Below are positions 1-64,000 of a stretch of 64,000 nt of DNA, piece by piece; position 1 is the first letter of the stretch; the number at the start of each line of letters is the position of its first letter. The notes below the pieces were generated by a model. It was not told the origin of the DNA. It saw only the letters and a program-made list of their open reading frames with translations, and searched no databases. The stretch lies in assembly GCA_963727625.1 (NCBI GenBank), contig CAVSHR010000009.1, positions 256,001 through 320,000 on the forward strand. The letters run 5' to 3'. The position numbers were made by a program, and so were the translations under genes. This DNA comes from an uncultured delta proteobacterium. Its GTDB lineage: Bacteria > Desulfobacterota > Binatia > UBA9968.

Positions 1-163
1 TTGCCAACTCAGGCTCCTGTTTGAAGCCGACGATGCTTTCGAGACGAGCGCGCACGGACCGCATCACCAGATCCCGATCCTGCTTGATCGGGGTGCGCGT
101 GGTCGCGCTCTCGCTCCAGGGGTAATCGACTTCTCTAAAAAACTTCCCGCGACGGTGAGCCAT
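1..163 (-). CDS. partial CDS running off the window edge, product unknown
   Basis: ATG at 163 (minus), open frame MAHRRGKFFREVDYPWSESATTRTPIKQDRDLVMRSVRARLESIVGFKQEPELA to the window start; divergent from the E1 operon. Confidence 0.45.
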   Translation of the reverse strand, partial: MAHRRGKFFREVDYPWSESATTRTPIKQDRDLVMRSVRARLESIVGFKQEPELA

Positions 164-282
164 CGTTGTTCAGCTTTTCTAGCGGTTGGTTTTCCTGGCA
201 TTTAGTCCTGCGTTTGGCACAATGTCAATCGGGGTTCTTGGCGTTGACAAGTCCCTCCGGTTTGAAATAAGTCACAAGTCAT

Positions 283-1302
283 ATGCTACCTCAACTACCA
301 CGCGAATCGTTGTCAGACCTGTGCCGGCGGATGTTCGTCATCCGCCACTTCGAAGAGAACTTGGTCCCGCTCCATGACAAAGGAGTGTTCGGCGGACACT
401 ATCACCTGTACGTCGGCCAAGAGGCCACCGGCGTGCCGGCGATCTCCTGCCTGCGCGCCGACGACTATCTCTTCACCACGCACAGAAACCACGGCCATCT
501 GCTCGCCCGCGGCGTCGAGCCGAAAAAGCTCTTTGCCGAAATTCTCGGCCGCGTCGACGGCTTGAATAAGGGCAAGGGCGGATCTTTTCACTCGGTAGCC
601 CCCTCGCTGGGCTTTCTCCACAGCTCCGGCGTGGTCGCCGGCATTATTCCGCTCTCGACCGGGACTGCGTACGCGGCGAAGGCGCAGAACAACGGCCGCA
701 TAACCGTCTGCTTTTTCGGCGACGGCTCGATCGAAGAAGGTGCCGCGCCGGAAGCGTTCAATCTCGCTTCGCTATACAAATTGCCGGTGCTCTTTCTTTG
801 CGAAAACAACGGAAAATACGGCTCCGGCCGCGCGGTGGCGGCGGCGCAATCGTCGTCAATGGCGGCCTATCCGCTGACCGATCTGCCAAAGGCCTATAAA
901 ATACCCGCCCAGCAGATCGACGGTATGGATGCCGGCTTGGTGCACGCGACCGTTTCCGAAGCGGTGCAGAAAATCCGCGCCGGCGAGGGACCGCAATTTA
1001 TCGAAGCGCAAACCGTTCGTTACCCGGGCAGCGAGACCAACTGGCCCGTGGTGCCACAACCGACGAATACGGCGCTCGCCTGGGACGTGAGCAGCGTGCC
1101 GGAAAAAGCCCGCGAGTGGTACCGCTCCTGTGATCCGCTGCTGATTTACATTCGCGAGCTGGTCGAAGCCGATCAAGCATCGAAAGATGAAATCGCCGGC
1201 ATCGAGCGCCAGGTCAAAGCCGAGATCGCGGCCGCGGTCGACTTCGCGGTCGCCAGCCCCCATCCCAAACCGGAAGAAGCGGAGAAAGATTTTTTCGCCT
1301 GA
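283..1302 (+). CDS. TPP-dependent 2-oxoacid/acetoin dehydrogenase E1 alpha subunit (atypical)
   Basis: HLYVGQEA, THRNHGH, KGKGGSFH, TPP motif GDG...ENN; the usual R-x-x-GH loop reads RYPGS. Confidence 0.9.
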   Translation: MLPQLPRESLSDLCRRMFVIRHFEENLVPLHDKGVFGGHYHLYVGQEATGVPAISCLRADDYLFTTHRNHGHLLARGVEPKKLFAEILGRVDGLNKGKGGSFHSVAPSLGFLHSSGVVAGIIPLSTGTAYAAKAQNNGRITVCFFGDGSIEEGAAPEAFNLASLYKLPVLFLCENNGKYGSGRAVAAAQSSSMAAYPLTDLPKAYKIPAQQIDGMDAGLVHATVSEAVQKIRAGEGPQFIEAQTVRYPGSETNWPVVPQPTNTALAWDVSSVPEKAREWYRSCDPLLIYIRELVEADQASKDEIAGIERQVKAEIAAAVDFAVASPHPKPEEAEKDFFA

Positions 1303-1311
1303 GAATTGACT

Positions 1312-2283
1312 ATGAGAGAACTTGCCTACTACGAAGCCAAATTCGAAGCGTTGGAAGAACTCATGGCGGCCGATCAGCGCGTCCATCTGATCAACGGGAC
1401 GTTTTTGAGTTTGAGTCCGCACCGCCACGTCTTTCAAAACCTCAAGAGCAAATACGGCGAGCGCATGATCTCGCCGCCGATCTCCGAGCTTGGCTTCTGC
1501 GGCCTCGCCACCGGCGCGGCAATGGCCGGGCTGAGACCTATTGTTGATCTGAGCACTGGCAGTTTTATTTATGAAGCCTGGCCGCAGGTCGCCAATGAAG
1601 CGGCCAATGCTTTCTCCATGTCAGGCGGTCAGACCCGCGTGCCGGTGGTGTTTCATCTGTTTCACGGCCTGCGCGGCGGCGGTGCGGCGCAGCACTCCGG
1701 CAGCCCCCAGGCGATGCTGTGGAATGTTCCCGGATTGGAGATCGCGATTCCGTCTTCGCCGCGCGATGTGAAAGGCTTGCTCAAGACCGCCGTCGCCTCA
1801 GATAACCCGACGATCTTCGTCGATCATACCCGGTTGCTCGATATTCGCGGTGAAGTGCCGGAGAACGACAAACCGATTCCCTTCGGCGTCGCGGATACCA
1901 AACGCCAAGGCAGCGACGTCACGTTGATCGCGACTTCCTACACCGTCCAGGTCGCGCTTCAAGCCGCGGCGAAGCTCGCCAAAGAAAACATTGAAGTCGA
2001 AGTGGTCGACCCGCGAACTTTGGTGCCCTTTGATCTGGCTACGATACTTTCATCGGTTGAAAAAACCCATCGGGTCGTCATCGCCGACGAAACCCATCAG
2101 AGCTGCGGCGTCGCGGCGGAAATCGCCGCGCGCATCGCCGAGACCGGTTTCGATAAACTCAAAACTCGCATTCGCCGTGTCTCCACGCTCGACGTGCCCG
2201 TGCCCTATAGCCCGCCGCTGGAAGCGCATATCGGCCCGTCCGAGTCGCGCATCATGGACGCGGTCAGGGCGGCAGTGGCGTAA
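1312..2283 (+). CDS. TPP-dependent dehydrogenase E1 beta subunit
   Basis: PPISELGF, GLRP, AAQHS, DPRTLVP transketolase C-terminal motifs; directly follows E1 alpha. Confidence 0.9.
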   Translation: MRELAYYEAKFEALEELMAADQRVHLINGTFLSLSPHRHVFQNLKSKYGERMISPPISELGFCGLATGAAMAGLRPIVDLSTGSFIYEAWPQVANEAANAFSMSGGQTRVPVVFHLFHGLRGGGAAQHSGSPQAMLWNVPGLEIAIPSSPRDVKGLLKTAVASDNPTIFVDHTRLLDIRGEVPENDKPIPFGVADTKRQGSDVTLIATSYTVQVALQAAAKLAKENIEVEVVDPRTLVPFDLATILSSVEKTHRVVIADETHQSCGVAAEIAARIAETGFDKLKTRIRRVSTLDVPVPYSPPLEAHIGPSESRIMDAVRAAVA

Positions 2284-2358
2284 AGTTGGTTCGAGTTCAG
2301 GGTCTTGAGTTTCGTGTTTATCTGAGGAGATAAGGCTCTTTGCAGCGCCGTCCTCGGT

Positions 2359-2385
2359 TGTCATTTCGAGCAAAGCGAAAAATCC
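2359..2385 (+). repeat. REP-like intergenic element
   Basis: TGTCATTTCGAGCAAAGCGAAAAATCC; related element at 3449-3475; resembles GTCATNNNGAGCGAAGCGANNNATC-type extragenic repeats. Confidence 0.45.
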
Positions 2386-2459
2386 TGCTTTCCGAGCGGA
2401 TGTTAGCGATTCAATGAACCATTGCTGACTATCGCATCCGCCGTTTTTAGGTTGGGCGC

Positions 2460-3425
2460 ATGATGGCCAAAAAACAATCTGTGGACTCAATCGGTCTAAT
2501 GCGCCGCATGTGGTTGATTCGCGCCTTTGAGGAAAAGCTCTCCGCGCTTTACGCCGAGCGCCAGGTCGTCGGCCTGCTTCATCTCGGCATCGGCCAGGAG
2601 GCCGTCGCCGTCGGCGCTTGCAGTCTCTTACGCACCGACGACCTGGTATATGGCGGCCACCGTTCCCACGGCCACGCCATCGCCAAGGGCGCGGATATCA
2701 ACCGGCTGATGGCGGAAATCGCCGGGCGCGCCACCGGATACTGCGGCGGCAAGGGCGGGTCCATGCATATCGTCGCCAAAGAATGCGGCTTCGTCACCGC
2801 TACCGGCGTGGTCGGCGGAACCATTCCCCTCGCACTCGGCGCCGCCTTCGCCGCCAAGGAAAGAAAAAAAGGCCAGGTCGCCGTAGTCTTTTTCGGCGAC
2901 GGGGCGGGCCAAGCCGGGCCGTTTCACGAGTCTCTCAACATCGCCAGTCTCTGGCGATTGCCGGTCATCTTCGTCTGTGAGAACAACGGCTACGCCGAGT
3001 TCACGCCGCTATCGGCGCATACCAAAATCGAGCGGCTGGCGCGGCATGCCAAGACCTATGGGATCCCGGCCAGCACCGTCGACGGCAACGATCTGTTCGC
3101 CGTGCGGGCCGCGATGACTCGAGCCGTCGAAAAATGCCGCGCCGGTAAAGGACCGGTCTTCGTCGAGTGCTTGACTCACCGCATGCGTGGCCATTACGAG
3201 GGCGACCCGGCAAAATACCGCCAGCTCTCTCAGCTCGCCGAGTGGAAAAAGAAAGATCCCATCGCCCGTGTTGCACGGGCATTGAAGAGTAAAAAGCAGA
3301 TTACCGACAAAGAGCTCGGAGCGATCGAGCGCCAAGCCCGAGAACGGATCGAGCGAGCCGCGGAATTTTCCCTTTCTTCGCCGTGGCCGGCGGCGGAACA
3401 GGTCGACAGCCAAGTGACCGCATGA
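2460..3425 (+). CDS. TPP-dependent dehydrogenase E1 alpha subunit (AcoA/PdhA-like)
   Basis: HLGIGQEA, HRSHGH, GKGGSMH, GDG...ENN, RMRGHYEGD. Confidence 0.92.
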   Translation: MMAKKQSVDSIGLMRRMWLIRAFEEKLSALYAERQVVGLLHLGIGQEAVAVGACSLLRTDDLVYGGHRSHGHAIAKGADINRLMAEIAGRATGYCGGKGGSMHIVAKECGFVTATGVVGGTIPLALGAAFAAKERKKGQVAVVFFGDGAGQAGPFHESLNIASLWRLPVIFVCENNGYAEFTPLSAHTKIERLARHAKTYGIPASTVDGNDLFAVRAAMTRAVEKCRAGKGPVFVECLTHRMRGHYEGDPAKYRQLSQLAEWKKKDPIARVARALKSKKQITDKELGAIERQARERIERAAEFSLSSPWPAAEQVDSQVTA

Positions 3426-3448
3426 AGTAGAAAATATTTGCTCGCGCC

Positions 3449-3475
3449 GCCACCCTGAGCGACAGCGAAGGGTCT
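3449..3475 (+). repeat. REP-like intergenic element
   Basis: GCCACCCTGAGCGACAGCGAAGGGTCT, same architecture as 2359-2385. Confidence 0.45.
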
Positions 3476-3534
3476 CGTCGGATCGCAGATCGGCGGCGCA
3501 TTACACTGACAAATTATTGCAGATCAGAGCAACG

Positions 3535-4512
3535 ATGCCAGCACAGACTTACCTAGATGCAATCCGAGCCGGTCTCGCCGAAGAAATGCAGCGCGATTCT
3601 TCGATCTACGTCTTCGGCGAAGACGTCGCGCTCGGCGGTCCCTTCGGCGTCACCAAAGGACTCGTTGAAGAATTCGGTGTCAATCGAATCGTGAACACGC
3701 CGATCAGCGAAGGCACGGTCATGGGCCTTGCCATCGGCGCGGCGACTGCGGGGCTCCGGCCGGTGGTCGAGATTATGTTCATCGACTTCATCACACTGGC
3801 CATGGATCAGTTAATCAACCACGCCGCGAAGCTCCATTACATGTCCGGCGGGCAGCTAAAAATTCCGTTGACCGTCCGCGTGCAATGCGGCATCAGCGGC
3901 ACCATGGGCGCGCACCACTCGCAGAGCCTGGAAGCTTGGTTCGCGCATGTTCCCGGTTTGAAAATTGTCATGCCGGCCAATCCCGCCGACGCCAAGGGAC
4001 TACTCAAAGCCGCGATCCGCGACGACAACCCGGTGATCTTTGTCGAGCATCGCGGCCTCTACTGGACGAGGGGTGAAGTTTCCGACGGTGAGACCATCGT
4101 TCCAATCGGCAAAGCATCCGTTTTGCGCCAGGGCGAGCACATCACCATCGTCGCACTTTCGAGCATGGTCGTTCCGGCCTTAACCGCGGCTCGAGAATTA
4201 AATGCAGAAGGAATTTCTGCGGAAGTCATCGATCCGCGCAGCGTATCGCCTTTAGATGTCGCAACGATCGTCGAATCGGTGAAAAAAACCAGCCGGCTGA
4301 TCATCGCCCACGAGGCCGTCGAGCAAGGCGGCATCGGCGCGGAAATTGTAGCTCGCATTCAACAGGAAGCATTTTATCATCTCGATAGCCCGATCATCCG
4401 CGTCGCCGCGCCTTTTGCACCGATCCCTGCCAGCCCAACTTTAGAGGCACGATTTTTACCCGGCAAAGAACGGATCATCGACGCGGTGCGCCAATTAGTC
4501 GGTAGGATTTAG
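3535..4512 (+). CDS. TPP-dependent dehydrogenase E1 beta subunit (AcoB/PdhB-like)
   Basis: GEDV, NTPISE, GLRPVVEIMFIDF, AHHSQS. Confidence 0.92.
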   Translation: MPAQTYLDAIRAGLAEEMQRDSSIYVFGEDVALGGPFGVTKGLVEEFGVNRIVNTPISEGTVMGLAIGAATAGLRPVVEIMFIDFITLAMDQLINHAAKLHYMSGGQLKIPLTVRVQCGISGTMGAHHSQSLEAWFAHVPGLKIVMPANPADAKGLLKAAIRDDNPVIFVEHRGLYWTRGEVSDGETIVPIGKASVLRQGEHITIVALSSMVVPALTAARELNAEGISAEVIDPRSVSPLDVATIVESVKKTSRLIIAHEAVEQGGIGAEIVARIQQEAFYHLDSPIIRVAAPFAPIPASPTLEARFLPGKERIIDAVRQLVGRI

Positions 4513-4566
4513 TTTGCACGGAGCACACGGCGGCCAAACGCCGCGTTTGTCGCTAGGAGGCAGACT

Positions 4567-4766
4567 TTGATCCGGATCGATTCCGATACCCACTTCACGC
4601 CGTTGGATGCTTTTGCCGATCTCGATCCCAAATATTCCGAACAAGGGCCGGGCGTTATTGCTTTGCCGAAATGTTCCAGGCCGGGGAAGGCTTGACCACC
4701 GCGGACATTGACAATTTACTAGGCAACACCGCTGCCGATTTTTTTGGCTTGCGGCACACTATGTAA
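4567..4766 (+). pseudogene. internally deleted amidohydrolase-family remnant
   Basis: AGGAGG RBS then TTG MIRIDSDTHFTP (N-terminal IDxDxH metal motif), joined out of frame to a typical C-terminus LTTADIDNLLGNTAADFFGL. Confidence 0.6.
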
Positions 4767-5050
4767 CTTAATTTTAGTTGATCCCACGAAATTGACAGCC
4801 CCGACAATTTCAATGACAGTTTCAATCGGCGCCAAAAGACGGGTGAGCGCAGATATTTGCGCGCATTCGCTAAACCGCTTCCAATCCATAACCACTTCCA
4901 CCGACACCAGCGCGCCGCAAAGTCTCGCTTTATGCCGCTCACCGCCAGCCCTGACACGCGCATGACATGAGCTGTCTGGCAAAACCGCGCCGGTGGCGGC
5001 TCGCGTCCGGCAAAAAGCACAAAAATCGATTATAAAGCTGCCCGATAATC

Positions 5051-5066
5051 TGGCACGGCACTTGCT
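5051..5066 (+). promoter_or_regulatory. sigma54 (-24/-12) promoter
   Basis: TGGCACGGCACTTGCT matches TGGCAC-N5-TTGC; GGAGG RBS and ORF follow. Confidence 0.8.
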
Positions 5067-5104
5067 TAGCCTCTCTATCAGTTAAGAAAGGTGGAGGTCA
5101 AACC

Positions 5105-5314
5105 ATGCAGGAAAATTCCCGCCGCGATTCAAAAATGATTTCTTTAGATCAGACTGAATTGCACGCGGCAAAATGTGAAAAGTGCGGCGCAAAAATTTAT
5201 CCTCAATCCCTTCTAGAGCCGCATCTGACGCGCCATCGCCGCCGCAAGCGGTGGTTAAATGGCGAGTTGAAAAAGCTGCAATTCACCTTCTCTCATATGC
5301 GCGATTTCGCTTAA
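5105..5314 (+). CDS. small protein with C2H2 zinc-finger-like motif
   Basis: CEKC-x12-H-x3-H followed by basic RRRKR; RBS and sigma54 promoter upstream. Confidence 0.7.
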   Translation: MQENSRRDSKMISLDQTELHAAKCEKCGAKIYPQSLLEPHLTRHRRRKRWLNGELKKLQFTFSHMRDFA

Positions 5315-5437
5315 GCTGTGCTGCGAACTTCCCCGGTTGGGGAAGCTCTCCCTGACGAGCCCGTGTGCGCCCCCACGTGCGCGGGCTCGTCCCCTCCACT
5401 CAATTAGCCCGTTATATTTTCTCCGATCTTGGCCGCA

Positions 5438-6415
5438 TCATATGGGCAAACTCGTCAGTATACCGTCCGCCATGTTGTATGCCGCCGCCGAGAGCAACTG
5501 TCCCATGGTCAGAATTCCTAAGTAGCTTTGCAAACGGGAATGCGCTTCACGGCCTGCCGGACGAGGTGCGGTTGTGGATGAGGCGTTTTCCTCATGGTAA
5601 GCGTACCCGGACAAGAAGCTGAAGGATTCCATGCGCTCGCGCACTTTGGCGATCGATCCTTGATCCCAAGCGATATCGAAGCGGCTTTTTTTAGGGGACT
5701 TAAAAACGATGCTCGCACAATCTTCCAAATAGCGTGGTTCGGCTTTGACACCGATGAAAGAGCAAAGCTCCTCAAGATAAGGCTTGGGGTCGTCGATGAA
5801 CGACTCCAATCGTACATCGTAAATTTGTGTCGGCTGGATTTGCTTCTTTAGCCGCTCGATGCTCGAGCAGAGTTGAAAAAACACCTCGATGTGCGTATCC
5901 AATGTCTTGCGCGGACCGCGACGGGCCATCGTAGCAAGCGCGTCGTAAGGGTTTCGAATCACGTGGACAAACTTCAACTCATTGGCGATCTTATCTTTCA
6001 CGAGCTCGACTAACCCGGGATCAAGATAGAACCGCATCGCTGAGGTCGCACCCTTTTTGTCGCCTAAAACCTGCAGTTGTTCGAATCTCCCTTGCCACTG
6101 ATTGGGAACTTCGTAGGAGTAGCCGCTGTGGCTCCGGCCCGTAGCAGCCATTTTCCTGGAATTCTCCAACAGCAGGTGAAACACTTGCTGCCGGCTAAAC
6201 CCCCGCTGAAATAATTTTAGCGCGTCCAATTCATGGGCAACGACGATCCTCGGGTGGGCATCGAGCAAAGATCCGATGAGACTGTGCCCGGTTCTCGGAT
6301 AGCCGACAAACATACAATAGGTTTGAATGCCGCGGAAGGATTCGGCATTGCGCCTGTTTTGCAGCAACGAAGTTGCGTACAAACCCACCAGCTTGAGTCT
6401 TTTTCTAAGTGACAT
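5438..6415 (-). CDS. sulfotransferase family protein
   Basis: PAPS-binding loop GYPRTGHSLIGSLLDAHP, HVIRNPYD, RLESFIDDP. Confidence 0.85.
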   Translation of the reverse strand: MSLRKRLKLVGLYATSLLQNRRNAESFRGIQTYCMFVGYPRTGHSLIGSLLDAHPRIVVAHELDALKLFQRGFSRQQVFHLLLENSRKMAATGRSHSGYSYEVPNQWQGRFEQLQVLGDKKGATSAMRFYLDPGLVELVKDKIANELKFVHVIRNPYDALATMARRGPRKTLDTHIEVFFQLCSSIERLKKQIQPTQIYDVRLESFIDDPKPYLEELCSFIGVKAEPRYLEDCASIVFKSPKKSRFDIAWDQGSIAKVRERMESFSFLSGYAYHEENASSTTAPRPAGREAHSRLQSYLGILTMGQLLSAAAYNMADGILTSLPI

Positions 6416-6520
6416 GAACCTTAAATTTCTCCTTTCCTCATGCAGCGCGTTTTCTAGAAGTCAGGGTAGGCTGACCCGCGCAAAAGCCGAAGCATGATTG
6501 CTGCAAGCCGTGTTCGGTGA

Positions 6521-6961
6521 CTATTCGAAGAAAGCTCCCTCGATCAACACGGGTTTGGCCGCGCCCTGCTCATGGGTCCGTCCGGGAATCGCCGTGCCAT
6601 CGGGATTGAGCCGCTGATCCGCCATATCCGAACCCGCGCCGATGCGCGCCATCACCAGTGGATCGCTACCCGAGTTACAAAACTGATAGTAGCTGCCCGC
6701 CGGTAACACGATCGCCTGATGCTTCCCCGCGTTGAGCACCGCCTTGCCGTCCCGGCCGGTGTTGAATTGTGCCGTGCCCTGCAAGACCAAAAAAATGTGA
6801 TCTTCCTGGGTATGTGCGTGCAATGCATTTTCACCGATGCCGGGTGCATAGCAATGGATGCGCAACGTCATCAGATCGGTTTCGGCGAGCATAGACCTGG
6901 TATGCCCCTCTTTGACCAGTTGGGTTTTGAGCTGCACGACCTTCGCTTGCTTTTCTTCCAT
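6521..6961 (-). CDS. cupin domain protein
   Basis: LHAHTQEDHIFLVLQG cupin motif; start reassigned to MEEKQ (GGAG RBS). Confidence 0.8.
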   Translation of the reverse strand: MEEKQAKVVQLKTQLVKEGHTRSMLAETDLMTLRIHCYAPGIGENALHAHTQEDHIFLVLQGTAQFNTGRDGKAVLNAGKHQAIVLPAGSYYQFCNSGSDPLVMARIGAGSDMADQRLNPDGTAIPGRTHEQGAAKPVLIEGAFFE

Positions 6962-7144
6962 AGGAACTCCCAAGGCACCGAAATTTATTGTGCGAGCCGA
7001 TTTTAGGTCAGTCGTCGGGTCGAATGCAAACGCGCCGATCGGCTCACCAGGTTCGACTCGCCATAGGGATGACCGTTGCAATTCCCGGCGCGCTCGGCAT
7101 AGTTAAAAGCTCCGACCGATCGAGCTCAACCTTGACGCCGCTGT

Positions 7145-7420
7145 TTGCTGAAATTATCGCCATCTGTTCAGCCATGGGCTGGGCGACGGATTTTTCGCCT
7201 TTTTTGCGCCGCTCTGGTCGCCGCATCGGCGCAAGTGGCGAACTTCATCGCGCTGGGTCGAGGGCAGCTGTCGGTCATCATTCCGCTGCTCAATACCACT
7301 CCCCTTTTCACCGTGTCCTTCAGTGCGGTCTTTTTACGCAACGTCGAAACGGTGAACTTGCGTATCGTTCTCGGCGCGGCCTTGATGGTCGTCGGCGTCG
7401 TGCTGATCACGTCTCGCTGA
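7145..7420 (+). pseudogene. EamA/DMT transporter C-terminal fragment
   Basis: ANFIALGRGQLSVIIPLLNTTPLFTV...FLRNVETVNLRIVLGAAL; no N-terminal half. Confidence 0.7.
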
Positions 7421-7693
7421 GCAACCACCGGTCGACTCTCTGCGCCGTACTCCGACTTTTTCCGAATGCTCTTGTTCCGGGGCGTACGGGGAGCTAAATT
7501 GCCATAGAATTATCTTCTAAACAGACTTGACTTAAGTTTTTAAAGTGATTAACCAAGGCTGAGAATTCAAATCCCTCGATTGTCTCATAACTCAAACCTG
7601 CTGTTTTATCAGTTGTGCGCCAGGGATCGGGGAGCCCAATGAACTGTTTCAGCGGCAGCCTCAGCTGCAAGAAAACTAACGCGAGGTAAAGAC

Positions 7694-9076
7694 ATGGCAA
7701 CCCAATTGAGTGCTGCGATTGCAGAGATGAAGGGCGCGATCAAAGGCCGGGTACTGACTCCTGACGATCCTAATTACGAAGAAGCGCGCCAAATCTGGAA
7801 TGCCATGATCGATCGCCGGCCGGCGGTGATCGTGCAGTGCGCTGAGGCTGGCGACGTTCCACCCGTCATTGCATTTGCGCGGCGGAACAAACTGGAACTT
7901 TCGATTCGCGGCGCCGGACATAATATCGCCGGAAATGCCGTTTGCGACGGCGGCGTGACGATCGATTTTTCAAACATGAAGAACGTCCGTGTGGATGCCG
8001 GAAAAAGGCGCGCCACCGTTGATCCGGGCGCTACGCTCGCTGATCTGGACGCCGCAACGCAACGCAATGGCCTGGCGACGCCGGTCGGCATCAACTCGAC
8101 GACCGGTGTCGCCGGCTTAACTCTCGGCGGCGGCTTCGGTTGGCTGACACGCAAGTACGGCTTGACGATCGACAATCTCGTCGCGGCGGACGTGGTCACC
8201 CCAGACGGTAAGAAACTACGAGCCAGTGAAAGCGATAACCCGGATCTGTTCTGGGCGATTCGCGGTGGAGGCGGTAATTTCGGTGTCGTCACCCAGTTCG
8301 AATTCACGCTTCATCCGGTGGGTCCGGAAATACTCGCGGGCTTGATCGTCTTTCCCTTTGCGCAAGCGAAGCAGATTCTTGCCCGCTATCGCCAATTTAC
8401 GGACACCTCGCCGGAGGACCTCAATGTCTGGGTCGTGTTGCGCAAGGCTCCGCCGCTGCCCTTTCTCCCTGAAAGCGTGCACGGAAAAGAGGTCGTCGTT
8501 CTGCCGATGTTTTACGCAGGCAACGTTGCGGAAGGCCAGAAGCTGATCGACGAAATTCGTGCCTTCGGCGATCCTCACGGCGAGCATATCGGTGCTCAGC
8601 CCTACGTCGAGTGGCAGAAGGCGTTTGACCCGTTGCTGACGCCGGGCTCGAGAAACTATTGGAAGTCCCATAATTTCACGGAGCTTACCGACGGCGCGCT
8701 GAATTCAATTATCGAATTCGCCGGCAAACTGCCCTCACCCCAGTGCGAGATTTTCATCGGCCATATCGCCGGTGCCGCCAATCGGGTGGCGCCCGACGCG
8801 ATGGCTTATAGACATAGGGACGCGAAGTTTGTCCTAAACGTTCATGCGCGATGGGACGAAACCAAGGATGATCCGGGGTGTATCGCGTGGGCGCGCGAGT
8901 TCTTTAAAGCTAGCGCACCCTACGCCTCCGCCGGCGCTTACGTAAACTTCATGACCGCGGAGGAAGGCGACCGGATCGCTGCCGCCTATGGATCCAATTA
9001 TAGTCGGCTGGTGGCAATCAAAAAGCGCTACGATCCGGAGAATGTCTTTCATCTTAATCAGAATGTTAAACCTTAG
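7694..9076 (+). CDS. FAD-linked oxidoreductase (BBE / 6-hydroxy-D-nicotine oxidase-like)
   Basis: RGAGHN covalent-FAD motif, GLTLGGGFG, RGGGGNFGVVT, C-terminal YVNF...KKRYDPENVF. Confidence 0.92.
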   Translation: MATQLSAAIAEMKGAIKGRVLTPDDPNYEEARQIWNAMIDRRPAVIVQCAEAGDVPPVIAFARRNKLELSIRGAGHNIAGNAVCDGGVTIDFSNMKNVRVDAGKRRATVDPGATLADLDAATQRNGLATPVGINSTTGVAGLTLGGGFGWLTRKYGLTIDNLVAADVVTPDGKKLRASESDNPDLFWAIRGGGGNFGVVTQFEFTLHPVGPEILAGLIVFPFAQAKQILARYRQFTDTSPEDLNVWVVLRKAPPLPFLPESVHGKEVVVLPMFYAGNVAEGQKLIDEIRAFGDPHGEHIGAQPYVEWQKAFDPLLTPGSRNYWKSHNFTELTDGALNSIIEFAGKLPSPQCEIFIGHIAGAANRVAPDAMAYRHRDAKFVLNVHARWDETKDDPGCIAWAREFFKASAPYASAGAYVNFMTAEEGDRIAAAYGSNYSRLVAIKKRYDPENVFHLNQNVKP

Positions 9077-9432
9077 ATGACCGCGGCATTGCTTTTGGTT
9101 CTCGCCCTCATCGCCATTGCTGCCAATTCGGTCGATGCCCGGCTCGCGCAACTCGAGCCGGGCATCGACCCTCCACTTGCACTTGCGCGCGGTTAGTTAC
9201 CGGCACACCGAAGCCATGGCTTATTGCCCGCTACCGACGAGCTGATGCCGGGGTAGCATTTCAGAGCAACCGGACTTCCGCGGCCATGCTCTTGCGGTGG
9301 CAATCCAGAATTTCAATTTTTCCATGTCGGGCCGCGGGCAGCTATCGGTCATCTTTCGGCTGCTTAACACTACGCCCTTATTGACAGGGTTTATCAGTAC
9401 GATGTTTATGCGCATCGTCGTAACCGTGACCG
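9077..9432 (+). pseudogene. two degraded DMT/EamA remnants
   Basis: 9077-9196 MTAALLLVLALIAIAANSVDARLAQLEPGIDP resembles the start of the DMT at 16479; ~9300-9432 GRGQLSVIFRLLNTTPLL resembles the 7145-7420 fragment. Confidence 0.6.
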
Positions 9433-9604
9433 CTTCGTCTTTGGAACGGTCTTAAAATGCTGGCCGGAGTCATCCTAATAACCGGTCGTTGAGCGAGAGT
9501 CATCGTTAAATTGTCCACACGCATGGCCTCCGGGCCTTGACATAGGCCGGGCGCGTTCGGATAGTCTAGACGTAAATGCTTTTCGGCCGTCGTTCGGCAA
9601 CGCT

Positions 9605-11566
9605 ATGCCCGAGCTGTTTGAAAACCATATACCCATGAACGGTCTTGACGAGGAAGGTGCCCTGCGCCGGCTTCTCGAAGGAACCGCCGGCGAAACGGGC
9701 GAACGCTTTTTCGCCGCATTGGTGGAAAACCTTGCCAAAATCCTCAATACCGATGGCGCTTGGGTCACTGAATACTTGCCTGAATTCAGGCGACTTAGAG
9801 CCCTCGCTTTCTGGATGGACGGAGGCTGGATCAAGGACTATAAAGTTGACATAACCGGGTCACCCTGCGAGCAAGTCATAGACTCCGCGCGATTAGTACA
9901 TTTTCCGGACCGGCTCCTGCAACTGTTCCCGGAGCGAGCTGAGGTGCAAGAACGCGGTCTGATAAGTTACATGGGCATGCCTCTGCTGGACAACGACCAG
10001 AAGATCTTGGGACATCTTGCGGTGGTCGACCGGCAACCGATGCCGCTGGAACCGCGCGTGCTGGCGCTGTTTGGTATTTTTGCCGCGCGAGCGGCCGCCG
10101 AATTGCGGCGCATACGCGCCCAGGCCCAGGTGCGTGAGCGTGAAGAAAAACTTCGCGGGCTCTTCGAAAGCGCCATGGATGCCATCGTCGAGTTCGATGC
10201 CAACCTTAATGTCACGCGCATGAACCCTTCTGCGGAGGAATCTTTTCACTGCCCGGCCGACGATGCAATCGGAAAGAGCTGCAATCGGTTCCTTACCGAC
10301 CAAAGTCGCCAACGACTCAAGCGACTGGTCGATGAAATCGCCGACAGGCGTTTCGGAGCCCGGTCGTTGTGGATCGCCGGCGGGCTTCAAGCATTGGCCG
10401 CCAACGGCAAGGAGTTCGCTGCCGAAGCAACTCTCTCGCGAGCGGAGATGCAAGGCGAGGTGTTTCACACCTTGATCTTGAGAAACGTCAATGAGCGCTT
10501 GGCAGCCGAGCAAAAAATTTATTCGCTCAAAGCCGAGACCGAATATTTGCGTGAAACCATCAGCTCCCTCGGCGGGTTCGATCGGATTATCGGTCAAAGC
10601 GCAGCTCTGAAAGCGGTCTTGCAAGATGTCGCCCAAGTCGCGGTGACCGATACGACGGTGTTGATTCTCGGCGAGACGGGCACCGGTAAAGAATTGATTG
10701 CCCGGACGATTCATAATGAAAGCCGCAGAGCGAATCGACCCTTGATCACGATCAACTGCGCGGCCATTCCCGCCGCGCTCATGGAAAGCGAGTTTTTCGG
10801 TCATGAAAAAGGAGCGTTTACGGGCGCGACTCAAAGACGGGAGGGGCGATTCGCGTTAGCCGATGAAGGGACGATCTTTCTCGATGAGATAGGCGAGCTA
10901 TCGCTCGACCTGCAAGCCAAGCTTTTGCGGGTTTTACAGGAAGGCGAGTTCACGCCCGTTGGCAGTTCGCAAGTTCGCAAAGTCGATGTGAGGGTAATTG
11001 CCGCCACGAATCGCCGCCTCGATCAGGCGGTACGGGATGGAAAGTTTAGAGAAGATCTTTATTATCGACTCAATGTATTTCCCGTTGATCTTCCCCCCTT
11101 GAGGGACCGACGTGAGGATATCGCGCCGCTTGCTATCGCATTCGTCAAAGCGATCGCTCAACGCCTGGGACGACAAGTCGAGCCGCTTTCGGCCGAATCT
11201 CAACAGCGACTGATGGCCTACGGCTGGCCGGGCAACGTCCGGGAATTGAGGAACGTCATCGAGCGGGCGGTCATTACCTCACGAGACGGTCATCTAAACC
11301 TGGACAGAGCCTTGCCCGACGGCGGCTCAGCAATCAGCAGCGACACAGAGCCAGCAAGCCCGACCCGCCGGAAATCGTCCACAGGCATTGTGCAAGTCCA
11401 CGAACTTCAAGAACTGGAACGCACCAACATCGTGCGGGCTCTGGAAGCATCGGGTTGGCGCGTGGCAGGTCGAACCGGCGCCGCCGCGCTTTTGGGCATC
11501 AATCCTTCGACACTAAACTCGCGCATGCGCGCGCTGAAGATTCAAAGGCTAAAAAACCCCGATTGA
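9605..11566 (+). CDS. sigma54-dependent activator, GAF-PAS-AAA+-HTH (FhlA-like)
   Basis: [30 protein letters not shown]-terminal HTH. Confidence 0.93.
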   Translation: MPELFENHIPMNGLDEEGALRRLLEGTAGETGERFFAALVENLAKILNTDGAWVTEYLPEFRRLRALAFWMDGGWIKDYKVDITGSPCEQVIDSARLVHFPDRLLQLFPERAEVQERGLISYMGMPLLDNDQKILGHLAVVDRQPMPLEPRVLALFGIFAARAAAELRRIRAQAQVREREEKLRGLFESAMDAIVEFDANLNVTRMNPSAEESFHCPADDAIGKSCNRFLTDQSRQRLKRLVDEIADRRFGARSLWIAGGLQALAANGKEFAAEATLSRAEMQGEVFHTLILRNVNERLAAEQKIYSLKAETEYLRETISSLGGFDRIIGQSAALKAVLQDVAQVAVTDTTVLILGETGTGKELIARTIHNESRRANRPLITINCAAIPAALMESEFFGHEKGAFTGATQRREGRFALADEGTIFLDEIGELSLDLQAKLLRVLQEGEFTPVGSSQVRKVDVRVIAATNRRLDQAVRDGKFREDLYYRLNVFPVDLPPLRDRREDIAPLAIAFVKAIAQRLGRQVEPLSAESQQRLMAYGWPGNVRELRNVIERAVITSRDGHLNLDRALPDGGSAISSDTEPASPTRRKSSTGIVQVHELQELERTNIVRALEASGWRVAGRTGAAALLGINPSTLNSRMRALKIQRLKNPD

Positions 11567-11685
11567 TGAGAGGTGAGCGGTCGTTTTTGGAGTTCGAAGT
11601 CTGATCGCAAAGTGACAGGACCGAATTCTGCCTGAAACGTCAGCCACCTTGACCCTATCGCAACCCATTCGCGACGCCTAAGTCA

Positions 11686-13638
11686 ATGCCATCTTTGGAA
11701 ACCCAAGACACCCTCACTGAACATCCCCTGCAGGACGCTGACGAGGGAGCGGTGCTGCGTCAAATCCTTGAGGGTACCGCGCGAGAAACCGGAGAAGGTT
11801 TCTTTGCGGCGTTGGTTGAGAACCTTGCCAAAGCCCTCGAGACCTACGGGGCTTGGGTGACCATCTGGCATGGAGAGAAGCGCCTGCGAGCGGTGGCGTT
11901 CTGGCTAGGCGGGCAATTCGTCTCGGATTACGAGTACGATTTGGCCGGCACGCCCTGCGAGCCCGTATTCAAAGATTGCCGCTTGGTTCATGTTGCCGAC
12001 CGTGTCGTTGATTTGTATCCGAACGATCCCGACCTCGGTCCCATGGGCGCCGTCAGTTATATGGGGGTGCCTCTGTTAGACCTTGACGGTCAGATCCTCG
12101 GCCACCTGGCCGTCCTCGACACGCGGCCGATGCCCCGGGAACCGCGATTGCTGGCGCTGTTTCGGATTTTTGCGGCGCGCGCCGCGGCTGAGCTGCAGCG
12201 GCTGCGCGCCGAGCAGCGGCTACAAGAGCGCGAGGAGAAACTGCGACGGCTATTCGACAGCGCCATGGATGCGATCATCGAGTTCGACCAGGAGCTCAAA
12301 ACCACGCGCATCAACCCCGCGGCTGAAAAAGCCTTCAACTGTACCGCTCTGGAACTTCAGGGCGGAAAATTCACCGACCTCCTATCCGAGAAGAGCCGCA
12401 AAAAAATCTTGGATCTTATGGGCGAACTTGCTGCAGCACGAGACGGCCGCCGCTCCCTATGGATCGCCGGCGGCCTTGAAGCGGTGCCGGTCAAAGCAAC
12501 CGCTTTTCCGGCGGAAGCAACGCTGTCGCGTTTCGAGATTGAGCGCCAAGCTTTTTATACCGTCATTCTTAGAAACGTGAACGACCGGCTGGAAGCCGAA
12601 AGAAAAATCCATTCCCTCACGGCTGAAGCGGAGTATTTGCGCGATAGCGTCAAAGCACTGGGAGGATTCGATCAGATTATCGGCCAGAGTGCAGCGCTCA
12701 AAGAAGTCCTTCGCGATGTCAATCAAGTGGCCGGCACCGATACCACCGTGCTGATCCTCGGCGAAACAGGAACCGGCAAAGAATTAATCGCGCGAGCGAT
12801 TCACGCGGCAAGCCGGCGCCAAAACAGGCCCTTGATCACGGTCAATTGCGCCGCTATCCCGGCCGCGCTCATGGAAAGCGAATTTTTCGGCCATGAAAAG
12901 GGCGCCTTCACCGGCGCCACTCAGAGACGCGAGGGCTGTTTTGCCCTGGCTGACCATGGGACAATTTTTCTCGACGAAATAGGCGAGTTATCGCTGGATC
13001 TCCAAGCGAAACTTTTGCGCGTGCTCCAGGAAGGCGAATTCACACCGGTGGGTGCCTCGCAGCTTCGAAAAGTAGATGTAAGAGTAATCGCCGCCACCAA
13101 TCGGGATCTCAACGGCGCCATGCGCGAGGGTACGTTTCGTGAGGATCTTTATTACCGGCTCGACGTATTTCCGATCAGTGTTCCGCCGTTACGGAAACGG
13201 CGCGAGGACATTCCGCTTCTGGCGTCCGAGTTCGCCGCCAAATTCGCCAGGCGTCTAGGCAAGCAGTTGCAGTCTCTCTCCGAGGAACACCGGCAACGGT
13301 TGATGGCCTACTCATGGCCCGGCAACGTTCGTGAATTACAAAACGTGATTGAACGCGCCGTGATTACCGCGCAAGATGGCCGCCTGAACCTGGAACGCGC
13401 ATTACCGGTGAACGATCTGGCACCGACAAACGCGTTCGAAACCCCTTCTCAACCGTCGCCACCCGGCATTTTGAAGCTTCGGGAATTGCAAGCAATCGAG
13501 CGCGAGAACATTCTACGCGCACTGGAAGCCAGCAACTGGCGTGTTGCCGGAAAAGACGGCGCCGCCGCGTTGCTCCGCATGAACCCCTCGACATTGAATT
13601 CTCGCATGAGAGCGCTCAAAATCGAGCGGCCAAGATAA
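11686..13638 (+). CDS. second sigma54-dependent activator, GAF-PAS-AAA+-HTH (tandem paralogue)
   Basis: same motifs and colinear similarity to 9605-11566. Confidence 0.93.
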
Positions 13639-13694
13639 ATTCTCGATCGCAGCAGCGCTATCCTCGCTCGTGGGATCTCGCAACTTCAGTTGTT

Positions 13695-13717
13695 AGATTT
13701 CGCGAGTCACGAAATCT
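13695..13717. promoter_or_regulatory. candidate upstream activator sequence
   Basis: inverted repeat AGATTTCG-N7-CGAAATCT about 75-95 bp upstream of a sigma54 promoter. Confidence 0.55.
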
Positions 13718-13790
13718 CACCACGGATCCAATCCTCCACATAACCTGCTAAGCCCTCAATTTAGAGCGAGAAACTCCCTTTTTAGCGAAG

Positions 13791-13806
13791 TGGCACACAA
13801 GCTGCA
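13791..13806 (+). promoter_or_regulatory. sigma54 promoter
   Basis: TGGCACACAAGCTGCA, correct GG/GC spacing, directly downstream of two sigma54 activator genes. Confidence 0.75.
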
Positions 13807-13849
13807 ATTGCAAGCTTGCAACACATTCACCGAAAGGGAGGGAAAGAAA

Positions 13850-14761
13850 ATGCAACACAATTATTCATACCAATCGGCACTGGCGGCTTCCGAGAGGATC
13901 GGCTGGAAGATCGAAGATCTGATCGGCGGCGAAAAGAAACTGGATTTCAATAAGCCCTTCATGCCGGAGTCCTTGGCCCAAGTGAAACAGCTTTCGTTTC
14001 TCACACCGGAGGAACAGCTCACGTTGAATCATATTCGCGGCCATGAATATCTTGCCATGTTTGGCTTGGTGGAAGAGTTTATTCTACCCTACGTCGTCAA
14101 CCATGCCCGGCCCAAGCTCTCAGGCGACGACTACCGGGTGCGGGCCCTACTCCAGTTCGCAGGTGAAGAGGCCAAGCATATCCACCTGTTCAAGCGCTTC
14201 CGCCAGCATTTCGAAGCCGGCTTCGGCAGCAAGTGCGAGTTCATTGGCCCGGCTGAGGACGTGAGAAATTTCGTCTTGTCGCACAGCCCTCTGGGGGCAG
14301 GGGTCGCCATCCTGCATATCGAGTGGATCACGCTGCGCCACTATATCGAGGGCGTGCGCGACAACCAGGACCTTGACCCGCAGTTTAAGTCCTTGCTCAA
14401 AAGTCACTGGTTGGAAGAATCCCAGCACACCAAACTGGATACCTTGATGGTGGAAGAAATCGTAAGCCATTCGACTTCGCAAGAGATCGACCAGGCTTTC
14501 AAGGAATACGGCGAGATTGGTGCTTTTCTAGACCAGGGGATCCAGCAGCAGGCCGAGTTTGATGTCGAGAGCTTCGTGCAGGCGACCGGGCGAAACCTTT
14601 CCAAAAGCCAGCGCGATGAGATGACTCGGGCGGTGCTCAAGGGCATGCGCTGGACCTATCTCGGCACCGGGATGACTCATCCAAACTTCCTCGCCACCGT
14701 AGAGACAATCAAGCCCGAGGCCCGGGAGCAGATCGAACAGATGGCCCCGGCGTTCTGCTGA
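13850..14761 (+). CDS. ferritin-like diiron protein (AurF-like fold)
   Basis: LVEEF, EEAKH and EESQH ExxH motifs; GGGAGG RBS before ATG 13850. Confidence 0.75.
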   Translation: MQHNYSYQSALAASERIGWKIEDLIGGEKKLDFNKPFMPESLAQVKQLSFLTPEEQLTLNHIRGHEYLAMFGLVEEFILPYVVNHARPKLSGDDYRVRALLQFAGEEAKHIHLFKRFRQHFEAGFGSKCEFIGPAEDVRNFVLSHSPLGAGVAILHIEWITLRHYIEGVRDNQDLDPQFKSLLKSHWLEESQHTKLDTLMVEEIVSHSTSQEIDQAFKEYGEIGAFLDQGIQQQAEFDVESFVQATGRNLSKSQRDEMTRAVLKGMRWTYLGTGMTHPNFLATVETIKPEAREQIEQMAPAFC

Positions 14762-14835
14762 GTCGAGGCATCCCTTGAGACCCAAGAGCTGGTCTGCTGA
14801 ACAACAGCCCGGCTCTTGGGTCGAGGAGAGCGGCT

Positions 14836-15480
14836 ATGGAAATGACCATCAAAATTGTGACGGCATCGAATGCAGATCGCGCCATCAATACGATCCTACA
14901 AGCATTCAGCGCCGATCCCGCGGCACGGTGGCTGTATCCGGATTCGCGGCATTATCTACATTATTTTCCGAGCTTCATCAAAGCATTTGCCGGGGCGGCC
15001 TTCGAGCACGCTAGCGCCTTTTGTGTCGACGATTACTCAGGTGCGGCGCTCTGGCTTTCGCCGGGGATCCATCCTGATGAAAAAACGTTGGAAGCGCTGT
15101 TACAAGGGAGCATTTCTGAGCGGGATCAAGAAGCTGTGTTTGCGCTTTTCGAACGGATGGAGCAATACCATCCCGCCGAGCCCCACTGGTATTTGCCCAT
15201 GATCGGCGTCGATCCTGCAAAACAAGGCGCTGGCTACGGCTCGGCTTTACTGAAGCATGCCCTTGAGCGCTGCGACGCCGACAACAAGCTCGCTTACCTA
15301 GAATCGTCGAGCCCGAAGAATATCCCGCTCTATAAACGTTTCGGGTTTGAACTGCTCGGCACGATTCAAGTCGGCTCCTCGCCGCCTCTGTTTCCGATGT
15401 CGAGAAAACCGCGCCTTGTTACAGCACACAAAAATAGTGGCTTTGCCGCGCTTGGAGACTACCAAGCAGGTAGAACCTGA
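14836..15480 (+). CDS. GNAT family N-acetyltransferase
   Basis: HWYLPMIGVDPAKQGAGYGSALL, AYLESSSPKNIPLYKRFGF. Confidence 0.9.
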   Translation: MEMTIKIVTASNADRAINTILQAFSADPAARWLYPDSRHYLHYFPSFIKAFAGAAFEHASAFCVDDYSGAALWLSPGIHPDEKTLEALLQGSISERDQEAVFALFERMEQYHPAEPHWYLPMIGVDPAKQGAGYGSALLKHALERCDADNKLAYLESSSPKNIPLYKRFGFELLGTIQVGSSPPLFPMSRKPRLVTAHKNSGFAALGDYQAGRT

Positions 15481-15634
15481 TGCGAAAGGAGTCCGGATAT
15501 GGCTGGGGGAGAATTCTTGTTGTTAGCGCTGGCGATCCTCTATTTCGTGGTCCCTGACGGACATTCTTCGAAAGAGCGCCGCAATGCACGGGTTGGAAAG
15601 CAAAACTGGCGAAATTTCTAGCAGGAGGAAACTC

Positions 15635-16486
15635 ATGGCTGCAACCTGTCCGGTTGGCTTTGACGTTGCTCGGTTGAGACAACTTATTCGCGCCGAATAC
15701 GACCGCGTCGCGCGCGACCCAGAAGGCGATTTTCATTTTCATCGGGGTCCGGAGTACGCGTGCCGGATGCTCGGCTACGACCCGCTCGAGCTGGCATCGA
15801 TTCCCGCCGAGTCGGCTGCGTCATTTGCCGGCGTCGGAAATCCTCATCGCATCGGGCCCATTGGGCCTGGGGAGACCGTCGTCGACGTCGGCTGCGGCGC
15901 GGGCATGGACTTGCTCCTGGCAGCCCGCCACACCGCCCCAAGCGGCCACGCCATCGGCGTGGATATGACGCCGTCCATGCTCGAACTCGTGCGGCGGTCG
16001 GCGCTAAAAACCGGCCTCTGGGAAAACGTCGAAGTTCGCAGGGGGTTCGCTGAAGAGTTGCCGGTAGAGACCGAGACCGTGGATGTCGTCATCTCCAACG
16101 GCGTCCTCAATTTATCGCCTGACAAGCTCGGTGCTTTTGGTGAAATCTACCGGGTGCTGCGGCCCGGAGGGCGTCTCTATCTCGCCGATGTTGTCGTTCA
16201 AAGGGAACTGTCCCTGGCGGCACGAAGCGATATAGACCTCTGGGCGGCATGAATCGGTGGGGCCCTGCCGGAGGCAGAGCTCTTGCAGGTTACGGCGCAA
16301 ATTGGTTTCGTCGACGGCGCTGTTGTCGAGCGGTTCGACTGTTACGAGGGAACATCCGCCAAAGACAAACTATCCAAGGACCTTTATGTTCAGGGCGTAA
16401 ACTTTTGCGCGCAAAAACCAACGCGACATCCGGTGAAGCCCAAACCAGCTACATCGACAATGCCGCGGTCCAGCATCGATGGATAA
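15635..16486 (+). CDS. ArsM-like SAM methyltransferase, probable selenoprotein (UGA at 16250-16252)
   Basis: AGGAGG RBS; FAGVGNP, DVGCGAG, DVVISNGVLN; frame continues through LWAA-UGA-IGGAL to 16486; hairpin CTGCC-GGA-GGCAG 3' of the UGA. Confidence 0.8.
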
Positions 16487-17339
16487 CTTGCGGCCGACAG
16501 CGATGCTGACGGCGCCGTTAACGCTCCTCGCGCTCTTTGCTTTCGCCGCCAATTCAATCTTTGCTCGGCTTGCGTTGGGCGAGCCGAGCATCGATCCCTC
16601 GAGTTACACCGCAGTGCGTTTGCTCACGGGCGCGCTGACGTTATGGCTGATCGCCCGCTACCGGCGGGCCGATACGTCGGTAGTATCTCAGAGCAGCTGG
16701 GCTTCCGCGGCCATGCTCTTTCTGTACGCCGCGACGTTCTCGGTTGCCTACATCAGCTTGACCACTGGCACGGGCGCGTTGATCCTCTTCGCCGCGGTGC
16801 AGATCACCATGATCGCGGTCGGCCTGTATGCCGGCGAACGACCCTCGGTGCTCCACTGGTCGGGGCTGCTGATCGCCGTCGCCGGTTTGATCTATTTGGT
16901 CTCCCCCGGCCTCTCCGCCCCCTCTGCGGCCGGTTCGCTGCTGATGGGAACCGCGGGCGTCGCCTGGGGCGTCTACTCCATCCTCGGCCGCCGCGTGACC
17001 GACCCGGTACAGGCTACGGCGGGAAATTTTCTCAAAACGGTTCCCTTGACTTTGGTTATTCTAATAATTGCGTCTTCCTCGATCATGATCACAGCTCAGG
17101 GTTTTCTTTGGGCTGCCTTGTCCGGCTCGATAACCTCGGCGGTCGGCTATGTAATCTGGTACGCCGCCTTGCCCCGCTTGACGGCAACCCTAGCCGCGAC
17201 GGTACAGCTTTTGGTCCCGGCGCTCGCTGCGCTCGGCGGGGTTTTGTTATTATCGGAGCGGATGACTCTGCGGTTAGTCCTCTCGGGCGCGATCATTCTC
17301 ACCGGGGTCGGGCTGGCGATCGGCAGCCGGAGAAAATAA
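16479..17339 (+). CDS. DMT/EamA family transporter
   Basis: about ten hydrophobic segments, AFAANS, GYVIWYAALP. Confidence 0.88.
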   Translation: MDNLRPTAMLTAPLTLLALFAFAANSIFARLALGEPSIDPSSYTAVRLLTGALTLWLIARYRRADTSVVSQSSWASAAMLFLYAATFSVAYISLTTGTGALILFAAVQITMIAVGLYAGERPSVLHWSGLLIAVAGLIYLVSPGLSAPSAAGSLLMGTAGVAWGVYSILGRRVTDPVQATAGNFLKTVPLTLVILIIASSSIMITAQGFLWAALSGSITSAVGYVIWYAALPRLTATLAATVQLLVPALAALGGVLLLSERMTLRLVLSGAIILTGVGLAIGSRRK

Positions 17340-17382
17340 CTTCGCTCGTGAAGCTATTGGGAATTTCTTAAACCGGAATTTC

Positions 17383-17802
17383 TCATCCGAGGCCAACGAC
17401 GATCATTCCCATGCCTACCATGCAAATCAATTGAATGGAGAAGAAGATAAACCTCAGGGCCGTCGCGAAATTGGTGGGAGTGAAGCCGATGTGCACGGTC
17501 GTCTGGCATACTCGCGCAACGAGCATGACACTCGCCAGCCAATCCAGCGCGGCGCTACGGACGCCGGTGGCGACGATGGCCACCACCACCGCGGTGTAAA
17601 GCGGCAGGTTCTCCAGGCAGTTGGCATGGGCACGCATAGCGCGCCTGTACCAGTCGCTCCCTTGCGGCTCGTCCGCGCGAAAATCTTTGATCTCGGCTCG
17701 GCGGGTGAGAATCCTGCTCCAGCGGTACCAGCCGATGGTTCCAAGGAGCGTGAGCACCGTCCAACCTGCAAATCCGAGTAAAACCCAAACCGGGATGGTC
17801 AT
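17383..17802 (-). CDS. MAPEG family membrane protein
   Basis: RAMRAHANCLENLPLY motif, four TM helices. Confidence 0.85.
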   Translation of the reverse strand: MTIPVWVLLGFAGWTVLTLLGTIGWYRWSRILTRRAEIKDFRADEPQGSDWYRRAMRAHANCLENLPLYTAVVVAIVATGVRSAALDWLASVMLVARVCQTTVHIGFTPTNFATALRFIFFSIQLICMVGMGMIVVGLG

Positions 17803-17947
17803 GGCGTCCTGCATGGGCCTAAGCCTATCCAAATCTCGGCGCCGAGGCCAACTGGATAATCACTGCCGTATCTTGACGGCGCCGCTCCACAGTTGATAGC
17901 TAGTTGATGATTTTTTCGGTTTGCGCTGCCCGTCAATGGAGGTGAGT

Positions 17948-18595
17948 ATGGAAAGCCGGGAATTCGCCAAGTCGATCGAGAAGCAAGTCGCCGAATTCTG
18001 CAAAAACCTAGACGCGAAGTTGCCGGCCTATAGCTTTATCCCGCTCACCACCGACGAGAAGCGCATCAAAGTGATGCAGAGCCGCTTGTTCAATGAAATC
18101 CGCGCCGGAGAAATTTTCGGCGGCTGGCTCAAGAGTACGCCCGAGCTCGACGTCAAGAAAACCCTCGCCGAAGCGACCCACGAAGAATACGTCCATGCCG
18201 GCTTTCTCGAAGCAGCGTTGCGCGGCAAAGGCGCCACGCCCTACGACTACCGGCCGCTGCCCGCGCAGATGGCCATGTTCAACTCATTTGAAGGATTGAC
18301 CGACACCGTCGAGCGCATCGCGGCGTTTCCCATGGCGGGCGAGGGCGTCGCCGATTATTTAATAGCCAAAAGTCTAAAGGCCGGCACGGTGCCAAGCTGG
18401 GTCACCGATCCATACAAGCGCATTCATGAAGACGAAGAGGAGCACGGCAACTACCCGTTCGAAATTCTGGTCAAATACGCGACCACCGGAGAGCGACAAG
18501 AGCGCGCCGCCCGCGCCGTCGCAATGAGCCTGGCGCTGCGCCGCGCTTACTTCGACAATCTCGATCGCTGGGTGCTCGAAAACCAAATCTATTAG
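17948..18595 (+). CDS. ferritin-like domain protein (island integration target)
   Basis: FNE, EEYVH, GEG, DEEEH ligands; GGAGG RBS. Confidence 0.78.
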   Translation: MESREFAKSIEKQVAEFCKNLDAKLPAYSFIPLTTDEKRIKVMQSRLFNEIRAGEIFGGWLKSTPELDVKKTLAEATHEEYVHAGFLEAALRGKGATPYDYRPLPAQMAMFNSFEGLTDTVERIAAFPMAGEGVADYLIAKSLKAGTVPSWVTDPYKRIHEDEEEHGNYPFEILVKYATTGERQERAARAVAMSLALRRAYFDNLDRWVLENQIY

Positions 18596-18753
18596 GCGTT
18601 GCACTCGGTTTTATTCGCCCAACGAGCATCTGTTTGTCTGAGTCCTCTGGCTTCGATGTGAATCACCCGCGTGCGGTCGGCCACCGCTCGCCCCAGGCTA
18701 AACTTTTTCTTGCTCAAAAGACCAGGTTTGCGTAGTCTTGAACTTGCAAGTCC

Positions 18754-19743
18754 ATGCCAAGGAACGATCAGATTACGCGTCAATGGCAGCTTCTGCGACA
18801 ACTTGAAGGTTCGCCGGGACGAAGCCTTCAAGAGCTTGTCGACAACATCCCGGACGATTACCCGAAAAACGCCCGCACGGTGCGGCGCGATCTGGAAGCG
18901 CTGGAAGCCGTCGGTTTCCCGCTCGTGACCGAGCGGCGCCACGGCCAAACTCGCTGGCGTCTGATGGAAGGCTTCCGCGATATTCTCGCGCTCGGCTTTT
19001 CCGCCACCGAGCTGATGGCGCTGCTTCTCAGCCGTAATCTCTTGAAGCCGCTCGAAGGCACCGAAATCGCCGCGTCCCTCAACTCCGCGCTCGGTAAAGC
19101 TTCGCTGCGCTGCCGCCACAGGGGCACGAGTATGTTCGGGCGATGGAGCAGATGTTTTCCGTCGGCATCGGTGCACATAAAAGCTATCGCGAGCACCGCC
19201 AAACCATCGATCTCATCTCCCAAGCCATCGACAAACGGTGTACCGCGCAAATGCGCTACTTCTCGGCTTCACGAAACGGCACCGCCCGGCGCGAGGTCGA
19301 TCCCTACTTTCCTCCGGTTCGCGGGCGGCGGCCTATATCTCATCGGCCACTGTCACTTGCGCAAAGAAGTGCGCATGTTCGCCGTCGAACGCATCCGCAC
19401 GATCGCGCTCACCGATCATCCCTATCAAATTCCTCTCGATTTCAAGGTCGACGACTACGTTCAGGACGCGCTCGGCGTCATGCGCAGCGGGCGCCGCATC
19501 GAAGTCGAGCTGCTTTTCTCCAAAAAAGCCGCCGCCTGGGTCAAAGATAAAACTTGGCATCCGAGCCAGCAGGTCAAGCTGCTGAAGGACGGCCGATTGA
19601 AAATGACCTTGAAAGTCGCCGACAACGAAGAGCTGGTTGGCTGGGTTTTGAGCTTTGGCGGCGAGGCGCGCGTTGTCCAACCCGAGGCGCTCCGACAAAA
19701 AGTCAGGGAAGAAGCTAAACATATACTCGGTTCCAAACTGTAG
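18754..19743 (+). CDS. HTH-WYL-WCX transcriptional regulator with two compensating frameshifts
   Basis: RTVRRDLEALE HTH; the middle part is in another frame (MRYFSASRNGTARREVDPY); LYLIGHCHLRKEVRMFAVERI; WVLSFG. Confidence 0.85.
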   Translation: MPRNDQITRQWQLLRQLEGSPGRSLQELVDNIPDDYPKNARTVRRDLEALEAVGFPLVTERRHGQTRWRLMEGFRDILALGFSATELMALLLSRNLLKPLEGTEIAASLNSALGKASLRCRHRGTSMFGRWSRCFPSASVHIKAIASTAKPSISSPKPSTNGVPRKCATSRLHETAPPGARSIPTFLRFAGGGLYLIGHCHLRKEVRMFAVERIRTIALTDHPYQIPLDFKVDDYVQDALGVMRSGRRIEVELLFSKKAAAWVKDKTWHPSQQVKLLKDGRLKMTLKVADNEELVGWVLSFGGEARVVQPEALRQKVREEAKHILGSKL

Positions 19744-19773
19744 TTTGTTTTCGACTCCCGGCCACGGGCGATT

Positions 19774-19789
19774 ACATCAATATTGATGT
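19774..19789. promoter_or_regulatory. TA operator palindrome
   Basis: perfect 16-bp palindrome ACATCAATATTGATGT 9 nt before the toxin start codon. Confidence 0.7.
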
Positions 19790-19798
19790 TGCCGTTGT

Positions 19799-20152
19799 AT
19801 GGAATTCGTAGTAGAGTTTTATGAAACCGAATCAGGCAGTTCCCCGGCGCGGGAGTTCCTGGACGAGTTGAGGCTCAGCGATCCTGACGACTTCGCGGCT
19901 GTCGTCGCGGGCCTGGCGAAGCTGCGTAACAGCCAGTATCACCGCGAGCCGCTTTCTAAAGCGCTGGGCGAGGGGCTTTTTGAGCTGCGCCATGTCGACA
20001 AGCTCAACACCCGTGTGCTGTGGTTTTTTATGAAAGGCAGGCGGATTGTCCTGCTGCACGGCATACGTAACAAGGCACGGGCGATTCCATTGCGCGATCT
20101 CGCAACCACGCGGGAACGGATGCGCGATTGGCGCAAAAGAGCGAAACAGTGA
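19799..20152 (+). CDS. RelE/HigB-like (Gp49 family) toxin
   Basis: VEFYETESG, KALGEGLFELR, RVLWFF, IVLLHG; GTGA overlap with the HTH gene. Confidence 0.85.
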   Translation: MEFVVEFYETESGSSPAREFLDELRLSDPDDFAAVVAGLAKLRNSQYHREPLSKALGEGLFELRHVDKLNTRVLWFFMKGRRIVLLHGIRNKARAIPLRDLATTRERMRDWRKRAKQ

Positions 20153-20913
20153 AAAAGACCAATTTCGACCGGTATCTTGAAAAACAATTGGATAATCCGG
20201 CTTTTGCCGCTCGGTTTAAAACAGCCGGCGAGGCGTGGGACGTGGCGCTGCAGATTGCTGCGTTGCGCGAGCAAGTCGGACTTTCGCAGAAGGACCTCGC
20301 CAAGCAGCTCAAGACTTCGCAACAACAAATCAGCCGACTGGAGTCGCCTAGTTACGAAGGCCACAGCCTGAGCATGCTCCGCCGCGTCGCCGACGCCTTG
20401 CACGCAAAGCTGCACGTCAGCTTCGAACCGGGAAATTCAGACGCCCACATGCAAGTCGCCGATCGCCCGGCCACATATCGGAAAGATCGCAGCGTGCCCG
20501 CGAATACGGCAATAAGGAAACTTGGCAGCATGGAATCTGACGAAGCGAGATTGCCCCGCCGCCGAGACCGTGACCAGACCGTCGGTACCATCACTGGAAC
20601 AAAAATAAATCGAAAATATCTGGCGGAAATCGTGCGGCGAATCCTCACGGTAACCGAGCCGGAGAGAATTATCCTGTTCGGTTCCGCGGCAAGGAGCGAG
20701 ATGGGACCGGACAGCGATCTTGATATTCTGGTGGTTACGGCTTGCGATCATCGCCGCAACACCGCTAGGGAGATTCGGAGCGCGCTCTTCGGTATCGGCA
20801 TACCGATAGACATCATTGTGGCGAAACCGCAAGACCTCGAACGCTACGGCGACGCCATCGGTCTTGTTTATCGTCCTGCGCTCAGGGAGGGAACCGTTCT
20901 TTATGCCGCGTAG
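20149..20913 (+). CDS. HigA-like HTH antitoxin in one ORF with a minimal nucleotidyltransferase (MNT)
   Basis: LSQKDLAKQLKTSQQQISRLE HTH, then ILFGSAAR...DSDLDILV with no stop between. Confidence 0.8.
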   Translation: MKKTNFDRYLEKQLDNPAFAARFKTAGEAWDVALQIAALREQVGLSQKDLAKQLKTSQQQISRLESPSYEGHSLSMLRRVADALHAKLHVSFEPGNSDAHMQVADRPATYRKDRSVPANTAIRKLGSMESDEARLPRRRDRDQTVGTITGTKINRKYLAEIVRRILTVTEPERIILFGSAARSEMGPDSDLDILVVTACDHRRNTAREIRSALFGIGIPIDIIVAKPQDLERYGDAIGLVYRPALREGTVLYAA

Positions 20914-21325
20914 GATCGGCTTTATCGGGAAGCCAGAAGATTGGCTGCGCCGGGCCAAAGGCAATCTCGCAAGGGCGAAGCAAACAAAACCCAAAGACGC
21001 TTTCTGGGAAGATCTTTGTTTCGATGCGCAACAAGCAGCAGAAAAGTCCATCAAGGCGGTCTTGGTTTTCCGTCGGCTCGAGATTCGCAAATCCCATGAC
21101 CTCAGAGGGTTGTTGAGCTTGCTTGAAACCGCCGGCTATCCAGTACCCGAGGAGATACGAAAAGCAGATGATCTCACCGACTACGCCGTCGAGACCCGTT
21201 ATCCCGGGTTAACCGAGCCCGTTGGCCCGACCGAATACCGCGATGCCGTTCGGCTGGCGGAAGCCGTGGTGCGTTGGGCCGAAGAACAAATCGGAGTGCG
21301 AAAGAAAAGTAAAAGGAAGACCTAG
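20903..21325 (+). CDS. HEPN domain protein
   Basis: FDAQQAAEKSIKA, KSHDL, YAVETRYP; overlaps the MNT stop. Confidence 0.88.
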   Translation: MPRRIGFIGKPEDWLRRAKGNLARAKQTKPKDAFWEDLCFDAQQAAEKSIKAVLVFRRLEIRKSHDLRGLLSLLETAGYPVPEEIRKADDLTDYAVETRYPGLTEPVGPTEYRDAVRLAEAVVRWAEEQIGVRKKSKRKT

Positions 21326-21384
21326 GCGCGCTCGCATCCGGTTTGTCTTCGAGCTGGGGGCAAGTCGCCGTACGAAACGCAGTG

Positions 21385-21687
21385 TGACGAAAACGAGATA
21401 GTTCCGGGAGAATCGAATACGACGCGGCACACGATTTACTGAACATCGAATTCCTCGCCCATGTTCCCATCGACGATTCCATTGAATTGGATAGCGTGAT
21501 CATCGACTATGCGAAAGACAAACGGAGCGTCGCCATCGAGGTATTGGACGCGAGCAAACGAACGACGCGCAAACCTTCGGACCTCGCCCAGTTGGCCATC
21601 GTGACATCTTCCGGCGCAGGCGCCGTGCGGGAAAGCGCGGAAAAGTACGCTAAACGGCGAGGCGGGAAACCTGCCCGCCGGAGGTGA
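21385..21687 (+). pseudogene. DUF2283-like protein, start apparently frameshifted
   Basis: RIEYDAAHDLLNIEF...IIDYAKDKRSVAIEVLDAS; an in-frame TGA lies just upstream. Confidence 0.55.
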
Positions 21688-21758
21688 GCCAGTGAAAGAC
21701 ACACCGCCGGCAATCGAACGAAAATTTCGCCAGATGCTGCCAAAAAGTGGCAAACGGC

Positions 21759-21810
21759 TTGAACGGAGCGCAGCGGTGGAACGATTGGAACATTTGGAAC
21801 CACTGGAACC
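21759..21810 (+). repeat. short TGGAAC repeats with 9-nt period
   Basis: TTGAACGGAGCGCAGCGGTGGAACGATTGGAACATTTGGAACCACTGGAAC. Confidence 0.65.
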
Positions 21811-21831
21811 GCCCGGAGGGCGGAAGAGACC

Positions 21832-21881
21832 GTGACCTCGGATGTCAAAAAATAATTGTGGGGCGTGACCTCACGTGTCAC
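21832..21881. promoter_or_regulatory. paired TGAC-N7-GTCA operators upstream of cas6
   Basis: GTGACCTCGGATGTCA and GTGACCTCACGTGTCAC, 33 bp apart. Confidence 0.6.
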
Positions 21882-21924
21882 AACCGGTTTGTAACCTTTC
21901 GGATGTGAGCATAAAGGAAGAGCG

Positions 21925-22521
21925 ATGCCGTACGTGGATTTGGCGTTTAGGTTGACCGGCAGCAAGGTGCCTGTGGATCACGGATATGCCCTCTATTCGG
22001 CGATCAGCCGGATTTTGCCGGAGATTCACGGCGCGAAGAGTATTGGCGTGCATCCCATCCGGGGCACGTATTCCGGGAACGGCGAACTGATGCTCCGAGA
22101 TTCATCGCGATTAATCATAAGGCTCGAAAGTGAACACATCGGAGAAGTTCTGAAACTCGCCGGCAAACGATTGGATATAGACAGCCACAGCCTCCGGGTC
22201 GGTATACCTGAGGTCCGTCTTCTTCGCGCACGTGCTTCACTATACTCGCGCCTCGTCACAATCAAAGGCTTTATGGACCCTGCAGCGTTTCTGGAATCAG
22301 CCAAGAGACAGTTGGAGAAGCTTGGCGTCGACGCAGAAATTCAGGTTGGTGAACGGCGAACTTTCCGGCTCAAGGATAAGCAGGTGGTCGGATTTGAAGT
22401 CGCGGCCTCGGAAGTAGACGCTGCCGGATCTTTACGATTGCAGGAGAATGGACTCGGCGGCCGAAGGCATATGGGTTGTGGGATTTTTACGGGATCTGCT
22501 GTGCAAAGGTCAGCGGGATGA
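21925..22521 (+). CDS. cas6: Cas6 (Myxan/Cmx6 type)
   Basis: VDLAFRLTG, VDHGYALYSAI, G-rich loop GLGGRRHMGCGIF. Confidence 0.92.
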   Translation: MPYVDLAFRLTGSKVPVDHGYALYSAISRILPEIHGAKSIGVHPIRGTYSGNGELMLRDSSRLIIRLESEHIGEVLKLAGKRLDIDSHSLRVGIPEVRLLRARASLYSRLVTIKGFMDPAAFLESAKRQLEKLGVDAEIQVGERRTFRLKDKQVVGFEVAASEVDAAGSLRLQENGLGGRRHMGCGIFTGSAVQRSAG

Positions 22522-24751
22522 GCGGCTATCCGAGACTCTTAGCCAAGAGCAGTAAAGCACCAAACTCCCCGCTTGGGCTAGAAACGCTGCCTGGTCATAC
22601 AGCCAATGTTCTTGCTGCAGCGGAAGCGCTGCTGGACGAAACCGGTGACTCCCAATTGGCTGCTGTTCGATTAGCTCCAGAAATCTGGCGGCAAGATTTC
22701 CGTCGCAGCGTACTAGCGGCAGCATTTTGCCACGACCTAGGCAAGGCGAACGACCAATTTCAAGCAATGGTCCGTCATCAGCGTGAGGGGAAACAGGCCG
22801 TTCGCCATGAAGCGTTGTCGCTATTAATTATTGAGGAGACCATTCTACGGAATTGGCTTGTGGCGGGTCTGAAGGATGCAGAGGATCTAAAATTTCTTCT
22901 ATGGGCAGCAGCCGGTCATCATCGGAAATTTCCACCTAGCAAACCTGACCAGGGAACCGGCGTGCGACTTTCTCTTTTCCTCGGACATCCCGATTTTCAC
23001 CGTACACTATTGGTCGGTGCCAAGTGGCTCGGCTTGGATGATCCACCGCGACTCGACGATCAAAAGTGGCAACTCACCGGAGCAAACTCCCCCACCACGC
23101 GATTGAGCCGCTTCTGGATCCGTGCTGCTGAATATTGGAGTACCTGTGTGGACGAACGGCGTCGGTTTCTCGCAGCCATGAAAGCATGTGTCATTGCTGC
23201 TGACATCGCTGGCTCAGCGTTGCCGAAACAGAAAAAGAAAATTGCCGTTCGACTCGCGAAGCTCGAATCGTCGACCAACGGCTGACCAACTTCAGAAGAT
23301 TGTTGATGACCGATTACAGGGATTATCTCCCGCGTCCTTTTCAAAATGCCTTGGCAGGAACCAGGGAGCGAGTCGTCCTTGCTCAGGCAGGGTGCGGAAC
23401 TGTCCGGAAAAACCTAGGGGCAATCTGTTGGGCTGCACGGCGCACACCGGGAAGACGACTGTTTTCGCATATCCGACGACTGGCACCGCAACTGAAGGTT
23501 TTCGCGATTATCTTGTTGATCCCACTCTTGACGCTCAGTTAGTCCACGGCCGCGCAGCTGTGATCTCGACTTGCTCGGCGTAGGAGTCGATGATGGTGAA
23601 AATCAGGACCCTCTTGCAGCTCTTGATGCGTGGTCAACTCTTATTACCAGTTGCTCGGTGGATACTGTGCTTCGCCTGACCCAGAATCACCGCCGGGGTC
23701 TCTACGCTTGGCCCGCTTTGGCAAATTCCGCGTTTGTTTTTGATGAGATTCATGCTTACGACGATCGCCTGTTTGACGCGCTGCTGCGGTTTTTGACCAG
23801 CTGTCGTGGTTTGCCTTGTCTTCTTATGACTGCGAGTCTCCCCCAAGCGCGGCGTGCGGCTCTTGAGGACGCTCTACGCGGACTAGGCGAATCGCTGGAA
23901 AGCGTGAGTGGCCCAAGCGATTTAGAAAACCTACCTCGTTACCAGCGCTTACTAAATGATAATCCCTGGTCGGTGGTCGAGCAACGCTTAGAGACAACGG
24001 AAAAGTACTTTGGGTGGTGAACACCGTCGACCGTGCATTCAATTTAGCCAATCAAGCTGAGGCCCGAAGCATTGAACCACTCGTGTACCACAGCCGGTTC
24101 CGTTACGAAGACCGCGTGCGGCAACATGGACGGCTTATTGCGGCGTTTCGAACAAATCTGCCAGTGTTGGCTATAACTACGCAAGTGGCCGAGATGCGTG
24201 CTGAGATCTTTCAGCCGATCTTTTGGTGACCGACTTAGCGCCGATCGCGGCCCTTATTCAAAGGCTTGGGCGATTAAACCGCAGGTCGACCCCAGTGAAT
24301 CGCATTCCTCCAAAGCCTTTTCTTCATCTAGAACCAGATACCGAGGCTCCCTCTAGGACTCAAGATCATCCAGACCCTTTTGCTGCAGGGACCCGAGTAT
24401 GGCTGGAAAATTTCGGTGCGGTGCCAGTCTCACAAGCTGACCTGGCGCGAACCTGGATCCATCTGGACGAGAATGCTATACCGCAATTCTTTGAAAGCGC
24501 CTGGTTGGATGGCGGCTTCAAACGACGCCCCGCCATTTGCGGGAAAGTCTTCCTGGCTTGACCGTCTTGCTCGAGGAAGATGCCGATGGCGTCGCACGTG
24601 GCGAAGTGGATCCCGCACGCGTCCGTATTCCCCATGAACCCACCACGCAACAGGGCGTGGAACAAATGGCGGGAGGTGGCTTTTGCTCGCGTTCCTCCGA
24701 TCAGAGTACATCAGGTACGATTCAGAACGAGGTGCTCAATGGCGTCATTGA
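22518..24751 (+). pseudogene. cas3: Cas3 HD nuclease-helicase, multiply frameshifted
   Basis: HDLGKAN, GHH, YPTTGTATEGF, FDEIH, LMTAS, YHSRF, TTQVAEM, IQRLGRLNR spread over several frames. Confidence 0.88.
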
Positions 24752-26349
24752 CGTGCGACCTCTTTGCCCCGGGCATGACTCAGGCTCCATCGAGCTGGTC
24801 TTGCAGGCTTGGCTAGCACGCTGCGGTGGGTTGAGAAGAAGGTCCCCAAAGGAGAGCGTCCGGGCGGGCGGTTCGGTCGGACAATTGACGAACACTCGGT
24901 GACATTGAGTTGGGAGGAGAATGACGGGAAACGGTTACTCTTCGAGCGACTTTTTGCCTTAACCTACCAACTCAAAAATGATCTTATCTATCTAGCTGGC
25001 CAGTACACGGAACTCCCCCCGCCGTTAGAAGTGCGGGCCGCGCTCCAGGAAGGACTTCTACTAAGTTTTTATGACCACGGAGTTCAATCCCGTGGAAAAA
25101 AAAGGAGGCGCGCGAGTTCGTACATACGAAATCGATGACAAGGCAGTTACATACCGATACCTTCCTCTCTCCTGGTATAAACACCAGCGAGATGGTTCAA
25201 ATTTTTGTTGCAAGCTATCGGAGGGAGTGCTGCAAATAACTCGAACGCTTTTTCCAGGGGCAACAGAAAGGTCCTGCCGGACTACCGGCACCCATGTGAT
25301 TCGCGCAGCCCAACCTGCTCTGCCACTATTTTTCGCACCTGTCGGAACCGTTGCCTTTAGGGCTGGCGGGAAACGTGTGAATCGATCGGGGAAAGCGTAA
25401 TTCGAAAGCCGGTGCCGCATTGTTACATCCCAGATGTGCGAAATCTTTTAAGCGCACAGTATATCCTTCCAGCACTACTACCGAGGAATGTGGTCAGAGA
25501 CTGCCAGGTTACTAACATTGCAGGAGTGCTGCTGCCCTACAGGCGGAACTGCGATTGCGTAGTCGCGATGTTGCTTCAATCGCGACGTGATCCCTGCTAT
25601 TCGTTGTGTGTGGTGTTGTCCTGCCGACTGGAATTACAGGCTCCAGCCGCCATCGTTTGTCACTGAGGTTAATTCGACGCAGTTGATCCGAAACTAGACC
25701 AGTTGACCTTGGCGATGCATGCCTTGGCTGGGCAGATATTACCGAGAAAAAACGAGAAGACGGGAGAATATTTCTGGCCCAGAAGTTATGTGCGTCCGCT
25801 CGTGGCCGACAACCTTGCGTCAATCGCCCCTGGTACGAAGGTTTAATCGTTTGATGACGAATCAAGATCCGCTTACGGAACCATCCAATTCGCAACTACT
25901 TACATTTCGAAAGGAAAGGACTGCACATCATGACCGAAGAAATCCGATGGGGTCATCCCGGAGAGGAATCGATCGTTCGCGCTGTCCACGAAGCTCTTCG
26001 ATGCCGCTATGGTCGCATAGCTTCCGAGAACTCAAAAAATCCTGCCGCGATGAAAAAACGTATGGCACGCGAATATGAACGCCTTCGACTAGCATTTGCC
26101 GGTTCTAAAACGGTCGACACCCTGCGACACGCTCTTACCGATCTCTGGAGCAGAGGCGGTTCCAACAATGTTTTGAAAGAGTTATGGCCCCAAGTCTTGC
26201 CAATGCTCGCGAGCAATAAATGGCAGCTGACTCGCGATTTGGCGCTGTTGGCTCTCGCGAGCTACCAGGCAAAGGAGAAGAAGAGATTGATCTCATCAAC
26301 ATTGATGATGAACCAAAAGGAACAGAAGAAACGGAGGAACAGGTATCGA
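24739..26349 (+). pseudogene. cas8: Cas8 (Cmx8, type I-B Myxan), frameshifted
   Basis: start MASLTCDLFAPGMT; C-terminal ERLRLAFAGSKT...[15 protein letters not shown]; position between cas3 and cas7. Confidence 0.8.
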
Positions 26350-27242
26350 GCCGTCATTTATTCGTCAATCTCACCCATCGCCACACCGCCAATAATCGTG
26401 GAGAAACCGACGGAAACGTCACCACGTTACAAAAGCTCTTGTGGCAAGGGCAAGTCCATACCACCGTGAGCGCAGAGGCGATTCGTTTTGCGTTGCGCCG
26501 CACTCGTCAGTGCCGTTGAGGGGGAGAAAACAAATGCGTCGCTGGGATGAGAGTGTACGGTCAATATTTGGGAAGATCCAGAATTTTCAGAGGCTTGGAA
26601 GAAGAAAGACGATGCGACCTTTATTGACGACGATCTGCTTGGGTTCATCAGTGCGAAAGCGGCGAGTCAAGAAGGGCAGGCCGGTACTGCCGACGTTCGG
26701 CGAGCGGTGTTGGAAGTTACAAGGGCAATATCTTTGCTTCCATGGGGCGGCGACGTATTTTCAATGCTGCTAGTCCGGGAGCGACACCGAGCGCTGCAAA
26801 AAAAGGTAATAATCCCGTTCCCTACGGCACGGAACTGCATGCTACGCGATACCAATACGGAATCGCCCTAACACCCGGATCGACTGCGCAAAAAGGACAG
26901 AGCCAAACCAGCTGTTGCTGGCCTATGTCGGACTGTGTCCGAGGTGGCAGGTAATCGTAGGCCGTTTTCTTTTCGATTTCTCTCTCCGAGAGTATCGTGT
27001 TTAGACTGACCGATGATCCTGCTCCTCGGCTCCTCTACGTTTTTGAGCAGAATGAACAAAATATCGACGCGCCATTGTTACTCGCTCGAGTTGAAGCCGG
27101 TGACATTAAAGCGGAGGAGTTAGTGATTGGTGGCAGTTTCGCGGCCACGATGACAGCCAAGAAATTAAAGGAGCTGGGAGCAGATGTTCTTCCGGGTGTC
27201 CGGAAGGCAGCAGAAACTGTACTCGGCAAGCTCGAAAGCTAA
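26345..27242 (+). pseudogene. cas7: Cas7 (DevR-like), frameshifted
   Basis: [55 protein letters not shown]; start codon appears disrupted (ATCGAGC for ATGAGC). Confidence 0.85.
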
Positions 27243-27244
27243 GT

Positions 27245-27925
27245 ATGATCGGCCTGTATGTGTCGGTGCCTGTTGCTTGCTTCCGCAAGGGATTGGCGCG
27301 CGAGTATCTTGAAACCGAAGCGCTACCACCGCCGGCGACGTGTTACGGTTTCTTGCTTTCGTTAGTGGGAGAAATCGACCGCACGCGGCATATCGGTTGT
27401 CGCGTAACTGCCGCTCTCATAGGACAACCGGAAAAAAGCGCGGTGTTACGAACGGTCTGGAAAATAAAGAACCGGAATCTCTACATGGGACAAACTCCTC
27501 CGTCGGGTGCGCCGAAAAAAGTGAAAAACGCCGGAGGCAACCGTATGCTTGACCGGCAAGAACTCCTCACCGGAGTTAAAGTCGTTATATGGCTAGACTC
27601 GCACGAAGAGAGCACGGAAAATACTGTCTTAGAGCAACGTGCACGAGAATCGCTCACGCATCCAGAACGTATATTTCGTTTCGGTGGCCTCTCATTGGGC
27701 GAAAGCGCCCATCAGTCGATGAAGTGAAACTCTTTGATGGTGACCCGACGACCGAAAGTGCAGTTTTCTGTTGAGCCCCGCGGGCAATTGACCCTTCCGG
27801 TATGGGTAGATCACGTCGGTTCAGAAGATACCCGGTATGTGACCGGAGACCTGCTGATGTCGCGACTCGTGCCGCCCGATCTTGCTCGCATGCCGAAGAT
27901 CGAGCCCGCTGAAATAGTTGCTTAA
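27245..27925 (+). pseudogene. cas5: Cas5 (DevS-like), frameshifted near the 3' end
   Basis: VSVPVACFRKGLAREYLET.ALPPPATCYGFLLSLVGE, RFGGLSLGES, LPVWVDHVGS. Confidence 0.87.
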
Positions 27926-27937
27926 TTCCCAAGGACA

Positions 27938-29578
27938 TTGACTATGGATGAATCGGGACCTCTCGTCCGCGTCATGGCGCTGCACGCGCTGATGTATTGT
28001 GAGCGGCTTTTCTATCTTGAGGAAGTGGAGGAAATCCGCGTTGCTGACGCGTCGGTCTATGCTGGCCGTAGGCTTCACGAAGAGTTGGCGGCGGATGAAG
28101 GGGAAATCGTTAGTCTAGTTTTAGAGAGCGAGAAGCTCGGGTTGAAAGGGAAGGTTGATTGCCTGCGGCGAAGAAACGGTCAGCTCATTCCTTACGAACA
28201 TAAGCGCGGGCGTTCTCGCAAAGGCGATGATGGTCCGGAAGCATGGCCAAGTGATCGACTTCAGGTCTATGCCTACACGATGCTGTTGGAAGAGCATACC
28301 GGAACTGCCATCGACGAGGCGAGAATCCGCTACCACGCGGACAACGCGACTGTTCGGGTCGCTGTAGACGAAACGGCTCGTGAGAAGGTTGCGTGGGCGG
28401 TTCGACGGGTGCGGGAGTTGCGCCAGTCGGTCCAGCGGCCTCCGGTGACGGACAACGAACGGCTTTGCCTCAACTGTTCGCTTGCGCCGGTGTGTTTACC
28501 GGAGGAGGAGCGTTTAGCTCGCGACCGTGAATGGGCACCGGTCCGCTTATTTCCCAAAGACAAGGATAGGCAAACAGTTCATGTCACGGATCACGGTGCG
28601 CGCGTGACGCGGTCAGGGGACACGTTCGCAATAATTCGGATAGACAATACGAAGGAGACTTTGCCCGTCAGGGAGGTTGGAGAGTTGGTGTTGCACGGGG
28701 GCGCGCAGATCACCACGCAAGCGATTCACCTTTGCGCCCAGCAAGAAGTCGGAGTGCATTGGGTAAGCGGCGGCGGGCGTTACATCGGAAGCATTGCTGC
28801 TGGAGCAAGTCCGGTGCAGCGGCGAATTCGACAATACGAAGCTCTGCGTGAGCCAGGGTTTTGTTTTAAGTTGGCCAGAAAGCTTGCCTCTGCCCGCTCG
28901 GCGAGCCAACTCGGATTCTTGTTACGCGCCTCTCGAGAAAAGGGACGCGGCGCCGAAATAGACGGAGCACTTCGAGGCATACGAGCCGCGTTGCGATCGA
29001 TGAACCAAGCGGAAGGGATCGATTCCCTACGCGGATTGGAAGGAGATGCAGGGCGGCTCTACTTCTCGGGTCTACCGGTTTTGCTGAAAGACGAGATCGA
29101 TGAGCGGTTGCGTTTTAACGGCCGCAATCGACGACCGCCGAAAGATTGTTTCAATGCCTTATTGAGCTTCGGTTACGCGTTGCTCTACCGCGATGTGATG
29201 CAGGCGATTCTTGCGGTTGGCCTGGAACCTTCTTTTGGTTTTTACCATACTCCACGGTCCGCTTCGCATCCTCTCGCGTTAGATCTCATGGAACTTTTTC
29301 GCGTACCGCTCTGGGATATGCCCCTTGTTGCATCGGTAAATCGTTTGCAGTGGAGTCCCGACGAAGATTTTACGATTGCGGGCGAGCAAGTATGGCTAAG
29401 CGACACCGGTCGAAAAAAGGCAATCGAAGTCTATGAGCGGCGAAAGGAGGATCAATGGAAACATCCGGTAACGGGGTATTCGCTATCGTATGCCAGGCTA
29501 ATCGAACTTGAGTGCCGGTTGCTCGAAAAAGAATGGACCGGAGAGCCGGGGCTATTTGCCAGAATGCGGTTAAGGTGA
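27938..29578 (+). CDS. cas1: Cas4-Cas1 fusion, intact
   Basis: Cas4 YCER...GKVD...EHKRG...CLNCSLAPVC; Cas1 LRGLEG, NALLSFGYALL, FYH, LDLMELFR. Confidence 0.95.
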   Translation: MTMDESGPLVRVMALHALMYCERLFYLEEVEEIRVADASVYAGRRLHEELAADEGEIVSLVLESEKLGLKGKVDCLRRRNGQLIPYEHKRGRSRKGDDGPEAWPSDRLQVYAYTMLLEEHTGTAIDEARIRYHADNATVRVAVDETAREKVAWAVRRVRELRQSVQRPPVTDNERLCLNCSLAPVCLPEEERLARDREWAPVRLFPKDKDRQTVHVTDHGARVTRSGDTFAIIRIDNTKETLPVREVGELVLHGGAQITTQAIHLCAQQEVGVHWVSGGGRYIGSIAAGASPVQRRIRQYEALREPGFCFKLARKLASARSASQLGFLLRASREKGRGAEIDGALRGIRAALRSMNQAEGIDSLRGLEGDAGRLYFSGLPVLLKDEIDERLRFNGRNRRPPKDCFNALLSFGYALLYRDVMQAILAVGLEPSFGFYHTPRSASHPLALDLMELFRVPLWDMPLVASVNRLQWSPDEDFTIAGEQVWLSDTGRKKAIEVYERRKEDQWKHPVTGYSLSYARLIELECRLLEKEWTGEPGLFARMRLR

Positions 29579-29581
29579 AGT

Positions 29582-29884
29582 ATGGCCGAGGAAAAATTTC
29601 TCTATCTCGTTTGTTACGATATCCGTGAGCCCAAGAGGTGGCGGCGCGCCTACAAGCTGCTCAAAGGATATGGGAAAAGTCTTCAGTACTCAATTTTTGA
29701 GTGCAGAATGACGAGGCGTGAATTGGAACGAATGCGATGGGAGCTTGAGAAAGAACTATCAGAAGAAGACAGCCTGATGATCGCGGGATTGTGCGCTGGC
29801 TGCCATTCAAAGGTCATTGCCAGAAATACGAGAAACGAATACCTGCAGGAAGAACGCAAGTTTCGAATCGTCGGTGCAGCGTGA
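29582..29884 (+). CDS. cas2: Cas2, intact
   Basis: YLVCYDIREPKR, LQYSIFEC. Confidence 0.95.
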   Translation: MAEEKFLYLVCYDIREPKRWRRAYKLLKGYGKSLQYSIFECRMTRRELERMRWELEKELSEEDSLMIAGLCAGCHSKVIARNTRNEYLQEERKFRIVGAA

Positions 29885-30130
29885 GAGTAGGACCGGCTCA
29901 GGTATCTGCGCATGTTTATTACGCTAAGTACATGATTCTCTCTAACTTAGCCTCGGGCAAAGGGAAATTGAAAATTAATAATCGTGAAGATGCTTGAGGG
30001 GAAAAAGCGTTGGCGGTTTCTATGGATGTAACTCGTACCATTCGAATGGCTAAAAGTTTCGATCAGAAATCCCGGGTACTTGAAGGTCGCATAAAAATCT
30101 ACAGAAAGGATACGGAGTTAGCCGTAAGCG
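29885..30130 (+). promoter_or_regulatory. CRISPR leader
   Basis: AT-rich non-coding stretch between cas2 and repeat 1 with a repeated RGRTRCTTGA-like motif. Confidence 0.75.
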
Positions 30131-31842
30131 GTGAAGGAATCTGTGATGCCGAAAGGCGTTGAGCACATGGCAGCATCGCGACGGATGGTGATCGACTCGT
30201 CGGGTGAAGGAATCTGTGATGCCGAAAGGCGTTGAGCACGCAGACCTCGATGATCGCGGTGATCCGCTCAGCGTGAAGGAATCTGTGATGCCGAAAGGCG
30301 TTGAGCACTACGAGTACTGATCCGTATCGTCGATGCGGTCCGTGGTGAAGGAATCTGTGATGCCGAAAGGCGTTGAGCACATCTAGGCAGTCGCTGATCA
30401 CACGAGCTTGCCGTGCAGCGTGAAGGAATCTGTGATGCCGAAAGGCGTTGAGCACTGCTGCCGTCGCTCAACGATCTCGCACCACCGAGGTGAAGGAATC
30501 TGTGATGCCGAAAGGCGTTGAGCACTAACCGCTGCAATCGCATCCAGACGCTGATCGCAACGTGTGAAGGAATCTGTGATGCCGAAAGGCGTTGAGCACT
30601 AGCCGCATGCGCGAGCGTCTGGCAGTCGAGGCACTGTCGTGAAGGAATCTGTGATGCCGAAAGGCGTTGAGCACAGACTCGCAGACGCAAGTCATCTGTG
30701 CACGCTATGACCAGTGTGAAGGAATCTGTGATGCCGAAAGGCGTTGAGCACGCGATCGAAGCCGATACTGCACGATGGCTAGCGGACCGTGAAGAATCTG
30801 TGATGCCGAAAGGCGTTGAGCACAAGCAGCGATTCGAGTCTGACGCAGCTCGCAACGGTGAAGGAATCTGTGATGCCGAAAGGCGTTGAGCACCATCGCA
30901 ATCGACATCGACGCCGTGCAGCTGACGTCGTGAAGGAATCTGTGATGCCGAAAGGCGTTGAGCACCGTCAAGGCGCGCTGACGTTGATCGAGCTGCACGA
31001 TCGTGAAGGAATCTGTGATGCCGAAAGGCGTTGAGCACAGTCTGAACGCCAGCTGACATGGCGACCGACGACTGTGAAGGAATCTGTGATGCCGAAAGGC
31101 GTTGAGCACAAGACGAATGCGGCAGACATCGAGACTGCAGTCCAGAGTGAAGAATCTGTGATGCCGAAAGGCGTTGAGCACGTCGTCGCTCGACCGGTCA
31201 CCGTGCAAATCGTCGTGTGAAGGAATCTGTGATGCCGAAAGGCGTTGAGCACCATCGCGGACACGGCTGACTTGACCGTCTGGCAGCGTGTGAAGGAATC
31301 TGTGATGCCGAAAGGCGTTGAGCACCACGACCGTGATGAGCCGAGACTATCGGCAGTCAAAGTGTGAAGGAATCTGTGATGCCGAAAGGCGTTGAGCACA
31401 CCGGCAGCGATCAGACAGCGATCGACGCGATGCAGCTGTGAAGGAATCTGTGATGCCGAAAGGCGTTGAGCACCAGTCATGATCTGCGAATGCCGATTGC
31501 GACGCTGTCCGGTGAAGGAATCTGTGATGCCGAAAGGCGTTGAGCACTGATGTCGCAGGTCAGTCGACGTCGATCGCCGAGTCGTGTGAAGGAATCTGTG
31601 ATGCCGAAAGGCGTTGAGCACATACGATGTGCATTACCGGCGACTTGATGGTGCTCGCGTGTGAAGGAATCTGTGATGCCGAAAGGCGTTGAGCACACGG
31701 CAAGTCTGCAGTCGATGCAGGCGACCGTGCGATCGGTGAAGGAATCTGTGATGCCGAAAGGCGTTGAGCACCTTCAGTACGACGTCATGTCCATCGACGA
31801 TTCGCTGTGAAGGAATCTGTGATGCCGAAAGGCGTTGAGCAC
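30131..31842 (+). CRISPR. CRISPR array, 24 repeats and 23 spacers (33-41 bp)
   Basis: 36-bp repeat GTGAAGGAATCTGTGATGCCGAAAGGCGTTGAGCAC; repeats 10 and 15 lack one G; internal hairpin GCC-GAAA-GGC. Confidence 0.99.
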
Positions 31843-31860
31843 TATATCAATGCAACCGAT

Positions 31861-32858
31861 GGGGTCAGACTTCTACGACTCAACTATCTTGCTCAGCCGG
31901 TCGACCTCCCGCCTGACCGTATCATCTGCTTGCAACCGATCGCTCAGCCGTGCGAGCAAGGTCGCGAGTGTCGCTATGTCTCTATTGAAATAGGCCGCCA
32001 CATCGCTTAACCGGTAACCGAGCCTTCGAACCAATACGTACGCCGCTATCGTGCGCGCTTTCGATATCGTCCAACCCCGATCCGGACTACGCAGCGCCTG
32101 AACCTCGATTTTCAACTGCTTCCCGAGCTCTCTCGCCATCGTCTCGATGGACCGCCGCGTCGGCCTTTTGCCCGAAAGACGCGCTTCCTTCTTCAGCAAC
32201 CTTTCGCCGAACCCCTCGGGGCCGAGAAACCTCTGATCCTCCACCGCATAGTATTTTTCCTTGTGCCCTTGGCTCAAACCGTCTTGAACAAACCTGCGAT
32301 AGGCCTGTTTCCCTCCCAACATCGATAAAACGGGCGCCGGATCGATCATTTCCGTAGCCTTCCCCTGTAGATACGCGTGATCCCCTGAGTAACGATAGCG
32401 CTCCGGACTCCTGACCATGCCGGCGCGCACCGGGTTGAGATGAATATAACGGATCAGCTGAAGCAGATACTCGTCTTTCTGGCAAAGGATCGCCTTGTAG
32501 CGCCCTTCAAATACGTGTCCGGTCTTACGGTGTTTAAGATTGAAATATTGGCTGTAGGATTGTTGCAGCCCTTGCATGAGTTTGGCGAGAGGGTGATGGG
32601 AACTCTCCACCAGCAAATGAACGTGATTGGGCATCAAACAGTAGGCGTGCAACTTGTAGTCGTATTTCTTGCGATAGCGCGCCAGTCGTTCGGTATAGGC
32701 CTGATAATCGCCGTCGGAGGTGAAAATCTTCTGCCGCTGGTTGCCGCGCACAATCACGTGATAGAGAACCCCTGCGGCAAATACTCTCGGCCGGCGCGCC
32801 ATGACGTGCTTCCATATCAAGGCGAATCAAGATAGTCAACTCGTAGAAGTCTGACCCC
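31861..32858 (-). mobile_element. 998-bp RAYT/Y1 transposase unit, copy 1, with 31-bp terminal inverted repeats
   Basis: left GGGGTCAGACTTCTACGACTCAACTATCTTG vs reverse complement of right end GGGGTCAGACTTCTACGAGTTGACTATCTTG (27/31). Confidence 0.85.
31873..32802 (-). CDS. REP-associated tyrosine (HUH/Y1) transposase with DnaA-C-like HTH tail
   Basis: YHVIVRGN, AYCLMPNHVHLL, GHVFEGRY, YIHLNPVRAG; C-terminal AR..AAY...LSDVAAYFNRD. Confidence 0.9.
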   Translation of the reverse strand: MARRPRVFAAGVLYHVIVRGNQRQKIFTSDGDYQAYTERLARYRKKYDYKLHAYCLMPNHVHLLVESSHHPLAKLMQGLQQSYSQYFNLKHRKTGHVFEGRYKAILCQKDEYLLQLIRYIHLNPVRAGMVRSPERYRYSGDHAYLQGKATEMIDPAPVLSMLGGKQAYRRFVQDGLSQGHKEKYYAVEDQRFLGPEGFGERLLKKEARLSGKRPTRRSIETMARELGKQLKIEVQALRSPDRGWTISKARTIAAYVLVRRLGYRLSDVAAYFNRDIATLATLLARLSDRLQADDTVRREVDRLSKIVES

Positions 32859-32906
32859 AAAGACTGCACCCAACCCCCGCTTCGTGGACCCTCTCGATAG
32901 GATCCC

Positions 32907-33938
32907 CTAATGATGATGACCGTATGTGGATTTGACAACGTCTTTGAGGTCCTTGGGCGCATCCAGAGCGTCTTTTACGAGCTCGGTCGCGTCATCACCC
33001 GAAAGGTACTGGATCGGTCGCTTGGCTTTCTTCGCGTGTGCAATCAGCGCAGGATCCTGCATGGCTTCGCTGAAGGCTTCCCTCAGAAAAGCAAGGCGGT
33101 CGGCCGGCATATCCGGCGGTGCCGCTACGGAGCGGCCGGTCGCTCGGAAGGAGGCAAGCGCTTTCAAAATACGAAACTGATGAGGAGTCAGTTCGTTTTG
33201 GATATCCGTGAGATCAGGGGTATCCGGAAACAACTTGTCTCTTCCCATCCCGATAGCGAGCAGCGCTCTCGCCGTGGCCGGCTGGATGTAAGGCAAAGAA
33301 GAATCCGTCGAGTGGACAGTCGCGTCAACTTCCCCCCGCGCCATTGCCGTGAAGAGCTCCGGAGTTGAATCAAACTGCGTTATGATGCGTAACTTTTTCT
33401 TCAGGGTCCCTTCGGCAATCTTGGCAAACATATAATCGCTGCCGCCGACGCCATTCGTGCCGAAGACAAGCGTTTTTTTCCACTTCAAAAAATCTTTTGG
33501 GGTCTGAATTTGCTTGAATGATGACCGGACCGACAGGAGGTCGGTCGATCCCGTAATGCGCCCGAGCCAGGAGAATTTGGTCACGTCGAACCTGACGCCC
33601 TGCTGCCCGGCGATTTGCGATGCAATAATCCCTGCCGTATTCATGATTCCGACCGTCAGGCCATTCGCATCGGCGGTGAATAAAGCATTGGTCCCGACAA
33701 GGCTACCGGCGCCGGGTTTATTGATGACGATAACCGTCGCGCCAAGATGTTTGGCAAAAAAGGGCGCGATAATCCGCGAGTAAATATCGTAGCCGCCGGC
33801 CCCATAGGGAACTATCCAGCTAACCGTCTTGCCCTTAAAATACGCTGCAGCCTCGTCATTGGCTGCGCTGGCCTGGCCGGCACTAAGCCCGAATACGAAC
33901 AATGCCAGAACCGTAATAAAGCTCAACTTCCTTAGCAT
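32907..33938 (-). CDS. tripartite tricarboxylate transporter substrate-binding protein (TctC/Bug family)
   Basis: signal peptide, FKGKTVSWIVPYGAGGYDIYSR, NKPGAGSL, AAPP. Confidence 0.88.
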   Translation of the reverse strand: MLRKLSFITVLALFVFGLSAGQASAANDEAAAYFKGKTVSWIVPYGAGGYDIYSRIIAPFFAKHLGATVIVINKPGAGSLVGTNALFTADANGLTVGIMNTAGIIASQIAGQQGVRFDVTKFSWLGRITGSTDLLSVRSSFKQIQTPKDFLKWKKTLVFGTNGVGGSDYMFAKIAEGTLKKKLRIITQFDSTPELFTAMARGEVDATVHSTDSSLPYIQPATARALLAIGMGRDKLFPDTPDLTDIQNELTPHQFRILKALASFRATGRSVAAPPDMPADRLAFLREAFSEAMQDPALIAHAKKAKRPIQYLSGDDATELVKDALDAPKDLKDVVKSTYGHHH

Positions 33939-34289
33939 CTCTGATACCTCCTCGAACGTAGATAACTGCGGATTCCGTTCCTTGAGGTTGTTAGCCGGCG
34001 AACGAAACACAAACCGTGCTTTGTCGGCCGCCCAAGGGCCGCTTTCACCACAAGACCAGCATCGTGCTCTCGATACGCATGCTACCGAGCCTGGGCCTAT
34101 GCATCAAATTCATCTCACTACCGAACATTATTCGCCCTTCGCGCACTTAAGGTCAAGCGCCAGCTTTTTCGCTGCCCGTTCAACCCTAAATTCTCCCCGG
34201 CGAGGTTACTTGGGGAGGCTGGGAGGCGACCTAGCGGGTCTTCGTCGTTCCGGCCATTGGAACTCTGATTGCGTTTCACGGTATGAATG

Positions 34290-35153
34290 TTAATCCGCAA
34301 GATAAACAGAAATGACACCGACCACCACGGATAGGGTCCCCACGACCATGTGAATGTTGACGCGTTCGAGATGACGCAAAAAAACAGCTCCGATGAGCAG
34401 GGTCCAGATCGGCGACGTCGCAACAATCGGGGAAACATAAACCACCGGACCGGACACAAAGGCGGTTAACATCAGCAAGACCGCGAAAGCCTCGAACAGT
34501 CCCGCTGTGACGAACGGTGCAACGGCCCTGGGATGGAAACGGACGGATTCTCTGGAAAACCCGAGGGATAGATAAGTCGCGAAACAACAAAGCGAGACGG
34601 TCACGACAAAAGCAGCAAAAAACAACGGCTCGGGTGAGACCCGCATGGCGTACCGCCTGATCGGATGAGTTATTCCCGTAAGGAGTGCCGTGCCTAGAGG
34701 GAACAGAAGATACCACCGGCGGAAGGTTGAAGTCGGTTCGCCGGCTTTCCAGGATGTTGCAATTGTACCGGCGACAATGAGAACGGTCCCCACGAGGCTC
34801 TGCGGACTAACGGGTTCGCCCAGGAAGAGTATCCCCATAAAAACGCTGTAGATCGGGTGTGTGGCGCGCAGCGTCACCGCGCGCGACGTGCCGACTTTGT
34901 CGATGCCCGTATAATGACAGAGGCGAACGAAGACCTGGAGGATTCCGGCTAACGCGATCGCCACGATGGCCGCTGATGCCACCTCGGGCACTCCTCGCCC
35001 CAAAACAACGGCCGCCCACAAAACCGAGGCCTGCGTAATCAAGGAGACAAGCGTTGCAACAGCGGGTGTCGAGTACACGAGCCCGCGCCGGACTAAAACA
35101 TTGGCGCCGGCATAGCTAAACGCGGTAAACAAAGCGAGCAGTCTTGGCGACAT
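34290..35153 (-). CDS. EamA/DMT transporter
   Basis: duplicated EamA halves, VSPIVATSPIW, FLRHLERV. Confidence 0.85.
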   Translation of the reverse strand: MSPRLLALFTAFSYAGANVLVRRGLVYSTPAVATLVSLITQASVLWAAVVLGRGVPEVASAAIVAIALAGILQVFVRLCHYTGIDKVGTSRAVTLRATHPIYSVFMGILFLGEPVSPQSLVGTVLIVAGTIATSWKAGEPTSTFRRWYLLFPLGTALLTGITHPIRRYAMRVSPEPLFFAAFVVTVSLCCFATYLSLGFSRESVRFHPRAVAPFVTAGLFEAFAVLLMLTAFVSGPVVYVSPIVATSPIWTLLIGAVFLRHLERVNIHMVVGTLSVVVGVISVYLAD

Positions 35154-35339
35154 CGAATACGAACGGTCCTTTCCCGCTCCAGTCGATCCGGGTGCCTTGA
35201 GACAATCATGCTTGAAATGCGGTTGTTTTCCTTTGATGCAAAGAAAAATAACCGCCAATGGCAAAAGAAGTTTGGCACTTGCGGTGTCGTACTTTTGCTC
35301 GGAGCGCCTGAAAGAGTTTTTCTACCAGATCGGCGGGAA

Positions 35340-36836
35340 TTAACTCGAGGGCGGAGATTCCATCTTTCGACGAACTCCGCGCAAAAGAGGGTAAATAAGG
35401 GTCACGATGATCGATAGGAGGAAAAGCAGAGTCAAAGGTCTCAGAAACATCGACCAGCCATAAAGCGAAATCGAAAGTAAAAGGTTCTTTTCCACAATTC
35501 GACCCAGCACCAGGCCGATGATCAGCGTCGCCCTTGAATAATCATGCTTCTTCAAATAATAGCCGCCGACACCGAAGGCGACGGCGACCAAAAAATCTCC
35601 CAGGTCGTTGTTGGTCGCGTAAGCGCCGAACACGGAGATTACAAAGACGACCGGCACGATCAACTCGCCTCGGATTTTCGTGATGAAAGCCATCCGGCGA
35701 GCCAAGACAAAACCGATGACCGCTCCGATGATATTGGAGGCCACCAGGATCCAGACCATCATAAATACAAGGTCAAGATTTTCCGTGAGCATTTTCGGGC
35801 CGGGCTGCAGTCCTAAAATGTAAAAGGCCCCGAGCAATATGGCCATCGCCTCGCTTCCTGGTATCCCGAAAGCAAGGGTCGGCACCAGAGAGCCTCCTTC
35901 CTTTGCGTTGTTGGCAGACTCCGGGCCTATGACGCCTTCGGGGGCACCCTTTCCGAACTGCGATGGATCCTTGGACGTCTGTACGGCGTGCCCATACGCC
36001 AAGAAATTGGCCACCACTCCGCCCAGGCCCGGAATAATGCCAATGATAGTTCCCATTGCGCTGCAGCGGAGAAACAGCGCCCAGTGGCGAAAGACATCTT
36101 TCATCCCTTCGAAGGGATTCCCTTTGACTTCGAGCCCCTCTTGCGCAATCGAGCCACCGCGGACAGCGAGGTCGATCATTTCGCCAACGGCGAATAATCC
36201 GATCACCGCGGGAACCAGCGGCATTCCGTCCCACAGGTAAAGTTGGCCAAATGTATAACGCAAGGTGCCCGTGGTAAGGTCCTGTCCGACAAAGGAGAGC
36301 ATAAGCCCCAACCCTCCCGTGACGAGCGACTTGAGGACAGCGCCGGACCCGAGGTAGGCGATGAATACGATTCCGAGAACTGCCAGCATGAAAAACTCCG
36401 GTGGCGCGAAGGCAAGCACGAGGGGTTGGAGCACCGGAATCAAGAGAGCCAGGACGACGGCCCCGAATAGACCCCCAAGACCCGAAGCGGTCATGGCAAT
36501 GCCAATAGCCCGGGCACCCTCACCGCGCTGGGCCATCGGGTAACCGTCAAAAACAGTGGCCACGTTGACAGCTGTACCGGGCACGCCGAAAAGGATGCTC
36601 GTCACGGAGCCCCCCGTTGTCGAGACCGCATAGACGCCAAGAAGCAAAGAGAGGGCAAATTCGGGCTTCATGCTAAAGGTAAGCGGCAAAATGAGCGCCA
36701 TGCCAAATATACCGCCGATGCCGGGGATGACACCGAGGATAAAGCCGAAGATGATCCCAATGAGCTGGTAGAGGAAGGCGGGGAAGCTCAGCATTTCGCT
36801 GAGCCCGCTAATAAGAGAAGCAACGATGTGCGCCAT
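35340..36836 (-). CDS. tctA: tripartite tricarboxylate transporter permease TctA
   Basis: ILFGVPGT, DGYPMAQRG, PESANNAKEGGSLVPTLAFGIPGS. Confidence 0.93.
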   Translation of the reverse strand: MAHIVASLISGLSEMLSFPAFLYQLIGIIFGFILGVIPGIGGIFGMALILPLTFSMKPEFALSLLLGVYAVSTTGGSVTSILFGVPGTAVNVATVFDGYPMAQRGEGARAIGIAMTASGLGGLFGAVVLALLIPVLQPLVLAFAPPEFFMLAVLGIVFIAYLGSGAVLKSLVTGGLGLMLSFVGQDLTTGTLRYTFGQLYLWDGMPLVPAVIGLFAVGEMIDLAVRGGSIAQEGLEVKGNPFEGMKDVFRHWALFLRCSAMGTIIGIIPGLGGVVANFLAYGHAVQTSKDPSQFGKGAPEGVIGPESANNAKEGGSLVPTLAFGIPGSEAMAILLGAFYILGLQPGPKMLTENLDLVFMMVWILVASNIIGAVIGFVLARRMAFITKIRGELIVPVVFVISVFGAYATNNDLGDFLVAVAFGVGGYYLKKHDYSRATLIIGLVLGRIVEKNLLLSISLYGWSMFLRPLTLLFLLSIIVTLIYPLLRGVRRKMESPPSS

Positions 36837-36869
36837 ACTCTGGGTTCCGAGATTGGTTGCCGGAGGGCG

Positions 36870-37373
36870 TTACGACCCTAACAGCGATTGCAGCAGCCCG
36901 TTGTAGAGCGGCAGCTTGAAGACGAAGACGAAAACAGTGTAGACGACCGCCCAGGCCCCAGCGGAAAGAAAGATAATTGTCTTCCACGACTGGTGCGCGC
37001 CGAACCAGAGGAAAAGAACGAGGAAAATAGGCACGGCCCAAAGCAGTCCAAACACTAAAATGAACGCGAGAAGGGCGAACAGCCATCCTATAATCCAAAG
37101 TTCTCTCTTCGATTCTACTTTTTTTTCCTCAACCGTGAGCTCGGTCTCGCGCCGAATGCCTTCCATGCTCTGCCCCCGGGCCGCACGGCCAGCCCTGCGG
37201 GAGATAAACTCTGTCACGAACACGATCAAGCTCAGGACAAAAGTAGGAATTCCTACGATCAGAGGGAGACGTCGTGCGGCCGCATCGAAGCTAAACCCGT
37301 CGTAGACGGCATAGCCGAGGATCAAAAAGAGGGCTAAATCGATGATAGTTTCCTCGGTAATGATCTTACGCAT
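36870..37373 (-). CDS. tctB: TctB family small membrane subunit
   Basis: about five TM helices, between tctC and tctA, VFKLPLYNG. Confidence 0.8.
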   Translation of the reverse strand: MRKIITEETIIDLALFLILGYAVYDGFSFDAAARRLPLIVGIPTFVLSLIVFVTEFISRRAGRAARGQSMEGIRRETELTVEEKKVESKRELWIIGWLFALLAFILVFGLLWAVPIFLVLFLWFGAHQSWKTIIFLSAGAWAVVYTVFVFVFKLPLYNGLLQSLLGS

Positions 37374-37459
37374 CGCGATACCTCTATACTGAGCCCAAGA
37401 ACTCGGTTGGCCGCGGGGGTAATGCCCCACGAGCCACACCCGATAAACGGCTTTCCTGA

Positions 37460-38572
37460 CTACTTATGCGTCGCAAAGCCCTTCTTGAGGATGTCTTTGA
37501 GCTCCTTCGGCGGATTGAGAACTTCCCGGATGTCTCTTTCCGCCTCTTCACCGGATATGTAATCCACAGGCCGATGCGCTTTATTGGCTTTGGCGATGAA
37601 GTCGGGATTGGTCAGCACTTTTTTCAGCGCGCCCCTGAGAAAATTCAGGCGCGACCCTTTCATTCCCGGGGGCGCCATGAGCGGGCGAGCAAGCTCATAA
37701 ATTTTGGAGTATGTTTCCAGCATCTGGTAATTGTCCTTGGAAATCGTGCCTTGGGTGTCTTTGATCGTTGCCACGTCGGGAAAATCTTTGTTTTTCTTTG
37801 TAGTCACGGTGAGCAGGGGACGCTCGTAGCCGTTCTTAATGTCGGTGTACGAAGAGGCGAGCGTGTTGCAATACATACCGGTCTCGTTGCGTCGGAGGGA
37901 AGCTTTCACCTCGACCGAACCGCCAAAGCCGAGAATCATATTAAATTTCGAGTTCAGCGCTTTTTCCAAAACAAGGCCACATACATACGGACCACCGCCC
38001 GCCGAGCCGAATTTGTAGCCTTTTTTGTTGTTCAAAACATCCTTCCATGACTGGATTTCTTTCAACGGCGCGCGAACGATGAGCGTGTTTGGATCGGGGG
38101 TGATCCCGGCGAGCCAGGTCATTTTGGCGAGGTCATAGCGCACGCCCGGTGCTCCCGCGATCTGAAAACCGATCGGCCCCTCTCCAAAGGCGGTTCCAAT
38201 CGTGAGACCATCGGGTTTAGCGACGTACAGATCATTCATGCCGATGAGCGATTGACCGCCCGGTTTATTCAAGACCACGACACTGGCGCCCGTATATTCT
38301 GCTAGATATGGCCCTATCATGCGGGCGTACGTGTCGACTCCGCCACCGGCTTTACTCGGCACGATAAAGGTGATCGTCTTTCCTTTGAAAAACGTCGCGT
38401 CCGAAGAGGCCGCACCGGCCTGATTGCCGGGCCATGAACTCAATACGAAAAGACTCAACGAAATCAGCAATAGTCTCCCAAGACGAAGCGCGGCACGCGC
38501 AGGATGCCTCCTTCGGCGAGATAGAAAAGAAACACTTCGCCCATTGGACTCTGTCGGTGTGCATATTGCCAT
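37460..38572 (-). CDS. second TctC/Bug family substrate-binding protein
   Basis: FFKGKTITFIVPSKAGGGVDTYAR, NKPGG, KPDGLTIG. Confidence 0.88.
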   Translation of the reverse strand: MAICTPTESNGRSVSFLSRRRRHPARAALRLGRLLLISLSLFVLSSWPGNQAGAASSDATFFKGKTITFIVPSKAGGGVDTYARMIGPYLAEYTGASVVVLNKPGGQSLIGMNDLYVAKPDGLTIGTAFGEGPIGFQIAGAPGVRYDLAKMTWLAGITPDPNTLIVRAPLKEIQSWKDVLNNKKGYKFGSAGGGPYVCGLVLEKALNSKFNMILGFGGSVEVKASLRRNETGMYCNTLASSYTDIKNGYERPLLTVTTKKNKDFPDVATIKDTQGTISKDNYQMLETYSKIYELARPLMAPPGMKGSRLNFLRGALKKVLTNPDFIAKANKAHRPVDYISGEEAERDIREVLNPPKELKDILKKGFATHK

Positions 38573-38771
38573 CTTAACCTCCTCGAAAAACATTGACGCG
38601 TCAGCATGGTGTGGTCAACCACGTCAGCTTCCGGATCAAGCTTTTAGCTCTCGGACTTATTTGCATTTATTCATGTGACTGTACTGTCGGATAGTACTAT
38701 GCCTTTTTTTTGTCAAGTGGTCGTCGTTTTTACTTCCACGTGACGATACCACACGGGAGGGGAGCGGATAA

Positions 38772-39769
38772 GGGGTCAGACTTCTACGACTCAACTATCT
38801 TGCTCAGCCGGTCGACCTCCCGCCTGACCGTATCATCTGCTTGCAACCGATCACTCAGCCGTGCGAGCAAGGTCGCGAGTGTCGCTATGTCTCTATTGAA
38901 ATAGGCCGCCACATCGCTTAACCGGTAACCGAGCCTTCGAACCAATACGTACGCCACTATCGTGCGCGCTTTCGATATCGTCCAACCCCGATCCGGACTA
39001 CGCAGCGCCTGAACCTCGATTTTCAACTGCTTCCCGAGCTCTCTCGCCACCGTCTCGATGGACCGCCGCGTCGGCCTTTTGCCCGAAAGACGCGCTTCCT
39101 TCTTCAGCAACCTTTCGCCGAACCCCTCGGGGCCGAGAAACCTCTGATCCTCCACCGCATAGTATTTTTCCTTGTGCCCTTGGCTCAAACCGTCTTGAAC
39201 AAACCTGCGATAGGCCTGTTTCCCTCCCAACATCGATAAAACAGGCGCCGGATCGATCATTTCCGTAGCCTTCCCCTGTAGATACGCGTGATCCCCTGAG
39301 TAACGATAGCGCTCCGGACTCCTTACCATGCCGGCGCGCACCGGGTTGAGATGAATATAACGGATCAGCTGAAGCAGATACTCGTCTTTCTGGCAAAGGA
39401 TCGCCTTGTAGCGCCCTTCAAATACGTGTCCGGTCTTACGGTGTTTAAGATTGAAATATTGGCTGTAGGATTGTTGCAGCCCTTGCATGAGTTTGGCGAG
39501 AGGGTGATGGGAACTCTCCACCAGCAAATGAACGTGATTGGGCATCAAACAGTAGGCGTGCAACTTGTAGTCGTATTTCTTGCGATAGCGCGCCAGTCGT
39601 TCGGTATAGGCCTGATAATCGCCGTCGGAGGTGAAAATCTTCTGCCGCTGGTTGCCGCGCACAATCACGTGATAGAGAACCCCTGCGGCAAATACTCTCG
39701 GCCGGCGCGCCATGACGCATTCCCATATCAAAATCAATCGAGATAGTCAATTTATAAAAGTCTGACCCT
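38772..39769 (-). mobile_element. 998-bp RAYT/Y1 transposase unit, copy 2
   Basis: left TIR identical to copy 1; right TIR more degenerate (GAGATAGTCAATTTATAAAAGTCTGACCCT). Confidence 0.85.
38784..39713 (-). CDS. REP-associated tyrosine transposase, copy 2
   Basis: about five substitutions vs copy 1 by eye (two amino-acid changes). Confidence 0.9.
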   Translation of the reverse strand: MARRPRVFAAGVLYHVIVRGNQRQKIFTSDGDYQAYTERLARYRKKYDYKLHAYCLMPNHVHLLVESSHHPLAKLMQGLQQSYSQYFNLKHRKTGHVFEGRYKAILCQKDEYLLQLIRYIHLNPVRAGMVRSPERYRYSGDHAYLQGKATEMIDPAPVLSMLGGKQAYRRFVQDGLSQGHKEKYYAVEDQRFLGPEGFGERLLKKEARLSGKRPTRRSIETVARELGKQLKIEVQALRSPDRGWTISKARTIVAYVLVRRLGYRLSDVAAYFNRDIATLATLLARLSDRLQADDTVRREVDRLSKIVES

Positions 39770-39779
39770 ATGCGTCCTG

Positions 39780-40001
39780 CTCAAGGCCGGCACCGTTCCG
39801 AGTTGGGTCACCGATCCGTACAAGCGCATCCACGAGGACGAAGAAGAACACGGCAACTACCCCTTCGAGATCCTGGTCCGATACGCGACGACGGAGGACA
39901 AACAAGAGCGCGCCGCCCGCGCCGTCGCAATGAGCCTGGCGCTGCGCCGCGCTTATTTTGACAATCTCGATCGGTGGGTGTTTGAGGGAAGGATACACTA
40001 A
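39780..40001 (+). pseudogene. 3' fragment of a second allele of the ferritin-like gene
   Basis: LKAGTVPSWVTDPYKRIHEDEEEHGNYPFEILVRY...DRWVFEGRIH-stop, colinear with 18374-18595. Confidence 0.9.
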
Positions 40002-40137
40002 GCCGCTACTGTTGCTCGACTAATAAATGATCAAATTGGCAGCCGAATTCCGACTCGACAATAATATCATCCCCAGAAGATTTCTCATTACTCTTAATAC
40101 GCTCTCCATACCTTCTATTGGTCGGCGGTACCTCAAA

Positions 40138-43100
40138 TCAATTAACCAAACCCCGTAAGCGGAGCAAATGGTAGCGGCCACGCGGGTTGCCGATAACTGT
40201 GCTCGCCAACGACCTCGGTCGGGTCGTGATTTGCGACATGGGTTCCTTGGTAAAAAACTTCAAAGCGTCGGCATCGTAAAGATAATCCGGATCGAGTAAA
40301 TAAAAATTATTCCACTCCACCTCACTCATTGTAATGGTCGAGTCGGCGGTATTCATTGGTTCTAAAATTTTGGGGCCGTTGTCGTAATCGTTCGCCGCAA
40401 TGTAAGATTGCACCAATACACTGCTTGGCGTTGCGCCTAAAACATAATAATCATCATTACCGTTAAACTCTTTGAGCGTTTCCGCCGTCTGGTTGCCTGG
40501 AGACCATTTCACATGTTTATAAGTTCCCGACAAATTGCCAAGCGGGAAATGAAAGCTATTGATGATAAACTGTTCCGGATTAGACCCAGGGACGGTCCGT
40601 AGCAATTGGAACGGACGACTAAATCGTGAATTGCTATGGGAGTCTGTCACCCGAAAACCCATAGCAGGGTGTTGACCAGGGCTACTACATAGAGCAGCAA
40701 AGACATTTGTCTGGATCACCTCAACGGTCGATGACGCGTATAATCCAACGAGCTCCGCTCTGAAGGGATTGACAGTGACCAGACCGGGACCTTGACGACC
40801 GCCGAAGTCGCCCATGACCACGGTTTGTTCAGCGGTGTCGTTAGGACAGCCTCCGCCTAAATTTCCAAATCCTTTCAACTCGTCCAAGCTCAGGGAAGTG
40901 TTCACCACCTCTCCATCCCGTGGGCCGCCGACCCAAGCTTGCCTCTGAAACGAAACGGCTGTTGAGGATGGCAAACTAAAACGTCCTCCGAGAGTAATAT
41001 CCTTGTTGTAACTGATCGAAATAACCGGTGGCGCCGTGGACGCAATGACCTGCCCGTTCGTAACATCGATGACCACCCAAAACAGTTCCGCTATAACGCT
41101 CCGACTTGGGAAATCGTAGTTCACGGTAAAAGAAGTATCGTCCACTTGATAAGGAGGATTTCCCGCAGATGGCACTCCTATGGGATATTCCCACTTAAGC
41201 CTTTGCAGTGAAACCGTTTCCTCCGGATCGGTTAGTGCTATTTGGATTACTGCTAAAATGCGCCCGTCATTTGTCAGGTTAAACTCCGAATTGAATGAGT
41301 TATAAGGCCGACCGCCGGACGACAGCTGCTCGACGTTGAGGATTACTGGGTAGGTTCGGTTAATGATCTTGGTGTCGGCCGCTCCGAGATCAACGCGGAA
41401 ATCACTAAACGGATTTGTACTATTGTAGGGCCGATAAATGGAAAACTCTTCGTCCCAAACATCGATGGCCGTGTTGACCCACGAGATCAAATATTGCTTG
41501 TAATCTATCCGTTGAGAGAACTGAATCTCGGTTCCAACGTTGATTCCAAGCGGAAAACCGATTTGTTGCATCACCTCGAGATCCACGACTTGGCTAGCCG
41601 TCGGCTGGTCGTCCATTGGCGAGCTGGGAGTTCGGAGGGGGATGTTGCTCGCTCCCAACGGTCGGTTGATTTGATAAGCGTAGAATAAATTCGGTTCCCC
41701 GGGACCCAGCCGGCTCCTGCCAACGAGGGTGTTATCGTTGTCCCCCCATTGAAGTTCCGCGACGTCATTGACCAAGATTTCGGTCGGATACACGCCATCG
41801 GAGTTGCGAAAATACCAGCGTACCGAATCTCTAAATAACTGTTCCAATTGCACGCCTTCAACAACCTTTCCGATCACTGCACCGGGAAAATCACCGTTGG
41901 GCGTTTCGTTGCCGAGCTTGCCTTTATAAACAGCAATGAAGCTTTCAGCGCTGGCGGGAAGTCGATACGGCACGGAAATTTCCTGTCCCGGTTCTGCAGA
42001 TATAATGGTCGACTCCAAAGGCATAAGCGGATTTCTATTGCCCTGTGAATCATCCGCATAGAGTTCGAGCGTGCCGCCGTCGAGCTTTTCTGAAGAGTCG
42101 TTTTTACCTTCCAAGTGGATGATAGAGCCGTCATCTGGATCCTGTGATAACGCGAGATCCAGCTTGCCGCGGAAGAAATAGTCGAGCAGGCCAATTGAAT
42201 ATCCCACCGCGCGCGGCCACAAGAGACGCGCGTAATCCTCATAAACTCGGTCGTCGAGCTGAAGAATCTCCGACGCTGGCTCCGTGTTGCCTAGCAGTTC
42301 CGATGATCGGATACCCGCGTAGGTCGTCTTGAGAAAGTGATCTATCCGCTCGCCATCCCGTTCCTTTTTTACATATACAACTTGATCGGAGATTCCGTCT
42401 TCAGCGGTTAATAGTTCAGGCAATAACTCTGTGAGGATGTTCGTGCTCGACAGACGCGGATACGGCGACCACCATTTGTGACTTTGGGGTAGCGTGTCGG
42501 TGAAGATTGTATTCCGATGGACAAAGTTTGCGTTGGTATATTCCGATAGGCCAAAGGGCGATAGCAAGGCTGGCTGGCCGTTGGCGGTAGCGCCGCTAGT
42601 AAGCGCTGTCGTCGCATCGGGGTTGCTACCGCTGTACTGGTTGGCGTCGAGAAACTTGCTGATAGGGATCGGCGCACTAGTTTCTGGAGTTAGATTAAAT
42701 AGCTGCGGATCGGGCATAATTGGAGTCTGCGCTAGAATTGCTGCGAAGTAGACGGCGCGAGTCGGCTTGGAATCGCAGCCCCCACTGCTCAATGGTAAAA
42801 GTCCAAGGTGAGGCTGGATGGGCTTCATTACGAGCATGGGGTACGGATGAGGCGTCCTGGATAAGGTGTATTTGGTGCCCCAGACCGCGAAATGTTTGGG
42901 CGAGAAGGCTCTCTCTGTCAACTTTGTTTGAACTCGTAAGCCCCCGATAGAATCGCTCTCGCGTTTCCTGCCATGACCAGGAACCTGTACCGTTTAACAA
43001 GGATTGATTAAGTGTCTGCGCCCATATCGCTGCCGAACTCCCTGAGAAAAAATCGCTAAGCCCTGCCTGAGTCCATGGGCTACGAACCGGTTGATGAAAG

Positions 43101-43405
43101 TGATTTAGAAAACGTAGAGAAAGGAAACCAAAGTCGTCCTCGCGTCGACTGCCTAGCTCGTATCCAGTCGCTGGATGGATAGAATTCGTCATTGCCGTTC
43201 TTTAGCAACGTATTTCAGGCCTAGTAGTAAAGCCCAAGCGACTTCTCGAAGCGTTTGATCAAAGATTGACGGCCATCGCTGCTTCGCTACTCAAAGCGAT
43301 GATGTGTCTGGATTTCCCAAGCAAGCGCAATGCTGAAACGTTATGATTGCGAGCTGAGAGCGAACAGTCGCCAACAAAATCGCATCGTATGTTCAAATGT
43401 GTCAT
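40138..43405 (-). pseudogene. large secreted protein with N-terminal Zn phospholipase C / S1-P1 nuclease-like domain; 5' part frameshifted
   Basis: AGGAGG RBS and ATG 43405; ALA-WEIQTHH, FLNHFH and LGHQIHLIQDASSVPHARNEAH in shifting frames; GLLDYFFRG; long open 3' frame. Confidence 0.65.
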
Positions 43406-43468
43406 ATGTCACCTCCTTTCGGGGTATTCGGATTTGCACGATTGGATCACGTTAACTCTGAAAGAGTC

Positions 43469-44033
43469 TCATTTCGATAGTCCATCACGCCTTCGAGAAC
43501 AGAGGAACTTTACATCGGGGAACATCTCAACTCGGAAGATCCGCGATGGAAGTTTTCTGAGTTGCTCCCTTTGACTCAGGTAGCTGATCGACTCCAGCTC
43601 CACTGTGCCGAGCAATGGTCTTGCTCCTACGTTTGAAGAGATCGTCAATCTCCGCGAACCACCCCTGAAAGTACGTATAGCCCGGCTTAAAGACCGTAAA
43701 CCTGGGAAACTTTGTATTCCCGGGTGCTCGCCGTTCGATATTAGGGGCGTCCACAACAAAATATCCCTGGCTATCCGTGACAACCTCGATCGCGTCATAA
43801 TAAATCTCATTCGATTGCACGAGCGCGTACACGTCCCGATACCAAACCGCCACAACTATGGCCCCAGCTATCGGTTGCTTGCTTTTCCCATCAATCACTC
43901 GCCCCCGATACGGACCGGTGCTACCCCTGAGATATACTTCGTTTACGTGCAGCTCCTCTTCCGACTGTACACCAGCGGCACAGCTCGACACACTCATCGC
44001 GATAAGCAATAAACTAAATAATAGCGTCGACAT
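43469..44033 (-). CDS. lipoprotein with carboxypeptidase-regulatory-like beta domain (probable frameshift near 43615)
   Basis: lipobox VSSC, GRVIDGKSKQPIAGA, VTDSQGYF, FKPGY. Confidence 0.65.
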
Positions 44034-44067
44034 TTTCTCCACCCTCAATTAATAATCGACCGTCCTT

Positions 44068-46665
44068 CTAGAACGAGTCGATCCGCCAAATTCCGTCCGA
44101 GTCTATACTGAAATAGACGTAGTACGTGAGCGTCGTTACTACCCCACTTACTACTTGGTCGCGTCGTAATCGGTATTTCGCACGGGCTAGATCGAGATAG
44201 ATCGGCTGGATCGTAGGCATGTCAGATCCTAGAATGGACATTAGGTCGCCCAATTGGTTGAAAAGCGCGGCGTACCGCTCTCGCTCTACACTTATTAGTT
44301 GTTCCAGCGCTTGTGGCACATCCCGCGCAATCAAGGCGCTTCTCATCGCAGACCACCGAGATTGCAAAATGGCGTCAAGCTGCAAGGAATCACGCACCTG
44401 GATGGTAGCGTTCGAGAACCGCTGCACTCCTTGCCCGTCGATCGCCGTGGCAGTGGCGATGTAGACTCCTGGCTGGGTGTATGTAAAAGGCTGTTGGTCT
44501 AATAACGCTCCCGCAAAGTCTACAACTCCATCGCCATCAGCATCCAGTGTCACCTGTTTAACATCAGCATTGGCGCGCAAAGAAAATTTGACCGTTAACG
44601 GCGCAATACCCCCCGTTGGACTGTCGACCAAGTCTCCTGCAGTTAGTTCAGAACCAGTTACAGTGATGTTAATGGTCTGATTCACTGAAATACCGCTGAT
44701 CGTCGTCGCTGTTGCGGAAAGTGTTGTTGTGTCAGGGTTGACGAAGACGGCGGCAATAAACGTATCCGCCTGAACCCCGGCCAGAAATCCGTTCACTGTC
44801 ACTCCGATTTCACCGCCGCTGGAATTGGTCACGGTTCCTCTTACGAGGAGCTGGCCAGCCGCCACCGTCGCGCCGTTGGCGGGACTGGTGATGTTGATGG
44901 ACAATCCATTGGCCACCGTGATTGTGATGGTTTCGGACGCCGATCCGCCTCTTCCATCACTTACCGCGAACGTCAAAATAAACGATCCCACTTGGCTAGC
45001 GGTTGGCGCAAAGGTGAATACACGGCTGCTGGCATCGAAACCGGCATTGGTCGGCAGCGGTAATGGGGATACAGAGTAAGTCAAAGGATCGTCGTCGGGA
45101 TCAGTGGCGCGCACGGAGAATGTCAATGCGCTCCCGACGTTGACGGTCCTATTCCCTATCGGCTCCAAGACCGGTGAACGATTTGCTTTGACTACGGTGA
45201 TGTTGACGCTTGACGAGCTGTTCGCAAGACCGTCGCTTACGGTCAGTTGAAACGTGAGGAGCGTTGTTACCGTTACTGACGGCGCGGTGAAAGCAGGATT
45301 TACCGAACTCGGATTGGACAGCGCTACCGTCGGACCAGCGGTTTGATTCCATTGAAAGCCCAGCGCGTCGCCATCGGGATCGCTGCTGGCGCTGCCGTCT
45401 AAATTAGTCGTCGTGCCTTCGCTGACAGTGCTATCGAAGCCCGCGTTGGCAATGGGTGTACCGTTAGGCTGCACATATTCATGTGCGCCGATATCGAACT
45501 GGGCGGCGCCGCTACGGTCTCCGTCTCGCGGCCGGGTCGCATCGGTAAGGAAATCCGCCTCAAATATCGGATTCAATGTTATATTTAACCCCAAGGTTCG
45601 CGGGTCGATACCCATATCGATAGCCGGCGAGTTCGCCACCAACGTGAAGTCATCGTCAGCCGTATTCGGCAAATTATCCATGCCGTTGATATTCGCGAAA
45701 ACGCTGGTCGCGGCATTGCAGGTCGCACTGGCGCTGACGCCCGGCCCTTCGTTGCCGAGAGGCGTCAGGTTGCCCGAGTCCGTGGCATCGAGAGCAGGAC
45801 CGTTTATTTGTCCAGCGGAATTTCCGCAGATGAGGTTGAAATAGAGCGTGATCCCCAACGGTTGGGATGTTGTGGACGCTTCTCGTTGCACGCCGAAGCG
45901 GCCCCCCTTAGTCCCCGATGCAGTGCCATTCTGGAAAATGATATTGTTCGCTAGAGTGATCTCATGATTGCGCGCCACGTTGACGCCGTTCCAACCGTTG
46001 GAATAGATCGTATTGCCGATTACATAGTGCGGCCCCCCGTCGGCGTCGATAAAGTTGATGCCATTCCTGCCGTTACCATAAATCAGGTTACTGACGATCA
46101 CGCTATCGGGATTATTGCGGGCGATCTGAATGCCACCGTCGCAGGAATTGCTGCCGTTATTGAAAATTCGGTTGCCAATGATGTGAATGCCTTGGTTGCC
46201 GTTGTTGCCGCCCATTAGTGAAATCGCCTGACTGCCGGTGCCGGTGATCACGAGGTCGCGAATCGTAACAAACTTGGACCGCTTTAGGCGAATCGCAAAA
46301 TTGTCCGTGCACTGCGGCCCGGGTGAGCCGGTGAGAGCGACCGAACCAGGGGCGGCACCTGGATCGGATTCGATGATGATTCGGTCGTCTTCACTCGCGC
46401 TCGTAAAATCATTTTTTTGAATCGTCAATTGTTCAGCGTAAGTTCCCGGTTGGATGCGAATGGTATCCCCCGAAGTGGACGCATCGATTGCCGCTTGAAT
46501 GGTGGCGTAACAGGGCGATTGCCCGCCACAGGTCGTGTCACTCCGATTGACGTAACGCAGCCGACCCGGTTGTTGCGCGGGTAAGCCCGAAACCAGAATT
46601 CCAAAAATGAAGACGCAAAGCCCCAACGTTGAAAGGACTCGCATTCTTGCCTCGCTTTTGTTCAA
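44068..46665 (-). CDS. secreted right-handed beta-helix protein with PKD/cadherin-like Ig domains
   Basis: signal peptide, YATIQAAID, repeated I.GN.I..N units, PIANAG...LDGSASSDPDGD, ATDPDDDPLTYS, C-terminal YYVYFSIDSDGIWRIDSF. Confidence 0.8.
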   Translation of the reverse strand: MNKSEARMRVLSTLGLCVFIFGILVSGLPAQQPGRLRYVNRSDTTCGGQSPCYATIQAAIDASTSGDTIRIQPGTYAEQLTIQKNDFTSASEDDRIIIESDPGAAPGSVALTGSPGPQCTDNFAIRLKRSKFVTIRDLVITGTGSQAISLMGGNNGNQGIHIIGNRIFNNGSNSCDGGIQIARNNPDSVIVSNLIYGNGRNGINFIDADGGPHYVIGNTIYSNGWNGVNVARNHEITLANNIIFQNGTASGTKGGRFGVQREASTTSQPLGITLYFNLICGNSAGQINGPALDATDSGNLTPLGNEGPGVSASATCNAATSVFANINGMDNLPNTADDDFTLVANSPAIDMGIDPRTLGLNITLNPIFEADFLTDATRPRDGDRSGAAQFDIGAHEYVQPNGTPIANAGFDSTVSEGTTTNLDGSASSDPDGDALGFQWNQTAGPTVALSNPSSVNPAFTAPSVTVTTLLTFQLTVSDGLANSSSSVNITVVKANRSPVLEPIGNRTVNVGSALTFSVRATDPDDDPLTYSVSPLPLPTNAGFDASSRVFTFAPTASQVGSFILTFAVSDGRGGSASETITITVANGLSINITSPANGATVAAGQLLVRGTVTNSSGGEIGVTVNGFLAGVQADTFIAAVFVNPDTTTLSATATTISGISVNQTINITVTGSELTAGDLVDSPTGGIAPLTVKFSLRANADVKQVTLDADGDGVVDFAGALLDQQPFTYTQPGVYIATATAIDGQGVQRFSNATIQVRDSLQLDAILQSRWSAMRSALIARDVPQALEQLISVERERYAALFNQLGDLMSILGSDMPTIQPIYLDLARAKYRLRRDQVVSGVVTTLTYYVYFSIDSDGIWRIDSF

Positions 46666-46771
46666 TCGAGATATTTATCTGCCATCCTGAACTCGTCACC
46701 CGACGGAATGACTTGCGGCAAGCTTTTAGCGCGTTGGGGTTATCCATGTCCAATAGAAAAATCTAATATCT

Positions 46772-46794
46772 TGTTATAGGATTTTCTTATAACA
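46772..46794. promoter_or_regulatory. inverted-repeat operator upstream of the beta-helix gene
   Basis: TGTTATAGGA-TTT-TCTTATAACA; partly retained in the duplicate near 50459-50481. Confidence 0.5.
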
Positions 46795-47135
46795 CTGCCC
46801 CGGCAGCATGGTTTAGATAGGAGTGCGACGGAAAAGACGCTCAGCATCGCGGCGCCGAGGGAAAAACCGCTGGCCCGGCCAATCGCTGTTATTCGCCGGC
46901 CTTGTCGAAAGTCCATTAAGGAAAAGGGTCTACCATCGGCTACTCGACCGGCAGGTGGCCGGCTCGGCATTTTTGAGGATGTGGTCGACAGATACGGCCA
47001 CGCGGGGTCATGGGATTTTCCGTCGGCCGGGGCCGCGTGTTCTAGACGCTCCGTACGAGCCGCGAATGCCAAAATTCTTTAGCCATGCCGGTTTTGGGTA
47101 ATTTCAAACCGAAACAGCTCGCGCGGCACGCGCGA

Positions 47136-47582
47136 TCACTTCGCAGGCGGGATGACCGCTAAACCGTGCCGCCGACCAACTTCGACGAGTTTTCCAAGGT
47201 CCGGCTTATCCGGCGAAATCTCGCGATCGAGGTCGGCGAACAGTTGCGATGCGCCTTCGCGCGAAGTCATCGATATCATCTCGCCGCCGGCTTTGCCGAA
47301 CCGGAACCAGTGGGTCGTTCCGGCAGGTAGGTGCACGAGCGTGCCTGGCAAGGCGGTCGTCTCGCTCCCGTCAATGCCGAACGCGATCTCTCCCTTTATG
47401 ACATAAAAGGATTCATCCCAGGGGTGGCTATGGGGTGGAGGGCCGCTGTATTCGGGCCCCTCCTGCAGGAATATTTCATAGCTGCCTGTCTGTGCGCCCG
47501 AGGCGAGCACGGTAATTTTTTCCCCCACGATATTTAGTGGCCGCGGTGCGTTTCCGGGCGTGACGATTAATGGTGCGGGCAT
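47136..47582 (-). CDS. cupin domain protein
   Basis: GPPPHSHPWDESFYVIKG, PAGTTH; GGAGG RBS. Confidence 0.88.
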   Translation of the reverse strand: MPAPLIVTPGNAPRPLNIVGEKITVLASGAQTGSYEIFLQEGPEYSGPPPHSHPWDESFYVIKGEIAFGIDGSETTALPGTLVHLPAGTTHWFRFGKAGGEMISMTSREGASQLFADLDREISPDKPDLGKLVEVGRRHGLAVIPPAK

Positions 47583-47769
47583 GAGACACCTCCCTTAATT
47601 GAGCGGATTTGCGCATGTGCTGCTTTTTCAGATCCTATCAGACACTTCAACTCTCTCCAACAACGTGCCTTGACGAAACGCTTACTCTGTTAGAAATGAC
47701 GCGCTTCTATCGCTCACACGGGTGAAGGGTCAAGCTCAATTCGGATGGAATGGGTACTGGCCGAAATCA

Positions 47770-47791
47770 CAGATCGATTTAAATCGATCTG
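47770..47791. promoter_or_regulatory. perfect 22-bp palindrome in a divergent intergenic region
   Basis: CAGATCGATTTAAATCGATCTG. Confidence 0.6.
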
Positions 47792-47994
47792 GTGGAAAAA
47801 TCAGTCTAATCCTGGCGGTTTCCGCGTTCTCGTGCCGCTCAAAGCATGCGATAATTATTCGCAAAGTTGTCCACTGTTGGACAGTAATCCCTACCCGATT
47901 GACTTATGTTAACGTTAGGAATTGAATAATGTAATGTAACCTTTGGACGGTGGCCTACCAGCTTTGGAAGGCCCACCCATTTTGGAGGATCATA

Positions 47995-48255
47995 ATGGAC
48001 AGAACATGGTCGATAGAAATCGAAGCAAAGAAACACCTCATTGAAGTTGACTATGGCAGGAATGCCAGCAGCTGGACCGGCAAACTAGCGGTCGACGGCA
48101 ATGAAGCGCAGACTTGGAAGAATTCTCAGCGGTTGGATCTCCCCCAAGAGATTACTTTCGAGGTGGGAGGCAAAACTGCCGTCTTACGCGCAAAGGGCTT
48201 CTTTAAACCCAGGTTAGATCTCTTTTTTGAAGGAAAATTAATAGAGCAAGCTTAA
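47995..48255 (+). CDS. small hypothetical beta-rich protein
   Basis: GGAGG RBS, MDRTWSIEIEAKKHLIEVDY...DLFFEGKLI. Confidence 0.6.
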   Translation: MDRTWSIEIEAKKHLIEVDYGRNASSWTGKLAVDGNEAQTWKNSQRLDLPQEITFEVGGKTAVLRAKGFFKPRLDLFFEGKLIEQA

Positions 48256-49495
48256 TCCAAAATTAGCCATACCGGAGGGCGAGTTTCAAAACTCCTCGAC
48301 TGCCTTCTTTAGAGGCATTTCAGTGGTGATTACTTCTCTCCTTTGCGCTCACAAGTCTATTCGACTTTTCGTCAAAGGAGCCTGGCAATTTCCCTGATTC
48401 ACCAGTTTCTCCTCCACCTTCTCTGAGAATTATCGGAAACTGGGGAACAATTTCCATCTAGGATTGAACTGTAACCCTACCGTTCGATTATATTCGTAAC
48501 GTAGATCACTTGATTGTCAATCAGACGGTCGATCAAATAGGGTACTGGCTAGGTTTCCACTCGCAGATGAAAAAAGTTTCAAAGTATGTCATCGTGCTGG
48601 CATGGCAAAAACAACAAAGAAGATAACCCGGGACCATCGGCAAAAGACTACAGAATGGATGCTGGGCCAGCCGCTCGCATTTCCTAAGCGGAAAAATCCA
48701 GCCGATGATAGTTTGCCGGCTGGATCAATCATCGAGTCGGCACGTGGAAAATTAACCAGCTCCGCAAAGCCTCAGACCAAACACCACTAATAGGCTTCAG
48801 CCGCCGAAAACTCAATTTCAAGTTGCGGGTCCGACTTCGCGAAATAATTCTTGAAAAACCTGTCCAGGTTATGCGCGTGATTGCGCCAATCCCTTTCCGC
48901 TACAGGTACTTCCTCAATCTACGCGGTCCTTTATCATCTCCTCCCGTTTCAAACCGGTATATTTCTAAAGCTCGCTCAGTTGGCGGCACAACTCGATAAA
49001 CTCAAGGATTATGTTCGGATCATGCGTCTCGGCGTATTTGCCTGCCAGTTCGTCTATTAGGCGCTCGAGTTGTTCGCGCGTGACAAGATTCATCAGCATG
49101 AAGCTGGCATTTATCGCCAACGGTATTTGATTACAAGGCCGCCTAACGGCCGTTGACAGAGAAACGGCCTCCGTATTTGCACCACAGGATTGACCCGATA
49201 GACGCTGCAGTGCAACCGGCGGCCGACCTAATCGCCTTCTTATAGCTCGGCTTTTTGGCACGGCTCGGAAGCGTTATGGAAGCAGGCTAGGCTTCCGAAA
49301 GCGCTCACTAGCGCCATGTCTGGGAAAAAGATCAGCAGGCTTGCCCGGTCGTGGAGAGTAACCGGCAGCATCGAAAGTTCATTTCTTATTGCAGCGGTGG
49401 ATTACTCGCGCCAACCGGGTCCCGTACAAAGCCGCCGGGATGCCCAAGACAAAGGGAGGTTGCCGCGCACGAATTCTCTGATTAGACTGGAATCG

Positions 49496-49755
49496 ATGAG
49501 CGAGAGAACCAAAAAGCAGCCGGGAAAAAAGTCAAACCGCAAGTCGGCGGCGCCGGCCAAAACAGACGCGCACAAGGTGCTGTTGCTCGACGGTCATTCC
49601 CTCGCCTTCCGCGCTTTTTTCGCCCTGCCCGATACCCTGGTCACGTCTTCGGGGCAGGTGACCAACGCCGTTTACGGCTTTACCTCGATGCTGATCAAGC
49701 TGCTCGCCGACGAGCGGCCTCAGGGCGTGGTCGTTTGTTTCGACAAGGGCGCGCC
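49496..49755 (+). pseudogene. polA: duplicated 5' fragment of polA with promoter
   Basis: LLLDGHSLAFRAFFALP...CFDKGAP, near-identical to the 5' region of the polA at 55811. Confidence 0.92.
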
Positions 49756-50345
49756 ACGTTGACGCCGTTCCAACCGTTGGAATAGATCGTATTGACGATC
49801 ACGCTATCGGGATTATTGCGGGCGATCTGAATGCCACCGTCGCAAGAATTACTGCCGTTTCTGAAGACTCTGTTGCCGACGATGTGAATTCCCTGGATAC
49901 CATTGTTGCCACCCATGAGAACAATCGCTTGGCCACCGGTGCCGGTTATTACGAGATCACGAATTGTAATGAACCTAGATTGTTTGAGACGAATAGCGAA
50001 CTTATCTGTGCATTGCGGGCCAGCGGAACCGGTCAGAACCACCGAGCCAGGGTCGGCGCTTGGATCCGATTCGATGACGATTCGGTCCGTTTCGTTTGCG
50101 TTTACAAAGTCATTCTTTTGAATCGTCAATTGCCCCGCGTAAACGCCCGATTGGATGCGAACCGTATCTTTCGCAGTCGACGCGTCGATTGCTGCTTGGA
50201 TCGTAGCATAACACGGTAACTGGCCGGCGCAGGTCTGATCAGTCCTATTGACGTAAAGGACTCGACCCGAATTTTGTGAGTTTACGTGGCCAGCAAAAAT
50301 CCCCAGCAGAAAGATGCAAACCGACCATGCAATAGTGACGCGCAT
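49749..50345 (-). pseudogene. truncated, internally deleted paralogue of the beta-helix gene
   Basis: YVNRTDQTCAGQLPCYATIQAAID...SCDGGIQIARNNPDSVI matches the 5' part of 44068-46665. Confidence 0.9.
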
Positions 50346-50551
50346 TCTTGCCTCGCTCTTGTCCGGTCGACATCTTTATCCGCCGCCCAGCTAGCGGATT
50401 TGCGGCAAGCTTTTAGCGCTTGGACTTATCCTTGTCCAATACAAATTTCCTATATCAGTGTTATAGGGAAATCTTATATCACGCGTTCCAAACGCGCGGT
50501 TTCAAAGCCCTTTGAAGGTCCGAAGGTCGACAAAAAAGCCCCATGTGGCAG

Positions 50552-51292
50552 TTATTGAGCCGCAAGGCTTTGGCTATAAAGACGAATTTGGGAGGGGAAA
50601 ATCTGAACGAATTGAACCAGCACACAGCTAGCGTGTTGGGGGGTAAAAACTGAATAGCCTACATAAAAGAGGTGCGAGTTCATTTCTGGATTGCTTTGGC
50701 CGGTATTCGCGTTCGAAATGTGCTGGAGCTTGTACCCGAGCGTAACCGCACTTTTTGGCGCGAGAAAAAACTGCACGCCTCAACTGACTTCCGGTGTAAA
50801 ATTAAAACGCGCTGAATGCGGAACCGGGATGTCGTATTGGAAATAAAGAAATCCGACGCTTGCCGCCACAAACGGTTTGATCCAGCTCTGCTGTCCAAAA
50901 TTAAGCTTGAAGCCCAAGGGAAAAAGACCGGCTCCGTAAATGCTCGAGCTTCCCCGTCGGACATGGTCAGGCTCGAACACCACCGCTGCGGGAAGGATAT
51001 CCAGTGTGTATTCTAGAGTGATCGAATCCCATGCCGCCAGTATCTGGCCGTAACGAAGCGCGGCCATAAGAAGTTTCCTGTCATCAACGTTGCCTATAAT
51101 TTTTGAGGAAACCGGGGGTCCATCCGCCCAAAAACCGAATTCATTATCGCCTTTGGTCAAAGCGTAAGCACCGGTCGCTGACGCTGGCTCGGCACTGTAA
51201 AGGATCGACTTATGGGAAAAGACCACGCAGACCATTACCACCGCGATCAGGCCGAAACGCTGCCACCGACCCAAGGCCTCAACCTTTCCCAT
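50552..51292 (-). pseudogene. PagL-like acyloxyacyl hydrolase / lipid A deacylase, frameshifted near 50780
   Basis: beta-barrel pattern, FNFTPE then QHISNANTGQSNP (H-x-S-N motif) in another frame. Confidence 0.75.
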
Positions 51293-51522
51293 TTTTCACT
51301 CCCTATGCTCGTAATGCCTGTTTAACCAAGATGCCTTGGCCTTAAGTTAGTGTACAGAAAGGAATGGCCGATAAAAGGGGGGCAAACTTGATTGCTTCGG
51401 CAACGAACTTCCGAGACGACTCCCGGCGCCAGCCACGCCAGCGGGGTAAAATCTCCTGAATGAAATTGATGGAGAATAGAGTTCAGTCTTGGGAGCTCTT
51501 CATCGCTTATCTGTATTGGTCA

Positions 51523-54500
51523 TTACGAGACCGGGCTCTCCGGCAATGTGAAGCTGAAAGTCGAGCCTTTGCCGACCTCGCTCTCTACCCAGATCTTTCC
51601 GCCATGCAGCTCGACAAACTTCTTGGCCAAGGTTAATCCCAGTCCCGTCCCTTCAACCTTCTTGGCATTGTCAGTGCCCACTTGGCGAAACTCCTCGAAG
51701 ATCTTGAGCTGGTCTTCCGGTGAGATTCCAATCCCGGTGTCGCTCACCGAGATTTGCACCTCGCCGTCGGTCTGCTTCGCTTCAATGCCGATCCGTCCCC
51801 CCTCCGGGGTGAACTTCACCGCGTTGGAGAGCAGATTGAGTAAAATCTGTTTGATCTTGCGCTCATCACCCATGAATTCCCCAAGGCGCTCGTCAATGGC
51901 AACGTCGAGATTGATGCCGTGCTTGGTGGCTCTCTCCCTGACAAAAGTCCGGGTGTTCTCGATCGCCAAAGGCAGATCGAATGTAGTTACCTCCAGCTCC
52001 ATGCGCCCGGCCTCGACCTTGGACAGATCGAGAATTTCGTTGATGAGAGACAATAGATGGCGGCCCGAGGTGAGAATATCGTCGGTGTACTCGGCTTGCT
52101 TTTCGTTTAGCTCACCGAACAGCTTTTCCTGCAGGACTTCCGAAAAGCCGATGATGGCGTTGAGCGGAGTTCTAAGCTCGTGGGACATGTTGGCTAAGAA
52201 CTCGGACTTGTGCCGGTTTGCGGCTTCGATCTGCTGGTTCTTCTCTTCGATCTCCCGAAACAGCCGGGCGTTGTGGATCGCCATGACCGACTGGGTGGCG
52301 AAGGTCTGGAGCAGATGGATCACTTCAGGAGGGAAGCTCCCCGGCGTGCGGCGGAAAATCGTCAAACCACCCATGATCCGACTCTCGCGAAATAGTGGGA
52401 CGGACAGCAGGGACCGGTAACCGAGTTCTCGCAACAACGGTCGCAATCGTAGCGAAGTTGCATCCCTCTCATCTTGAATGTCTAGGATTTCTACCGGTGC
52501 TTCATTAAGCGCGGCTTGTCCCAAGGGCCCGCCGCCGAGGCGAATGGGGTTGGCCTGCAGGGCGTCGACAAACTGGTTGTCGATCTGATAGCTGCCCCGA
52601 AGATTGAACTCTTCGCTGGCCTCGTCGTACTCGTAGATCGCCCCACCGGCCGCTCCAGTGAGCTGCACGGCGTGGGAGGCAATGCGCGTCAACACGGTCT
52701 CAACATCCAACGTCGAGCTGACCGTTTGGCCGACTTCTCCCAACGCCTTGAGTTCTCCGACGGAACGCGCGAGCTCTTGCGTTCGTGCCTGCAGCTCTTG
52801 GAAAAGCCTCACGTTCTCGATGGCGATGACCGCTTGACTGGCAAAAGTTTCCAACAGTTTGATTTGGCTATCGGAGAAGGGTCGGACCTCCATGCGGCGG
52901 ATGCCGATAACGCCAATAGGGACGCCTTTGCGTAGCAATGGGGTACCAAGCAGAGTTCGAGCACCCTTCTGCGGACTACCGCTCTCAGGAAATTCGCCTG
53001 CGACTTGTGCGATGTCAGGAACGTGAATGGTTTTACCCTCGAGGACAACTCGGCCCCTTAAGGTCTGGGCGCTAATCACGCGGTCTCTGAACGCCGGCAA
53101 ACTCCCGAATGATGCCGCGAGTCGAAGAACGTCACCCTCAACCCGGTGGATATGCACGTCGTCCGCAGCGCACAACCGGGCGGCGTTCTTAGCCACGGTA
53201 TCGAGCACCGGCTGAATATCCGTCGGCGAGCTGGCGATCACACCCAATATTTCGCTCGTTGCCGTCTGCTGTTCCAAGGCTTCGGTGAGGTCACGATTGC
53301 GCAGCTGCAATTCCTTAAATAAGCGGACGTTTTCGATGGCGATCACCGCTTGATCCGCGAAAGTTTTGACCAGCTCAATCTGCCGGTCCGTAAACGCTTC
53401 GACAAAATCGCGCCAGATCGTAATCGTTCCGGTTGCCACCCCTTCGCGCAGGAGCGGCACAATGAGCATCGTTCGCGCATGAGCTTGTGCTCTCGCGGAA
53501 GAGTAAGATGGCTCCGCTTGCGCGTCCAAAACGTGGACTGGTTTCTTCTCAAATAATGCGCGGCTGCTCATACTCCCTGGACGCGGATTTTGAGGCAATC
53601 GGATAAGAGCCTCCATAACATCGGGACTCTCGTTATAATGTGCGACGTACTTAAGAAGCTCGTTATCGTACTGCCGAATGTGACCTCTTGTTGCCCCAGA
53701 TAGTTTTACCGCATTGGCGAGCAGGGCATCGAGCACCGGTTGTAGTTCCGTGGGGGATCCGGCAATAACACGCAGCACTTCGCTCGTAACCGTTTGCTGC
53801 TCCAACGCCTCCTTGAGTTCGTTGAATAAACGCACGTTTTCGATGGCGATTACCGCCTGGTCAGCAAAGCTTTTAACCAAAGCAATCTGCTTAACTGTGA
53901 ATGGAGCAACTTCCGTGCGGGTAAAACCTATTGCGCCGATGGGAACGCCTTCGCGCATCAATGGAACGCCAAGCATGCTGCGATAGCCATGTGCCAGGCC
54001 TCTACTTTTAGGAAATTCTGCCGCGACTGCCTGGAAATCAGGAATCTGAACGGTTTCACAGTCAACAATCACTCGCCCGTAAACCGAGTTGCGATCTACG
54101 ACGCACTCCGTTCCGACCCGGCTCTGGGTACCCGTTCTATTAGTCGCTGCAATGCGATAGATATCCCCTTCGACCAAAGCGACAGTCGCGTCGATAGCGC
54201 CGCATACGCGCGCAGCGTTTCTGACGACCGTCTCCAACACCGGCTGAATATCCGTCGGCGAGCTGGCGATCACGCCCAAGATTTCACTCGTCGCCGTCTG
54301 CTGCTCCAAAGACTCCTTCAACTCGTTGAACAGCCGGACGTTCTCGATGGCAATCACAGCCTGAGCGGCGAAGGTTTCGAGCAGCTTTACTTGCTTTTCG
54401 GTAAATGGCCGGACTTCGGTTCGACGGATGACTATCGACCCAGTAGGTTCCCCCTGACGAATGAGCGGCGTTGCCAAGACGGTGCGAACTCCCGTGACTT

Positions 54501-55470
54501 GATTCATGCTCTTCGAGTCAGGGTATTCCATGTCGATTTCGGCGGCGACATCGAGCACATGGATCGTCCGCTTATCGATCAAAGCCCGGCCCCCGACAAA
54601 GCGGCGACTGATCGGCAGCGAATCTGCGATCACGGGGATAGAACCATGTCTGGCTACGAGATGGGCGCGTTCATCCAGCTCCCGATAAATCAACGCGTCA
54701 TTAGCTTCACAGAGCCGCGCTGCGTTCTCGGCAACCACATTCAGCACCGGTTGAATGTCGGTCGGTGAGCTGGCGATAACGCCAAGGATCTCACTCGTGG
54801 CGGTTTGCTGCTCCAATGACTCCTTGAGTTCGTTGAACAGCCGTGCGTTCTCGATCGCGATCACGGCTTGATCGGCAAAAGTCTCAAGCAACTTGATTTG
54901 ACCGTCTGAGAAAGGACGAACTTCTTTTCTGCGAATCTGGATACAGCCGACTGCATGGTTTTCATGGAGCAGCGGTGCTGCCAGCACAGTACGCACTCCC
55001 ATAGCAATTCCCCGTGACCTGGCACCCGGGAACTCTCCCTCGCTCGCAACCAGATCATGGACATGGATCGTCCTGACCTCGACGATGGTCCGGCCCGGAG
55101 GTGTGCTTGGACTTATGGGATGGCTTTGCCCTATTTCAGTAACCATCGGGATTAACCCAAAGTGCGATAGCAATCGTTGGTTTTGGCCGTCAACGCGCCA
55201 CACTGCTGCGTCGTCCGCGCCGCAAACGAGAGCGGCATTTTCGGCAATTTTGTCCAACACAGTCTGTAGATCGATGGCCGGACCCGCAATGGCTCGGAGC
55301 ACCTCACGGGTGGCGTTTTTCTGCAACTGAGATTCAGCAAGTTCCTGCCTCAGTACTTTGTTCTCTTTAACGAGTGCCGCAAGTCGATCCTTGAGAGCTG
55401 CCCCGGGCGTCTTTTGGCTCCGGCGCCGCACCTTTGGCTTTGCTTTGGAAGATTTTCTTTTGGAAGCCAT
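51523..55470 (-). CDS. cytoplasmic histidine kinase with six tandem GAF domains
   Basis: six [15 protein letters not shown] GAF ends, [11 protein letters not shown] linkers, [32 protein letters not shown]. Confidence 0.93.
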
Positions 55471-55483
55471 CTGGTAAACCTCC

Positions 55484-55522
55484 AAAATAAAAAATCCGGG
55501 CTGGGGGCAGTCCCCAATCCGG
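55484..55522 (-). terminator. intrinsic terminator in the 5' leader of the GAF kinase
   Basis: minus strand CCGGATTGGGG-ACTGC-CCCCAGCCCGG-ATTTTTTATTTT immediately before the GGAGG RBS. Confidence 0.7.
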
Positions 55523-55774
55523 GCAACCGTGTAGCACCCATCATGGATGTGTCTGGCTTGAGTGCTCTGCCTGTGCCTGCTTAGTGAGGATAGACTGGTT
55601 TTTATCTATGACATGCGCTGAGCCACGGTCAAGGCGGAAAATTCACATACTGAACCGACATCTTTTGGGGCCAACATCAGTTATTCGCCCTGGAATTTGA
55701 TTGAATTGAAAAACGCTTCGTGCAACTCAAAACCGCTTGGGCAGGTCGAAAGGAAGTTTAGCTCCCGGTAAAGG

Positions 55775-55803
55775 TTGCCGTGAAACGATTCTCTGATTAG
55801 ACT
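55775..55803 (+). promoter_or_regulatory. sigma70-type promoter, probably giving a leaderless polA mRNA
   Basis: TTGCCG-N17-TAGACT-N7-ATG, no SD; same boxes and spacing before the duplicate at 49496. Confidence 0.65.
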
Positions 55804-55810
55804 CCAAGCG

Positions 55811-58489
55811 ATGGCCAGTAAAAGCCCAAAGCAAGCCGAGAAGAAATCTGACCGCAAAGCAACCAGCGCTGCCAAAGCAGACGCGCACAAGGTGCTGCTC
55901 CTCGACGGCCATTCCCTCGCCTTCCGCGCTTTTTTCGCCCTGCCCGATACCCTGGTCACGTCTTCAGGGCAGGTGACCAACGCCGTTTACGGCTTTACCT
56001 CGATGCTGATCAAGCTGCTCGCCGACGAGCGGCCTCAGGGCGTGGTCGTTTGTTTCGACAAGGGCGCGCCGCAGTTTCGCCTCGATCGCTATGCCGACTA
56101 CAAGGCCGGGCGGGCGGAGACCCCGGAGTTGTTCAAACAGCAGCTGCCGTTGATCCGCGAAGTGCTCGCGAGCCTGCGGATTCCCATGGTCGAGCTCGAA
56201 GGCTACGAAGCCGACGATCTGCTGGCCACCTTGACCCAGCACGCGCGCGAAGAAGGCTGCGAGGTGATTGTCGTCACCGGCGACCGCGATATTCTGCAGC
56301 TGGTGCGCGACGGCGTCTCGGTCGTCATGACCCGCCGCGGTATCTCCGACGTGATCCGTTACGATACCCCCACCGTGCTCGAGCGCTACGGCGTGACGCC
56401 GGAACAGTGGATCGATTTTGTCGCACTCAAGGGCGAAGCTTCGGACAATCTGCCGGGCGTGCCCGGCGTCGGCGACAAGACGGCGGCCCAGCTGATCAAC
56501 AAATACGGCGACATCGAGCAGGTAATCGCCCATGCCGACGAGCTCAAGCCGAAGCTAAGCGAATCGATCAAAAAACATGCCGACCAGGTTCGGATCAACA
56601 AGGAGCTTGGCTGCTTGCTCAACAACGTGCCGCTCGATCTCGATCCGGCTAAACTCCGCCTGGAGGCATGGGACGACGAAGCGGTGCGCAATCTTTTTCT
56701 CTCGCTCGAGCTTCGCACCCTGCACGAGCGGCTGAAGGAGATCAAATTTCATGGCTCCGACGCCGCGACACTCGGCCTCGAAATTAACTCGATGACCGAG
56801 TTCACCTCAGAAACTGAATTGATTCCGGACGAAGTCGTAGCGCTGGCGTGGAATGAGGACTGGCTCGCCGTGAGCGACCGAACCGGCGACGCGCGCTTTC
56901 TGCCTTTTGCCAACGCGCTGAACCGCCTTGCCGGGTGTCTCAAAGATCCCAACCGGCAAAAAATCGCCCATGACGCCAAAGCGCTTTTCCGCGCTGGGCT
57001 CAACGCCAGCGTCGATATCCAGGGTTTCCACTGTGATACCAAACTCGCCGCCTATCTCCTCGAACCCGGCGCTTCGTCAGGATACACCCTGCGCGATACC
57101 GTGCGTCGTTATCTCGGCGTGAGTCTCGACGCGGAGAAAAGCGAGCCGCAGGCAGGCGAGCAAGGCACGCTGTCATTTGCCGACGACGAAAAGCAACGTG
57201 TGTGCCGGGAAGCGGTCGCGGTCCGCGCCCTGGCGCCGGTTATGGAGGAGCAACTCCGCGCGCAAGGCGTCTGGGAGCTTGCGACTGCGCTGGAATTTCC
57301 GTTGATCGCCGTGCTTGCGCGCATGGAGCAAGCCGGCATTCTCGTCGACCGCGACTATCTCGACAAGCTCAACTCCGACTTCGGCCAAAAGGTGACCCGC
57401 CTGGAGCAAACGATTCAAGAGCTCGCCGGCGAAGAATTCAACGTGAACTCCAACGTCCAGCTGCAGCGTATTCTCTTCGACAAACTTAGCCTGCCGAAAA
57501 CCCGAAAAATCAAAACCGGCTACTCCACGGACGCGGCGGAGCTGGAAAAGCTCGTCGGGCGCCATCCGATCGTCGCCTCGCTGGTCGACTACCGCGAAGT
57601 GTCAAAGCTCAAGAACGGTTTCACCGAGATGCTGCTCGGCCTCATCGATCCCGAGACCCGGCGCATCCACACCACCTACGAGCAAACCACGGCCGCCACC
57701 GGGCGACTATCATCGACCGCGCCCAACTTGCAAAACGTTCCGATTCGCGGCGAGCTTGGACGGCAAATTCGCCGCGCTTTCATCGCCCCGCCCGGGCACG
57801 TGCTGCTTTCGGCGGATTATTCGCAGATCGAGCTGCGCGTACTGGCGCATCTCTGCGAGGACGAGACCTTTTGCCAGGCGTTCGCCCAGGGGCATGACTT
57901 CCACGCGACCATCGCCGCCAAAGTTTTCGGCGTTTCTTTGAAGGACGTGACTTCGGAGATGCGCAACCAGGTCAAACAGTTTTCTTATGGCATCGCGTAT
58001 GGAATGTCGACCTACGGCGTCTCGCAGCGGCTTGGCGTCGAAATGGATGAAGCGGCGAGCTTCGTCGAAACCTACTACGCGCAATTTCCGAAGGTAAAAG
58101 AATTTCTCGCCGCCCAGGTGGAGAAGGCAAAGGTCGACGGATTCACCACGACCCTGTTCGGCCGGCGCCGCTACCTGCCGGAATTGCAGTCCTCCAATTT
58201 TCGCCTGCGCGCCTTGGGCGAGCGCATGGCGCTCAACGCGCCGATCCAGGGGAGCGCCGCCGACATTCTCAAGCAGGCGATGATCAACGTCGACGCGGCA
58301 CTGCGCAGAGAGCCGGTCGCGAAAATGCTGCTTACGGTTCACGACGAGCTGGTCTTTGAGGTGGCGGAAGACAAGCTCGCTCGAGCGCGCGCGGTGATCG
58401 AAAGAGAAATGACCCACGCCACCGATCTCCGCTGCGGCTTGTCCGTGGAAGTGCACAGCGGCGCCAATTGGGCCGATGCCCACGCGTAG
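55811..58489 (+). CDS. polA: DNA polymerase I
   Basis: 5'-3' exonuclease (YEADD, TGDRD, SDNLPGVPGVG), TGRLSS, ADYSQIELR, NAPIQG, VHDEL. Confidence 0.97.
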   Translation: MASKSPKQAEKKSDRKATSAAKADAHKVLLLDGHSLAFRAFFALPDTLVTSSGQVTNAVYGFTSMLIKLLADERPQGVVVCFDKGAPQFRLDRYADYKAGRAETPELFKQQLPLIREVLASLRIPMVELEGYEADDLLATLTQHAREEGCEVIVVTGDRDILQLVRDGVSVVMTRRGISDVIRYDTPTVLERYGVTPEQWIDFVALKGEASDNLPGVPGVGDKTAAQLINKYGDIEQVIAHADELKPKLSESIKKHADQVRINKELGCLLNNVPLDLDPAKLRLEAWDDEAVRNLFLSLELRTLHERLKEIKFHGSDAATLGLEINSMTEFTSETELIPDEVVALAWNEDWLAVSDRTGDARFLPFANALNRLAGCLKDPNRQKIAHDAKALFRAGLNASVDIQGFHCDTKLAAYLLEPGASSGYTLRDTVRRYLGVSLDAEKSEPQAGEQGTLSFADDEKQRVCREAVAVRALAPVMEEQLRAQGVWELATALEFPLIAVLARMEQAGILVDRDYLDKLNSDFGQKVTRLEQTIQELAGEEFNVNSNVQLQRILFDKLSLPKTRKIKTGYSTDAAELEKLVGRHPIVASLVDYREVSKLKNGFTEMLLGLIDPETRRIHTTYEQTTAATGRLSSTAPNLQNVPIRGELGRQIRRAFIAPPGHVLLSADYSQIELRVLAHLCEDETFCQAFAQGHDFHATIAAKVFGVSLKDVTSEMRNQVKQFSYGIAYGMSTYGVSQRLGVEMDEAASFVETYYAQFPKVKEFLAAQVEKAKVDGFTTTLFGRRRYLPELQSSNFRLRALGERMALNAPIQGSAADILKQAMINVDAALRREPVAKMLLTVHDELVFEVAEDKLARARAVIEREMTHATDLRCGLSVEVHSGANWADAHA

Positions 58490-58760
58490 GGCTCCGAACC
58501 GAGAAATTCGCATGTCCCACCCCCGGCGTCGCACTCCTGGGGCGTGTTGCGTCTGTTTGACAGATTGCTCAAACGTTTGGATTAGCGATTTCTTTTGTTA
58601 GTCTGCTAGGCAGAGGCGGTAGCACGGCGTCGGCGGATCAAGGAAAGCGCCGAGCAGGGAGAGGAAACCCATCTCCACAGCCTAGGGCGCAGGCACCGAG
58701 ACTTTACGGCGCATCGTTCACTCGCTTGTATACGGCCGAATTGCCGATAAAAATCTGACC

Positions 58761-59012
58761 ATGCCGGCATACGAAATCCACGTTCATTGCGCCGACTGTG
58801 GCGGCGAGCATCCCCTTCTCATGAAAGTCTATATTGAGAACGGCCCGGACGGTAAACAAAGCATAGCCGAATCCTTCCGTGAACGCCCCCTCCCCCCGCA
58901 GCTATTGGCTATCAAAGGCCGAAATGCTCTGTGCCTGAAAACGGGAAGGAAGTTCAAGGTAGAAAACGATGAGCAAATACTTTTGGTGCCGCCTTCGCCT
59001 CTTCCACGATAG
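58761..59012 (+). CDS. small hypothetical Cys/His protein
   Basis: HCADCGGEH...LCLKTG, possible zinc ribbon. Confidence 0.55.
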   Translation: MPAYEIHVHCADCGGEHPLLMKVYIENGPDGKQSIAESFRERPLPPQLLAIKGRNALCLKTGRKFKVENDEQILLVPPSPLPR

Positions 59013-59216
59013 CGCCATCCACTGACAGATTCGTGCTTTTAGATACTGTCCGGTCGTGGATAGGGCGGGAAGAAAGCGGTCAAGCACTGTTTGGCTCATT
59101 CGCTGATTACGCTCTCTAAGAATCGCGACTCACCGGAAACCGTCTAGAAATGGCGAGCCCCTCACGTGAACCTCTTCCGGCCTTTTGCAAAAAACTGCTG
59201 GGCTGACCATGAGTGA

Positions 59217-59924
59217 GTGAAACCCATGGTCTCCATCATCATCCCCGTGTGCAATGACGCCGAGGCCCTTTGTCTAACGCTCGATCATTTGCAACGCCTG
59301 CGACGGATCGAAGGGGCGGAAATTATTGTCGCCGCATGGGGGCAAAGGGAAAAAACGGAAAAGGCCGTTGCCGGGCGCGGCAAAATCATATGGCCCGGCC
59401 AATCGACACGCGCGGCCTTGATGAACGCCGGAGCATCCGTCGCATTCGGCGACATTGTTTTCTTTTTACACGCGGATTCGTTCCCGCCGCTGGACGCCCT
59501 CGTCGAAGTCGAAGCGGCCCTGCGGGATCCCAGGATCGTTGGAGGAGCCTTCGAGCATCGTTTCCAGGAAAAGCTGTGGAGCTTAAAGTTCATCAGCTGG
59601 ATCAACCGGCGACGCTATTTTTTTTCGCGCAATTATTATGGCGACCAAGGGATCTTCGTGCGCGCCGACGTTTTTCGCCTAATTGGCGGTTATCGCGATT
59701 TGTTCATGGAGGACTTGGATTTTAGCCAGCGGGTTAAAAAGGTAGGGCGAACCAAGCTCATTCCTCTTCCTCTGGTCACGTCGGGCCGGCGCTTCATCGC
59801 CTGGGGACCGTGGCGGGCTCTTGCATTTATCGTATGGCTGCTTTTGTTGCATTCCCTGAGGCTTGACACCCAGCGCTATGCCGGTCATTGGAACGCGCGC
59901 GAAGGCCGGAATGTCAAAGCGTGA
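59217..59924 (+). CDS. family 2 glycosyltransferase (TIGR04283-like)
   Basis: SIIIPVCN, RAALMNAGA, FLHADS, YGDQGIFV, MEDLDF, TSGRR. Confidence 0.85.
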   Translation: MKPMVSIIIPVCNDAEALCLTLDHLQRLRRIEGAEIIVAAWGQREKTEKAVAGRGKIIWPGQSTRAALMNAGASVAFGDIVFFLHADSFPPLDALVEVEAALRDPRIVGGAFEHRFQEKLWSLKFISWINRRRYFFSRNYYGDQGIFVRADVFRLIGGYRDLFMEDLDFSQRVKKVGRTKLIPLPLVTSGRRFIAWGPWRALAFIVWLLLLHSLRLDTQRYAGHWNAREGRNVKA

Positions 59925-59935
59925 GAGTTCTCACA

Positions 59936-62278
59936 TCAGGCGTCGTCCTTGTTCAACGGCAACCTGATTGAGAATGTCGTGCCCTGACCCGGCGCACTAT
60001 AGAAACTGAGGCTTCCCTTGTGAGCAGCGACGATCTGGCGCGCGATGACCAGCCCTAAGCCGGTTCCCGTGGGCTTAGTGGTTTTGAACGGCGTAAAAAT
60101 ATCTACGCCCTCCGGAACGCCGGCTCCGGTATCACTCACGTCGATGATCGCGTGATCACCGTCTAGCATGGCGCGCACGGCAAGCGTTCCGCCTTGCGGC
60201 ATCGCTTCCACGCCGTTCTTGCACAGGTTCAGGACCACTTGCTTAAGTCTGTCGCCGTCCGCGAATAATACCGGCAGATCTGCGGCAACCGACTCCGCGA
60301 TGCGGATCCCGCGACTGATATAATTGGGCCGTTCCATTTCGAGCACGTCCCGGATCACCGCCGCCAAGGATATCGGGCGAAAATTGTAGCGCTCCTCGCG
60401 ATAGAGCGAGCGAAACTCGCTCAGCAGGGAATTCACGCGTTTCATCTCTGCGACGATGCTTTGAAAAGAAGACAAGACCTTGTCGTCGCTGATGCCGGCA
60501 TTAACGAGCCGGCGCTCTAATAGCTGCGCGGTCATGAACATACCGTTTAACGGATTGCCGATCTCGTGGGCAAATTTCGCCGAGGTTGCGCCGATCGCCG
60601 CGAGCCGCTCCTTTCCGAGCAATTCGTTCTGCAATTTGGTTTTTTCCGAAATGTCGCGGATAAAAGCCGCGTAGTTGACCTCTTCCCCCGAAGCGATTTG
60701 CGTCACCGATATTTCAATGGGAAAATTCTCGCCGTTCTTGCGCCGTCCCGCGACCGTGCGAATCCGTCCGATCGCCCACGGCTCGCCAGTGGTTTCATAG
60801 CGCGCGATGTATTCGTCATGCTCGGAAGCATGGGGTTCGGCCATGAGTATATTGATTTTCTTTCCCTCCACTTCGGACTTCGCGTAGCCGAAGATTTTCT
60901 CAGCGGCCGGGTTGAACATGACAATGCGTGCCCGGCGATCGATGGAAATGACCGCGTCCTGGGTGGCGTCGATTAAGGTGCGAACCCAACGCTCGGCCTT
61001 TCGCTGCTCGGTAAGGTCACGCATGATGACCTGCATCGCGGCCCCTCCCTCCCAAGCCAGCGGTGCTGACACGGCCTCCACGTCCACAAGCGTCCCGTCC
61101 AATCGCAGCCTCCGTTGATAACTCGGCGGATTCGGTTTTCCGGTTTCCATCGCTCGATGGTAGCGGACTTCGACTTCCGCTCGGGTCTCTTGCGGAAATA
61201 GATCGAACGGCGAACGGCCGATCAGATCTTCCGCCGTCGACGCGCCGAACAGCCGAATGGCGGCTTTGTTAACGTAGACGATGCGGCGATCAAAATGCAC
61301 GTAGACCGCGTCAGGATTAAGATCGACCAAGGCGCGATAGTGTTCTTGGCTTTGGCGCAAAGAACCTTCCGCTTGGAGACGGGTCAAAATCTCTCGTTTC
61401 AGCATCTCGTTGGTCTTTTCCAAGTCGGCGGTTCGTTCTTGAACCCGCGACTCCAGCTGATTGTGAGATTCCTGCAAGGCTTGGGTCGTGGTCTGCAACT
61501 CCCCAGCCATTTGGTCCACCGCTTGGCCGATGGTTGCCAGCTCATCGCGACCAGCGAGATTCACGCGCGCGTTCAAGTCACCCGCCGCTAATCGTTCGGT
61601 GGTGCTGACGATTTGCCTGATCCGTAGGTGCGCTAAAGTTCGCTTGAGCTGCAAAAAGACCAGTCCGAAGGCGGCGGCAAACAACAGCCAAACAAAACTC
61701 AGGCGGCGAATGACCTGCCACCGCGCCGTTGTTTTCAAGCGGCCGAGGTCGTACCGCGACAGCAGATATCCCGTCGAGGGTCTTTGCGTCGCGCCGGTGT
61801 CATTCGGCAGCAGAACGGGATAGCAAACAAACACACTTTTACGATCGCCGCTCAATCGGACGACACCCTTCCAGCGGTTCCCCTTGCAGGCGGCAAGTTC
61901 AGGGATGAGTTCCGGCACCGCGGACGCGAGCGGATAACCGACGAGCGCGAGTCGCGTGGCCGCGACAACTTTTTCCCGCTCATCGATGAACACCACATCT
62001 TTGATTTGTTCTTGGAAGCTTTGATTGACAACGGCGCTCTGCACGCTGGACATGTCGTGCTGGCGCAGACGGTAGGCGATCGCGCCCTGCAGGTTGGACA
62101 TCGTCACCGAGACATCGGCCCGTCCTTTTTCTTCTACGCTCCGCAGGGCGTCTTTGAATTCAAAAACTGAAAAGAACACCAGAAACGCGATGCCACCAAT
62201 GCCAATGACCAGTGGAAGCAGCAGCCGGACCGGCAGCGGTCGGCGTAGATTAGGATTTGCAGCTATGGAATCAGTCAT
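59936..62278 (-). CDS. membrane histidine kinase with HAMP and two PAS domains (second FixL-like)
   Basis: two TM helices, DELATIG HAMP, LMAEPHASEHDEYIARY, AHEIGNPL, GTGLGL. Confidence 0.9.
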   Translation of the reverse strand: MTDSIAANPNLRRPLPVRLLLPLVIGIGGIAFLVFFSVFEFKDALRSVEEKGRADVSVTMSNLQGAIAYRLRQHDMSSVQSAVVNQSFQEQIKDVVFIDEREKVVAATRLALVGYPLASAVPELIPELAACKGNRWKGVVRLSGDRKSVFVCYPVLLPNDTGATQRPSTGYLLSRYDLGRLKTTARWQVIRRLSFVWLLFAAAFGLVFLQLKRTLAHLRIRQIVSTTERLAAGDLNARVNLAGRDELATIGQAVDQMAGELQTTTQALQESHNQLESRVQERTADLEKTNEMLKREILTRLQAEGSLRQSQEHYRALVDLNPDAVYVHFDRRIVYVNKAAIRLFGASTAEDLIGRSPFDLFPQETRAEVEVRYHRAMETGKPNPPSYQRRLRLDGTLVDVEAVSAPLAWEGGAAMQVIMRDLTEQRKAERWVRTLIDATQDAVISIDRRARIVMFNPAAEKIFGYAKSEVEGKKINILMAEPHASEHDEYIARYETTGEPWAIGRIRTVAGRRKNGENFPIEISVTQIASGEEVNYAAFIRDISEKTKLQNELLGKERLAAIGATSAKFAHEIGNPLNGMFMTAQLLERRLVNAGISDDKVLSSFQSIVAEMKRVNSLLSEFRSLYREERYNFRPISLAAVIRDVLEMERPNYISRGIRIAESVAADLPVLFADGDRLKQVVLNLCKNGVEAMPQGGTLAVRAMLDGDHAIIDVSDTGAGVPEGVDIFTPFKTTKPTGTGLGLVIARQIVAAHKGSLSFYSAPGQGTTFSIRLPLNKDDA

Positions 62279-62287
62279 AGGGTATGA

Positions 62288-63271
62288 TCATAGCAGGCTC
62301 TCAACGGCGACCGGACGGCGCAGTAGCCCGTAATTGACCATGCGTTCCATTATTTGGCGCGCCGGCGCAACAAGACCAGCCGAAGCGCCCGCCAGCAACT
62401 TTTGATTTTCTGCCGGCGTGGGAAAGCGAATAGCCTCAAGCGTGTTTCGAAACTCGGCGGGAGAAAGCTTCGCCCGAGGCGCCATGCGCTCGGTCGCATC
62501 CGTGGGATTGGCTTGAAGATATTCCAATGCGCGATGCCAAGCCGAACGGAGGCTTTCAACTTCCCGTGGAAATCTTTCAGCGCAGTCACGGTTCACGATT
62601 AGAACATCAACGATTTCTCCGGGAATTTCACGGCTGCTGAAAAGCTCGCGCATGCCCGCCTTTTTCAAACGCGTCCGCACCGGTTCGAAAGTCACCATCG
62701 CATCGACCCTGCCCCAGAGATAAGCCCGTTCATGTTCGGCAACTACGGCGGCCACGACTCTGATGTCCTCGAGCCGTAGGCCGCCCTTTTGCAGAGCCCT
62801 GCGCAAGACGTAGACTCCGGTGGCGGTATTCTCAACCCCGACGCTTCGTCCCTTGAGACCGCCCAGCGTTCGAATCTCAGGCCGGGCAAGGAGGGCATCT
62901 GCGCCGTTGGAAAAATTCATAACGAGAATGATTTTCAAGGCAATGCCGTCTGCCGCGAGCTGCAAGGCTTCGTTGAGAGTCAAGCCTGCTGCCTCCACTG
63001 TGCCGTTCCCGAAAGCGCGCATGCAATCGCTCGCCGACGAAAACTCGACCAACCGCACCTCATTGTTATTGAAGTAACCGAGTGACCGGGCCAGGTAAAG
63101 CGGCTCGTAGCCTGGCCATTGGTTGGTGCAAACGTGAAACACCCGGGCCGATGGTATATTGCAGCCCGGCAAGACGGCCAAGCACAATAAGAGCGACGCG
63201 AGCGAGGTCAGCACCTCACTCGTCCGATGCAGACGCCGGGTTCGTAAGATTGAGACTGCAGCGACCGCCAT
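62288..63271 (-). CDS. NMT1/SsuA-type substrate-binding lipoprotein
   Basis: lipobox LPGC, WPGYEPLYLA, SNGADAL, LKGRSVGVE, VTFEP, IPGEIVDVL. Confidence 0.85.
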   Translation of the reverse strand: MAVAAVSILRTRRLHRTSEVLTSLASLLLCLAVLPGCNIPSARVFHVCTNQWPGYEPLYLARSLGYFNNNEVRLVEFSSASDCMRAFGNGTVEAAGLTLNEALQLAADGIALKIILVMNFSNGADALLARPEIRTLGGLKGRSVGVENTATGVYVLRRALQKGGLRLEDIRVVAAVVAEHERAYLWGRVDAMVTFEPVRTRLKKAGMRELFSSREIPGEIVDVLIVNRDCAERFPREVESLRSAWHRALEYLQANPTDATERMAPRAKLSPAEFRNTLEAIRFPTPAENQKLLAGASAGLVAPARQIMERMVNYGLLRRPVAVESLL

Positions 63272-63378
63272 GTCCTTCTTCTCTTCGAAAAAATGGGAAT
63301 ACAGACTCCGACCTTTTAACCATGCCGGCGAAATCCGGCACGGTCCGGCTCTCACGATTCGACTTTCACGGACTGTGA

Positions 63379-63849
63379 TCATTCACTGTGTTGGAGCGCC
63401 GCAATGAGCTGATCGATAAATCCCAGCTGCCCCGCGATGATCCGGTTTCGCGCCTCGGAGATAGCGAACCACTGAGCGCGGTCGACCTCCGGGAATTTTT
63501 GCATCCGCCCGGACTTGGGCGGCCACTCCATGGAGAATAAGTTGCTTTGAATCTTAGAGGCGTCGCAATCGGCTTCGATCGCCCAGGCGTGAACGATTTT
63601 TCCGCCACGCTGTTTTATCGGGTCGAGCCGACGAAATCCGCTGTCGATGGAAAATCCGGTCTCTTCGGTAAATTCACGCTTGGCGGCCTGAAGCGGGTCC
63701 TCGCCCTCCTGGAACTCCCCCTTTGGCAATGACCATGCCCCGGCGTCCTTTTTTGCCCAGAACGGTCCGCCGGGATGAATGAGGAAGACCTCGAAGTCGC
63801 CGCGCCGGCGATACAGTAAGAGACCGGCGCTGGCCTTTTTCTGCGTCAT
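63379..63849 (-). CDS. NUDIX hydrolase
   Basis: HPGGPFW, Nudix box PKGE...AAKREFTEETG, FPEVDR. Confidence 0.9.
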   Translation of the reverse strand: MTQKKASAGLLLYRRRGDFEVFLIHPGGPFWAKKDAGAWSLPKGEFQEGEDPLQAAKREFTEETGFSIDSGFRRLDPIKQRGGKIVHAWAIEADCDASKIQSNLFSMEWPPKSGRMQKFPEVDRAQWFAISEARNRIIAGQLGFIDQLIAALQHSE

Positions 63850-64000
63850 GAAGAAATAAGACGGATAAACTACTTCATTGCTCAATACAACCGCTTGCAG
63901 CCCTGGTTATCCTTGAAAGCCGTGGCGCTATGAAAAGCGATCCGTACCGTGATTAGCGCTGTTGAAAGCACGAGCGCCCGTCGGTTAATCGCGGTCGGAG

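Follow-up and report, generated by a model that had tools for sequence, protein, structure and literature searches.

How a block of DNA with a CRISPR array came to lie between two diverged copies of the 3′ end of one gene is the question raised by this locus. The first-pass annotation of the window (the whole stretch of 64,000 nucleotides that was analyzed) had described an integrase-free CRISPR island at 18374-40001, bounded by the duplicated tail of a ferritin-like gene, and had linked its entry to a RAYT.

Anchor genes and layers of the insertion

The block begins within a conserved 224-aa gene, here called F. Its product matched nothing in Pfam, NCBIfam or PDB, and it is termed ferritin-like only on the lead of its Atlas neighbors, which are named EncFtn-like or ferritin-like. 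Orthologues of F are present in genus genomes and at 80 metagenome loci, with a DNA identity of 77-86%. The other conserved flank is polA. The anchors and the DNA between the block and polA are organized as follows:

17921-18595, + strand: F, conserved 224-aa anchor gene, ferritin-like by the Atlas lead only (Atlas neighbors, orthologues)
40002-49456, - strand: middle layer D, with a 927-aa unknown protein, an 865-aa PKD/beta-helix protein, a cupin and small ORFs; lowest G+C
49457-49755, + strand: polA leftover, i.e., the polA upstream region and the first ~260 nt of the polA ORF (alignment to 55772-56070)
49756-55771, - strand: third layer I2, with a beta-helix gene fragment (49695-50345), small ORFs and a GAF histidine kinase (51523-55485) (ORF and domain search)
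55811-58489, + strand: polA, DNA polymerase I (NF004397, 989 bits)

A single F running straight into polA, the empty site that had been proposed as a check, does exist, as polA directly follows F in six genus genomes (G002, G004, G019, G022, G044, and G046) and at 6 of 68 metagenome loci. The remaining 62 loci are spread over 20 further downstream types, so that the region downstream of F is a hot spot. In the window, F and polA are 37 kb apart. The annotated island is a real block, but the 37-kb insertion consists of three foreign layers, of which this 21.4-kb segment is just the first. The polA leftover, which abuts a truncated beta-helix gene, differs from 55772-56070 at 41 of 299 positions, 40 of them in the first 138 nt and one in the last 161. 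It marks a further joint that follows the same logic as the F leftover, and no mobile-element gene was found there.

The first layer carries the following genes, apart from the transposon copies that are treated below:

18754-19743, + strand: WYL/WCX regulator with HTH (PF25583 at 5.9e-22, PF13280)
19799-21325, + strand: toxin-antitoxin block of a Gp49-like toxin, HTH and nucleotidyltransferase, and HEPN (PF05973, PF01381/PF01909, PF05168)
21925-23285, + strand: cas6 (Cmx6) and a cas3 HD domain gene, both open (TIGR02807 at 2e-61, PF18019, TIGR01596)
23300-27242, + strand: decayed interference genes, namely cas3 helicase, csx13 C-terminal part and a cas7/DevR fragment (TIGR01587, TIGR03486, TIGR02585)
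27245-29884, + strand: cas5 (Cmx5), a cas4-cas1 fusion and cas2, all open (TIGR02586, PF01867 and PF01930, PF09827)
30132-31842, + strand: CRISPR array with 24 repeats of ~36 nt (repeat analysis)
32907-38593, - strand: transport module TctC, EamA, TctA, TctB, TctC, between the transposon copies (domain search)

The description as a whole CRISPR-Cas island holds for the type I-MYXAN gene set (cmx6, cmx5, csx13, cas7/devR, cas3, cas4-cas1, and cas2) and the array, but not for the interference module, which is frameshifted. The cas3 helicase is broken over at least three frames, with TIGR01587 positions 96-184, 229-291, and 299-320 in three ORFs, only the C-terminal part of csx13 matches TIGR03486, and the cas7/DevR fragment covers TIGR02585 positions 121-158 of 321. 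Judged from these reading frames, the interference module is decayed, not intact; the remaining long genes of the window are open, unlike these three. No orthologue of the Tct module was detected in the 30 other genus genomes searched, three of which gave weak, paralogue-level matches only.

Diverged copies of the F tail and recurrence of the layout

Three features define the duplication:

18374-18595, + strand: copy A, the duplicated 222-bp tail within the intact F gene (gapless alignment)
18496-18549, + strand: 54-nt tract, equal to 39902-39955, a putative recombination footprint (alignment and allele-pair comparison)
39780-40001, + strand: copy B, the leftover F tail, codons 152-224 and stop (alignment)

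The 222-bp 3′ end of F was re-found at 39780-40001 in a gapless alignment with 183 of 222 positions identical and 39 mismatches (87% across 201 nt by BLAST), including an exact 54-nt match between 18496-18549 and 39902-39955. The annotated diverged duplicate and its identical core are thereby confirmed. Third codon positions hold 28 of the 39 mismatches, and the codons that differ comprise 22 synonymous and 8 non-synonymous ones, with the stop codon retained. This third-position bias, together with the kept stop, indicates that both copies diverged as working alleles, and the two look like functional alleles from different lineages. The 5′ part of F belonging to copy B was not found anywhere in the assembly.

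None of the F genes of 95 relatives matches the 54-nt core in full (best 52 of 54, mean 80%), and an identical run of at least 54 nt occurs in none of 176 natural F allele pairs at 82-92% identity (maximum 52, median 23). The run is therefore not due to conservation, and the tract is best read as a recombination footprint. It is central in the duplicate, with diverged but homologous sequence on both sides, and does not lie at the edge of the repeat; this position suggests a reciprocal crossover. On either side of the core, none of the 95 relatives is closer to one of copies A and B than to the other (the closest relative reaching at most 88% in the upstream part), so we only infer that the crossover lay inside the duplicate, and likewise in which direction DNA was transferred.

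The same layout with different cargo recurs at F on two of the 80 metagenome contigs, L104 with a Fic gene and L164 with a beta-propeller gene and DUF305. Their leftovers start at nt ~565 and ~400 of F, respectively, versus 454 here, and three different start positions argue against a fixed att site. This genome contains six further candidates composed of a gene, cargo and a tail stump (five or six, one being weak), and in one of them a TIRYT paralogue lies 2 kb away. The anchor genes of the recurring cases are ordinary housekeeping-type genes, e.g., dehydrogenases and amidohydrolases, and the cargo at the genome candidates includes MazF/RHH and ParE/Phd pairs. Identical runs are within chance length in three other genome cases, and C4:1072222 and C6:129312 show no third-position bias.

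That no tyrosine or serine recombinase lies inside the block was borne out by six-frame searches for PF00589 and PF00239 across the whole genome, which gave no match inside the window. Neither an integrase nor an integrase fragment was found there down to E = 0.01, and Pfam scans of the larger ORFs of the window detected no other recombinase. Elsewhere, the genome has at least 14 tyrosine recombinase matches above the Pfam cut-off. A phmmer search of 112 related loci with 11 integrase domains of this genome, which is of limited sensitivity, detected no tyrosine recombinase adjacent to F. Its lone match (L057), in a genome from another family, is located ~20 kb downstream of F. The six genome candidates, searched for tyrosine recombinases alone, gave no PF00589 match, and no integrase was found at L104 or L164 by Pfam or phmmer.

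Phages e14 and 21 integrate in the 3′ end of icd and bring a substitute gene end, and CIMEs are comparable. As in icd, the intact gene here is partly incoming and the displaced original end is diverged, with many synonymous differences. Integration into a protein gene is indeed recognized, in textbook cases, by direct repeats and a diverged gene end that replaces the original, and a classical integrative or CIME-like island would place an att core in the F tail and assume a tyrosine recombinase that was lost (e.g., deleted beside the transposon) or acted in trans, with at least 14 matches encoded at other sites of the genome. We nevertheless regard this explanation as very improbable. Unlike the phages in icd, the window holds no integrase or remnant of one, none lies beside F in the related loci within the sensitivity of that search, the leftover boundary varies among the three cases at F, and the identical tract has homologous sequence on either side.

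Route of entry and comparable systems

We give slightly better than even credence to a homology-anchored, recombinase-free insertion of DNA from a related lineage, in which the transposon at the joint (a TIRtron) was a passenger or, at most, the source of a DNA end. The donor DNA would have brought its own F tail followed by downstream cargo, i.e., the WYL regulator, the toxin-antitoxin genes, the type I-MYXAN cas genes with the array, and the Tct module with the TIRtrons. It would have paired with the resident F and been added by RecA-type homologous recombination, the outcome being that the cargo is preceded by an intact hybrid F and followed by a leftover F tail. The addition may have been a single (Campbell-type) crossover within the duplicate at the 54-nt tract; alternatively, the homologous recombination could have been one-sided, with the second joint illegitimate (HFIR-type tail displacement), and a conversion patch could have followed. 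The single crossover is somewhat favored over the latter. The movement of a non-replicating circle between cells is mechanistically awkward. The third layer would have come in at the 5′ end of polA by a mirrored version of this process. Of the route first proposed, two elements stand, the entry without an integrase and the recombination inside F (no recombinase, allele-like divergence, the 54-nt footprint, and empty sites), but the link to a RAYT does not. The donor arrangement was not found: WYL homologues at 81% occur in G005:C310 and G012:C307, the latter copy adjoining cas6/cas3, and F is not adjacent to either within the locus DNA examined, while positions 40002-43000 of layer D have no DNA match in 30 genus genomes.

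HFIR, together with "C-terminal displacement" and orphan-module arrays, is treated for rhs, CDI and T6SS effector-immunity loci in parts of Kirchberger et al. (2017; PMC5361080). According to these parts, a conserved gene stretch anchors the event, new genes follow it and displace the old 3′ part further downstream, and an integrase is unneeded, all of which resembles the layout at F. Unlike those loci, with polymorphic toxins as anchors and a different toxin tip as the displaced part, the layout here has anchors of housekeeping type (the ferritin-like F, polA, dehydrogenases, and amidohydrolases) and a displaced tail that is a homologous allele; its cargo comprises up to 21 kb with a CRISPR-Cas locus, and an identity tract lies within the duplicate. 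The sources behind HFIR and displacement in that work are said to be those of de Vries and Wackernagel from 2002, Prudhomme et al. from 2002, and Jackson et al. from 2009. Variable genes between two conserved flanks, homologous recombination and the lack of own mobility genes are shared with the minimal mobile elements of Neisseria (Saunders and Snyder, 2002), as far as these are described in PMC3787668. In that description, their exchange is a replacement by double crossover without any partial duplicate, whereas the events presented here are additive and leave gene ends behind.

If true, this would be a clear natural case of accessory gene gain without a mobility enzyme, the tail or head of a resident gene serving as the handle. 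The genes so gained would comprise defense genes, toxin-antitoxin pairs, transporters and even a CRISPR locus, and such additive events would stack (three layers, 37 kb) and recur at many loci of one uncultured soil lineage. Gene-end leftovers are easily detected and could mark recombinase-free gene gain genome-wide, which hot-spot studies usually infer indirectly.

The TIRtron at the joint

The joint and the two transposon copies of the first layer are located as follows:

31861-32868, - strand: TIRtron copy 1, 1008 bp, with its TIRYT gene at 31873-32820 (PF01797 at 1.4e-17, NF047646, inverted ends GGGGTCAGAC...)
38772-39768, - strand: TIRtron copy 2, with its TIRYT gene at 38784-39737 (98.2% identical to copy 1)
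39769-39779, no strand: 11 nt between the TIRtron end and the leftover, unlike F at that position and not conserved beside other copies

ISCR and IS91 HUH elements mobilize adjacent DNA, and the circles integrate by homologous recombination. The first-pass annotation had assigned such a role to copy 2, labeled as a RAYT. Its transposase is instead a TIRYT inside a TIRtron and is not REP-associated. The Y1 HUH domain matches PF01797 at 1.4e-17 and NF047646 with 87.1 bits (cut-off 80); the C-terminus reaches PF08299 with E = 1e-5 and 25.9 bits, under the Pfam cut-off of 31.5, and the C-terminal part matches TIGR00362 at 2.2e-7. Both ends start with GGGGTCAG, fitting GGGGWSAS, the terminal inverted repeat consensus of TIRtron/TIRYT elements (Di Nocera et al., 2013; PMC3733652) or TnpA-Y1 subclass 2.1 (Quentin et al., 2018; PMC6006769) in the sections of these papers on that group, and the arms of 38-48 nt are 79-84% complementary. 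The ~315-aa Y1 HUH transposase, the inverted repeats and the lack of a REP family agree with those sections, as would the C-terminal DnaA-like HTH, which is only putative here. No dispersed REP family was found, as GGGGTCAGAC occurs 7 times in the 6.6-Mb genome versus ~19 expected, and the longer end motif is confined to three element copies, two full and one truncated. Further copies at 87-88% identity are present at other loci in G017 (two) and G043, several exist in other Binatia MAGs, and internally deleted derivatives occur. RAYTs are typically single-copy and vertically inherited, at least in the relevant part of Bertels et al. (2017; PMC5581495). The RAYT identity was rejected on the missing REP family, the multiple copies and the inverted ends; by these sequence features, the element is a TIRtron with a TIRYT transposase, multi-copy and evidently mobile.

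Between the end of copy 2 (39768) and the start of the leftover (39780) there are 11 nt, or 10 if the last C of the element has mutated to the T at 39769. The annotated start of the duplicate 10 nt after the terminal repeat is thus right as to the close adjacency, but the spacing holds only under that mutation. The flanks of five TIRtron copies differ among themselves, so the 11 nt are not part of the TIRtron, and since they lie outside the element, the joint does not coincide with an end that the transposase would define. Only in the F case was a TIRtron end seen as close as 11 nt to a joint. By a rough count (4 ends, 2 boundaries, 21 kb) its chance is ~0.5%; such proximity is unlikely by chance and is unexplained by the homology-anchored reading. 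Copy 2 may have had a local part in making a DNA end: as a mobile, IS-like passenger, the TIRtron could at most have supplied the break that became an illegitimate joint.

A larger role was originally proposed, in which the Y1 enzyme of copy 2 joined its own end to a donor site in mid-F and the resulting circle entered by single crossover, the element acting as an ISCR-like mobilizer. Put in terms of the TIRtron, a TIRYT nick ~10 nt outside the upstream inverted repeat would have produced an end or circle that carried the 21-kb block into F by homologous recombination. The gene-upstream end at 11 nt from the leftover, improbable by chance, and the mobility of the family fit this scheme, which we still hold to be unlikely in either form. 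The 11 nt outside the TIRtron ends (GGGG...CCCC) are foreign to the element, and no Y1 gene lies at nine or ten other joints of this kind (the polA leftover, the two metagenome contigs, and the six genome candidates). No local duplication accompanies the outer flanks of three other full copies. An HUH-type enzyme and the idea of a circle integrating by homologous recombination are shared with ISCR/IS91, but the enzyme is a single-tyrosine, IS200-like one, the joint is off the element end, and there is no recurrence. Rolling-circle mobilization of the IS91/ISCR type was rejected on the IS200-like Y1 enzyme and the 11 unrelated nt between end and joint. The parts of PMC3733652 and PMC6006769 that concern RAYT and TIRYT enzymes contain no demonstrated mobilization of adjacent DNA. 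Were the nick to prove true, TIRtrons, hitherto held inert or self-mobilizing only, would move large adjacent cargo in an ISCR-like manner. The mere proximity of a Y1 transposon to the edge of an island does not amount to evidence of its having moved the island.

The TIRtron abutting the leftover would also be accounted for if the element had broken the resident F at nt ~443-454 and a donor segment (upstream genes, intact F, cargo, and TIRtron) had then replaced the 5′ part by double crossover, with F or its upstream region as one arm and the TIRtron, behind which the old tail stayed, as the other. Two near-identical copies could act as arms, and the differences between them fall mostly (as judged by eye) within the last 55 nt of the gene-upstream end, where copy 2 is unlike copy 1 and similar to a copy on contig C4, as in a recombinant element. 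This course of events is decidedly unlikely, as the 11 nt are unlike the F sequence expected there, the 54-nt identical tract is left unexplained, and it is inapplicable to the polA leftover and the other stumps.

The assembly is a metagenome-assembled genome with 6.3% contamination, the joint adjoins a 1-kb repeat, and neither a read nor a public contig bridging the joints was found, all of which could suit an artefact by which the F-polA hot spots of two strain haplotypes became fused at the TIRtron. The TIRtron is however followed by 11 unique nt and then by the leftover, which shares no long identical stretch with it, and two independent metagenome contigs as well as five or six genome loci without repeats at the joint show the layout too, so we regard such a misjoin as highly improbable.

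Copy 1 of the TIRtron interrupts the CRISPR array 18 nt into a spacer. In contrast to the TIRtrons described in the sections mentioned above, the whole 1008-bp unit moves, internally deleted derivatives are found, and two copies bracket a 5.9-kb transport module.

Duplication of the F tail and its recombination footprint

The first-pass annotation had described the end of a ferritin-like gene, here called F, as duplicated around one identical core.

17921-18595 (+): gene F
18374-18595: copy A, the last 222 bp of F
39780-40001: copy B, the leftover, in the same orientation as copy A
18496-18549 and 39902-39955: exact 54-nt match inside the duplicate

Gap-free alignment of the two copies confirmed both the duplicate (183/222 positions identical) and its core. 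In copy B both frame and stop codon are preserved. Third codon positions account for 28 of the 39 mismatches, and the differing codons comprise 22 synonymous and 8 nonsynonymous ones, the amino-acid replacements falling at sites that are also variable among orthologues. None of the F genes of 95 relatives fully matched the 54-nt run (best 52/54, mean 80%). Among 176 natural F allele pairs, 82-92% identical and compared over the same 201 nt, no identical run of at least 54 nt was found (maximum 52, median 23). The run is a recombination footprint, and its reading as a conserved block is out. Because frame and stop are kept, mismatches favor third positions and neither the relatives nor the natural allele pairs show a run of this length, copies A and B are best taken as two once-functional alleles of different lineages. 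SNP phasing placed both copies equidistant from the F genes of the 95 relatives, none of them close, on both sides of the core. A 45-nt core-like match in a relative, G012 (locus L092, 19579-19623, 82%, inverted), was judged a chance hit in G+C-rich sequence. Searches with F gave zero matches in Pfam, NCBIfam and PDB sequences, and the name "ferritin-like" comes only from Atlas neighbours.

The whole assembly, searched in six frames with the Phage_integrase and Resolvase profiles, gave 17 and 2 matches, respectively, none of them within the window, and no recombinase came up when the larger ORFs from 18.6 to 55.8 kb were scanned against Pfam. Together with the footprint tract, this supports the earlier claim of an integrase-free, homology-based entry. 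The best-supported reading is that a related lineage supplied the DNA, which was added in a homology-anchored, recombinase-free way. A single crossover within the duplicate would add layer 1, the 21.4-kb segment between F and the leftover, and would account for an unusually long identical tract being flanked on each side by diverged homology. Alternatively, homologous recombination on one side with an illegitimate joint on the other, a route proposed for orphan modules in rhs, CDI and T6SS loci (PMC5361080), requires no circle and accounts for the variable leftover lengths; for this event we lean modestly toward the single crossover. Three public soil runs of one study hold 5-8% of the sampled words, and the contigs obtained from them are short, scattered and mostly 100% identical to this strain, none spanning a joint.

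Cargo of layer 1 and the proposed role of the TIRtrons

Layer 1 opens with a WYL/WCX regulator, followed by a Gp49-type toxin and its HTH partner and by a nucleotidyltransferase/HEPN pair. Next come a type I-MYXAN cas operon and a CRISPR array of 24 repeats. A first TIRtron, a TctC-EamA-TctA-TctB-TctC module and a second TIRtron complete the segment, in that order.

23300-27242: cas3 helicase, csx13 and cas7 frameshift-broken; adaptation genes and cas6, outside this stretch, intact
31861-32868 (-): TIRtron copy 1
38772-39768 (-): TIRtron copy 2

The first-pass annotation had spoken of a whole CRISPR-Cas island. Operon and array are indeed present, but the interference genes are partly decayed and the array is cut. 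The Cas3 helicase profile is split across three ORFs in three frames, Cas7/DevR matches as a fragment only and Csx13 by its C-terminal part only, whereas cas6, cas5, cas4-cas1 and cas2 are open, as is every other long gene of the window; judged from these frames, the operon is partly decayed. TIRtron copy 1 truncates the array, 18 nt into a spacer. The Tct/EamA module lies between the two TIRtron copies, which share one orientation (31861-39768), an arrangement that may represent a composite transposon of a Y1 element. A search of 30 other genus genomes gave no orthologue of this module, nor does this genome have a second copy. The donor arrangement, looked for in relatives, did not turn up. 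WYL/cas homologues do occur in the unpublished genome G005 (WYL on contig C310) and in G012; in the sequence examined there, they are not beside F.

The element itself had been called a RAYT, an assignment that we revise. Its 1008-bp unit encodes a 315-aa protein that combines a Y1 transposase domain with a weak DnaA-C-like HTH, and its inverted ends begin GGGGTCAG; the consensus described for TIRtrons and their TIRYT transposases is GGGGWSAS (Di Nocera et al., 2013; PMC3733652), and TIRYTs are the subclass 2.1 of Quentin et al. (2018; PMC6006769). By sequence and by these descriptions the element is assigned to the TIRtron/TIRYT type, subclass 2.1, and it is not REP-associated because its end motif is undispersed in the genome. 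The two copies are 98.2% identical, with differences that by eye lie mostly in the last 55 nt at the gene-upstream end. A truncated copy is present on contig C4 of this genome, copies at 87-88% identity occupy other loci in two relatives (two in G017, one locus in G043), and 13 matching stretches were found in Binatia and related MAGs. These stretches include internally deleted derivatives that keep both inverted ends, on Binatia MAG contigs (L194:85-260, ~176 nt; L205:1062-1427, ~360 nt), so that MITE-like members seem to exist in the family. Since multiple copies sit at varied loci and internally deleted derivatives exist, the TIRtron is mobile. TIRYT paralogues, 35-57% identical to the window protein, form tandem clusters of three or four genes at C8:235700-245300 and C4:1056000-1070400 of this genome, a distribution odd for insertion sequences.

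The first-pass annotation further proposed that the element moved the island, its end having been joined to a donor ferritin gene. The upstream end of copy 2 does lie 11 nt from the joint, for which our own rough count gives a chance of ~0.5%. However, a Y1 gene is present at none of nine or ten other joints, and the outer flanks of three other full TIRtron copies bear no local duplication. The joint is also not at the element's end, since the ends, aligned across five copies, are set at GGGG...CCCC and the 11 nt that separate copy 2 from the leftover lie outside the element and are unlike F. Moreover, the TIRYT enzyme is not of the IS91/ISCR type. The TIRtron-linked route is not supported. 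Around the other joints, a GGGGWSAS motif was seen at one of ten, 48 nt away, about as often as expected by chance. That the TIRtron simply truncated a complete second F, also considered earlier, is ruled out, as the 5' part of F is absent beyond either copy and elsewhere in the assembly. A repeat abutting a TIRtron end at locus L198 was rejected as a host-gene leftover: it belongs to a different TIRYT-type element, whose end and 5' part it represents.

Layered insertions between F and polA

In relatives, polA directly follows F. The distance is ~80-370 nt, estimated from match coordinates, in six genus genomes (G002, G004, G019, G022, G044, G046) and 74-314 nt in 5 of the 68 metagenome loci that reach at least 600 nt beyond F, one further locus having a 1.4-kb insert. 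The other 62 loci show 20 different downstream types, and the F tail therefore borders a hot spot. In G005, polA is on another contig than F; in the window it starts 37 kb past F.

40002-49456: layer D
49457-49755: polA leftover, copy of 55772-56070 (polA upstream region plus the initial ~260 nt of the ORF)
49756-55771: layer 3
55811: start of polA

This second leftover holds 40 mismatches in its first 138 nt and 1 in its last 161 nt, and ends exactly at the start of a truncated beta-helix gene (49695-50345), which is 74% identical to the start of an 865-aa gene (44068-46665). The resulting order (F, layer 1, F tail, layer D, polA head, layer 3, polA) fits two mirrored additive insertions, one anchored at F and one at polA, flanking an older middle layer. 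Layer D had no DNA match in 30 genus genomes.

Locus L094 (G045:C32:8000-26000) has polA then F on one strand, the reverse of the order elsewhere, and therefore F or polA was locally transposed. On the other side of F, window positions 9605-13638 hold two adjacent paralogues of ~650 aa each (67% DNA identity), in a stretch that several relatives lack between a 7.4-kb gene and F.

Recurrence of tail leftovers

The tail-leftover layout with other cargo was seen in 2 of 80 F-bearing metagenome contigs, one with a Fic gene (L104, leftover from about F nt 565) and one with a beta-propeller gene and DUF305 (L164, from about nt 400). No integrase or Y1 gene was detected in their Pfam-scanned cargo ORFs. 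The leftover in the window starts at F nt 454, and with three different boundaries a fixed att site is unlikely.

When the genome was compared with itself, 69 short diverged direct repeats emerged, of which a simple ORF test flagged 20. Eight flagged repeats were inspected, and six further candidates were taken through Pfam and alignment (C2:218579-223301, C2:578962-582294, C4:486008-488007, C4:1072222-1078366, C5:649469-652591 and C6:129312-132478). In each, 0.7-4.8 kb of cargo separates an intact gene from a downstream copy of its last 140-260 nt. The anchor genes are a 2-hydroxyacid dehydrogenase, a ketopantoate reductase, two amidohydrolases and two without a known family; among the cargo are MazF/RHH and ParE/Phd pairs, a thioesterase with an AMP-binding gene, small enzymes and lipoprotein-like genes. 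No tyrosine-recombinase match from the Phage_integrase list, the one list compared, overlaps them. Third-position bias is present in three of the six and absent at C4:1072222 and C6:129312, the latter being the least clear case because its repeat is longer and extends beyond the stop.

The kinds of component are already known, namely HFIR or displacement, minimal mobile elements and TIRtrons. Here they occur as a variant: their use at ordinary genes, the stacking to a 37-kb three-layer insert and the frequency in one genome. A non-exhaustive literature search found no description of the tail-leftover pattern at housekeeping genes.

The F gene of G012 (L092, contig C313, 8934-9365) is without the equivalent of window positions 18220-18412, 193 nt and not a multiple of three, and is probably a pseudogene. 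Its break falls in the region of F where the leftovers have their boundaries.

Follow-up and report, generated by a model that had tools for sequence, protein, structure and literature searches.

The 23 spacers of the CRISPR array at positions 30131–31842 (plus strand) of the window, by which we mean the whole 64,000-nt stretch of DNA that was analysed, have an anomalous composition in which runs of identical bases are scarce. We place the probability that these sequences are a blended consensus, and not biology, at roughly 85%. The array itself, with its 24 repeats of 36 nt, and the type I-MYXAN cas locus beside it are real, while the 23 spacer sequences are probably carried by no cell. Blending of heterogeneous arrays during long-read assembly had been mentioned in an initial annotation of this DNA as an alternative to its main proposal, and it is the alternative that is favoured here, as simulated blending reproduces the whole signature quantitatively.

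Composition of the spacers and of control arrays

Adjacent bases are identical at 83 of 827 positions within the spacers (10.0%), compared to 16611 of 62199 positions (26.7%) in the rest of the window, giving a z of approximately −10.7. The base composition of the spacers would by itself give 26.0% identical neighbours. When 23 length-matched pieces of background were drawn 5000 times the mean was 26.7% with a standard deviation of 1.5% and a minimum of 21.0%, and 2000 shuffles of each spacer gave a minimum of 20.1%. All 23 spacers are affected, with 2–5 identical neighbours each (5–15%) and no gradient along the array. The spacers contain 686 single bases, 79 doubles, two triples and no longer runs, both triples being AAA (in spacers 15 and 17).

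The depletion extends to bases separated by two positions, which are identical in 16.7% of cases versus 24.3% (z −4.9), while identity at distances of 3–8 is normal. Four-base words containing all four letters are enriched 2.6-fold, at 22.4% versus 8.5% (z 11.6), and the GC content is 59.6%, compared to 55.3% for the window. The initial annotation had counted approximately 10% identical dinucleotides, no CCC, GGG or TTT and only two AAA, all of which is borne out, and the words it named as frequent, GATC (15), TCGA (16), TGCA (12) and CGAC (16), are indeed among the commonest 4-mers of the spacers. The k-mer statistics that it proposed against shuffled controls show an anomaly stronger than first claimed. 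The plausible peptides that it saw in many spacers carry no signal, since an average of 4.39 of the six reading frames are open in each spacer and 4.45 in random 37-mers of the genome.

To compare these spacers with those of other arrays we considered the same genome, the same repeat and the same repeat family. The one other array of this genome lies outside the window on a contig designated C12 (C12:288543–290847) and consists of 32 copies of a 37-nt repeat with 31 ordinary spacers, in which 289 of 1090 neighbours are identical (26.5%), distance-2 identity is 26.4% and four-letter 4-mers make up 9.0%. Within this second array a two-spacer block is duplicated and another spacer reappears in slightly altered form. 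Its first “spacer” consists of 47 nt of a 7-nt tandem unit that is also found on contig C11 near position 200,300.

A scan of metagenome contigs for the full 36-nt repeat gave two matching contigs. The short-read contig L130, which carries the identical repeat, contains 10 spacers, nine of them distinct, with runs as long as T6 and C5 and with 83 of 320 neighbours identical (25.9%). That L130 might represent the same locus was considered and rejected, its flank having no match in this genome.

The 22-nt core of the repeat was then sought in one genome per species and found at no fewer than 121 loci. Among the matches listed, 72 arrays have at least five spacers; their fractions of identical neighbours range from 0.201 to 0.357 and none of the 72 falls below 15%, in records with short-read-style contig names and in chromosome-scale metagenome-assembled genome (MAG) records alike. 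Within the taxonomic family of the window the core occurs in 7 of 90 genomes, including the window's own and one unpublished genome with a single match that supports none of the conclusions, and the largest array among these family genomes has 275 of 1013 neighbours identical (27.1%). The anomaly is specific to the present array as assembled, and is not a trait of the organism, repeat family or cas type.

The array and its cas locus

Repeat-to-repeat spacing in the array is 69–77 nt, the regular arrangement of direct repeats that characterises a CRISPR array, and the spacers are 33–41 nt long and sum to 850 nt (mean 37.0 nt). A GG is reduced to a single G in two of the 24 repeats, at 30789 and 31147. 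The 3′ part of the repeat, 22 nt comprising the hairpin GCC-GAAA-GGC and GTTGAGCAC, is identical in arrays of many phyla (loci L009–L129), which by record title include Planctomycetota, Acidobacteriota, Cyanobacteria, Myxococcota, Desulfobacterota and others, while the 14-nt 5′ part varies between lineages. A probable leader, judged by its position between the stop codon of cas2 and the first repeat, occupies 29885–30130 on the plus strand.

All of the recognised cas genes lie upstream of the array on the plus strand. An intact cas6/cmx6 at 21925–22521 matches TIGR02807 with 207.4 bits (cut-off 98.85), cas5/cmx5 (devS-like) at 27245–27727 matches TIGR02586 with 136.6 bits (cut-off 111.5), and an intact cas4-cas1 fusion of 546 amino acids at 27938–29578 matches the cas1_MYXAN family TIGR03983 with 529.8 bits (cut-off 358) and the cas4 family TIGR00372 with 92.3 bits. 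The intact cas2 at 29582–29884 matches TIGR01573 with 48.8 bits (cut-off 24.5). The genes cas1 and cas2 therefore adjoin the array, and the signature genes of the subtype score above their NCBIfam cut-offs.

The interference genes, cas3, cas8a1/cmx1 and presumably also cas7, are not intact. Between 22476 and 27242 they are spread over approximately a dozen short out-of-frame open reading frames (ORFs), while cas6, cas5, cas4-cas1 and cas2 are whole. The HD nuclease and helicase parts of cas3 (22476–24561) are found in at least four out-of-frame pieces, with TIGR01596, TIGR01587 and TIGR02621 matching separate ORFs, and cas8a1/cmx1 (csx13; 24809–26469) is found in several, with TIGR03485 and TIGR03486 matching three separate ORFs; all of these matches fall below the full-length cut-offs. 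In the profile search the ORFs at 26441–27242 gave no family match, and no cas7 was recognised in the cas locus. Long ORFs cover a fraction of 0.43 of the 6-kb interference region, which places it in the lowest 2.1% of 3271 6-kb windows of the genome, and runs of A5–A8 occur at only some of the junctions between the interference ORFs. The broken genes may reflect gene decay or a poor consensus in a strain-variable locus.

Type I-MYXAN systems, with their cmx genes, are exemplified by the Myxococcus dev locus. The present locus resembles them in having cas6/cmx6, cas5/cmx5 and cas1_MYXAN above cut-off, together with the cas4-cas1 fusion, cas2 and an array with a 36-nt repeat, and differs in that cas3 and cas8a1/cmx1 are in out-of-frame pieces and cas7 is not recognised. 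By its signature genes it is an ordinary type I-MYXAN system, though one with broken interference genes.

Downstream of the array, a Y1 (IS200-like/REP-associated) transposase fused to a DnaA-C-like helix-turn-helix (HTH) domain lies on the minus strand at 31873–32820, starting 30 nt past the last repeat. The far end of the related array on L130 bears a degenerate terminal repeat, and the end of the present array has none. Given this absence and the proximity of the transposase, the end of the array may have been cut by the insertion. A second copy of the transposase at 38784–39737, also on the minus strand, is 98% identical (310 of 315 amino acids), and the two copies flank a TctC/EamA/TctA/TctC transporter cluster. 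Just upstream of the cas genes, at 18754–21325, are ORFs for a WYL/WCX-domain protein, a Gp49-like protein, an HTH and nucleotidyltransferase protein and a HEPN-domain protein. The last two resemble a nucleotidyltransferase/HEPN toxin–antitoxin pair, and the HTH and nucleotidyltransferase ORF may be two genes run together.

A probable consensus of unrelated spacers

The spacers look like the product of long-read metagenome assembly, in which the polishing step would have worked on reads with matching repeats but unrelated spacers between them. Such a mixture might come from a population with many variants of the array, or from a longer array whose reads were stacked out of register. A polisher that edits one base at a time, maximising the alignment score or likelihood summed over the reads, would then arrive at a “median string”. 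The strings that score best against unrelated sequences are locally diverse: adjacent bases are never repeated, repeats at distance 2 are scarce and the more frequent bases are over-used; a string of this kind would find a matching base more often as a gapped alignment to an unrelated sequence proceeds. The outcome would be “spacers” that are run-free, rich in GATC, TCGA and CGAC, and raised in GC. Bukh and Cox reportedly found that a random word has longer subsequences in common with a periodic or letter-diverse word than with another random word. Such a result would help to explain why optimisation against unrelated sequences yields strings that avoid repeated letters and favour four-letter 4-mers, although it concerns the mathematics of longest common subsequences (LCS) and is not applied to assemblies.

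We simulated this process by taking N unrelated 34–39-mers from the genome, starting from one of them, and keeping single substitutions, insertions and deletions greedily for as long as they raised the alignment score summed over all N. Under unit costs, identity at distance 1 (lag-1) fell from 0.262 in the input to 0.223 for N=3, 0.171 for N=6, 0.128 for N=12 and 0.097 for N=25, compared to 0.100 in the observed spacers. For N=25 lag-2 identity was 0.184 (input 0.246, observed 0.167), lag-3 identity was 0.273 (input 0.276, observed 0.274), four-letter 4-mers made up 0.237 (input 0.088, observed 0.224) and GC was 0.646 (input 0.569, observed 0.596). N is a free parameter of the simulation, and the signature is reproduced with 12–25 unrelated spacers.

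The result depends little on the costs chosen. Five other scoring schemes gave lag-1 values of 0.073–0.102 and chiefly changed the length of the consensus, to 34–45 nt compared to the 37.0 nt observed; unit costs give a consensus of 31–32 nt, which is shorter than observed, and a match in length needs cheaper deletions. Over all schemes with N=20–25 the ranges were 0.073–0.102 for lag-1, 0.168–0.216 for lag-2, 0.226–0.276 for lag-3, 0.207–0.282 for four-letter 4-mers and 0.572–0.646 for GC. With input drawn from 1362 real spacers belonging to the listed arrays of this repeat family, lag-1 was 0.077–0.102 and lag-2 was 0.168–0.192. The 4-mer spectrum of the observed spacers correlates with that of the simulated strings at r 0.84, or 0.80–0.82 with real spacers as input, compared to r 0.45 with the genome and 0.39 with real spacers themselves. 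The top simulated 4-mers, ATCG, TCGA, CGAT, GATC, TCGC, GCGA and CGAC, are also the observed ones.

A further property of median strings was found by measuring edit distance. The mean distance of the observed spacers to 200 unrelated 34–39-mers is 20.27, while 60 random length-matched sets gave 21.45 ± 0.13 with a minimum of 21.09, and the C12 spacers gave 21.45. The observed spacers are closer to unrelated DNA than real DNA is, as median strings are, and they also carry the signature of such strings in lag-1, lag-2, four-letter 4-mers and the share of the commoner bases.

Not every way of building a consensus has this effect. A column-majority consensus (MAFFT) gave lag-1 of 0.259–0.263 and GC of 0.70, and a partial-order alignment (POA) heaviest-bundle consensus gave lag-1 of 0.217–0.248 for N=5–40; the latter was our own implementation, which, in a sanity test on clonal input, returned the correct sequence in 8 of 10 cases. 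Neither reproduces the signature, so the explanation holds only with a polisher that optimises alignment score or likelihood. We infer heterogeneous source reads and an assembler with a polisher of this type.

The polisher of Flye was inherited from its predecessor, ABruijn. In the “necklace” and “bubble” polishing described in the ABruijn preprint, “solid” landmarks divide the reads into segments of approximately 35 nt, and single insertions, deletions and substitutions that raise Pr(Segments|Consensus) are made until convergence (Lin et al. 2016, 10.1101/048413). The geometry of the array fits this scheme, with repeats as landmarks and spacers as segments. The difference is that all segments are there assumed to come from one sequence, while here the input would be unrelated segments. 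This genome was presumably polished in the ABruijn style. Heterogeneity of the kind needed is reported in a portion of a long-read study (PMC9426551), where insertions and deletions of CRISPR spacers and shifting allele frequencies occur within populations mapped to one MAG. The present population is presumably heterogeneous as well, and blended consensus spacers are not described in that portion of the study. Our search of literature listings found no description of run-free blended spacers or of their signature.

The assembly has properties that fit long-read data. The 6.6 Mb of the genome fall into 15 contigs and each array lies within a large one, which is, together with the two repeats that are short of one G, consistent with long-read assembly. 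Between 27900 and 33900 of the window, no listed contig piece from two sequencing runs, each with 5% of the sampled words, lies on a spacer. Contigs of the same two runs lie on parts of cas1/cas2 (one of 468 nt with 6 differences), on repeat-bearing bins and on the transposase.

Some observations count against blending. Natural populations usually share spacers at the oldest end of the array, and here all 23 positions are equally affected, the oldest end included. In addition, several chromosome-scale MAG records of the repeat family, whether or not from long reads, show normal spacers. When one variant was mixed among unrelated reads, 24 in total, it was recovered once it reached approximately 42%, and a simulated lag-1 near 0.10 needs every variant to stay below approximately 10–17% of reads. 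Such a limit at all 23 positions suggests that the population is very diverse or that reads from a longer array were piled up out of register. The LCS per length is 0.686 among the 23 spacers and 0.687–0.712 among independent simulated blends, and this spacer-to-spacer measure does not separate a strain mixture from out-of-register stacking.

It also counts against blending that it does not clearly recur elsewhere in this genome. In a scan of sampled 120-nt windows no other clearly blended stretch was found; 11 windows had a share of three-letter 3-mers of at least 0.60, of which by eye ten were ordinary and one was a short tandem repeat. A scan in 150-nt windows listed 30 with less than 13% identical neighbours.

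Other origins and consequences

A technical artefact of another type, either homopolymer-compressed sequence or a mixed pile-up polished by a neural network, is improbable. Long-read technologies are at their weakest in base runs, and the two repeats short of one G would suit such an origin. Compression can be rejected on several counts, as it would leave no identical neighbours and a distance-2 identity of approximately 0.35, compared to the 0.100 and 0.167 observed; a compressed control gave 34.8% at distance 2. Sequences of 49 nt must be compressed to reach 36 nt, and the repeats between the spacers retain their AA, GG, CC, AAA and TT.

The main proposal of the initial annotation was that the array records one invader lineage with a homopolymer-avoiding genome, due to modified bases or a slippage-prone replicase, or else that acquisition is strongly biased. 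With ordinary control arrays and no protospacer, this proposal is unsupported. For an invader lineage speak the uniform composition of all 23 spacers and the fact that most real spacers also lack protospacer matches in databases. Protospacer searches gave no match beyond chance in the genome itself (best 17 nt) or in phages, only repeat-like matches or matches with E of 0.1–0.5 in plasmids, and no match in IMG/VR for the 3 of 23 spacers searched there; altogether they produced nothing usable. Just 5.6% of 37-mers in the genome have five or fewer identical neighbours, and 23 of 23 would have a probability of approximately 2e−29 if the spacers were independent. The share of three-letter 3-mers over the 850 nt of spacers, 0.637, exceeds the maximum of 0.617 among sampled 120-nt windows of the 6.6-Mb genome. 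An odd genome would not predict the depletion at distance 2 or the better alignment to unrelated sequences, whereas blending predicts both. We therefore regard a run-averse invader as very unlikely.

It is likewise very improbable that the 23 spacers are real single-molecule sequences whose templates, or whose process of manufacture, avoid base repeats at distances 1 and 2. Such spacers could come from an element whose genome lacks runs, for instance, or from untemplated synthesis; to our knowledge neither is found in any CRISPR system. That the Cas4-Cas1/Cas2 adaptation machinery selects run-free prespacers can hardly be credited, even with intact cas4-cas1 and cas2 adjoining the array, because the control arrays are ordinary: L130, which was matched by the identity of its repeat and not of its cas1, is at 25.9%, the 72 arrays of the repeat family among the matches listed are at 20–36%, and the same-family genome is at 27.1%.

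If blended consensus is the correct explanation, the 23 strings in a public genome would enter spacer databases, where they would contribute only noise to the matching of viruses with hosts. The practical value of the finding is a warning about false spacers in public long-read MAGs. Taken together, approximately 10% identical neighbours, a shortage of identities at distance 2 and over-representation of four-letter 4-mers also provide a cheap flag, requiring no reads, for blended consensus in long-read metagenome assemblies. Were the spacers real after all, they would be remarkable. As they are probably fictitious, the sequences are most likely of no matter as biology. For the population, blending would mean, according to the simulation, that no spacer variant exceeds approximately 10–17% of reads at any of the 23 positions, and that its array is either unusually diverse or much longer than it appears and collapsed.
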